From Octopus vulgaris (Eukaryota), in contig OX597820.1 in assembly GCA_951406725.2 (NCBI GenBank), forward strand, positions 30,318,001 through 30,382,000: a stretch of 64,000 bases of DNA, in the 5' to 3' direction. Of the stretch, positions 1 to 64,000 are shown one piece after another. Made by a program: the position numbers and the translations under genes. The notes under the pieces are model-generated. The model worked only from the letters and a program-made list of their open reading frames with translations, was not told the origin of the DNA and ran no database searches. Position 1 is the stretch's first letter. Each line of letters begins with the position of its first letter.

Positions 1-102
1 TTTATCTTGTTGTGGCAGTATCCCTACTGAGTTTATCTAAGTGGGTTTTTTTAGTTTTGTGTGGTTTTTGCTATTATTTTATAATAATTAGTTGTGTTAG
101 CC

Positions 103-1843
103 ATGGGTCCTAAGAAAGTTAGTACAAAGGGACAGTGCGGAGAAGAAAAAGCTAATTACAATAGAATTGAAGAAGGAAATCATTGACAAACATAAGAGGA
201 GTGTATGTAGTGGACATAGCACATCAATATGATCAAAGTACATCAACAATCTACACCATCCTGAAGAAAAAGGTCGAGATAAAGGCCATTACAACAGCAA
301 AGGTTGTTTTCAAGCTCTCTAAGAAATACACATCTGTCCACGAAGAGATGGAAAAATTACTTCTCCTGTGGATCAATGAGAAGCAACCTGTAGGAGATAC
401 AACTACAGAGACTATCATCTGCGAGAAAGCACAAGCACTACATGTGGATCTCCTGAAAAAGAACCCTGGAACATCAGCTGATGCATTTAAGACTAGTTAT
501 GGCTGGTTTGATAATTTCAAGGACTGGTGTTCATAATATCATCAGGTATGTAAAAGCAGCAAGTTCTGACACGAAGGCAGCTGAGGATTTCATGCGTGAA
601 TTCCATCAATTCATCACAGCCAAGGGGTACACCGCACAACAGGTATTCAAATGTAATGAAACTGGCCTTTTTGGGAAAAATGCCCCAAAGAAGCTATCTA
701 ACTGCAGAGGAGAAGAAAATGCTAGGCCATAAGTTTATGAAATATAGGCTAACTTTTGTCCTTTGCGCCAATGTGAGTGGAGACTTGAAGGATTAGGCTA
801 CTCCTCGTCTACCTTTTTGAAAACCCACAAGCATCCAAGTCACACAAAATCCTGAATGAGAAGCTGCAGGTCATGTGGAGGGCAAACATTAAATCCTGGC
901 TTGACCTTGTCTTCGGACTAGAAGTGAAAAAGTACCTTCAGGAGAATGATCTTCCTTTCAAGGCCCCTGTCATCCTCAACAATGCTCATGCTCCTAATCT
1001 CAAAGATGATATCCTGGACAAATTTAAATTCATAGAAGTTCTGTATCTTTCATGCAACACCACCCCTATCTTGCAGCCCATGGACCAGCAGGTGACTTTT
1101 AATTTTAAGAAATTGTACATCAAACACCTGTTTAGTCAGTGGTTTGAAGTCACTGAAAATACAAATTTTACCCTTCATGAGTTTTGGAAGGAATACTACA
1201 ACATTGTTAACTGCCTGAAAATCACTGATTATGGCCTGACAGGGTGTAACAAGGAGATCAATAAATTCTACATGGAAGAAATTGTGGCCTAACTGCGTAT
1301 CTGAGACTTCAAGGGGTTTGAGTATGAGAAACCTGTAATCAAGGAGATAGTGTCTCTTGGAAAGTCCATGGGCCTCAAGGTTGATGATGGAGACATTAAT
1401 GATCTTGTTGAGAAACACTGAAAGGAGCTGATGACAGATAAAGTCCTGCAGCTTCAGGAGCAGCAGCATTCAGATGCGGTGGAAGAAATTTGGTTCCCCG
1501 GGGGACAGTATAGTAGAGAAGGCTATCTTTATGAGTGACATAAAGGCAGTATCAGCAAAGTGACAGTATGTTTCTGAATTTGTAGAAAAAAATTCATCCT
1601 GAAAAAGTATCTACAAGTCGTACAGCTATTTTATCTAATGACACTGATCTGATGCATTTTCATAACATTTTGAAAGGCATGAAAAAGTAGATTTCTCTTG
1701 AGGTGTTTCAAATGAAGCAATCTGTAAGTGTGAAAAAGTGAAGAAAGTGTGTCCAAAAACCTAAATTAAGTGAAGTGAGAAAGAAAATGCCAGAAATTGT
1801 TCTTCTTGAAGTCTTAATGGAAGGAAATTCTCCTTCCAAATAG
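103..1843 (+). pseudogene. Degraded Tigger/pogo-family (TIGD1-like) DDE transposase
   Basis: The ATG at 103 reads MGPKKVS. Frameshifted fragments give a CENP-B HTH (EEMEKLLLLWINEKQ, IICEKA, GWFDNFK) and DDE_1 motifs (QVFKCNETGLF, ILNNAHA, TTPILQPMDQQV). It ends in a Tigger-type tail (EGNSPSK*). Many stops and frameshifts. Confidence 0.9.
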
Positions 1844-1893
1844 TAATCCTCCTCCCCCATTCCACAGTCTTCCTCACACACAAATCAGCCCCT

Positions 1894-2175
1894 CATCATC
1901 ATTGTTTAACGTCCGCTTTCCTTGCTAGCATGGGTTGGACGATTTGACTGAGGACTGGCGAACCAGATGGCTGCAAGCTTCTTACCACACAGCCGCTCCT
2001 ATCAGCATCATTTAATGTCCATTTCCCATTCTGGTATGGACTGGAGAGTTTGACAGGAGCCGATAAGTTTGAGAACTGCACCAGACTGTTTGTTTTGACA
2101 TGGTTTTTATGGCTCCTAACACCAACCACTTTGCAGAGTGTATTGGGTGCATTTTACATGGCACCAGCACAGGTG
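1894..2175 (-). mobile_element. RTE-related SINE/LINE 3' fragments with (GAT)n tail
   Basis: catcatcattgtttaacgtccgctttccttgctagcatgggttggacg is the same family as the copies at 11478, 12790, 42130 and 46381. Confidence 0.7.
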
Positions 2176-2214
2176 CTTCATATACACACACACACACACA
2201 TACGAGCAAAACGC

Positions 2215-2572
2215 TACCCATCCAATGGACGGTGCTGAGTTGTCAAACATTTAAACCAAATTTTCTCAAAACAACTTGTCTGACCGTCCCATAGACCTCC
2301 CCTTTGAGAAACACTGATTTAACCTAAATTTGAGACACCAGCAAAAGAAGAAATAACGATAGACTTTTTTTCTATTCCAAAGAGAAACGATTTCCCACAG
2401 CTTTATCGATGGCATTCTCACCTGGAATCGATTTTTGTAATTTTTTCAAGACTTATACATGCCCGGATACCGTCAGTATCTACATATCAAATTTGAGTGC
2501 AATCGGATGGAGGATGCCCGAGATCCAAGAAGACACACACTCAGACAGGCAGAACAGATTTTATATAAGAGA
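2215..2572 (-). mobile_element. Non-autonomous Helitron-like fragment
   Basis: The minus strand begins A|TCTCTTATATAAAATCTG, like the Helitron 5' ends at 19510 and 20962. No CTAG 3' end is seen and the left boundary is approximate. Confidence 0.5.
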
Positions 2573-4107
2573 TAAAATAATAGTGTTTGGTTCAATGAAA
2601 GAACACTGTCCAGCAACAAGACTGACAAAGAGCTTATATCACTTCAACTTCTTTCCCTTAAGTCTCAGCATGGCTACATTTTGAGATATTAAGCTTCTGT
2701 TTTAAAATCAAACTTTGAACTTTAAATAACAGAACCCAATATATATATATATATTTTACCAAAACAAAATTCCCAAAATATCCACCAACATGTACCAGAT
2801 AAACAATCTGGCTGCTGAGATTCATTAATTCACAATTTTAGATACCAACACATCATTTTGGTTAATCTTATTAAAAGAAATTTCATAATTTATTTGCTTT
2901 ATTTTTCCTGTTATTGAAATGCCAGCATTTGAACAATTTTCAATAATTCATCTCATAAATGATCAAATAAAATATGGTTGTATTGTACCTAGAATAATTT
3001 CTATTATTTACTTCAAAATAAACAAAAAAGAAAGAATCCCAGTATGTTGATTAAATTCTATTCAATACTCCAAAAGAACAGAACTCTTAAGAATCTAGTG
3101 TGGCCAAAAACCGTAATTTCTTTTTGGATATCTACTTTTTAAGTATTGTAGATTGCGAATCAGCAAAAAAAAAAAAAACGAAGTGGTGTAGGTGAGGGAA
3201 TGTTTCCCTTCTTTACCGTAATTTCTCATTTCTGACCTTTTGTCAATTTTATTCTTCAGGTTTATATCACGCATATTTTTGAAGAATAATAAATCTCAGA
3301 TGTTTAAAGTATAATCTGAGTAAGGGTGTGAGCGTGTGTATACGACCACAATTTATGATGCTTAAAATATACACATCCGAAGAAATCACGGCTTTTGACG
3401 CACAAGATCATTCCAATTATAATCTTCAAGAACACTTGTCCCATTCCAAAAAAAAAAAAATGCTGATACCGAAATGCGGTAAAGTACCTAAGAAAAAACA
3501 AAACAAAACAGAACAGAATAGGCAACAATTTCCAAAACTTATTTTGAGGATACCATACGTCTAATTGATAGGAAACTGCCACACCCTAATTTCAATAAAA
3601 CATTTAATTAATAAAACCTGTTTAAGAGAAAAATAAATTTATTCCTATGGGAAAAAAAAAGAAAAACAAAACAAAAACAACACCACTACGTTTTCGTTTG
3701 AATATGGTAATTAGCAGTTGTTTTATAAAGTAAGAATTTTAATTAAAAGACACCTTATGTATATCGAGAATGACCAGAATTCTGTTCATGGAACCAACCC
3801 AGTTGGAGAAAATCAGTCTAAGACAAATGAGCCGGTCGCAGCACGACGCTAAGAAAAAATTCTTCCGCCGGCCGCCAAAGAAAATATATAAAAAAATTAA
3901 AACCCATCTGAATAAAAGGCCTGACTAATCCAACCAAAATTCATATAGATTTCCCCGATTTCTTTAATTTTTAGCATTTTCAGCTAATTTCCTTTGTGTA
4001 AGAATAAACAGACGTCGTTAAAACACTGAATAGACTAATAAACATTGATATACATATGTGTTAATAAAACTGACATACATATATGTAGATATAGATGTAT
4101 ATATAAT

Positions 4108-4400
4108 ACTTACAAATCAATATAAGTGCGAATATATATATGGCAGATGTCCTAATAAGGTCGGATTCAGTCTGCGAGAACAAACTAAGACCTCACCGCA
4201 CAACTTCCTGATCTTAAAAAGTGTTTATAAACAACAAAATCACGAAGTAAACACCATCAATGGCTTTGTGATGCCAATTACTACAGATCTCGACAGAAGT
4301 CTTATCTCACATATGATAACCTTGTCATAAAAGAGGAAGCGTTGGAGAATAGCTATGAAAATAAAGGCAAAAATATATATGAGGGGAACTAACTCTTTCT
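4108..4400 (-). promoter_or_regulatory. Conserved ZF promoter/non-coding first-exon module, copy A (no ZF exon in window)
   Basis: Minus-strand donor TTT|GTAAGT (plus acttac 4108-4113). Shared blocks gatgtcct, agtctgcgaga, caacaaaatcacgaag. Motif ggggaactaactct at 4383-4396. Confidence 0.7.
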
Positions 4401-5181
4401 TTATGTAATAGAGAGAGAGTAGGAGGAGTGTAGACAATAGAGATATTTGGCAAAATCAGATTAAAATAGTCATTGAGTTTTCCTCTCCTCACCGCATAAG
4501 TATTAATATTAATTAGATTCTCCGCCTCACAACATTAAAATGCGAGCCTTCCACTTGGTTTATGAGATTTGTTTTACTTTAATGGAATATCAATTTGTTT
4601 ATTATTGGAGTATTTTTTTAATGATTTAATACATAATATTCCTTTCATATTGAAATTGTCCTTTCCTTTCTTCACCAGATAAGTATTGATAATTAATTCG
4701 ATTCCACCCCCTCACTCATTACATTAAGCAGCAGGTATGACAGAGTATTAATTCGCTCATTGAATATTTTACATTTACATTTTATGAGTGGGGCTGTTCA
4801 ATATTTTTAGCAATAAAGTTTATATAAAGGTTGAAAAAAATAAGGCTAATTATTCTGTTTCTTACAATAGCCAAAGTTTAAATAAAAGGATTTTTTCATT
4901 TCTTTTCTCAGTCATTTTCTCACTTCTAAACCCAATCACTACTTAACTATATCAATCTCTGCATTTGTTAAGCCTTTTGACCCTCTGCTTTGCTTCATTG
5001 CAAAACTCTCCAACACAGAATCACATCCTACACTACATCAACCGTATTTGACCCAATGGCATTTGAACTCAGTGACTGGTTAGAGTTCTATGAGTTTCAT
5101 ACCACTTATACCTGGTATCAAATATTTCACTTTTGAGCCATCAAAAACAGTTAGGTGGGTGACTGAAACTATCCTTTAGGA

Positions 5182-5469
5182 CAGTGGTCCCTGACCATTG
5201 GGCTGCAGACCAGTGCCAGACCATGGATCACTTGGTACCAAAGTGCACAGAAAGAATAAATTTTCCAATTTTTATTTCTATTTTATTGACTATCACAACC
5301 TTCAGGGTGTTTTATTTTTAAAAATTACCACTTCCACTCCCATCTATACCTCTTGCCTACACTTGTCTTAAGTTACATAATTTTTTCTTATGCACATGAT
5401 ATCCTTGTCTGTGGAAAAATAGTCTTGCATGGAACAGGTCAATAGTGCAAAAAAGGTTAGGGATTGCTG
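5182..5469. mobile_element. hAT/Charlie-like MITE
   Basis: Termini cagtggtccctgacc ... ggttagggattgctg, with an imperfect 8 bp TSD (ctttagga/ctttaagg). Confidence 0.65.
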
Positions 5470-5569
5470 CTTTAAGGTATACCCAGTCACATCCTATATA
5501 CAATAAAATCTCAAAGTCCCAAGCCTACATAATGGTTTACTCTTAGCTTTGCTATAACTGTTTGTCATG

Positions 5570-5872
5570 AATGACCATAGGATTACACCTAGAAAGTTTC
5601 CCTCTGAAGCACAAATCTGAACAAGGCTATTTATAACCAGCAACCACCCATGCCTCTCCTCTCCACACCACCAATGTTATTGAAGGGAAAAGCAAAGGCT
5701 GATACAACTTGGCACCAGCAACATCACAATTCATTTACACAGCTGAGTGAATTGGAGCAATGTGAAACAAAGTGTCTTGCTCAAGAACACAATACATAGC
5801 CCAGTCCAGGAATCAAACTCACTACCTTATGATTGTGAACCCGACACTCTAACCACTGAACCATGTGCCTTC
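5570..5872 (-). mobile_element. tRNA-derived SINE (third family)
   Basis: The minus strand has a tRNA-like head (cagtggttagagtgtc...gagtttgattcc) then cttgagcaagacactttgtttcacattgctcc. Homologous pieces lie at ~21630-21880 and ~31945-32146. Confidence 0.65.
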
Positions 5873-6024
5873 ACTGCTGGGTGAATGTTTCTTCAGTGGG
5901 AGCCCTTACAACCACTCTGAATGCAGGGCTTCACTTTCACCAAGCATTTCTCCTGGAGGCAGCACATCCTTAGCACAGCATGGACTATATCCCCAAAAGA
6001 CTGGTTCTTTACACAAAAACGTTC

Positions 6025-6600
6025 ATAGGGTGGTCCTTTCACCCAGTCTAGTTATTTGTTAAGTATATTTTGTTTCCTCATAACTTCCAGAAAAATTGGT
6101 ATTTTTAAATGAAATTTTCTACAAATACCTTTCAGAATGAGTAGATTACGATTATATCATAATTTGGTGTAAAAAGAAAAATGGTAAGCACGTACATATT
6201 TTTTTCCTCAATTTCAAGTTTTATTTTGTATATGACGTGTCAGTTTGCATGTGTGAGAACTCCGTTTTTTTTTCTTTTTCGTGTTTCATATTACATCCCC
6301 GTATAATAGTAATCTACACACTCTGAAAGGTATTTGTAGAAATAATTTTCATGAAAAAATATCCATTTTTCTGAGTTATGTGGAGACAAAGCCGACTAGT
6401 GAATTTTTCGGGTACTCCGCTCCCCATTCACGGAAAAAAGTTTTTCACAACAAATTCCGATATAATCGAAAGCTACATCATCCGAAATGTATTTGTAAAA
6501 AAAATTCATTAAAAAAATAGCCCTTTCTCTGGAAGTATGCAACATTTACAAATTGACAATTCATTCCGAAAAATGAACAGAAACATTGTTTGAAAGTCTA
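6025..6600. mobile_element. DNA-transposon-derived relic with internal inverted sub-repeats
   Basis: Repeated cctcataactt and gaaattttctacaaatacctttcaga motifs occur in both orientations. The same motifs recur at 47060-47330. Confidence 0.5.
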
Positions 6601-7585
6601 CGAAAGAAATACTTTTGTTTATTTTTGAAGAAATACCTAATTTTTTACTATGCTGGTTACCTTCATAAACTAAACTATTCCGTTGAGAAATGAAAGCTGA
6701 AGTCTATAAAAATGACATTAAATTACCTATTTTTAGCGGAGAATTGGCAGTTAGAGCGTAGGATCGAAAGCTTCACGATGTTTGTTCCGACTCTCAAGAT
6801 TCTAAGTTCAAATCCCGCCGAGGTCAACTGTCTTTCATCCTTTCGGAGTCAATCATAATAAAGTACCAATCCAAGGTGGTGGATTAGTAAAACTAAAAAA
6901 GGTGGGTCCGGATACCTTGCGGTATTGTTCAGGTTCTTTGCATTCTGATTTCAAATCCTGCTATGACAGACTTAACCCGTCGCCCGGTTTAATACCACCA
7001 TTTGGCACCTTGGTTGTCTTTAGGAGATCCACTTTGTAGCAAGTATTCGGACCAGGCCTCTGCTTTGAGATCCTCTACTCCTACCTCCCTCTCTCCTACC
7101 AATCGCAGAGACCCTGTAACGCATCAGGGGCACTGTCTTTCTTCCTGACTAAAAAAAAGATAAAACAAAAAGAATTTAATTATTCGTTTCGCTTGCCCAG
7201 GAAATATAAAAATGTTCACTGAATAATTAACATCATAATAGAAAATCGAAATATAAACTGAGACTGAGACAAGTATCAAAGAATGAATGATGGCACTAAA
7301 AGACAGGCAAGCCGGTCAATGGACAGCGTCAAGTAAAATTCTTCCGCCGGTCGCTGCACAACATCAAGAAAAAAATTCTTCCGCCGCACCCCTCCCCCCA
7401 AAAGAGAGAAAGAAAACTCATCTTATATTCCTAACTAATCCAACTAAACAAAAGCTTTAATTTCAGATAAAATTTGCTCTTTATTTATTTATTCTCTTTC
7501 GTTTAACTTCTTTGTGAAATGCAACTTGTAAAACGAAACATAGTTACACTATTAAATGGACTATAAGCATTGATATATTAATCAT

Positions 7586-7860
7586 ACTTACAAATCAATA
7601 TACACCGAATAGGAAATGTGGCAGATGTCCTCGTATGATCAGTCTGCGAGAGCAAGCAAACTAAGTCTCATCACACACAACTTTGTGATCTTGAATATTT
7701 TTAGAGTCAACAAAATCATAAAGTAAACATCAATGCGTTTGAGATAAAAAAAAATTACTACATATCTCCACACAAGTTTTTACCTCACTTATGACAAACC
7801 TTGTATTTAATGAATGACGGAGAACGTCTACAAGACTGGTCAGGGGAACTAACTCTTTGT
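7586..7860 (-). promoter_or_regulatory. Conserved ZF promoter/non-coding first-exon module, copy B (orphan or alternative promoter)
   Basis: Donor acttac at 7586-7591, colinear with copy A. Motif ggggaactaactct at 7843-7856. Confidence 0.7.
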
Positions 7861-8264
7861 TTATGTAATATATATAGAGAGAGAGTAAGCGTATGTGTGA
7901 GAGTGAGAGGGATACAAATAGAGAGGGGTGGAATTAATACGTGTATATGGGAGGGAGTCAAAGATACACAGATAGAGAGGAAGAGGAGAAAATACGTGTA
8001 TGAGATTGTGAATGGTTCTTTCTCCGAAATAAAGCACTGTTAATCTTTAACGTGGAATTAACGGATGCTCGGTGTTTCTCGAACTTTTAAACTCTTGCTC
8101 CTTTACTTACACTAACATTTTTTCAACGTACCCCCTTCTTACAGTTGCACGAAAAACACGCTACAAAATTTGCTCTTGATAAGTTGGTTACCATTTGAAG
8201 TCTATTTACACATAAGTCACTTCATCAACATATGGAATGTCAAAACATCATTTCGACCAATATT

Positions 8265-8462
8265 ATTTCTAATATAGGCACAAGGCCTGAAATTTGGGGG
8301 ACGGGTAGTCGATTACATCGACACCAGTACTTATTTTATCGACACCGAAAGGATGAAAGGCAAAGTCCACCTCGGCAGAATTTGAACTCAGAAAGTAAAG
8401 ATGAATGAAATGCCGCTAAGCAGTTTGCCTGGCATACTAACGGTTCTGTCAACTCGCCGCCT
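8265..8462 (-). mobile_element. tRNA-derived SINE (Meta-domain-like family)
   Basis: Reverse complement of ggcggcgag...ctgagttcaaatt...gactttgcctttcatcctttcgg. Other copies lie at ~6735, 8878, 25822, 27690, 28551, 40724, 41805, 46910 and 52258. Confidence 0.75.
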
Positions 8463-8475
8463 TATTTCGACTATT

Positions 8476-8865
8476 GGCGATCTTTCATCTCTAGTCGATT
8501 TCCGTAAAAAAATTTATTTTTTTTTACATATGGGCTTGCGGGAACTTTTGAAGTAATGAGAGCGAAAGAGACTAAGAGAAAGCGATTGTATGACGAGGGA
8601 AATTCTTTTGAAGTTACCGTGCATGTGAAGCATTGATGTACATGTGTGTGTGTGTGTGTGTGTTTGATGGGGTGTGGGAGACAGACAGTATGTTGTGTAA
8701 GTGAAGTGCTTCTGTTAGTGTGTGTGAAAGAAAGAGATAACTGAAATTTTTTACTCGGTGTATGTATATTACTTCAAAAGTTCCCGCAAGCCCATATGTA
8801 AAAAAAAAAAAATAAATTTTTTTACGGAAATCGACGGAAAGGTCTACTAGAGACGAAAGATCGCC
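8476..8865. mobile_element. MITE with GG...CC termini and 8 bp TSD (Merlin-like)
   Basis: TIRs of about 80-95 bp (ggcgatctttc...gaaagatcgcc). Exact TSD cgactatt at 8468-8475 and 8866-8873. Confidence 0.85.
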
Positions 8866-9249
8866 CGACTATTAATATTGGTTCCAAATTTTGACACAAA
8901 GCGAGCAATTTCAGGGGAGGGAGTAAGTCGATTACCGACCCCAGTACTCAAATGGTACTTATTTTATCAACCCCGAAAGGATAAAAGATAAAGTTGACCT
9001 CGGCAGAATTTGAACTCAGAACAGGAAAACGGATGAAATGCTGCTAAGCATTTCGCCCAGCATGCTAACAGTTCAGCCAGACTGCTGCCTTAAAATTTCA
9101 ATCACTAATATTACCAAATGACTTGTTCATAGAGTAAAAATTTTAAATATTTTTGGAAACTGTATCTATTCCTCTCCATCCCTTTATGCCCAACTCCCAT
9201 ATAGTATTTTCTCACAAGGCAAGAAACAAAAGTATAAATTATTCTGAGT

Positions 9250-9945
9250 GGGTAACAGCAAAAGGATGAGTAGCTTTGGTAGTGCTAACAAAGAAATGAA
9301 TGGATAATGTAATCAAGGTAGACAAATTATGCATTAGACTTAGGTTAGTCTTATTCAAAAGAGCAAGAACAGTTTCAACAGTTAGTCTCTGCATCACACC
9401 ACAAACAGGGCTGGCAGATGAGCATTTTTATGAACCATGTACAACGGTGCTAAAGTGCTGGTAGGAAACCACCAGGGCTTACTTCTCAGCCCCTTCCATT
9501 TATCATTGTTAAGGCCTGGAAGCCTTAACAAAAGTCTCATGACCTAGAGGTTAGGACACTTTTGTTATGGCCTGGATGAATTTAACTAACTGAATTTGTA
9601 GTAGAACTGGAAAATTTCCATTCATAGAAGTAAAACCTAGAATGGAAAGCCCTAGACAAATACAGAGGACTTTGCTACCATCAAAGAAATGGCTGTCCTC
9701 AATATGCAGGAAAGGAGTAGGCAGGAATTCCATAGTGACCCCTATCAAAACTAAAGACATACAAGATGTATAGTGGAATCACGAGCTGGCTAATTAGGGA
9801 GGTAGACTTTGTATGAGGCAGATTCTCAGAAGCTGTAAGCATTAAGAGCAGGCATAAAATAGATTCTTATAATTCCCAAAAAGTGGTTGATAGTTTCTGT
9901 TGCCTAATTTGTAATGGAGGTAAGTGCTCTGAAAACATAGTACCA
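9250..9945 (+). mobile_element. Highly decayed RTE-type LINE fragment
   Basis: Remnants resembling HQGSVLSPLLFIIV (~9470), VVDSFC.L and GG.CSE.IV (~9885-9940). Confidence 0.55.
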
Positions 9946-10861
9946 ACCAACCAACTAACTAACCACTGTGACTACCACTACCACTACACAGCACTAATAG
10001 TTAAGGTCTATCGTATTTGCCACCTTACCAACTCTGTTCTATTCAACGTCTATCTACACACTCAAAAAATTCTCTGCTTTTCTCTCTCCAACTTCATTTG
10101 TTCCTCAGTTCTTTAGTTCAGTTAATACACCTATGTATATAAAATAAACTTACAAATGTAAAGGATGTGGACCACAAAAGCTGTATGCAAACAACTCATA
10201 TACAGAATATTAATTTGATACACAATAAAGGGCTCTCTTTAATCATGTTATAGACAACTTCTCTAACACTAGTGGCTAGCAAAATGTAACTGGTCTACAG
10301 TGTAAAGTGGTTGTGATAGGAAGTGCATTCAGCCATAAAAACCAAGGCAGAGATGCAGGGATGTTTGTCCAACCCATACTAGTGTGAGAAAACAAATATA
10401 AAATGTTGATGACAATAAATCTAATTACTTTTATCACGCAGTGCTGTATCAATTAAACCAAATATAAGAGAATTAACCCTTCTTTTATTCTAGCATTAGA
10501 ATTGCTGTTTATAACTTGACATCAATTTGACATATGATACATGTTAGAATTACTTGCAAAAAACAGAAATGTTTCCCACTGTTCTAACTTCTAGACTGCT
10601 TTATCACAGACTTAATTGTGACAGAAAATCCAACAATTTTGCTAATTAATGTGTAATGAAAAATCAAAGACATAAAAAATAACAGATTCTCATACAAATT
10701 ATTTTATCGACATTTTACATGATTAAGGAGCTTGTTTCACATTTTAGTCCCACTGCACAGCACTCTTGGAAAGTATCTTTTTCTATAGCCTAATGTATGA
10801 ATATATAGATGAGTTTGTGTATATGGGCACATTGTCCATATACCCAAATGCACACACACAC

Positions 10862-10893
<32 letters not shown>

Positions 10894-11477
10894 ACTAGTA
10901 TATTTATGTGCATGTGTGTGTCTTTCTCTTTCCTTCACCATGGCTGTTTATGATTCTCCTGATTAATATCCAAATATAAACACTTCATCTTACTGTGGTT
11001 TTTGAATTATAAATTTTTTTCTCCATCTGACGAATTTCTAATAGGAAATTCCTCACATGTCTATCTAACATGTAAATCTTTGTAATTACTATTTAGCAAA
11101 TGAAACACATGTAATAGAGAATAAATAATACAAAAAAAATGTCCACTTTCCTGTTTTGTTATAGTCTTAAATTGAAATAAAAACTGAGCAGACAAGGATG
11201 ATGGGGGAAAATGTCATAAGAGCTATACCTATTTTTTAGTGGTAAACTTAATTCAGCACAACATTTAACATAACCACCTAGCTCTTACATGCTTTTAGCA
11301 GAATCCACTTTGTTGCAAATATTTTCTGGTCTAAGGATAACTTGCTATCTTGCTATACTGCTTCCTATTGCAACAAAATAAAACTTGTAGTGTATTCTCT
11401 TTCTCTAATAAGTCTTAGCAGATCTGTGAAAAGTCATGGGTGCAGCTTTTCATTCTTGGACTAAGCCACAACAAAAT

Positions 11478-13056
11478 CATCATCATTTAACATCCGCTTT
11501 TCATGCTAGCATGGGTTGGACAATTTGACTGAGGTGTGGCAAACCAGATGGCTGCACCAGACTCCAATCTGATCTGGCAGAGTTTCTACAGCTGGATGAC
11601 CTTCCTAACGCCAACCACTCTGAAAGTGTAGTGGGTGCTTTTACGTGCCAGTCAGATGGTACTGGCAACGGCCATGCTCAAATGGTGCTTTTTATGTGCC
11701 ACCTGCACAGGAACCAGTTCAGCGGCACTGGCAACAACCTCGCTCGAATGTTTTTTCACGTGCCACCAGCACAAGTGCTAGTAAGGCAACGCAGGTAACG
11801 ATCACGCTCGAATGGTGTTTTTAACATGCCATCAGCACGGAGGCCAGCTTGTTGCTCTGGCAATGATCTCACTCGTATGGTACTCTTAGCGCTCCACTAG
11901 CACAGATACCAGTCACCGAATTTGATTTCAATTTCACTTGCCTCAACAGGTCTTCGCAAGCAGAGTTTAAGTGTCCAATGAAGGAAAGGCACACATAAGT
12001 GGACTGGTTACACCCCTACCATAGGCCACAAGGTTATGGACTCACTTGCTGAGTCTTCTCAAGCACTGCATATTTCCAGAGGTCCCGGTTTGTAAATTTT
12101 GTCACCAGTTTGGGTTTTTTGCAGTTGTATAAGATAGTGTTGGGAGCTTATTTTGCCAAGGATCATCATCATCGTTTAACGGCTGTTTTTCCATGTGGAC
12201 ATGAGTTGGTCAGCTTGACAGGAGCTGGCCAGCCAGAAAACTATCCAGACTCCAATTGTCTGTTTTAGCATGGTTTCTATGGCTGGATGCCCTTCCTAAT
12301 ACCAACCACTTCACAGAGAGTTCTAGGTGCTTTTTATGTGCCACCAGATGAGTGCATTTATGTAGCACTGGCATGAGTGCATTTTATGTAGCACCAGCAC
12401 CTGCAAGACAAAGGGTTCTCAGCTGGGAGACAGAGTGGGGGCATGGCCATAAAGGATATACCTTTATGTATGGATGGCTATAATTTTACTTAGCTTGACG
12501 TGTCTTCTCAAGTACAGCAAATTGCCACAAGTTCCAGTCCCTTGTCATCTCTGCCATATGGCCCAGTGTCTGAAGATCCTTTCTCATCACTTCATCCCTC
12601 ATCTTCCACAGGTTCCCTCCATAGTTAGAGATTGGGTTCCCACCACAATTAGAGATTGAGGTCTCTCACATAGTAAAAGACAATCAGTGTAAATAAATCA
12701 AATGATTACTCAAAGAGAGTGTTTACCAATAGTTGTCACATAAATTTGAATTTTTTCCAGTGTAAATACATTTATAAAGAAATTTAGTCATGGACTGGCT
12801 CCTGTGCAGGTGGCACGTAAAAAACACCATTTGAGCATGACTGTTGCCAGTACCACCTGACTGGCCCTCATGCCGGTGGCATGTAAAAGCACCCACTACA
12901 CTCTTGGAGTGGTTGGCGTTAGGAAGGGCATCCAACTGTAGAAACTCTTCTAGATCAGATTGGAGCCTGGTGCAGCCATCTGGTTCACCAGCCTTCAGTC
13001 AAATCATCCAACCCATGCTAGCATGGAAAGAGGACATTAAAGGATGATGATGATGA
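11478..13056. mobile_element. Cluster of RTE-related retroelement copies in both orientations
   Basis: (CAT)n/(GAT)n tails at 11478, 12165 and 13045. Shared core gcatccagctgtagaaac...cccatgctagcatggaaa. Confidence 0.75.
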
Positions 13057-13396
13057 GATTTAATGGAAATAAGGTTTCTATCCTGACTGAGTATATCTGT
13101 GTAAGATGTTTCTTTTAGACAATGATTTACAATGGTTCATAAGGGCATGGTTTTTATTGTGTTAAAAATGTTTATGGCAAAATAATCAACTAATTTAAAC
13201 AGTGGTGGTGCCCCAGCATGGCCACGGCCTTCAGGCTAAAACATTTTTAAGGATTTAATTTGGGATAATAGTTTGTCACAGGTTATCAATAGTAATATGA
13301 TTTCTCTCCAATGCAAATATTTATATAGCAAAAATGAAATAGCTACTTTAAGGGAAAAAGTACATGTAAATTTTTTTAACTATCTTTTGGTAGAAA

Positions 13397-14530
13397 TTAT
13401 ATTAGTGACTGTTCCTCTCTTGTGTGGATACTTCTGTGTTTGGTTACTTGAAATCTATAAGAGAATGGTTTACCACAGATATCACAGCTATGTGGCTTCA
13501 AACCTGTATGAATTTTTTTATGTCTAGTTACATGTCTTCTTTCAGAAAAGGATTTACCACAGATATCACAGCTATATGGCCTCTCTCCTGTGTGAATATG
13601 TTGGTGTGTAGTTAAATGACTCCTTTGAGTAAATGAATTACCACAGATATCACAGTTATATGGCTTCTCTCCTGTGTGAACAATTTGATGTGTTTTTAAG
13701 TGACCTTTTTGAGAAAATGATTTGTCACATATGTCACACTGAAAGGGTTTCTCACCAGTATGAATACGTACGTGTTTTGTTAAGGAACTTCTTTCAGAGA
13801 ATGCTTTACCACAGGTATCACACTGAAATGGTTTCTCTACTGTATGAATTCGTATGTGTTCAGTTAAGATATTCATATGAGAGAATAATTTACCACAGAT
13901 ATCACAGTGATATCGTTCTTCTCCTTGAATACATTTGTGTGAAGTTAGGTAACGTTTTTGAGAGAATGATTTTTCACAGATATCACAGTGATATGGCTTC
14001 TCCCCTGTATGAATTCGTTTGTGTTTAGTCACTTGGTTTGTATCAGTAAATGATTTACCGCAGATATCACAGCTATATGGCTTCTCTCCTGTATGCATAT
14101 ATTTGTGTGTAGTTAAAACAGTTTTTTGAGAAAACGATTTACCACATACATCACAGTGATATGGCTTCTCGTCTGTATGAATACGTTTATGTATAGTTAA
14201 GGAACTTTTCTGTGAAAATAATTTATCACATATATCACACTGATATGGTTTCTCTCCTGTATGAATCAGTACATGCTTACTTAAGTTACTTTTTTCTGAG
14301 AATGATTTACCACAGATATCACAGTGATATGGATGCTTTCCTGTATGAATGTATTGGTGCGTAGTTAAGTAACGTTTCTGAGCAAATGATTTATTGCATG
14401 TGTCACAGTGATACGGTTTCTCTCCAGTATGAATACGTACGTGTTTAATTAAGTTACATTTTTCAGAGAATGATTTACCACAGGTATCACAGTGATATGG
14501 TTTTTCTCTAGTGTGAGATAAACTGCTCAT
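13397..14530 (-). CDS. C2H2 zinc-finger protein ZF1 (13 fingers, finger 7 degenerate; no KRAB/BTB/ZAD domain)
   Basis: 377 aa ORF of CxxC...HxxxH repeats with TGEKP linkers. Upstream acceptor TTTCAG| at 14746 and donor at 18481. Confidence 0.93.
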   Translation of the reverse strand: MSSLSHTREKPYHCDTCGKSFSEKCNLIKHVRIHTGEKPYHCDTCNKSFAQKRYLTTHQYIHTGKHPYHCDICGKSFSEKSNLSKHVLIHTGEKPYQCDICDKLFSQKSSLTIHKRIHTDEKPYHCDVCGKSFSQKTVLTTHKYMHTGEKPYSCDICGKSFTDTNQVTKHKRIHTGEKPYHCDICEKSFSQKRYLTSHKCIQGEERYHCDICGKLFSHMNILTEHIRIHTVEKPFQCDTCGKAFSERSSLTKHVRIHTGEKPFQCDICDKSFSQKGHLKTHQIVHTGEKPYNCDICGNSFTQRSHLTTHQHIHTGERPYSCDICGKSFSERRHVTRHKKIHTGLKPHSCDICGKPFSYRFQVTKHRSIHTREEQSLI

Positions 14531-15559
14531 AGCAAATATTTCACCAGAAATGTTTTATAAAGTATTGGTTTTTGTCAACTAATTTATCTCAAATAACTCA
14601 ATTCTTGATGCATTCATTTGTGCTTAATTAATTGATTTTCACATTAATGTTAAAGAGAGATGATTTATTCACTTTCACTTCAGTGTCTGCTTCATTACTT
14701 CTTTGTTGTATACAATTTCATCTCAAAGCTCTCTGGTTTGATAACCTGAAATAAGAAATAATATATATATAACAGAAAATTATTTGAAAGATGGGGGGGG
14801 GGGGGGAGATATTGATTCCTAAAGATTATCAACATGATTCAGTTTCATAAATGAGTTACACTAATTTAGCCTGCTGTTAATTGATTTGTAGAAATTAGCA
14901 ATATTGATCTATTATTTCAGACAAATCATGCCTTCACCTAGCTGAGTATTACACCACATATACAGACAGGCAGTGATTAGTCATATTGAAGAATGGCATA
15001 AGAGTCTGGACATGCCACACTCTCTCTCCTGCTTCATCTGTATCTGTACATTGGTAGATTCTGGTGTTAGCCACGAGCAGACTAAGTTGGGATGAAACAA
15101 TTGTTATTCCTCTACATTGAATGCAATCATCATTGGTAATGTACATCTAAGCATACTGTTTAGCTTAATGAAGCCATTGATTCTGGTGTTATATTTGTGT
15201 ATTAATGTTTCTAATGATTGTTGTGGCTAAGTGAGTAAGGTATGTTCTTTGGATGGTGGTGTTGCAATATTTTGAGGTGTTATAGAAAAGTGTCTTTGTT
15301 TGAGGGTAATTTTTTTTTATGTAGTGAAGGTGACTGTGATGGCTAAAATGTACCATGTCAAATAAATTACACTTCTTGGATGTCAGCATGATCTTTTCTT
15401 TTGAATATTTATTTCTGTTGTGTAGTGGTAGCTGGTGTGCTGTCTATAAGGACGAAAAGTACATTGCTTTGTGTTGTTTATAGTTTATTGAGGAAAGAGT
15501 TGAGGTAGCACTTGCATAATCTATGATGGATCTATTGTATTTTTTATTTTTTACTTGCT

Positions 15560-16330
15560 GAGTCTAGAAGGCAGGGCTATTCCTATGACTACTGCAGACT
15601 CTCCAAAACTATTCCATTTAAACTGTTGCAAGTCAACACCTGTAGGAAGGACATGAGCAGGGAGGGGATTCTAGAGGAGTGATGTTCTGGAAATGAAGGA
15701 TTGGACAGAGTAGGTAGTGTAGGTGTTTGAGTCATGGAGATATGAGATCAGCCAGCACTGAGGAAAAGAGGCCATTATAGTAGCAATAGAAAATACAGAA
15801 CAGGAGGTTGCATGTTGGTGGGTCAAAGGCTGGAGTGTATCTACTAATGATGGAGTGCTAATCAGCCAAGTGGCCCTTGTCTGGATGCGATCCAGAATGT
15901 CAGTGTGTTTAAAAGCAATATATTGTCTCTGGTTTGGGAGTAGTCCTCACTCGAGCATTGTAGAGTGCCAGCAGTTATTGGGGACTGAAATATCTTCTGA
16001 CCCTTAAGAGAAGGGTCAGTCTTTGAGATGCAGTCCTAGCTATGTTAATGATGTGCTTTCATCAGGAGAGATCTTTGGTAGTATTAAGACCCAGCATTTA
16101 GAGTAACTGTGACAGCGCTAGGTGAGTGCCATTCATGTTCAGTGTAGGTGTGGTGCAATGGTAGTTGATATAAGTTGCACTTAAGTTTCTTTACTGTTAA
16201 AAGAGACACAGTTGGCATAACTCCACTGGAGGATGCTCTAAAGATCTCCATCAATAAACTTCATGCAAGTTTGGCACATGATTAAGTTGCATGTGGATGA
16301 TGCATAGTTAAAGAATGTTCATTAAATTGA
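15560..16330 (-). mobile_element. Decayed LINE ORF2 3' fragment (CR1/Jockey group)
   Basis: Minus-strand remnants NIARTASQRL and YYYNGLFSSVLADLISP, typical of LINE C-terminal regions. Confidence 0.5.
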
Positions 16331-16750
16331 CCAAATATGTTTTGAATCTAAGCCACAAATGTTCCAAGAGTGTAATTCTTTTAACAGTAAAATCCCAATT
16401 AAAATATTTCTCAAATTAACCAGCTTTATAAGTTTATAATCTGGGTACAATACTCACAGAACACCAACGCCACTGCTAATTAGGTCAGCTAGATAACAGA
16501 AGTTATCAATTGCTTCTAGAAATGCTCCACATATTAGAGAGAATCTGTTTCTCGTGAGCACCTAGTACTTGGTGCAATTGCTGCATACAAAGCCTACTTT
16601 CATTATTAGCCAGCCTATGATCCCACTAACATTTCTTGTGCATTCAATGTTTAAACTGAGCACACTCTTGTGTCATTTCTGCCACCTCCTTTCCTACATA
16701 TCAAGCACAGCTGTTTTCCTAGTGTTTAGCTACTTACTAAAACTTAAGTC

Positions 16751-17704
16751 GGCGAAGTTTCGCATGTCGTAGCACAGATTTCCGTCGATTTCCGTAAAAA
16801 ACTTTTATTTTTTTACATAAGTAATGAGAGCGAAAGAGACTAAGAGGAAGCGATTTTACGACGAGAAGGTTTCTCTTTGAAATCGGCCTGTGTGTGTTTG
16901 ATGGGGTGTGGGAGACAGACAGTATGTTGTGTAAGTGAAGTGCTTCTGTTAGTGTGTGCGAAGAGACAGAGAGAGTAATGTGTGAAAGAGAGAGATAACT
17001 GATTTTTTACTCGGTGTATGTGTATATGTATGTATGCATGTATGTGTGTGTGTGTGTATGTATCTATGTATGTGTGTGTGTGTAAGTATGTGTGTGTGTA
17101 TGTATGTATGGCCGATTCATCGTAATTTTTTACTCGGTGTATGTGTATATGTATGTCTGCATGTATGTGTGTGTGTGTATGTTATGTATGTGTGTATGTG
17201 TATGTATGTATGTGTGTATGTATGTATGGTCGATTCAGTGTAATTTTTTACTCGGTGTATGTGTATATGTATGTCTGCATGTATGTGTGTGTGTGTATGT
17301 ATCTATGTGTGTGTGTGTGTGTGTAAGTATGTGTGTGTGTATGTATGTATGTATGTATGTATGTGTGTGTGTATGTATCTATGTATGTGTGTGTGTGTAT
17401 GTATCTATGTATGTGTGTGTGTGTATGTATGTATGTATGGCCGATTCATAGTAATTTTTTACTCGGTGTATGTGTATATGTATGTCTGTCTCTTCACACA
17501 CACTAACAGAAGCACTTCACTTACACAACATACTGTCTGTCTCCCACACCCCATCAAACACACACAGGCCGACTTCAAAGTGAAACCTTCTCGTCGTAAA
17601 ATCGCTTCCTCTTAGTCTCTTTCGCTCTCATTACTTATGTAAAAAAATAAAAGTTTTTTACGGAAATCGACGGAAATCTGTGCTACTACAACCGAAACTA
17701 TGCC
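16751..17704. mobile_element. Fold-back MITE with ~220 bp TIRs, internal GT-rich minisatellite and 8 bp TSD (Merlin-like)
   Basis: Arms ~16751-16970 and ~17485-17704 are near reverse complements. Exact TSD cttaagtc at 16743-16750 and 17705-17712. Confidence 0.9.
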
Positions 17705-18475
17705 CTTAAGTCTTTGCTAAGTTTAAGTACTTTCAATTACAGTAAGAAACCATCAGTATACGGAAGTTCTTATGTACAGCCGGTCTTAAAACACTTTTTG
17801 TTGAGGTTCTTGGGGATTACAATGATTACAACGAATGCAAACAAAATATACTTCAAATGCAAAACACTATCCACGCACACACGCATCCCCTAATCTTCAT
17901 CGCGCTAATTTTTTTATTTAAAAAAGGTTTTGGCAGATACTTAATACCTGATGTTCGAAAATTTTTTCTTTTTTCTTTTTTTGAAAAAGCATAATAAAAA
18001 GAGAGGGGTTGTTATAAATACGATTAAACGAAAAAGCCGCACAAATGTATAGTAATGTACACATTTGTAAAAGCAGAAATAAATTAAAAAATCGTAAGGT
18101 AATGCAGAGAGATAAAAAAAAAAAAGGATCAGATGTATTTAAGGACATACCAGACGTACCCCAACTTCAATAGCGTTTATTCAAGGTAAAAAAGTTTTAA
18201 GTGCATTACAGCTTATGGGGAAACCCAATATCGCATAGACCTGGTGTGATTTTATGAGACATTTTTTAGTGGGGAAAAAGTGTCATCAAATAAAGTAATA
18301 AGAGAATTATACAGTTTAGACCCAACTAATCCATCCAAACATCAGCTTTACTCTCGTAGGCTCGCTGCTTTCTTTATTTCCCTTTTTATTTATCTTTCTT
18401 GGTAAAATACACATAAAAAGGACACTGACGATGTTGATACATTAAACAGACTATAAACATTGATGCATTAATAAC

Positions 18476-18715
18476 ACTTACAAATAAACGGAGTCCGAAA
18501 GTGATATCAAGGCGATGTCCTGAATACAGTCTGATTTAGTCTACAAGAGTACACTAACCCCCGCGAGACTCAAGTTTCTGATCTTGAAAATTTCTTTATA
18601 TACGACAGATCATAAAGAAGAGACCATCAGAATTCATACAGCTAATTATTAAAGACCTCTACCTCAGATAAATCTCATACCTAATGTTTACAATAAACAA
18701 GGGAACCAACTCTGT
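18476..18715 (-). promoter_or_regulatory. Promoter/first-exon module copy C (for ZF1)
   Basis: Donor acttac at 18476-18481, colinear with copies A and B. Motif gggaaccaactct at 18701-18713. Confidence 0.7.
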
Positions 18716-19116
18716 CATTATCTGAGAGAGAGAATGCGTGTGTTTGAGTGAAAGTGACGTAGGTAAACGGCAGAGTCCTTCTATTCTTCACTTCAGGATC
18801 AATGAAATTTGTATCTAGAGAACATCACAGATAGCTAAAGGCAACGTGTTTAGTTTTAGTCTAAAAACACAATTAACTATTGTTGTTGATGCTTAACCTA
18901 AGGTCAACTCTAGAGTCGGACTGTGATTCAAAGTATTTTTTTCGTAGCTATTCTACCACTTTTTAGAAATTAAATTAATAAGTACGTACTTCTGAGATGT
19001 TAGAACAGTACTTCTCAAACTTTTATTTTTTACTATCACTAAATATTAAATATACTACAAAAGATTGCTATCGAGAAGATTGCCATTAAAAGACAGCACA
19101 TAAGTCATTTCATCAA

Positions 19117-19510
19117 CTAGTAGTATCGCCCGGCGTTGCTCGGGTATGTTTTGACCCTTTAGAATAGGAATTTTTGAAAAGTAAAAAATTTTCATTATGT
19201 AGCTCGTTATTCTCTTTAAGTGAACATTTTTCTGGTTGAAATACACCGAAAAATGGCGACACAGCAGTCAAAAAATCGTAAAAAATAGGGATTTTCATAG
19301 AAAAAAAGCACCTTTTTTATGTAAATAATTTTTGGTGTTAACATGGTCCGATTTGAATTTTTTTTCTTCTACAGAAGGAAGAGCAAGCCTTCTTTTATCA
19401 TACTCTCAATTTTGGTCAACTTGCACCGCAGGGTCTTGGAGGAGATAGTGTTAGTTGAAGGCTACCAAACCTGCCATACACAGACAACTTCAGCTTTATA
19501 TATAGAGAGA
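19117..19510 (-). mobile_element. Non-autonomous Helitron
   Basis: Minus strand has 5' A|TC, subterminal hairpin CCCGAGCAACGCCGGG and 3' CTAG|T. Confidence 0.85.
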
Positions 19511-20169
19511 TTTATATTATGTCAAAACAACATTCCAAATACTAATACAACCAGATGATTCGCACACAATAAAAAATTGAAAATGCTTTTGAAAATTAAG
19601 GTAATTAAAAGATGCATCTATTGCCTCCTTTATCTCCAGCACCCATATAAAATATTCCATGCCACATTACCAGCTGAGGTGCTGCCCACTTTTCTGAAGC
19701 ACTGTGTTAGTGATTTGAACGGGGAATTGGATGCTATTTCTAGCATGTTGATGTAGATGTTCCTTCATTTGGGTCATTTAAAATTCTTAATGTTAGGATT
19801 AACATGTTGAATATTCAATAGGAGAAAGAATCAACTTTATCAAAATCCGTTTACGCCATAAATAATCTTGAAGTATAGGGACGATAATTAGCTTATTTCA
19901 ATGTTTGGCTTATATTTGCAATGAAACAAGATATTTAAAAAAATAATCTACCGTTAGATACACTGGAGCAAGACATGGTGCTCTGACTTCTTAGATTCGG
20001 CAGAATCATCCAATCCATGCCAGTATTGAGAACAGACATAAAAGGAAGAACATGAAAGAAAAAGTTATGTAAAATTTTTAGCCAGAATATATTGCAAAAT
20101 TAAAATTAAAATGAGGTTCCTCTGAAGAATCTCTGGAATAATGTTACTTGACAGGATGCATAGCTGAAA

Positions 20170-20450
20170 GATCAGGGAGTTTTTCCAGGTTGAGCCTCTT
20201 TTCTCCACAATGAGAGGTCACAGCTCTGGGTACTATGGATAAGTGATTAGAATGTCACAGGAAATAATCATAAGATAGATTCTTCAAGCCAAGCCAACCA
20301 GCAGGAGATTTAAGGGTGGTCCAAGAATGAGATGGTCGAATAATATCCAGTCTCACTTGGGAAACCAACCAGAAAGTCTAATGATGTTTGCTTCTGATAG
20401 GACACTATGGAGAGATGCCTGAGGTATCTACCCAACAGCCCTCTCAGGAA
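20170..20450 (+). mobile_element. RTE LINE C-terminal relic
   Basis: Colinear with 22450-22730 (gagaggtcacagctctgg...tcttcaagccaag). Confidence 0.55.
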
Positions 20451-20961
20451 TAGTAGGCAGAGATAGGTGGGTGAAAAATTAAAATGATTAAAGGGAAATA
20501 ATTTCAATGGGCCAATACTATTTCTTACTCCTCTGCATGTAAAAATTTATCCAAGGATTTGCAAACTTTCTTAGACTGTACTATGTTGTTGAGGCCTAAT
20601 AAACTGAAACATGTTCATAGTTGTCCTTCATCTACAAATAAAATAAGAGGGTGTAGTTTTATACTCAATTACTTATGTTATTGAAACTGGGACATGCTCC
20701 AGTCAAATAATCTTGTAGACTCGATACATTTTTTCTTTTTTTATATTTGCAATTGATGGAATCTTATAAGATATTGCAGTAGAATCTTCAGAACAAATAA
20801 AAAGTCACTCGCAAAAAAAAAAAAAAAAGGTAAGGAAAAAATTATGCAAAATGATGAGTTACAAATTTATTTGATAATTCACAATATAGAAATAGTTATT
20901 ATTAGGTTTACAATGTTATTACATCATTCATTGTAAGGCTTTAATGGAATGGTAACTATTA

Positions 20962-21462
20962 TCTATATATATAAAACTGTAGTTGTGTGAGTGTCTGTCT
21001 CCTACGATTTAGATTCCTAACTACTCCCACATTTTGCGGTGCAGTTTAACCAAATTCGGGTATCTTATAGTCGTGATTCATATCGAGCCCGTCTGAGTAT
21101 TAGCACGCGTCTACGATGAGTCTACGATTTTAAAAATAATTTAACATCATTTTTTATTCCATTTTAATGCATAATTTTTCGTGTGTCGATGGCGGCGGAG
21201 TTGGCGTCCACACTCACAGCTGCACCTGTTTGCTTCTCCCCTCCCTCATGAAGCTGTGGGAAAGGGAGTGTAAGGAAATCGACGTCGTAAAGCGTTGTCA
21301 AGGAGACCAGCGTTCTTTTAGAACGACTTCATGGCTTGAAGACACCAAAACAGAAATGGCTAAGAAAGCCCAAATTGGCATCTATAAGGGAAGTAACTCT
21401 CTAAAACTGCTTATATAGTTATTTCCCTTACAAACCCGAGCAACGCCGGGCGATACTGCTAG
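20962..21462 (+). mobile_element. Non-autonomous Helitron
   Basis: Start A|TCTATATATATAAAA, hairpin cccgagcaacgccggg at 21435-21450, end CTAG|T, and no TSD. Confidence 0.88.
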
Positions 21463-22449
21463 TTAGTAATAAAATAATGATACACATGTCTATTTGTAAT
21501 TAGACTAGGAGTTAAAAATAATCTACTGTTAATTTACATTAGATTAACTTGGGCAACTAAAGTCTTGTGAGTGGATTTGGTTGAAGGCAGTCTGTCTATA
21601 TGCCTGCCTACCTGCCTGTGAGAGAAAAAAAAAGGATGTAAGATCCTACCCAAGCCATAGGCTCATAAGGCCAGTTTCCTGGTTTCTGTGGCATATACAT
21701 TCCCTGCTGGATGGGATACCAGTCCAGCACAGGATTACTCATTTTTGCCTGCTGAGTGGCCTGGAGCAATGTGAAATGGAGTGTTCTGTTCAAGAATACA
21801 CCACATTGGCCAGTCCAGGAAATGAAACCACAAACTTATGGTCATAGGTGCAATGCCCTTGACCACTAAGCTGCATGCCTCCACATCTATCTATATATAT
21901 ATACATGTGTGTGTATGTCTACAAGTAATGATACCATGTGATAGTTTAATAGTAAAGATGCATTACCATCATACAAGCAATATCACTTGTTTTCAATTTT
22001 CTGTTAAAACATGCCTGGCAATGGGGAAATATTGCATTGCTTGGAAATAAGGGTTGATGGCAAGAAGGGCATCCAGCTGTATAAAATCTTTCTAAATGAA
22101 TTCCATCTGACCCATGCAAGAATGGAAAAGTGGACATTTAAAACAATGATGAATACTGTCCCATATTTTAAACAGCAAATCACTTTTGTGTGAAAGGCAA
22201 CCTTTTATAAAGATTATTTAGGCCTTACTAAATGAATAAAGAAACATATTATGAAGAGTGATGAAGTGATTTATCAGGATGCATGGATTGATGACAAAAA
22301 TTGAGATCAGTGATTGTATGATGTCTAATAGATTTGTCCAACTCATGATACAGAAAAACTGAAGTTCACACATTGATGAGGACAATGATTCACAACTTAT
22401 ATTTTTTTATTAACTAAATATTAAAACATAAAAGTTTACATTGTTTAAC

Positions 22450-22735
22450 CACAGGGTCTCTGGAGTAACATTATTCAACAGGGCTCACAGCTCGGAGATC
22501 AGGGATTCTTTCCAGGTTCAGCCACTATTTCTCCAGACTGAGAGGTCACAGCTCTGGTACTATGGACATGTGATCAGAATGTTCTGGGAAAGAATCACAA
22601 GGCAGACTCTTCAAGCCAAGACAACTGGCAGACACAGTTGGTCACATTTGGGAATCCAGCAGGAAAGTCTGAGGATGGTTGCTTCTGAGATGACACTATG
22701 GAAGAGGTGCCTGAGGACTTTAACTGGTGGCTTCT
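22450..22735 (+). mobile_element. RTE LINE C-terminal relic
   Basis: ORF reads SSEIRDSFQVQPLFLQTERSQLWYYGHVIRM, matching the RTE R.QL.W.GHV.RM motif. Confidence 0.7.
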
Positions 22736-23578
22736 GAGGAGGGAGATGGACTGAAGTTGTCAAGCCTCATGGCATTGTTGATCTGGAGTGACTGGCATTT
22801 TTTTTTTGTACTTGACATGTATATGTGAATGGTAGAAAGGATAGGAAAAGTATGCAATGGTGAGTTGGATGCAAACTGGGCAGCAAATATGGAAATTTCC
22901 ACAGAGCCATCAAAGTTAAGGGGTAGTGAATAGGATTGAGGATTCTACAAACTTGGTAGAAATTCTTTATGAAAGAACCAGTACTAAATACAGTCTAAGA
23001 GGCTAGTAAGCTTCAGGCTGGGAAATGAGCAAAAGGTATTTTGCTTTATGGCTAGTAGTCTTGCATGAGGTGCAGAAGTGTGTGAAATTCATCCAGCAAG
23101 TGGAGGTCAATGATTTATTTTCAGGCATTGTTAACTATGTTCCTTGCCAGAGGTGTGGCAGTGCAACTTTGTGTGAACCATTTGGATGATTTAAGTTTAT
23201 AAGCTTTGGGATGTGTGGGATGTGGAAGGACATCCTTATGAGAATAGTTTCAATGACCTGCTTAGCTTTCTGGGATTGGTTACAGGTGCAAAATAATACA
23301 CAATCCAATATGTGCAGGGATGTCTGAATAAACTCATAACATGAGTAAAGACTACATGTAAAGAATGTTTAGACACAAATCTGATAGATATACAGTCACT
23401 TCTCCATCTGTGGTTCAGAAAGATAATTTTGTTTTAGATAATAATTTACCATTGATAACCATATGTTTTTTCTCTCATGGGAACAACTCTATACCAAGTT
23501 ACATGGCTACTTTTAGAGAACAAGTTCATGTGAATTAAAAAGAAAATCTGGGAGGATGATATGATTTAAAAATGGACG

Positions 23579-24814
23579 TCAGAGGCTGTGTTTGTCTCCT
23601 GTATGAGTATGTTCATGTTTGATTACCTGATACCTATAGGAGAATGATTTGCCACAAATATCACAGCAGTGTGGCTTCTCTCCTGAATGGATTTTCTTGT
23701 GTCTGGTTACGTGATTTCTTTCAGAAAATGATTTACCACAGATATCACAGCTATATGGTTTCTCTCCTGTATGAATATGTAGATGTGTTGTTAAGTGGCC
23801 ACTTTGAGAAAATGATTTATCACATACTTCACACTGATAGGGTTTCTCTCCTGTATGAATACGTACATGTTTGCTTAGATTATTTCTTTCAGAAAATGCT
23901 TTACCACAAGTATCACACTTGTATGGTTTTTCACCTGTATGAATACGTACGTGTAATGTCAAGATGTATCTCTGAGCAAATGACTCACCACAGATATCAC
24001 AGTGATATGGCTTTTCTCCTCCATGAATAAATTTGTGTGAAGTTAAGTTACTTTTCCGAGAGAATGACTTATGACAGATATCACAGAGATATGGTTTTTC
24101 TCCTGTGTGAACCCGTTTGTGTTTGGTTACTTGGTGTGTATCAGTGAAGGTTTTACCACATATATCACAGTGATATGGTTTTTCTCCTGTATGTATGTAT
24201 TTATGTGTAGTTAAATGACATTTTCTAGAGAATGATTTACCACAAGTATCACAGTGATATGGTTTCTCTCCTGTATGTATAAATCTGTGTGCATTCAAGT
24301 GAGATTTTAGAAAGAATGATTTATCACAGATATCACAATGATATGGCATCTCTCCAGTATGAATGCGTCTGTGTTGGGTTACCTGGCTTTTATCAGTGAA
24401 TGCTTTATCACAGATATCACAGTGATATGGTTTCTCACCTGTATGAATATATTTATGTCTAGTTAAGCTGCATCTTTGGGAGAATTTTTTCCCACAGACA
24501 TCACACTGAAGTGAGTTTTTTCCTGTATGAAACAATTTACGTGATGTTAAAAGACTTCTTTGGGATAATGATTTATTACTAATATCGGATTTGTATGATT
24601 TTTCTCCTGTATGAATACGTTTGTGTCGGGTTATTTGGCTTGTATCAGTGAATGACTTACCACAGATATCACAGTCATATGGCTTCTCTCCTGTATGAAT
24701 ATATTTATGTCTAGTTAAGTGACTTACTCGAGAGAATGATTTACCACAGATTTCACAAAGATATTGTTTCTCTCCTGTCTGAAGAAGTTCATGTTGAGCT
24801 AACAAACTACTCAT
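23579..24814 (-). CDS. C2H2 zinc-finger protein ZF2 (14 finger units, finger 3 lacks Cys)
   Basis: The ORF track starts at a GTG (24895). The first ATG is at 24814 (MSSLL), homologous to the ZF1/ZF4 starts, with an in-frame TAA further upstream. Acceptor at 25781, donor at 28114. Confidence 0.92.
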   Translation of the reverse strand: MSSLLAQHELLQTGEKQYLCEICGKSFSRVSHLTRHKYIHTGEKPYDCDICGKSFTDTSQITRHKRIHTGEKSYKSDISNKSLSQRSLLTSRKLFHTGKNSLQCDVCGKKFSQRCSLTRHKYIHTGEKPYHCDICDKAFTDKSQVTQHRRIHTGEMPYHCDICDKSFFLKSHLNAHRFIHTGEKPYHCDTCGKSFSRKCHLTTHKYIHTGEKPYHCDICGKTFTDTHQVTKHKRVHTGEKPYLCDICHKSFSRKSNLTSHKFIHGGEKPYHCDICGESFAQRYILTLHVRIHTGEKPYKCDTCGKAFSERNNLSKHVRIHTGEKPYQCEVCDKSFSQSGHLTTHLHIHTGEKPYSCDICGKSFSERNHVTRHKKIHSGEKPHCCDICGKSFSYRYQVIKHEHTHTGDKHSL

Positions 24815-26894
24815 AGTGAATCTATTGCAACAAATATTAATATGAATTATATATCCTTGGTGAATCAATTGATTTCTTATGATGACTGACTTCACATTGA
24901 TACAAAGATATGATTTATTCAGTTATTTTCAGTGTCTGAACACAAACATCAATATTTTCTTTCTACATTTCTTCTGGGACTTAAACAATTTCCTCTTCAA
25001 AACCTTCTACTTCCATCATACAGCACAAAATTACTTTTCCTGCTTTTTTTAATGTGATTTAGAATATATTTCTCTCACTATATTTTTCTACCACAACACT
25101 GTTGTCTTTGACATATTCTGAAGATGTTTCAAACAATCGATAACAAAATTATAAATAACAATATAATCACTTCTGAAGTAATTGTTTCAAGAGGATTAAT
25201 TAGAATAGAACTCAATCTTATAATAAAAAGCTAGTAAATTAGGAAAAAAAAACCCAATAATAGCTAAAATATCTCTACTTGTCAACACAGATCCATACAT
25301 TCTTGTTCATTCAAATACTCATAGTGAATTATTCAATCCAGCACACATTTCGAGGTAATTAATATTTATATTGAGGTTAGTTTCAATTGAAAGGAAATCT
25401 TTCACAGTATTTGTAAATGAAAGATGAATACTTGATAAAAAAATTACTATATACTGTCAATTGAAGGTATTTGGGAAAAAGGTAGATTTACAAAGGTGTG
25501 TGAAAAAAAATGTGGAAAATCAGATTTCAGAATGATGTGTTTCTAAGAAGTGGTGATAAAAAAAACCCCAACATAACTGGTGATTTGCTGAATTCCAACA
25601 AATCTGTGTTTGCTTCATAAAATATGTATTAAAATGCTGAGGATAATGATCTTGATGAATTCAACCCAGGATTTCTGCAAACATATGTTCTTCATAAAGT
25701 CTTCTTGTTATCTTCAAAAATTGATGAACATATCGATGCATCTGAATTGTAAAGTCTTCAGGCCCATTTCACATGATATCCTGAAATAGAAAAACAGTAT
25801 AATAAACATGATTATTTAATATTGGTTTTAAATTTTGGCACAAGGCCAGCAAGATGGAGGAGGAAGTAAGTTAATTACATCAACCCCAGTGTTTAACTGG
25901 TACTTATTTTATCAACTCCAAAAGGATGAAAGGCAAAGCTGACCTCAGCAGAATTTGAACTTAGAATGTAGAGACAGGCGAAATACTGCTTAGCATTTTC
26001 CCAGCATGCTAATGATTCTGCCAGTTCACTGCCTTATAACATCATTTAATATTAGCTTGAAAGTGTTATAAATAACTTACATCAACTACTAAGTTTGGTA
26101 GACAAACTATACTAATTCAGTTCACATTTATTTGACTGGTATAAATTACAAACTATGAATCATAATGATGCAATTTTATTAGTGGAAAACTTAATTTCAA
26201 AATCTTTGAGCAGGTCTTTAAGACTATCATAATATACTAAGGTGGTCAAACTCCAGCTTATGAGTAGCATGATGAGACAACAGCTAAAGTATATAAAGCT
26301 TGTGGAAACCTACTATGACTTGCCACTCAGCGTTTACTTCCACCACACGACACTTATCATTGCAAATGTTTTAACTAACCTTTACTATACACACACACAA
26401 ATACATTCATATATATATGTCTCGAGTTGTAGCTGTAATTCAAAAGGCCAGCCTTGTCATATTCTGTGTGAGGCTGAATCTCCCTGAGAACTACGTTAAT
26501 GTTATGCATGACTGTGGAGTATTCAGCCATTTGTGAGTTAATTTTATTGCCGTGTGGTCATGTAAAGTGAAACTGACTGCCAATATTTGCTGTGTTGATG
26601 TTTCTATGTAAGAACTCTTCTTTGGAGTTACGTATCTACTGTCTCTCTCATTTTCTCTCTTTCTCTTTCACTTCTTTAGTGTCTCTCTTCCCTCCCGCTT
26701 TTGATTTAACAATGTGTATATGTATCTACTTCTTTTGCGATGTGATAAACATTTACAAGCACAAAACGAACGCCGTCACCACTCACTGTCTCTTTCACTC
26801 TTACTGCCTCTCTCTCGCTTTGTCACTTCTTTGAAGTGTGACACACACATCAGGTACATACAAAACAAAAAGTTAGCATATTAATATTATTGAT

Positions 26895-26895
26895 G

Positions 26896-26946
<51 letters not shown>

Positions 26947-27437
26947 TAAACAACCTGATGCAGTACCAGGCACTGATTTTCATGGCTTCTGATCTTAACT
27001 GGTTGGAAATGTTATCATGTACATATTTTGTTTTGGTATAAAAGATGAGCAACAGCAAATATTCTGCTCAATACCACAGATTTGCTTGTCAGTTGTTTGG
27101 CCTTCCTCTTGGTGGCTGACAATATGCCCAACTCTGATCCTGAGCAGAAGTAGCAGGGTGGCATCATAACCATGTGTTGAGAGGAATTCTTTGGGGTTTG
27201 AATAATTCACCTCTGGAAACATGGTTGTTTCATTCATTATCCCTAAATAACCCTTATTCAGAGACCTTTTGAACTGGATGGGCTAATCAGCTTGAAGAAA
27301 ATTCTAACTGGGCCTCATCTGCAAGCTCATGCATTGTTTATCTTGATATGAGATCACCATGTCACACATCTGTGGTTGTGATGCATGTGGTTGATGTACT
27401 CTTATCAGACGGGTAGTCATGATGGGTATACTGGGCT
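26895..27437 (-). mobile_element. LINE 3' end with (ATT)n microsatellite tail
   Basis: (AAT)n at ~26897-26946 abuts retroelement-like 3' sequence. Confidence 0.5.
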
Positions 27438-27687
27438 GGATCTATTCCATCTCATTTTAATTTTTTTTTTTAACTAAACAGTTTGAAACTTCGAATAGTG
27501 GTAGAATTTCTCACGTAGAACACGGCTTACTTCTGAACATTTTTGACAAAATTTCGTATTTTAGAAGTTTTTTCGTGTTAAAGTTGTCGTATTGTGGTAA
27601 TTTCAACCAGTCAATTCTACCTGTATTCGAAGTTTCAAACTGCTTAATTAAAAAAATAAAAATCTGTGATTGAGATGAAATAGATCC
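27438..27687. mobile_element. MITE with GGATCT termini and long imperfect TIRs
   Basis: Ends ggatctattccatctc ... gagatgaaatagatcc, inner arms aaacagtttgaaacttcgaata / tattcgaagtttcaaactg. No TSD is seen. Confidence 0.7.
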
Positions 27688-28108
27688 CAGAAGGATGAAA
27701 GGCAAAGTCGACCCCGGTGGAATTTGAACAGGGAACGTAAAGACGGACGAAATGCCGCTAAGCGTTTTGTCCGGCGCGCTAATGATTCTGCAAGCTCAAA
27801 TAATCTTTTCTACTGAAATTGTGGGGAGAGGACAAGTCGATTACGTCAACCCCAGTGCTCGACTGGTACTTATTTTATCGATCCTGAAAGGATGACAGGC
27901 AAAAGCAATCTCGACAGTATTTGAACTCAGAACGTAAAACGGAAAGAAATAAAAATTAACGATGATTTCTTTTATTTGCCACAAGGATGACAATACAAAG
28001 ACAGACATGAAGAGCGAGGATTTGCATAGAATGGAATGGAAAAGAATATAGGAAGTATACGTGGTATACAATTAACAAATGAAAAGAAGTACACGATATA
28101 ATAATAAT

Positions 28109-28395
28109 ACTTACAAATCAAATAATCCAAATGTAAAATATTGATAGATGTCTTTTTACTGTCAGATTTAAAGTCTACGAAAGCAAACTCAGTGTCACCC
28201 ATACACAAAATATCACGATTTTGAATTTCTTTACCCACAAAAAAAAATCATAAAGCAGACATTATCAATGTCTTTGTGTTGACAATTATTATTAATTCCT
28301 AAACAAGTTCACCTGACATCTCAATTGATAAGTGTATTTATTCTAAATAATGTTTGGAGATTATCGACAATAAACGATCAGGGGAACAAACTCTT
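28109..28395 (-). promoter_or_regulatory. Promoter/first-exon module copy D (for ZF2)
   Basis: Donor acttac at 28109-28114. Motif ggggaacaaactct at 28381-28394, followed by a (GC)n and GA-rich tract. Confidence 0.7.
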
Positions 28396-28550
28396 TCATC
28401 GCGCGCGCGCACACCTTTGTATGAGATAGAGAAACAGAATGAGAGAGAAAGAGAAAAATGGGAAGTAGAGGAAAATAGATGGGGAGGAGAGAGAGACTGA
28501 AAGACAGAGAGAAAGAGAGAAAATGGGTAAAATAGATAGATATATGTTTC

Positions 28551-29168
28551 TTTATTATCCACAACGGGCCAAACAAGGACAGACAGAGGGATTAAGTCGA
28601 TTACATCGACCCCAATGCGTGACTGGTGCTTAATTTATCGACCCCGAAAGGATGAAAGGCAAAGTCGACCTCGGCTGTGCAATCTTGGGTTCAGTCCCAT
28701 TGCGCGGCACCGAGGTCGAGTATCTTCTACTATAGCCCCAGGTCGCCGAAGCCTTGTGAATGGATTTATTAGACGGAAACTGAAAGAAGCCCATCGTATA
28801 CACACGTATGTGTCTTTGTGTTTGTCCCTCACCATCGTTTGACAACCGGTGTTGGTTTGTTTATGTCTCTGTAAAGGATATCAGTAGAATAAGTACCAAG
28901 CTTAAAAAATAAGTACTGGAGTCAATTCGTTTGACAAACTCCTTAAAGGCAGTGCCCCTGCATAGCCACAGTCCAATGACAGTAACAAAAATAAAAGATA
29001 CAGGTGGCTGTATGGTAAGTAGTTTGCTTACGAACCATATGGTTCCGGGTTCAGTCCCACTGCATGGCACCTAGGGCAAGTGTCTTCTACTATAGCCTCG
29101 GGCCAACCAAAGCCTTGTGAGTGTATTTGGTAGACGGAAACTGAAAGAAGCCCCATCGTATATATGTA

Positions 29169-29211
<43 letters not shown>

Positions 29212-30700
29212 ATGTTTGTGTGTCTGTATTAGTCCCCCCAACATCGCTTGACAACCAATACTAGTGTGTTTACGTCCCCGTAACTTAGCGGTTTGGCAAA
29301 AGAGACTGATAGAATAAGTACAAGGCTTACAAAGAATAAGTCCTGGTGTCAATTTGCTCAACTAAAGGCGGTGTTCCAGCATGGCCACAGTCAAATGACT
29401 GAAACAAGTAAAAGAAAGTAAAGAGTATAGAGAGAAGGCTCCTTATAGTGAAGTATGTTATTAGGAGTTTTATCTTTAACTTGAGTTTCAGTCATTAGAC
29501 TGTGGCCATGCTGAGGCACTGCCTTGAAGAATTTTTAGTTGCATGAATCCACCCCAGTACATTTTTGTTTTAAGCCTGATGTTTATTCTATTGGTCACAT
29601 ATAGTGAGAAGCTAATTTATGAGAACATAAACACACCAACACCTGTTGTCAAGCAGTGGTGGGAAATGAACATAGACACAAAGCCACACACACAGACATA
29701 CATATACGACAGACTTCTTTCAGTTTCCATCTAGCAAATCCGCTCACAAAGGCTTTCGCTGGCCTGAGGCTATAGTAGAAGACACTTTCCCTAAGGTGCC
29801 ACACAGTGGGACTGAACCTAGAATCATGTGGTTAGAAAGCAAGCTTCTTACCACACAGCTACGCCTGCACCTATGTTGAATATTCTGAATTTAGTTCCCC
29901 ATGCGTAAACACAATTCTTGTTGTTTCAAGGATGGGAAGATTTTGTCTTGATTGTTTCTTTTCCTAGTTGTCTAAAAATTTCCAGCATATAGGGGCAATC
30001 ATGGCTGTGTGGTTAAGAAGCTAGCTTTGCAACCACATGTTTTTAGATATTGTCCTACTGCATGGTACCTTAAGCAAGTGCCTTCTACTTTAACCCAGGG
30101 CTGTCCAATACCTTGTCTTCTTGTCTTGAGACAGCATTCACCTGAGGTGGGTTGAGCTGGCTTCATTCATCCTCAATGCTGCATCTCTCACAAACGCTGA
30201 CCAGACCTGGCGATCTGAGGTTAACAACCGCATGATCTCCAACCACTCCTTATTCCAGCGGCGAACACCGTAGATATGGGGACTGAGGTTGGGTTCCAGA
30301 TCAGCCTTGAATGTCATCAGCCAGGTTTCTCATTGTTTCTGAAGGGGAGCTGGGGCAATTGCTTCGTAGATGAATTCTCCTGGTTGACGAGGAGGTGATT
30401 TTGCATTGGTGTCGCACTGGATTGTTGCGAATTGTGAGCGAATATGGTAGATGGAGACTGTGTTGAAACCTGTCACATGTGTGTGAGTGTATTTGTCCCC
30501 TTCTCCACCATTTGACAACCAGTGTTGGTTTGTTTACATCCATATAACATAGTGAATGGGTGAAAGAAGTTAATAGGGTAAGTACCGCACTTAAAAAAAT
30601 AAATAAGTATTGGGGTTGGTTTATTCAACTGAACTATCCAAGATGGTGCCCCAGCATGGCCGCAGACCATTAGTTGAAACTAGTTAAAAACAAAGAAAGA
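28551..30700. mobile_element. SINE pile-up (CORE-like tRNA SINEs at ~28676+, 29001-29427+, 29470-29872-, 30000-30700+) with an RTE LINE 3' end at ~30115-30432
   Basis: Repeated ggttcagtcccactgc...gggcaagtgtcttctactatagcc...cagcatggccacagtc consensus. The RTE piece reads DRQVWSAFVRDA on the minus strand. Confidence 0.8.
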
Positions 30701-32521
30701 TAAAGGATGGAATTTTTTGTCTTTAGATTTCTTTTGATAAAATGTGATGTATTTAATTTTAAATAATGTTTAGTAATGTATATGTGATGAATATGAAAAC
30801 AAGTGTGATCATGTAATTACTTTGTGATTATCTTGTGATTAAATAAGAGACAAAATAAAACTGACAGATTGATAGCAAATCAAAAACCTCCTTATTAATA
30901 ATATACTGCAAGCATGTAAACCTAAGACCATTTATTTATTTGACTGTATACTTGTTATACTTGACAGACAAGTACAGAACTCTCTTGTAGGCTCATAATG
31001 CATTCAAAACAATAAGCAATTGCAACATGCTACACCATACACCAGATAGAAAAGTATTAAGGAAAAATACTTAATATCTATAGAATTCCCCAAGAATTAT
31101 ATCTAAACCAATACTAATATCACACTGCAAGGCTATGATTAGCATACACAATACACACATCACAAATGTGAATCCAACAAAGAATTCCAACACTCTAACA
31201 GCAAAATTCTGGTGGAAAAGCCTGGATGGACATAAACTACATACAATAATAATAATAATTGAGTATAGAGGCCAAAATCATTCCACATCCTGAAGATAAG
31301 GTTGAGATAGTCTGTAAACTCTAATAAATATGGTATACTATGAAAAAGTATTGAGTGATCCTTCAATCTAATGTTCAACTGGTTTCATATATAACTTTAC
31401 AAAGAAATTAATATTAATAAGTGGGAAACTGATGAGTAAGATCAGCTGAAATGGATCTATAATACTGTATACTCTGATTAATGCGCCCACTCTACTGACA
31501 AATAAACAAGTGCATAATTTTTCTGATTTATAGATTCTCAGAATGAATGAATGAATGCATGTACATACATATGTCTGTCTATATTCCAATTTGATGACTT
31601 CAACAACAGCTCCACATGACAGTTTGATGATAAGATTTGCTTACAAATACATTTTATATCTATTTTATTAAACCCTCATTACAAATGGTATATATACAAA
31701 ACTATGATTAACAGAAAACTTTTGTTACTGACCATAACAGAAACAAATGTAGAATTTTCAAAGAACAGTAACACAAGATCATTGGTTACAAATTTATTTG
31801 ATTTTGAAAATGATTTCATTGTTTCAAAATTATTTTTATCAAACGCTGTGTCAGTTTAACCAAATATAAGAGATCAACTATTTTTCTATTCCAGCAGTAG
31901 AACAGCTTTTCAGTGTACACAGTAAAAAAAAGTGTAATGACCTCCTTCAGATATGAATGACCATGGGATTGCACCTAAAAAGTTACGCTCTGAGGTACAA
32001 GTCTGAGCAAGGTTGTTTACAAAAAGACCAGCAGTTGCCCATGCATGCCAGCCTCTCCTCTCCACATCACCAATGTTATCCAAGGCAAAGGCAAAGGCTG
32101 ATACAGCTTGGCACCATTGATATCACAACTCATTTCTACAGCTGAGTTATAAAATAATAGTTAAGCAGTTACTTTGCCACAGATTACCTGTACATGCAAA
32201 TACAGACACTTTGACAAGTTTGAGATAAATTACGATTCTGGCAGAATATTTTTTAATAAATATCAATGTATAGTTTCCCACTTCCCCTCATGTTCAACTT
32301 TATGGGCAAAATAATGGCTAATTTGAGAGAATTAACTCATGTTTCTAGGTAGATGAATAACCACAAATATCAATGACCGTTTATCTTTTGCATGAAAGAC
32401 TGTGTTTAATTACCTGAAATATATAAGGGTTTTAACAAACCACAGATATGCCCTCTCTTTAGTATATATTAGTGTCTGATTACATGCCTTTTGTTGAGTG
32501 AGAGCTTTATCACAAATATCA

Positions 32522-33652
32522 CTACGATGGTTTTTCTTCAGTATGAGTACTTTGGTGTTTAGTTAACTGACTTCTTTGAGAAAATGATTTAGTGCACACA
32601 TCACACTGATATGGCTTCTCTCCAGTATGAACACGTTTGTGTCGAGTAACTTGGCTTCTACCAGTGAATGATTTGCCACAGACATCACAGTTGTATGGCT
32701 TCTCTCCAGTATGAACAAGGTGGTGTGTTGTTAGGTGACCTCTTTGAGAAAATGATTTATCACATATATCACACTGATAGGGTTTCTCCCCAGTATGAAT
32801 ACGTACATGTTGTATTAAGGGACTCCTTTCAGAGAATGACTTTCCACAGATATCACACTTATATGGTTTCTCTCCTGTGTGAACACGTATGTGTGTAGTT
32901 AAAATATGGCTGTAAGCGAATGATTCACCACAAATATCACAGCGATATGGCTTTTCTCCTCCATGAATATTCTTGTGTGAAGTTAAGTTAGTACTTCGAG
33001 AAAATGACTTCCCACAGATATCACAATGATATGGCCTCTCTCCTGTATGAACACGTTTGTGTATTATTAAGCTACAACTTTGGGAGTATGATTTATAACA
33101 TATATCACAATGATATGGCTTTTCTCCTGTGTGAGTATGTTTGTGTATGGTCAGGTAAGATTTTTGAAAGAACGATTTACCACAGATATCACAGTGATAT
33201 GGCTTCTTTCCTGTATGAATTTGTATGTGTGTATTTAGATTACTTTTCTGAGAAAAAGATTTACCACATGTGTGACAGTCATATGGCTTCTCTCCGATAT
33301 GAATATGTTTATGAGATGTGAAAAGACTTCTTTGAAAGAATGACTGACCACAGATTTTGCAGAGATATGACTTCTCTTCTCTATGAATACATTTGTGTTG
33401 GGCTCCTTGACTTGTATCATATGATTCACCACAGATTTCACAAGGATAGGATGTTTCTCCTGCGAGAATATTTTTGTGATCAGATAATGCATTGCTCATA
33501 ATGAAACTTTTGCTACAAATATTGTTAGTATGAAGTATTGATCCTCCATTAATTAATTTATGTTCACTTAATTGATTTTTTATGATGAATGACTTCACAC
33601 TAATGTCGCATAGAAATGGTTTATTCAGTATCTGATCACAGCATTTATACAT
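32522..33652 (-). CDS. C2H2 zinc-finger protein ZF3 (10 intact fingers plus degenerate N-terminal fingers)
   Basis: 376 aa ORF starting at ATG, with TGEKP linkers. Acceptor at 33982, donor at 35612. Confidence 0.92.
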
Positions 33653-34516
33653 ATATATCTATTATATGTAATTTCTTCTTTAGAATTTCTATTTTCATCA
33701 CGTTATACAAAATCATTTTTCATTCTTTCCTTTATGTTATTTAGAAGAAATATTTTTCTCCCTATAAGTTTGATATCACAGTTATCTTTGTCAATTTCTT
33801 AAAATGCTGCAGAAAAACCAAACATTGTTCCAATAGGATTAATTATGATAAACTTAAGCCAAGATTTACATGTAAAGGTTTACGTGTATTCTTCATAAAA
33901 TCTTCCTTTCCTTTTCAAAAGATGATAAATAAGTTGATGCAGCCAAAGTGAAAAATCTTTATGTCCGTATTACCTGATAACCTGAAATAAAGAAAACAAA
34001 TTCATGTATGAGAATTAATTTAATACTCAGGTTGAAAGTTATAAAAAAAAAAAAGAACCTAAAACAGTCGTGTTTATACATTGGAGTGAAAAGGACCATT
34101 TACTCATCCTTAAGGATAACTGATGACTTGTGCAGTGACTTTGTTTAAAATGAAAAGTTGCACACCATCAATCTCGCTACTTTATTCATAACCATCTTCA
34201 ATCCAGTGGTAAGACCTGGTCGAGACAACTGGGGATGTGTGTGTCTGTGATGTTTGCACATGTTTGTAGGTATACATATTTCTGCATGTAATTCCAATAA
34301 ATCAGGATTGCTCACCCCAGAGAGTAGGAAAATGCACAATCTATGTTGAGGTCACAATTCAACCAATTGCGTACATTCGGTTTGTAGACAAGAGTTAGGT
34401 CTTTCTTTGTTCGTGAATGCCAGCGAAAATAAGAGGTTACTTATTCATTCATTGACAAAATTAATGACTTTCAGTAGAACACTGCACGTACGTAGTTTGT
34501 GATAAAAGGATATATA

Positions 34517-34928
34517 GGCGCAGGAGTGGCTGTGTGGTAAGTAGCTTGCTAACCAACCACATGGTTCCGGGTTCAGTCCCACTGCGTGGCATCTTGGGCA
34601 AGTGTCTTCTGCTATAGCCCCGGGCCGACCAATGCCTTGTGAGTAGATTTGGTAGATGGAAACTGAAAGAAGCCTGTCGTATATATGTATATATATATAT
34701 GTGTGTGTGTGTGTGTTTGTGTATCTGTGTTTGTCCCCCTAGCATTGCTTGACAACCGATGCTGGTGTGTTTATGTCCCCGTTACTTAGCGGTTCGGCAA
34801 AAGAGACCGATAGAATAAGTACTGGGCTTACAAAAGAATAAGTCCTGGGGTCGAGTTGCTCGATTAAAAGGCGGTGCTCCAGCATGGCCGCAGTCAAATG
34901 ACTGAAACAGGTAAAAGAGTAAAGAGTA
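34517..34928 (+). mobile_element. Full-length octopus-type tRNA-derived CORE-like SINE
   Basis: Head ggcgcaggagtggctgtgtggtaag with A/B-box-like motifs, cttgggcaagtg core, internal (TA)(TG) repeat and aagagta tail. Confidence 0.85.
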
Positions 34929-35606
34929 TGTAATCATGTATGTGTGATTGAATGACCATAAAACTAATTTTTAACACAACATAATTGCTACATTAATCTC
35001 TTCGTAAATATAAACCTACGTATTCTATATTTTTTCGTTAATATCTGCTTTCCCATGGATTGGACGGGGTCTTACTTGCAGCAGAATTTTATGGCCAGAT
35101 TGCAGATAATAGTGTCCCGAAAGGAACTGAGTGTTTGATGGAGTTGAACACAACACAGCTAGATGTTGCCTTACCTACAGAGTAGACTGTGGATCCGACC
35201 AGGTACTAGATTGTTACCTGATAGGTGAGTTTCCTTAATACAACTGATCCAAATTAACACAGATGATCGAGTGGCAGTTGATATCTGATAAGCACATGTG
35301 GAGAGCTAAGTTAAGCAACCCAAAATAGCTTTACAGTAATATATAAATTGTATATCTTGGTACGTATATATAAGTGTCATTTTCTTCCCATTTACTTTCG
35401 TTCCGTTTGTCTAATTCCTTTCGTAATAAAATCTCTCGTTTCGATCACTCATTACAATAGTTAATAACTAGATATAATCAAACTAATGAAGTTCATAGGA
35501 TAATCGTCTATTCCTTTGTCTTCCCTTTTCTTTATATATATATATATATATATAGCACATATATCTATTAATGTATGTGTGTGTGTGGATATATATATAA
35601 ATAAAT

Positions 35607-35885
35607 ACTTACAAATCAGTTTAGTCCGAATGTGTGTAAAATAGCAGTCGCCCTCATATTTTGAGTCTTAATGTTGTCCAAGAAAACAAAATCAGCCCCA
35701 CCACACTCACAAAACTTCTTGAACTTGAACATGCAAACAACAAAGTAAACAAAGACATTTATCAATGCCTGCCAATATTTCAGATCTCTACATAAGTTTA
35801 TCTCACATCTGATAACCGTGTGATAAACAATAATTATTGTTATTGCAGAGATTTCTACAATAAACTACCAGGGGAACTAACTCTT
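35607..35885 (-). promoter_or_regulatory. Promoter/first-exon module copy E (for ZF3)
   Basis: Donor acttac at 35607-35612. Motif ggggaactaactct at 35871-35884. Confidence 0.7.
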
Positions 35886-36137
35886 GTTTTCTCTGCGAGA
35901 GAGAATAACTGTATGAGAATGAAAGAAACGCCAAGGTAAAGAGATGGTTCCATCTTTCTGTATTTTTAGAGAGCGTCACAAATAGCAAAGGGTTTTTATG
36001 CTTTTTAGTCCGTAAATACAATTAACTCTTCTTGTTCTCGCCGAAGTCAACTTTGTCTTTCATCCGACTGGAGTCGATAAAATAATGTACCACTCAAGTA
36101 CTTAGGTCGATGATGTCGACTCACCTCATACCCTAAA

Positions 36138-36415
36138 AATAATAATAATAATAATAATAATAATGAAATTATTGTATACAGTGCTCAGGTGCACCACAAC
36201 TTGTCAGAAAGTGCATATAAAGTACATGCAGCAATGTAGAAATGTCGAAAGTGAACATGATTGTGTGTGTATGGAGGGGAGAAAATCAAGTGTAGTGTTG
36301 GCGAATCTCAGGAAGCATGGAAGTTTTGAAGGATGCAGTGCTCCGACAACTAACAACCGATGCCGGCAGTTTGTTCCACGCTTCAGCAACTCTCAGTGTG
36401 AAAAAATGTTTTATG
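36138..36415 (-). mobile_element. CR1-type LINE 3' end with (ATT)n tail
   Basis: The minus strand encodes RVAEAWNKLPASVVSCRSTASFK. The same tail sequence recurs at ~51214-51256. Confidence 0.75.
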
Positions 36416-37257
36416 GGGCTTATGTCTGAATTAGAGACCGTTATTTAAACCAGAGTAGCTCAAACTGAGTATGCTTACTAAAGGCATTTTATCTATAACC
36501 GATGCGTCCTTTTTAAGATGCTTGTGGCATTTGACTGCTACTTCTAATTCACACCTCACTTTTCTGCTTGACATCTATTTCGTGTTATATTTTTGTTTTA
36601 TGTCCACCTACAATAACAAAGAGAGCTTCTACGTGGTTGCTGGACATGCTAGTAATAGCAGCCAAATTGTCCTCATATCCCGACCTATCGTCTTGAAAAA
36701 CGAAAGAATATAGTAAGTAATGTAATTATAGATACTCTCCTACAAAAAAAAACAAAAAAACACGATGGTCCTGGTTGGAACATCTATGATCATAAGTTTA
36801 CTCCAATCATTTGTCTGTTGTTGCTTAATTCCAAGGTTGATCTGGAACTAAGGAACAGTATGTTAAAAATATACAAAGTTTCTTCAGACATCTTAAGGTA
36901 ACAAATGCTAATATTTAGGCATTAATCTTGCACATATTTTTTTTTTTTTGCTTTTTTCAAAAAAATTGAAACAAATTGATAGTCAAATACCCTTTTAAAG
37001 CATTTATAAAATTGAAACATAGGTGCTTAGTGAATATCTCATATTAAATTAGTGGTAATCCAGTAACTCAAACATAGATCCACAAATTGATTGTTTTCTT
37101 TTGTCAACATTACTTTCGTTTGCTGGTGTCACCATATGAGCCAACATCCACCTTTGGACCTAAATACAACAGCAGTTTATTCATCGCATTGGTGTCAAAA
37201 GATATGTCATCAAATGTGTCAACATAACCTCCATTAAAACCAATCAATGCATTAGAC

Positions 37258-37584
37258 CAGGCCTGGCCAACTCGAATTACATTGCAGGCCACTTTAATCA
37301 CAGAAAGTTTTTTAAGGGCCACTTGTATACTGACAGAATTGAAAGCATTCTGCTTTCTCATGCTATTATTACAATAATGAATAAATGATTGTTGATTCAA
37401 CATGAAATATTATTGTTGCAAAAACAGTAGTATCTTTCTTTTTTACTTTTCATTATAGTCTTTAATTTTTTATAAAAATTTTCAAATGTTTGTTTAAATA
37501 AATCCATTTCAAGAAAGTATCAAGTGGACTGCAAGATGTCTGCAGGTTGCATACGGCCCGCAGGCCTCAGGTTGGCCAGCCCTG
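37258..37584. mobile_element. hAT MITE
   Basis: TIRs caggcctggccaac / gttggccagccctg. Exact 8 bp TSD cattagac at 37250-37257 and 37585-37592. Confidence 0.85.
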
Positions 37585-37708
37585 CATTAGACAGATGTTA
37601 TATTAACAGGCACCTCTAGTTAGAGAAGAAGAGGGGCTAAACAGATAGGACCATGATGCCTGTTCTGAGATCCCCCCAAATTATCTGTATCTTTCTAGAA
37701 GCAACCCC

Positions 37709-38918
37709 ATCCATCTAGATGCACTGGTGCCAACAGACATACCCTCATAATCATCTTTATCAGTTAGCTAGTACACATATTTTATCAACAGACATGATGA
37801 TATCACCACCATTTGGACAAATCAGCAATGAAGGCCAACAATATCTTGATTGTACCTCTGGTCACAGAGTATTCATATGTAAAGGCTACAGGTTAATTTG
37901 TTGATATAATTACAAAATCACTTCAGACACCTTATATAGAAAGTTTCGTTCTGGACACACATGGAAAATGTTAGCATCTATCCTCTGAATCAAGCTTGTT
38001 TACAGATTGATCACACCTGGTCACTACCACAATGGTATCTCATAATACTAGTACTTCAGTTTCTCTACCAATGGTCAAGGAAACTAGGTAGGAATGAATG
38101 TTCAACAACCAACTCTTTTCATGTGTGACAGAAACATTCACTTTCTAAAAGCAAGCATAGGCTGCTATATTTTTTCTATGAGCAACAACCTAGGAAGTTA
38201 TAATATTCAACATAATTATACAAATTAGAAGCTTGATTTTGTCAACTGGCATCAATAGACGTATCTTTGTGAGCATCTCAGAACAATCAACTGATACAAC
38301 AGCTATCCATCCATCCATCCATCCATCTAGATGCACTGGTGCCAACAGACATACCCTTATAATCATCTTTATCAGTTAGCTAGTACACATATTTTATCAA
38401 CAGACTTGATGATATCACCACCATTTGGACAAATCAGCAATCAAGAGACCAACAATATCTTGATAGTACCTCTGGTCACATAGGGTATTCGGATCTTTTT
38501 GGTTTGAACAGCAGTTTTTTCTAGCGGTGTCATATGAAATTGTCACCCATAATTATGACCCTAGTATCGATCTATTGCATTTCAATCTGTTTTAGGGTTA
38601 GGGTATCTTTTTTTCTTCACAAATGTAAATAAACCCAATCTGTTTCTTAAACAAGGGACATATTCATATGGCACAGAATGTTTTTTTTACCTCAATAGAC
38701 GTCACTGATTGGTTGAAATTGCAGAAATTGAAGAAAAAAACAACAAATATCTTACAAACTATAGAATTTTTTCAATAAAGCTAAGAGAAAAAGATGTTTT
38801 ATAAAAACATTCTACCAGTATACGAAGTTTAAAAGTGTTTAGTTACGTGGAAATTATTTTTAAAAACTGCCATTCAAACCGAAAAGATCCGGGTATTCAT
38901 ATGTAAAGGCTACAGGTT
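37709..38918 (+). repeat. ~190 bp near-identical local duplication (37709-37895 vs 38322-38490 + 38899-38918)
   Basis: catctagatgcactggtgccaacagacataccc...ggctacaggtta occurs twice. The second copy is split by a MITE. Confidence 0.9.
38491..38890. mobile_element. MITE with GG...CC termini and 8 bp TSD (Merlin-like)
   Basis: TIRs ggatctttttggtttgaacagcagttttt / aaaaactgccattcaaaccgaaaagatcc. Exact TSD gggtattc. Confidence 0.9.
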
Positions 38919-41321
38919 ATTTATAAGAAATTCTAGCTCAACAGCTACACAAAGAAACAATACAGTGTACCTGGCCTTTTCATAGCCAACTATTTCCACC
39001 AAAAGTGTAGTATGCACACTTTGTTTCCTCCACTCATCATCATTGAAATGTTCATTTTCTCATGCTTGCACGGGTCAGACAGAATTTGCTGAGGCAGATT
39101 TTCTACAAGTGGACGTTCTTTCTGTTGTTAACCCTCACCTGTTTTTGAGCAAAGTAATATTTCCTCATAGTGAATGTTTTCATAAAGGACTTGAAATGAG
39201 AGACTACTGCTTGTACGATGATGAGACTCATAACTATCCTGTGATGTCAAGACAAGAGGATACAAGCACCACACACACATAATATACATATATTAAGAAA
39301 AAGGAGGTAGTCAGAATTTTGGATAATTATTTATTAGTGCTTTCATATTCATTTATAAGATTCATCAGATGTGATTTTTTACAGAAAAGCCATGACTTTT
39401 TAATATAAATCTGGAAGAGAATGTTCTTTTATTGAGGTTTGGTTAGAGGGAGAGAAAAAGGGGGAAAAGAAAAAAGAAAGAGAAAGGGGCTCCTGGGATG
39501 GTTTAAATTGAATTCATTATGGTCAGTTTGTTGAAGTTAATGACAATTCAAGGTGTCAGTTTTGAAAGTATCTCACTCTATACACACACACACACACATA
39601 ATATATATATATACATACACATCCATTCATCCTTCCACACACAACTACATTATACATGCATATATACATATATATACGCATACACACCTGTATGTATGTA
39701 TGCAAAATGTTTTGAATGTTAGTTGAGGATTGAAAAAGTGATTCATAATAGCAAGTATTGATGCAGTTACAATTATTGAGTATGAAAGAAATCCAAACAG
39801 TCCAAACTAGATTTAAAGTATAAACATACACTCTCTCCAATGTTGATTAATCTTACACAAAAATGATACGCTTGGTGAGGGTCAAAAATGAGTATTGCAT
39901 TTGATTATTTCACACAAACCATGTGTAACTTCAATCACATTTTCTGCAAAAATTAGCCAGGTACGGTATTTGTTTGAGTTAACTATGTAAAAATAACGTC
40001 CATAACATGCTCAATTTCAGCAAGAGTTCACATATCCTTGCTATAAATATTGACCAATTTTTTGGAATCCAGTAACCTGAGTTTTTTTTAAACGTTTAAT
40101 TTAGGTCAGAATTTTTTGATAAAATGAAGTTCCATTGTCTTCCGGTACTTTGGATTATTCCTTGAGCATTTGTAGAAGGGAATGATCTTGAATTTGCTGT
40201 CTCCACATATTTCCAGATGCTTACTTAGTAAACACAGCAATGTTACTTGGCACACTACATTAAGAAAGTCACTGCACACACAACGATGTGCCAACATCTG
40301 TTGGAATGCTACAGAACTAATCCAGGAATTTTTTGATACCACCTTGTATGTATGTATGTATTGAGACCCATCAAGAAAGTGAAATTGTAGTCGTGGCCAA
40401 TGCCAGTGTCGCATATCTGGCACCTATGCTTGTGGCACGTAAAAAGCACACTTCAAACTTTGGGCCTCACAGAGGCAGTAACAAGTGACTGAGACTTTTG
40501 GCAATATACTATGCTTAAGAGATCTGTCAAGTCAAGTGAGATCGTAGTCGTGGCCAATGCTAGTGTTTTGTAACTGACATAAAAAGCACTCACTACACTC
40601 TTGGAAGGGCATCCAACAGTAGAAGCTATGCCAAATCAGATTGAAACTGCCCAACCCATGCCAGTATGGAAAACAGATGTTAAATGATGATGATGATGAT
40701 GTACGACAGGCTTCTTTCAGTTTCTTATTTCTTTATTACCCACAAGGGGCTAAACATGGAGGAGACAAACAGGACAGACAAAGGGATTAAGTCGATTACA
40801 TCAACCCCAGTGCATAACTGGTACTTAAGTTATCGGCCCCAAAAGGATGAAAGGCAAAGTCAACCTCGGCGGAATTTGAACTCAGAATGTGAAGACAGAC
40901 AAAATACCGCTAAGCATTTCACCTGGCACGCTAACATTTCTGCCAGCTTGCCACCTTTTCAGTTCTTTCAGTTTCTGCCCACCAAATCTACAAGGCTTTA
41001 GTCAAAACTTTAAAAGTAGAATAATTTTAACAAAACATTCTTTAGAAACAACTTCATGGATTTTATTAAATAAACAAATAAATTTTAATGTCACAAAGAT
41101 AAATTGTACTAATAACTTGGCTCCAAAAATTTAAAAAGGATTCTTCACCAAACTTCTGAATCCGCATGAAATTAGCAGATAGTCTTTGATAAGATCATAG
41201 AGGCTCATAATCGACACAGTGGGACTCCAATCCCCACTACTACTTTGGTCTTCTCCCAGTGTGGTGTTTGTGGGCTTGTCAGTTTTGACACTAACTCCTA
41301 ATCTACCTCTTTATTTGTTCA

Positions 41322-41545
41322 GCCCTTTAGCATTCAGATTACTTTGTTAAATGTAATGCTTATTTATTCACATTGCTTTAAATTAATCTTGCATTATCTC
41401 ATAGCTTTGAGATTTTGATGATGTGATTGTTTATTGTTAGAATGACATTGTAGAATAAGTGTGAGAAGCTGACTGCAGCCAGTTTGAACATAAAGCATAT
41501 AGAATATTTGAGCCAGATATGGCTGGTTAAATGCTAAAGGGTTAG
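41322..41545. mobile_element. piggyBac-like MITE (second copy ~42710-42928)
   Basis: Termini ccctttagcatt ... aatgctaaaggg with degenerate TTAA flanks. The two copies are colinear. Confidence 0.65.
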
Positions 41546-42129
41546 ACTTTCAGTAGAAGTCTTCGATGGTTAAATCTCAGCAGAATATTGATTCTAGACA
41601 ATGACTGTACAATTGCTTCTAATCTTGAACTCACATATGATTATTTCCTCATGAAACCATCAGGTGGGCCAGCAGCTGAGCACTTCAAATAGTACAAGTG
41701 AGAATTTGGCAAAGCTCTAAGTACAACTTTAAAAAAATCCCCAACAACTTAGTTTTGAATTGTGCTACAGTGCTACAATTCCTTGTAGTAGTTCTTCAAC
41801 AGTGGATTCAAATTTTGGCACAAGGCCAGCAATTTCAGAGGAGGGGGTAAGTCGATTACATCAACCCCAGTGCTCAACTGGTATTTATTTTACCAACCTC
41901 AGAGGAATTTGAACTCAGAACATAAAGATGCAAAAAAAAAAAATGCTGCTAAGCATTTCACCCAGCATGCTAATCATTATACCAGATCATCACCTTAGCA
42001 GTTCTTCATATTACCCTTCATTGAGATCAGCACCACAATTTTCACATTATCTCAGCATTGGTAACAAGCTGTAAAGTTTCAACCATTGTATTTTGCAAAT
42101 GAGAATAATTTTGATTATTCCCTACTATA

Positions 42130-42438
42130 CTCATGCCGGTGACACATTAAAAGCACCATCCGAACATGGCAGACGCCAGTGCCGCCTGACTGGCATCCGT
42201 GTCGGTGACACATAAAAGCACCAACTGATCGTGGCCATTTGCCAGCCTCCTCTGGCCCCTGTGCTAAAAAGCACCCACTACACTCATGGAATGGTGGGCG
42301 TTAGGAAGGGCATCCAGCTGTAGAAACACTGCCAGATCAGACTGGAGCCTGGTGCAGCCTCCTGGCTTCCCAGACCCCGGTCGAACCGTCCAACACATGC
42401 TAGCATGGAAAACGGACGTTAAACGATGATGATGATGA
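42130..42438 (+). mobile_element. RTE-related SINE/LINE 3' copy
   Basis: Ends ggaaaacggacgttaaacgatgatgatgatg. Confidence 0.8.
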
Positions 42439-43039
42439 TATTTCAGAGATAAAGGTGCACAAGTTGTATGTACATAATTAATAAACTTTACCACAAAGTA
42501 TATAGCCTTGGATTTTAGCTAACACTGCATCTATATACAAATTAAAATGATTAAATACATGAGACAGTTGTAAACACCTGTCATGTTTATACAGCCTCAC
42601 CATAAGCAGAAAAAAAAGAAGGATCGATTGGACAATCATTTCAAGTGACTTTACACTAATCTCATCAGCAACCATATACTCTACATTAATTACCATTGTG
42701 AAACTGTATTTAACCTTTTAGCATTTAGATTATGCTATCAAATGTAATGCTTATTAACACACATTGTTTTGAATTAATCATACATTATCTTATAGTTATG
42801 GAATTTTGATGATATAACTGTTGATTATTTTACAATATTATAGGGTTGGTGTGAGAAACCACATCTGGCCTGTTTGAAAGTGAAATATTTGGGGCAGATA
42901 TGGCTGGATTTAAATGATAAAGAGTCAAAGCTATTCCTGTTAGGTTTATAGCTAAATAAGGTACACTGATTTTCAACTGTTAGATCTCTTTATACAAATA
43001 TGTTAAATTACTAATGGTGCTTAAATGATGAAGAAAAGT

Positions 43040-43700
43040 GGTAATTCTGGGTCACACTGTCTGAGGTTGGGTGAAGGGACATTATCAGAGTAGGTGGTCT
43101 TGTTTTGGAGTGGGTGGAAGGATGTATGGACGGATGGATAGACACAGATAATGTTTGGTGGTGAGATTGGTGAAATGGAGAACATTAGTGTTGGAAGCAT
43201 TTTGCTTTGCTAAATGCAGATGTGGAGGTAAACAAGAACATACTGCTTACAGAATTATAATGATCAGGCAATCTTGGGTAAGAAGATTCTGCAAACTCAG
43301 CAGTGAGATTTTTAGTAAGGTGCCAAAAGGATTGGCTGCAATTTGGAAGGTACGTTTCAAGGCAGTATAGTATGGTGAACAACAATATTTTTTCAAATAA
43401 GGATGATGGTCTTGCATGCATAATGGTAATAGATAAAAGCCAACTGACTGAGACAAGCAGGTGATTTCTCTACATATCATAGGCAATGTTCTTTACATTG
43501 TGACAGTAGAGGTAGATGTGACACATTTGGGTGATACAAGCTTTGGTTATGTGAGGGTAGTGCTTTGTTGTCTGAAATGCCAGAACACCAAAAAAAAAAA
43601 AAAAAAGAGTGGATGCTCTAACTGCTTAGCCAACTTGAAGTGCTATAGTTTTAGAAAAGTGGTAACAGTTGGATAGTATGAGGATATCAAGTGGGTAGTC
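43040..43700 (-). mobile_element. Penelope-like retroelement relic
   Basis: Minus-strand remnants resemble the Penelope RT C-terminus/GIY-YIG linker (TSTSTVT...ITC.SQSV.FYL). A similar relic lies at ~22760-23300. Confidence 0.4.
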
Positions 43701-44057
43701 ATGATGAAAGTGTTCAAATAATCTAAGTGCAGAAACTTCAGAATATATTTATGATAGAACTATTTGTAAAAAAACATTTAGCCACAGATCTCATAGATAT
43801 GGTTTGCTTCTTGTCTGTGATTATGTAAAATATTTTGATTTATAAAATGATTTGTTATAGATATATAAATGTTTTTTCTCCTGTTTCATTATGTTCATAG
43901 CTAGATAAATAACGTCTGTGAGATAATCTATTACGTTATAAACAATGATGATATTTCTCGTCTGAGTACTATTATGGTAAGGTAAATGATTACTTTGTCA
44001 GTAGAAGTTCCTGTGAATTGATAATATATCACTTTGGAAGATGACTTATTGCAAATA

Positions 44058-45293
44058 TCAGTAACTAGTTTCATCTCCTGTATGAATAAGCTTGTGTTTG
44101 GTTACCTGAAATTTATAAGAGAATGATTTACCACAGATATCACAGCTATGAGGCTTCTCTCCTGTATGAATACGTTTGTGTCTAGTCACATGATTTCTTT
44201 CAGAAAAGAATTTACCACAGATATCACAGCTATATGGCCTCTCTCCTGTATGAGTGTGTTGGTGTGTAGTTAAATGACCACTTTGAGAAAAAGACTTATT
44301 ACATATAGTACACTGATATGGTTTCTCTCCTGTATGAATACGAACATGTTTAGTTAAATGACTACTCTCGGAGAATGACTTGCCACATATATCACACTTA
44401 TAGGGCTTCTCTCCTGTATGAATACGTATGTGTGCAATCAAAATATATCTCTGGGCAAATGATTCATTACAGATGTTACAGTGGTATGGCTTTTCTCCTC
44501 CATGAACAAATTTGTGTGAAGTCAAGTTACTTTTCCGAGAAAATGATTTATCACACATGTCACAGGAATATGGCTTCTCTCCAGTATGAACCCGTTTGTG
44601 TTTAGTTACTTGGTGTGTATCAGTGAAGGATTTACCACAAATGTCACAGCGGTATGGCTTCTCTCCTGTATGTACGTAATGGTGTGTAGTTAAGTGACAT
44701 TTCTGAGAAAAAGATTTATCACAGATATCACAGTGATATGGTTTCTCTCCTGTATGAATACGTTTGTGCTGGATTGTTTGGCTTTTATCAGTGAACGCTT
44801 TATCACAGATATCACACTGATATGGTTTCTTACCTGTATGAGTATATTTATGTCTATTTAAACTACCTCTTTGAGAGTATGTTTTCCCGCAGACATCACA
44901 ATGAAACCGATTTTTCGCTACATGAATAAACTTATGTGCTGTTAAAACACTTTTTTGAGAGAATGATTTACTACAAATATCACAGGTATATGGTTTTTCA
45001 CCAGTGTGAATCCGTTTGTGCGTAATTAAATCACATCTCTGAGAGAAAGATTTACTGCAGGCAAAGCAACTATATGGCTTTTCTTCTGAATGAATATATT
45101 TGTGTCGGGTTACCTGGCCCGTGTCAGAGAACGTTTTACCACAGATTTCACAAGCATATGGCTTCTCTCCTGTATGAATATAATTGTGTGTAGTTAAGTG
45201 GCTTTTGCGAGAGAATGATTTTCCACAGATTTCACAAAGATACGGTTTCTCTTTTGTGGGAACAAGAATTTGTTGAGATAACAAACTGCTCAT
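44058..45293 (-). CDS. C2H2 zinc-finger protein ZF4 (14 fingers)
   Basis: 411 aa ORF with 14 intact CxxC-HxxxH units. Acceptor at 46105, donor at 50001. Confidence 0.94.
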   Translation of the reverse strand: MSSLLSQQILVPTKEKPYLCEICGKSFSRKSHLTTHNYIHTGEKPYACEICGKTFSDTGQVTRHKYIHSEEKPYSCFACSKSFSQRCDLITHKRIHTGEKPYTCDICSKSFSQKSVLTAHKFIHVAKNRFHCDVCGKTYSQRGSLNRHKYTHTGKKPYQCDICDKAFTDKSQTIQHKRIHTGEKPYHCDICDKSFSQKCHLTTHHYVHTGEKPYRCDICGKSFTDTHQVTKHKRVHTGEKPYSCDMCDKSFSRKSNLTSHKFVHGGEKPYHCNICNESFAQRYILIAHIRIHTGEKPYKCDICGKSFSESSHLTKHVRIHTGEKPYQCTICNKSFSQSGHLTTHQHTHTGERPYSCDICGKFFSERNHVTRHKRIHTGEKPHSCDICGKSFSYKFQVTKHKLIHTGDETSY

Positions 45294-46249
45294 AGTGAAT
45301 CTTCAACTACAACTGTAGTATTGATCTTTCAGCAAATAATTGTTGCCTCAGTAATATGATGTTTTTACAAAAGTGATATGATGTTCTTACAATTGTCTTC
45401 AGCCTCTAATTACAAAACTTAATATTTTATAACTTATTCATTTTCAGTTTGAAATTTATATAATTTCTTCATCAAAAGTTTCAATAGCTATATCAAAACA
45501 AAAATATTTTTCTTTTTTTCTTTACTCTTTCCACAATTAATATTTCTTCAAATATATATTTCTAAGACCAGTTATTTTTGTCAAATTCCGAAAAGGTTAT
45601 AGAATGCTACCATAATTGTTCCAAGACGATTAATTAGGATAGAATTCTTTTGTAATAAAATGCCAGAAAGTAAAGAAATCGCTAAAATATTTTACTTGCT
45701 AGCATAGATCCAAATATGAAAAGTCATTTAAATATTCTTAGTTTAATCTCTGTACAAAATTATCCAGTACATATGTTGAGGTAGCTATGAAAAATGATTA
45801 AATTCAATCAAGATATATTCCACAATATTTGTCAAGGGAGGGTAAATCTTGGCAGAAAAGAAATTATCATTTCTTTTCAATGGAGGATGATTGTGGAAAA
45901 TGAAGGTTTAATACAAATGTGTGTGAAATTTGGAAGCAAAATCTTAGAAAACTGTCTTGAAGAAGTGAGAAAAGGCTAAGATGGCTGGTTATATATTAAC
46001 AAACCTATGTTCTCTTCATGAAGTTTTCCCCTTTCATTTTCAAAAATTGAATGTCTTAATGCATCAGAAGAGAAAATTTTTTTCTGTCCATGGCCCCTGA
46101 AACCCTGAAATAAATAAACAATATAATATATACTACATAATTTAATAATGGGATACAAAAAATCTCTCCTAAAAATTTAGGCTATTAAATATTGTCAACA
46201 AGTACAGGCAGAAGCTTGATTTTTTACACCCGTTGCACTTTTTCTTTTT

Positions 46250-46863
46250 GGGTTCAGTCCCATTGCACGGCACTTTGGACAAGTGTCTTCTGATATAGCC
46301 TCAGGCCGACCAAAGCCTTGTGAGTGGATTTGATAGACAGAAACTGAAAGAAGCCCATTGTATATATATATATATATATATGTGCCGGTGGCATGTAAAA
46401 AGCACCATCTGAATGTGGCCAATGCCAGTGTACCTAACTGGCTCCTGTACCAGTGGCATGTAAAAAGCACCCACTACACTCTCGGAGTGGTTGGCATTAG
46501 GAAGGGCATCCAGCTGTAGAAACATTGCCAGATCAGATTGGAGCAGCAGCTGGCTCTCCAGACCTCAGTCAAACCATCTAACCCATGCCAGCATGGAAAA
46601 CGGACGTTAAATGTTGATGATGTATATATACTTATGTGTATGTGTCTTTGCATCTGTTTGTCCCACCACCATTGCTTGACAACTGATGATGGTGTGTTTA
46701 CGTCCCCATAACTTAGTGGTTTGGCAAAAGAGACCAATAGAATAAGTACTAGGCTTGCAAAAAATAAGTCCTTGGGTCGATTTCTTTGACTAGAAAACCC
46801 TTTAAGGTGGTACTCCAGCATGGCTGCAGTCAAATGACTGAAACAAATAAAAGAATAAAAGAA
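46250..46863 (+). mobile_element. 5'-truncated CORE-like SINE with an RTE-related element inserted in its (TA)n tract (46381-46621)
   Basis: The SINE consensus is interrupted at its internal microsatellite and resumes at ~46622. Confidence 0.8.
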
Positions 46864-47644
46864 TGCTTGGTTAATTTAGATTGGTAGAAATTACAACAGG
46901 GAAGAATAATGGTTTCAAACTTTGGTACAAGGCCAACAAGTTCAGAGGAGAGGGTAAGTTGATTGCATCGACCCCAATACCCATCTGGTACTTATTTTAT
47001 TGACCCCCAAAAGGATGAAGGGCAAAGTCGACCCCAGCAGCATTTGAACCCAGAACATAAATCGTAATCTACAAGCTCTGAAAGGAATTTGTAGAAAATT
47101 TCATCAAAAAAAATTGCCCGTTTTTCTCAAAGTTACGAGGAAACCATGTCAACTCATGTGAAATTTCCCCGGGGAAAAATTCACCACAAATTCCCATAAT
47201 CGGAATCTACACCATCTGAAGTGTATTTGTAGAAAAATTCATTAAAAATTTAGGTAAAATTCTGAAAATTTACCAAAATTTATCCATTTTCCCAGAAGTT
47301 ATGAAGCAACAAATTCGGTGGGGCACATTTGTGTAGGTATGCCGACCAGCTTGTTAACTTATAAATTCTTCTCAGCTGGATGTGAAAAAGTAGGTTAGAG
47401 TTTTGACATACAAAAATGCTCACAGTACAGAAAGTGTATGATCGTTCAAACACAACGGGGGAAATAAATAAATTTCGCGGTTACTAAACAGATACCAGCC
47501 AGACCGGGAAATAAAACTGGGCCCATTACACTCAAAGAACAGCGAGTTCTTATGATTGGGAACTTAAAAACGTTGAACTTAGCAAAAGGAATTATGCTGG
47601 GAGGGAAGGCACAATGAGTTAAGATTATTTACTTTGAGAACGAA

Positions 47645-47988
47645 AATATTTGGTTAATGTTTACAATATTACGCGGAAAGGAAAAATAATAGTCCAAGGA
47701 AACAAATATGAAAACAAAAATGCACGGAAAGCAACAAGGTGGGGGTAAGGAGAGGACTTCGGAAAATTCACAAGAGCCGAGTTTTTCCCTCATAACTTTT
47801 AGGAAAGCCATTTTCCTGAAAGTTATGAGGGAAAACTCGGATCTTGTGAATTTTCCGAAGTCTTCCCCACCCCGTTGCTTTCCGCGCATTTTTGTTTTCA
47901 TAGTCGTTTTCTAAACACTTTTTTACACCCGTTGCACTTTTTCTTTACTTCGTTTCCGGGTAGTGTGGTAAACATTAACTAAATATTT
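47645..47988. repeat. Large imperfect palindrome (core ~47707-47901), probably MITE-derived
   Basis: tatgaaaacaaaaatgcacggaaagcaac...cataacttttaggaaa / tttcctgaaagttatg...gttgctttccgcgcatttttgttttcata, with a loop of only a few nt. Confidence 0.85.
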
Positions 47989-48029
47989 TTTTTACAAATG
48001 TTTACTACATTACAAAGACAAAATCAGCT

Positions 48030-49850
48030 AAATAAATTACTTTTTCTAAACACATTAAAAACCCTATAGCATATTCAGAACACTATTTCAGAAAAATTAT
48101 CTTCGTTCTCTTTGAGCATCTAAAAAAATAAATTTAGCTAGAGCAAAATGAGGATACGATAAGGTAAATTTGCCTCTTCAACTGTCCACAAAAAAAAACT
48201 TATGCGCATCAATGGGATGAGAAATGCAACAAAAATTTTAAATATCTAGGTCAAATGAAAGAGCACCATGTTAAAATGGCACGTGATATGTAATTAAATC
48301 CCGACTACATAGAATATTCTCTAAGCAGTGGTTCCCAACCTGGGGTCGGCAAAGATAGTACTGGGAGTTCAAACATATTAAAAGGGGAAAAACTCATTTA
48401 AATAAAAGGGTTGGGTGCCACAGTTCTATAGCTTCGTGAAGATCCATTGGAGTAACTTGATATATTTACGCACCATGCAATTAATTATTGAAATGAGTTA
48501 TTACTAATTTTTCCCCAGGAAGACTTTGGGGGGGGGGGATTAACAAATTAGACGTTAGTGTGTGTGTGTGAAAGAGAGAAAATTGACAAAGAATCCAACA
48601 GAGAAGAATATTGTTAGCAACCTCAATTACAATCGGGTGAAAGTTGAGGAATTTTTTTTAAAAATCAAAAAAGTATCTATCACCTGAATATGTTCCAAAC
48701 TCTCAACTTGAACAACAACTATCCTGGCCAATTTTTACTCCGAAAGATGATGCAACAGTACAAAATGATGCAATACTTGTAATGTAACCGTTTCAAACAG
48801 GGTGGGAGAAAATAACGAGAAATAAAAAATTACTGAATTTGCTTCCTATACTCAAATATATTTCTTTTTAGACTTTACACGAAGGCCTTTCTTCTGCTTC
48901 AGTTTGAATATAAATGTTTCACTGATGACAATACTTTCGTACAAGGAAACCAGGGGGGGGGGGGCAAAATGAGGTGCTTTTACAGCATTTTTGGCTTTGA
49001 GACAAAATATATTTTTTACAGATGTTCACTACCTTCCAAAAACTAAGCAAATGGCCTACCCTAAATGTATTAAAAGCATTATGGCATAATCAGGTCACTA
49101 TTTCAGAAAATTATCGCCGTTGTCTTTGAGCATATAAAAGACAAATTTGGTTGGGGCAAAATGAGTAAGACAAGATAATGCAAAATTAGCTGCTTCAGTT
49201 CTCCGGAAAACAGACTCATACACATCAATATTCATCCTTAGATATCAGAAAGATCGGAAATGCAAAAAAAAAAAAATTTTAATATCTAGGTCAAATGAAA
49301 GAGGATCAGGGGAAAATGGTACATGATATGAAATTATCGAAACTCGAATAAAAAAAAAAAAACTAACATAAAATATTCTATGGCTTCTTCACGATCTGCT
49401 GGAGTGTTCTCTCCATGATATATTTAAACACCATGCAGTTAAAGAGATACGATTATTGAAATTAATCATTACTCATTTTACCCCATTTTTGGAACTTGAA
49501 AATTGTCAAATTAGACATTAGAGTGGGAAAAGAATTGACTTGGAATCAAACAGAAAAGATCCAAGGATACTGATTGATAAACTCTAAGAATTATCTATAT
49601 ATATTTTTTTCTTAGCAACCCCGATTACAATCGGATCAAAGTTGAGGAAACATTTCTTGAAAAATTAGGACCTGCCACCTGAAGGTTCTAGACTCCCTCA
49701 ACTTCAACAACTATGCTAACCAATTTTTATTCCTAAATATAATGTAACAGTACAAAATGATGATGCAATTCTTGCAATGTAATAATTTCGAAACTGGTAA
49801 TGAAAAAAATAACAAGAAAACTGAGGTTACTCATTTTGCCCCGTTACAAA
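48030..49850 (+). repeat. Diverged ~800 bp tandem duplication, probable DNA-transposon relic
   Basis: ~48050-48845 aligns with ~49060-49845. GGGGCAAAATGAG motifs occur in both orientations (48961, 49153, ~49470, ~49830). Confidence 0.7.
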
Positions 49851-49995
49851 TTCCATCCTCCACTTCTCACTAATGCAGTCAAATATCAGCGTTACCTTCA
49901 TGCATATTCCCCCGCTTTCTTTTATTTTAGCTTTCAATTAACTTCCTTTGACAACAGACATAATTAAAACATTAGATTAGACTATAAACAACAAT

Positions 49996-50270
49996 ACTTA
50001 CAAATCAATGTATTCCGAATGTGGTAAAAACAGTAAATAGCCTGCGTACTGTCAAAGGCCACGAGAACAAACTAAGCTTCCACTTACTCACAACGTCCTG
50101 ATCGTGAATATCCTTATAACAACAAAATCATAAAGGGGATATCATTAATGGCTTTTGCAGTGCCATTTACACCAGATCGCTCCATAAATGTACAGAACAT
50201 CTGATTAGCCGTGCGAAGCTCTGGTGAACGTTATAACTACAATGACCTATAAAGGGATTTAACTCGATTT
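49996..50270 (-). promoter_or_regulatory. Promoter/first-exon module copy F (for ZF4)
   Basis: Donor acttac at 49996-50001. Blocks cgagaacaaactaag and caacaaaatcataaag. Degenerate motif gggatttaactc at 50254-50265. Confidence 0.7.
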
Positions 50271-50325
50271 TTCACTCTCAGAGAGAGAGAGAGAAAGACA
50301 GGTAGACAGACAGACAGATAGAGTC

Positions 50326-62371: not shown

Positions 62372-64000
62372 GGGAAAAATATGCTACTTTAGCCGAGGAG
62401 TAAGAAGTGCAACAATGGAAGCTCACTTCGACTCGGCTAGCGTAGCAAAGGAAGTTTCAACCCAAACGTTGAAAAATGAAATAATTATGCTGCTGCCCAC
62501 TTACTTGGCCAAAATAACAGTCGGTTTCGACGTGATGTGGGTGGCGGAGACGTTCTTCGACGTGGAACAGAAGATAACAAGCATGAAGAAAAAATAACCG
62601 GAAAATTGGAAGGGACAAATTCTTGAAATGGTCGTCCAAGCGGAGAACACAACACTTGAGAATTTGCCAGATAGGGTTTTCGTGGGGGAGGGGCACACCA
62701 TCAGTGTAGCAGTGGAGGGATGTAGGCCTAGGTGCTCCAAGTGCGGGAAAAGGGCCACGTTCGCTCCGCCTGTACTAAGATGCCCTTTCTCCAAGCGCTG
62801 TGAAAATCACAAGATAAAAATACAAAAGAAACCGAAGGAAAAAAAGCGAAAACGAAAAGGAGGAAAATAAAGAAAAACAAAAAGAAGTGGAAGATAAACA
62901 AACAGAATCTGAAGAAATGGAGTATACAACTCACAAATAAAAGGAAGAAAACTCATACCCCGGACTCTCCATCCCAAACAAAAAAAAAAGCAATACAGAC
63001 GAACAAAATAAAAAAAAAATTCCCCAACCCCACCCCAATGGCACTACTTTAAAAGGTCTCCGGGACTGGATGGTCTGCCCTACGAGTTTTATCGTTCGAT
63101 GCCGGACTTGTTTGGAGAGATACTGGCAAGCGTCTATGCAAACTGGCAACAGAATGGGAGAATTCCCAGTTCTGTGAGCCGGGGAGTTGTGACGCTGGTC
63201 CAGAAAGACCCAAGCAAGGGGGATAGTATCTGTAATTATAGGCCCATAACTATACTTAATGTAATGTAGAGTTAAAGATTTTGGCCAAAGTGTTAGCGAA
63301 AAGGTGGACGGTTGTTGTGGAGAAGCTTGTCGAGAGGGCGCAGACATGTGCAATCCCAGGCAGGTCGATCCAGGACAATCTTCACCTTCTCCGCTACAGC
63401 ATAGATAGGGTTGGAGAAAATGGCCGGCAAAAGAGGTGGGATATTGGTCCACTTGGACCAAAGTAAAGCATTCGATAGCGTGGACCACCGGTACCTGGGG
63501 GCTGTCCTCAAAGCGGCTGGGCTAGGCCCTGGTTTTCACGGGTGGATCACCGCAATGTATAGCGGCATCAAATCCACCGTCCAGATAAACGGTTACCTAA
63601 CGGAGCCGTTTTCGATTAAGCGGTCTGTTCGTCAAGGGTGTCCCTTGTCTCCGATTCTGTATGTTTTGGCCCTGGAGCCATTGCTGAGGAGGCTGGAGAA
63701 GTTAGGCGGCAACCCTAATGAGATTGGATGCGGTAGGTTCACTTCTGTTTATGCGGATGACGTCACTCTCATCGTGTCTGACGAAGCACAACTACCTCGT
63801 GTAGAAGATGCTCTCCGAGGATACGAAGCGGTGGCAGGGGCAAAAGTTAACAAGGACAAGTCCATAGGTTTGCGCCTCGGCACCTGGAGGAACAAGCCGA
63901 TATCGTCCAGTGTCGTCGGACACTGGACAGATGGTCCTGTTAAGTTGCTTGGAGTTTGGTTTGGTTTGGTTCAGACTCCCAGACGGAGAAGAATTGGAGC

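Follow-up and report, generated by a model that had tools for sequence, protein, structure and literature searches.

Along 64,000 nt of the Octopus vulgaris genome (GCA_951406725.2, contig OX597820.1, positions 30,318,001 to 30,382,000; hereafter the window), similar DNA units recur upstream of a cluster of C2H2 zinc-finger (ZF) genes. The question raised by this locus is what these units are, and whether they are held alike by selection or by descent.

Six units and the genes they head

Six units on the ZF strand had been proposed in an earlier note, and all six were confirmed, on the minus strand. The same note described a GGGGAACTAACTCT motif followed by a GA-rich tract; this sequence is present, but it was read on the plus strand. 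Read in the direction of the genes, a CT tract comes first, then AGAGTTAGTTCCCC, the body and the donor, and the motif is therefore the 5' end of the unit. Each unit thus runs from a CT-rich tract through a AGAGTTAGTTCCCCT-type word and a body of ~250 nt to an ATTT|GTAAGT donor, with the donor 232-283 nt past the first base of the word. The exact 14-mer motif occurs in 3/6 copies. The donor, previously described as an invariant TTT|GTAAGT, is canonical in 6/6 units: the window holds seven ATTT|GTAAGT sites where 0.55 would be expected, six inside units and one, at 10148, outside any unit. A variant U1 gene on the plus strand, where the units begin ATACTTAC, was considered and rejected; these letters are the donor read on the opposite strand, and Rfam gave no U1 match.

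Five of the six units head a C2H2 gene, each of these genes with an acceptor, TATTTCAG|G, ahead of its finger ORF. Unit c18476 (predicted exon 1 at 18482..18713; motif 18699-18713, donor 18476-18481) would be joined across a predicted intron of 3736 nt to the acceptor at 14745 (first exon base) and a 12-finger ORF at 13397..14554 (first Met 14530). Unit c28109 (28115..28394; motif 28380-28394, donor 28109-28114) has a predicted intron of 2334 nt to 25780 and a 13-finger ORF at 23579..24922 (first Met 24814), and c35607 (35613..35884; motif 35870-35884, donor 35607-35612) one of 1631 nt to 33981 and a 10-finger ORF at 32522..33658. For c49996 (50002..50266; degenerate motif 50252-50266, donor 49996-50001), the predicted intron of 3897 nt leads to 46104 and a 14-finger ORF at 44058..45302 (first Met 45293). 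All these ORFs are on the minus strand. The four pairings with a TTTCAG|G acceptor reported before are thus present, but c4108 (predicted non-coding exon 1 at 4114..4396; motif 4382-4396, donor GTAAGT 4108-4113) pairs too, with an acceptor outside the window, 905 bases beyond its left edge, and the 12-finger ORF that follows. Only c7586 (7592..7856; motif 7842-7856, donor 7586-7591) is unpaired, and no finger or acceptor remnant was found for it. It is the sister of c4108, and its motif and donor have stayed perfect over 0.23 changes per site; possibly it serves as an alternative first exon.

The window genes are plain finger arrays, and an exact look-up of five window proteins in a protein collection returned no identical entry. 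Their predicted leaders, at 447-1246 nt with 9-23 upstream ATGs, are odd for translated mRNAs, and further introns or other starts are possible; no conserved GT-AG pair marks a second intron within the long leader. As had been claimed, the exon-1 sequences share no ORF: ATG-started frames in the five gene-heading copies reach at most 38 aa, and none is shared.

Among these five copies the unit exons align with a mean z of 10.4 relative to shuffles, while upstream DNA, intron ends and 3' flanks of the same genes reach only z 0.9-2.2. The units do stay alignable, as the earlier note held, but they are not the sole non-coding part to do so: the first 120 nt of exon 2 also align among paralogs (z 4.9), as do some intron starts (7430-7723 and 18321-18617, 66%).

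Probable duplication with the genes, and what is conserved

A profile built from the six window copies and run over 264 kb (the window and its flanks) recovered five held-out matches in the flanks, with E values from 1e-10 to 1e-4, each with a C2H2 ORF on its own strand 2.0-2.9 kb downstream; no match lay away from C2H2 genes. Three of the five flank units are inverted together with their gene, and two have no donor at the canonical position. Across the 264 kb, 10/11 C2H2 ORFs, inverted genes included, have a same-strand upstream unit, and 10/11 units have an ORF of their own. Unit divergence follows finger divergence (Spearman 0.55, Mantel p 0.006, 10 genes). These results support the proposal of a promoter and first exon that duplicates with the finger exon: judging from the sequence, the unit likely comprises both the start of transcription and the untranslated first exon of a C2H2 gene with two exons. 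A shared exon of this kind is, by itself, what tandem duplication is expected to produce.

The wider suggestion, that this is the duplicating unit of the whole C2H2 expansion, did not hold. Within 2-9 kb upstream of 52 sampled C2H2 loci elsewhere, the unit was found at four (4/7 high-scoring sense matches were discarded because they lay inside a dispersed repeat), and no common block was found among the remaining sampled loci. A single-copy DNA search of the genome, of low sensitivity, returned local copies only; a donor-side pattern gave three matches, all in this cluster; and an 11-copy profile reached exons of a cluster on contig 27 weakly (E 4e-4 to 5e-4).

The word travels further. In the genome, AGAGTTWGTTCCCCT has 44 matches against 3 for a reversed control. 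Outside the window, 30/33 exact copies of the A-variant, on six contigs, precede a same-strand C2H2 finger ORF, as do 0/7 of the T-variant; 21/25 matches to the G-first variant fall within the contig-2 and contig-27 clusters. The word thus stands at zinc-finger genes on five large contigs besides the window's own, and most copies at those sites have a GTAAG donor 260-330 nt downstream. A CCCT variant has 16 scattered matches (3 in the control). Against our preferred explanation stands the frequent occurrence, in a dispersed repeat, of a variant that differs from the word by one base. Besides the donor, the word is, in the sequences compared, the only part of the unit kept across distant clusters, and this 15-17-nt element is likely a start-site element. 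It may resemble the vertebrate ZNF143/THAP11 promoter motif. A 15-nt tag of this kind marks, with high precision, the starts of C2H2 genes on different chromosomes and provides a handle on the transcription of an unannotated cephalopod family; knock-down of the whole family, or reporter tests, could be aimed at it.

Several other explanations of the units can be weighed against these data. That the entire ~270-nt unit is a selected cis-regulatory cassette co-regulating the cluster seems unlikely, even though the exon is alignable where intron ends and 3' flanks are not (z 10 against 1-2) and the unpaired c7586 has retained its motif and donor. The special constraint once suggested for the 250-nt body is not apparent, since body identity (0.60; 0.61-0.68 in well-aligned parts) is close to that at four-fold sites (0.64); invariant columns are concentrated in the motif (10/15) and donor (10/10) rather than the body (44/181); the body is barely alignable to other clusters that retain the word; and paralogs of one clade are often in different co-expression modules, according to the available portion of PMC12513265. 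Sequence conservation along the length of the exon would also suit a conserved, structured leader RNA, as the earlier note allowed. This is very improbable, however, given a consensus fold of -1.52 kcal/mol with one 6-bp helix, a compensatory change in 1/6 pairs, single-copy z values of -1.8 to +0.2 and no match to any unit in Rfam. It is scarcely credible that the unit is a dispersed repeat and no part of the genes. Only c7586, without a finger exon of its own, points that way; the 264 kb contain no copy away from C2H2 genes (the earlier note had raised a repeat equally frequent there), the genome search found local copies alone, albeit insensitively, and the unit inverts with its gene and has, as the note also stated, no TIR, TSD or tail.

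For the word itself, a different origin has to be considered: an inverted-repeat terminus of a HINE/Helentron-like element may be the ancestor of the word, promoter included, or the same protein may bind both. The C-variant of the word has 228 genome matches (3 in the control), 16/20 sampled copies lie in one dispersed repeat in which the word forms an inverted pair, and two flank units have an inverted partner 22-23 nt upstream. Such pairs are known at HINE ends: the subTIR/IR of HINE/Helentron elements, in the parts of PMC7492417 and PMC4067079 available, is an 11-15-bp word close to the element end and paired in inversion, much as the one-base variant is in the dispersed repeat. Unlike in those elements, the ZF word is mostly single and is followed by neither an element body nor a 3' hairpin; the partner is missing in 8/10 local units and in all ZF sites among 47 others, and no likeness extends past the word (32/33 comparisons z <3). 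We consider this origin improbable.

The probable start site and a LINE at the word

If the unit is the first exon, Pol II likely starts at, or a few bases from, the first A/G of the word. This placement is inferred from two features. In the contig-27 family a TATA box stands 31-35 nt ahead of that position, and a sister LINE, located to the right of the window, ends just before U2 +1, its 3' end abutting the first U2 base at a similar spacing. TATAWA occurs at -31 to -35 in 17/22 contig-27 sites with host upstream DNA, which are paralogs and not independent. In the window cluster, 0/8 listed units have a TATA at -30, so that the start proposed for these units is carried over from the contig-27 family. 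An initiator mid-word (TTAGTT) was considered, but the distance to TATA and the LINE junctions point to the first bases instead. At 232-283 nt past the start comes ATTT|GTAAGT, whose predicted splice partner is TATTTCAG|G at the finger exon; the intervening body would be alike among paralogs chiefly through descent.

In the contig-2 and contig-27 clusters, a young LINE is inserted exactly at the word, in sense orientation and with the word duplicated. This 5.3-kb element, with full-length copies 94-99.5% alike, encodes an APE endonuclease (Exo_endo_phos, PF03372), a reverse transcriptase (RVT_1, PF00078) and a C-terminal zinc domain (zf-RVT, PF13966); from this architecture, we take it to be probably of L1/Tx1 type. 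The homologues recovered for it carry no clade names. The word directly follows 17/26 LINE 3' ends, with target duplications of 13-21 bp, which lies above the >20% of flanks used as a criterion of target specificity in the available part of PMC4494074. Among 8/26 ends elsewhere, just two begin like the word and just one has a TATA at -30. The cluster studied here has no LINE insertion at the word (0/11 units). Of 32 sites 11 are filled; mapped on the host-exon tree, this pattern requires 8 changes, of which well-supported branches force at least 4. Several separate insertions at the word, at least 4, are therefore likely, although gene conversion among young paralogs could account for the scatter of filled sites.

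The LINE is likely transcribed from the host promoter, and the downstream copy of the word would remain ahead of the host exon. Tentatively, and with more doubt than belief, we propose that the word is a family-specific initiator selected at the first bases of C2H2 mRNAs on at least six contigs, and that the LINE has evolved to target it, using a few bases of read-through into the word for priming. If so, the LINE would capture promoters of a gene family thought to restrain transposons, severing host genes from their TATA box; filled and empty paralogs in one array would, moreover, constitute a natural experiment on the effect of insertion on zinc-finger expression. The explanation as a whole, a copied exon-1 unit with a word that acts as start element and is used by a LINE, we regard with good confidence as correct: the leader is of an ordinary paralogous kind, and what is unusual is its conserved start motif, which doubles as a retrotransposon target.

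Comparison with known systems

In vertebrate clustered protocadherins, the CSE sits 5' of the start and serves the choice among promoters in a system with shared exons. The octopus word is similarly a short element in every paralog's promoter while the remainder drifts; unlike in protocadherins, each octopus gene has its own coding exon. The family also resembles other cephalopod C2H2 expansions in being large and clustered (PMC12513265, PMC9068888). The available text of these two papers describes no shared leader for cephalopod C2H2 genes and does not use the term "promoter", and that of PMC12513265 uses neither "motif" nor "exon".

The zebrafish chromosome 4 FZNF/FiNZ genes are likewise a tandemly expanded C2H2 family with first-exon sequence common to paralogs, such that one morpholino is predicted to hit 447/684 genes; their promoters fall into TATA-sharp and TATA-less classes (PMC10547256; bioRxiv 10.1101/2021.08.09.455629, both in the portions available). 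The zebrafish shared first exon contains the translation start, whereas the octopus one is predicted to be non-coding, and those portions of the literature name neither a fixed +1 word nor a LINE aimed at one.

For the LINE, the closest comparison is with target-specific Tx1-clade elements such as Keno (U2 snRNA), Kibi, Koshi, Tx1 and Tx1-Mar, described, together with transcription from the flanking target, in the part of PMC4494074 available. The octopus LINE is, like these, an APE-RT non-LTR element that occupies a fixed site within a multicopy target, duplicates that target and re-inserts in tandem; the likeness to Tx1 is one of architecture, and the preference is strong, not absolute (17/26). 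Tx1-clade targets are snRNA and rRNA genes, microsatellites and transposons (PMC4494074, same part), whereas that of the octopus LINE would be the start of a protein-coding multigene family. Should this reading hold, the range of target-specific LINEs would extend beyond RNA genes and repeats and take in the start of a protein-coding family.

The leader unit and its probable duplication with the fingers

The window (G000:C7:30318001-30382000, in a 2.8-Gb genome) contains four C2H2 ORFs, all on the minus strand, with 10-14 fingers each; for the two that were scanned, the Pfam families listed include no further domain. All six of the predicted non-coding first-exon units claimed in the earlier note are present at their positions, and its four acceptors are confirmed. 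On the gene strand, each unit runs from a CT-rich tract through a AGAGTTAGTTCCCCT-type word of 15 nt and a body to the donor ATTT|GTAAGT, with 232-283 nt between word and donor; the earlier note had given the word and tract as read on the opposite strand. The window holds seven copies of the donor 10-mer (0.55 expected) and 12 of the word with at most two mismatches (3.95 expected). The unit with its donor at 4108 has a fifth acceptor and a 12-finger ORF just left of the window; its sister at 7586 (tree support 84/92) has neither a finger remnant nor an acceptor remnant belonging to it.

A profile of the six window copies, scanned over the window and 100 kb on each side, recovered five new matches and no match elsewhere. 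Every one of the five has a C2H2 ORF on its own strand 2.0-2.9 kb downstream, and three belong to inverted genes. Across these 264 kb, 10 of 11 C2H2 ORFs have a unit. Over 10 genes, unit identity also correlates with that of the fingers (Spearman 0.55, Mantel p 0.006). Because the held-out matches precede C2H2 ORFs and the two identities co-vary, unit, intron and finger exon were probably copied as one; the same evidence rules out a dispersed repeat, with no profile match away from C2H2 ORFs in this region.

The predicted leaders span 447-1246 nt and contain 9-23 upstream ATGs. Exon 2 supplies a long leader portion with many upstream ATGs at 24814-25780, at 45293-46104 and in the gene left of the window. 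A leader block of about 400 nt is present in three genes and absent from two, and no conserved GT-AG was found at its edges. The 7 kb upstream of a 22-finger gene at window-relative -22799 to -20727 (minus strand) contain no unit; this gene and the unit of the next gene are arranged head to head.

Constraint and reach of the unit

Alignment of the exon gives a z of 10.4, as against 4.9 for the start of exon 2 and 0.9-2.2 for intron ends and flanks. Identity of the body is 0.60 overall (0.61-0.68 in better-aligned parts), compared with 0.64 at these genes' four-fold sites, which codon use or conversion may bias. Invariant gap-free columns number 10/15 in the word, 10/10 in the donor, 44/181 in the body and 1/13 in the intron, but word and donor had been chosen for their conservation, and the weight therefore rests on the genome-wide word test. 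The structured leader RNA entertained in the earlier note is not borne out: no conserved fold was found in the exon (consensus -1.52 kcal/mol, a single 6-bp helix, z -1.8 to +0.2), and Rfam gave no match over the units. As a leader, the unit is of the ordinary paralogous kind.

Beyond the local cluster, we sampled 52 loci from 150 finger matches, excluding near neighbours and limiting the number per contig. Matrix scores of at least 15 occurred in seven loci in sense, two in antisense and none reversed; four of the seven sense scorers sit inside a dispersed repeat, and the exon profile contributes one further locus. A unit-type leader is thus present in 4/52 loci, with 2-9 kb scanned upstream of each, so that longer first introns would escape. 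No other block common to the remaining sampled loci was found. The proposal that cassette, intron and finger exon form the duplicating unit is supported for the local cluster, given its 10/11 ORFs and co-divergence, but not for the whole expansion. A C2H2 pair near G000:C7:36.8 Mb (L073, L075) has in common a different, donor-bearing block of 192 bp, 2.8-3.6 kb upstream, which is likely a separate first-exon family of its own.

The word as a conserved, probable start and a LINE target

Genome-wide, AGAGTTWGTTCCCCT has 44 matches (reversed control, 3). All 40 outside the window were inspected for a downstream finger within the DNA fetched: a same-strand finger follows 30/33 A-variants and 0/7 T-variants, and the 30, spread over contigs 7, 9, 20, 21 and 27, are not independent, since they include upstream copies from LINE duplication and many close contig-27 paralogs. 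Of 25 matches to a G-first variant, contig 2 has nine and contig 27 has 12; the contig-2 array, over the stretch examined, is a cluster of C2H2 genes in which a donor lies 310 nt downstream of the word. An 11-copy profile extends weakly across the contig-27 exons, which suggests that these and the local exons may descend from a single ancestral leader. A one-base C-variant has 228 matches (control, 3), and 16 of 20 sampled lie inside a dispersed repeat bearing the word as an inverted pair. Two local units show a similar pair, without further likeness to the repeat. In the window, a HINE/Helitron-like dispersed repeat at 21388-21427 carries an inverted-pair word one base off the zinc-finger word; a 116-bp tandem unit (96% identity) occupies 62062-62327, and decayed plus-strand frames at 171-1292 are presumably transposase-like.

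The word is often doubled in the clusters on contigs 2 and 27, its copies 5.3 kb (or 3.3-3.6 kb) apart, with a sense-oriented LINE between them that encodes an endonuclease, an RT and a zf-RVT; full-length copies are 94-99.5% alike. Its 3'-end pattern, which catches young copies only, occurs 26 times in the genome (control, 0): 17 ends directly abut the word, one is joined to the exon with the word deleted, and eight are dispersed, among them two with a TGGAGT start and one with TATA at -30. Duplications made at the word measure 13-21 bp. Since empty paralogs keep the word between host flanks, the word is the target and not part of the element. The 11 filled sites, placed on a tree built from 32 host exons, require eight changes, at least four of them forced, and no bootstrap replicate (0%) unites them in one group; conversion may inflate this result. 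All 11 local units are empty. At two clean sites (L173, L174) the downstream word copy begins GGAG and the upstream host copy does not, a hint that the LINE RNA may carry the first bases of the word. Elsewhere (L025-L027; L134, L143, L144) insertions are stacked at one word, and some of the elements, having other 3' ends, possibly represent a second family aimed at it. Two dispersed copies (L166, G000:C1:77.38 Mb; L169, C7:13.50 Mb), one a tandem insertion, have another flank word in common, possibly a second LINE target.

Among the 22 contig-27 sites that have host DNA upstream, 17 show TATAWA at -31 to -35 from the word's first base; none of eight listed local units does. A relative 83% like the targeting family (plus strand, L011:4225-6603, window-relative 68225-70603) ends 7 nt past its own AATAAAG, with base 1 of a U2 5' half-gene following immediately, and the targeting LINE meets the word 5-6 nt past AATAAAG. 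From the contig-27 TATAWA spacing and these junction spacings, we place the probable start of transcription at the word's first bases. A second copy of the 83% relative lies at window-relative 63060-65149. The window also contains a full-length U2 snRNA gene (59280-59473, plus strand, 184 bits), followed after about 125 nt by an older LINE relative (68-73%; 59600-60866).

Comparison with known systems

What stands out in the finding is the conserved, putative start word and its role as a target for the LINE. In the mostly non-subscription literature covered, we found no published account of the word or the leader, nor of a LINE that targets the starts of zinc-finger genes; repeat libraries in paper supplements could hold this LINE. 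Tx1-clade LINEs whose targets are fixed are described, along with a 20% criterion, in PMC4494074, and HINE end structure in PMC7492417 and PMC4067079. The cephalopod C2H2 expansion is covered, in the parts seen without treatment of promoters, by PMC12513265 and PMC9068888, the former reporting divergent co-expression of paralogs. The local leader resembles what is already known from zebrafish C2H2 arrays, where tandem paralogs have common first exons and promoter classes (PMC10547256; 10.1101/2021.08.09.455629).
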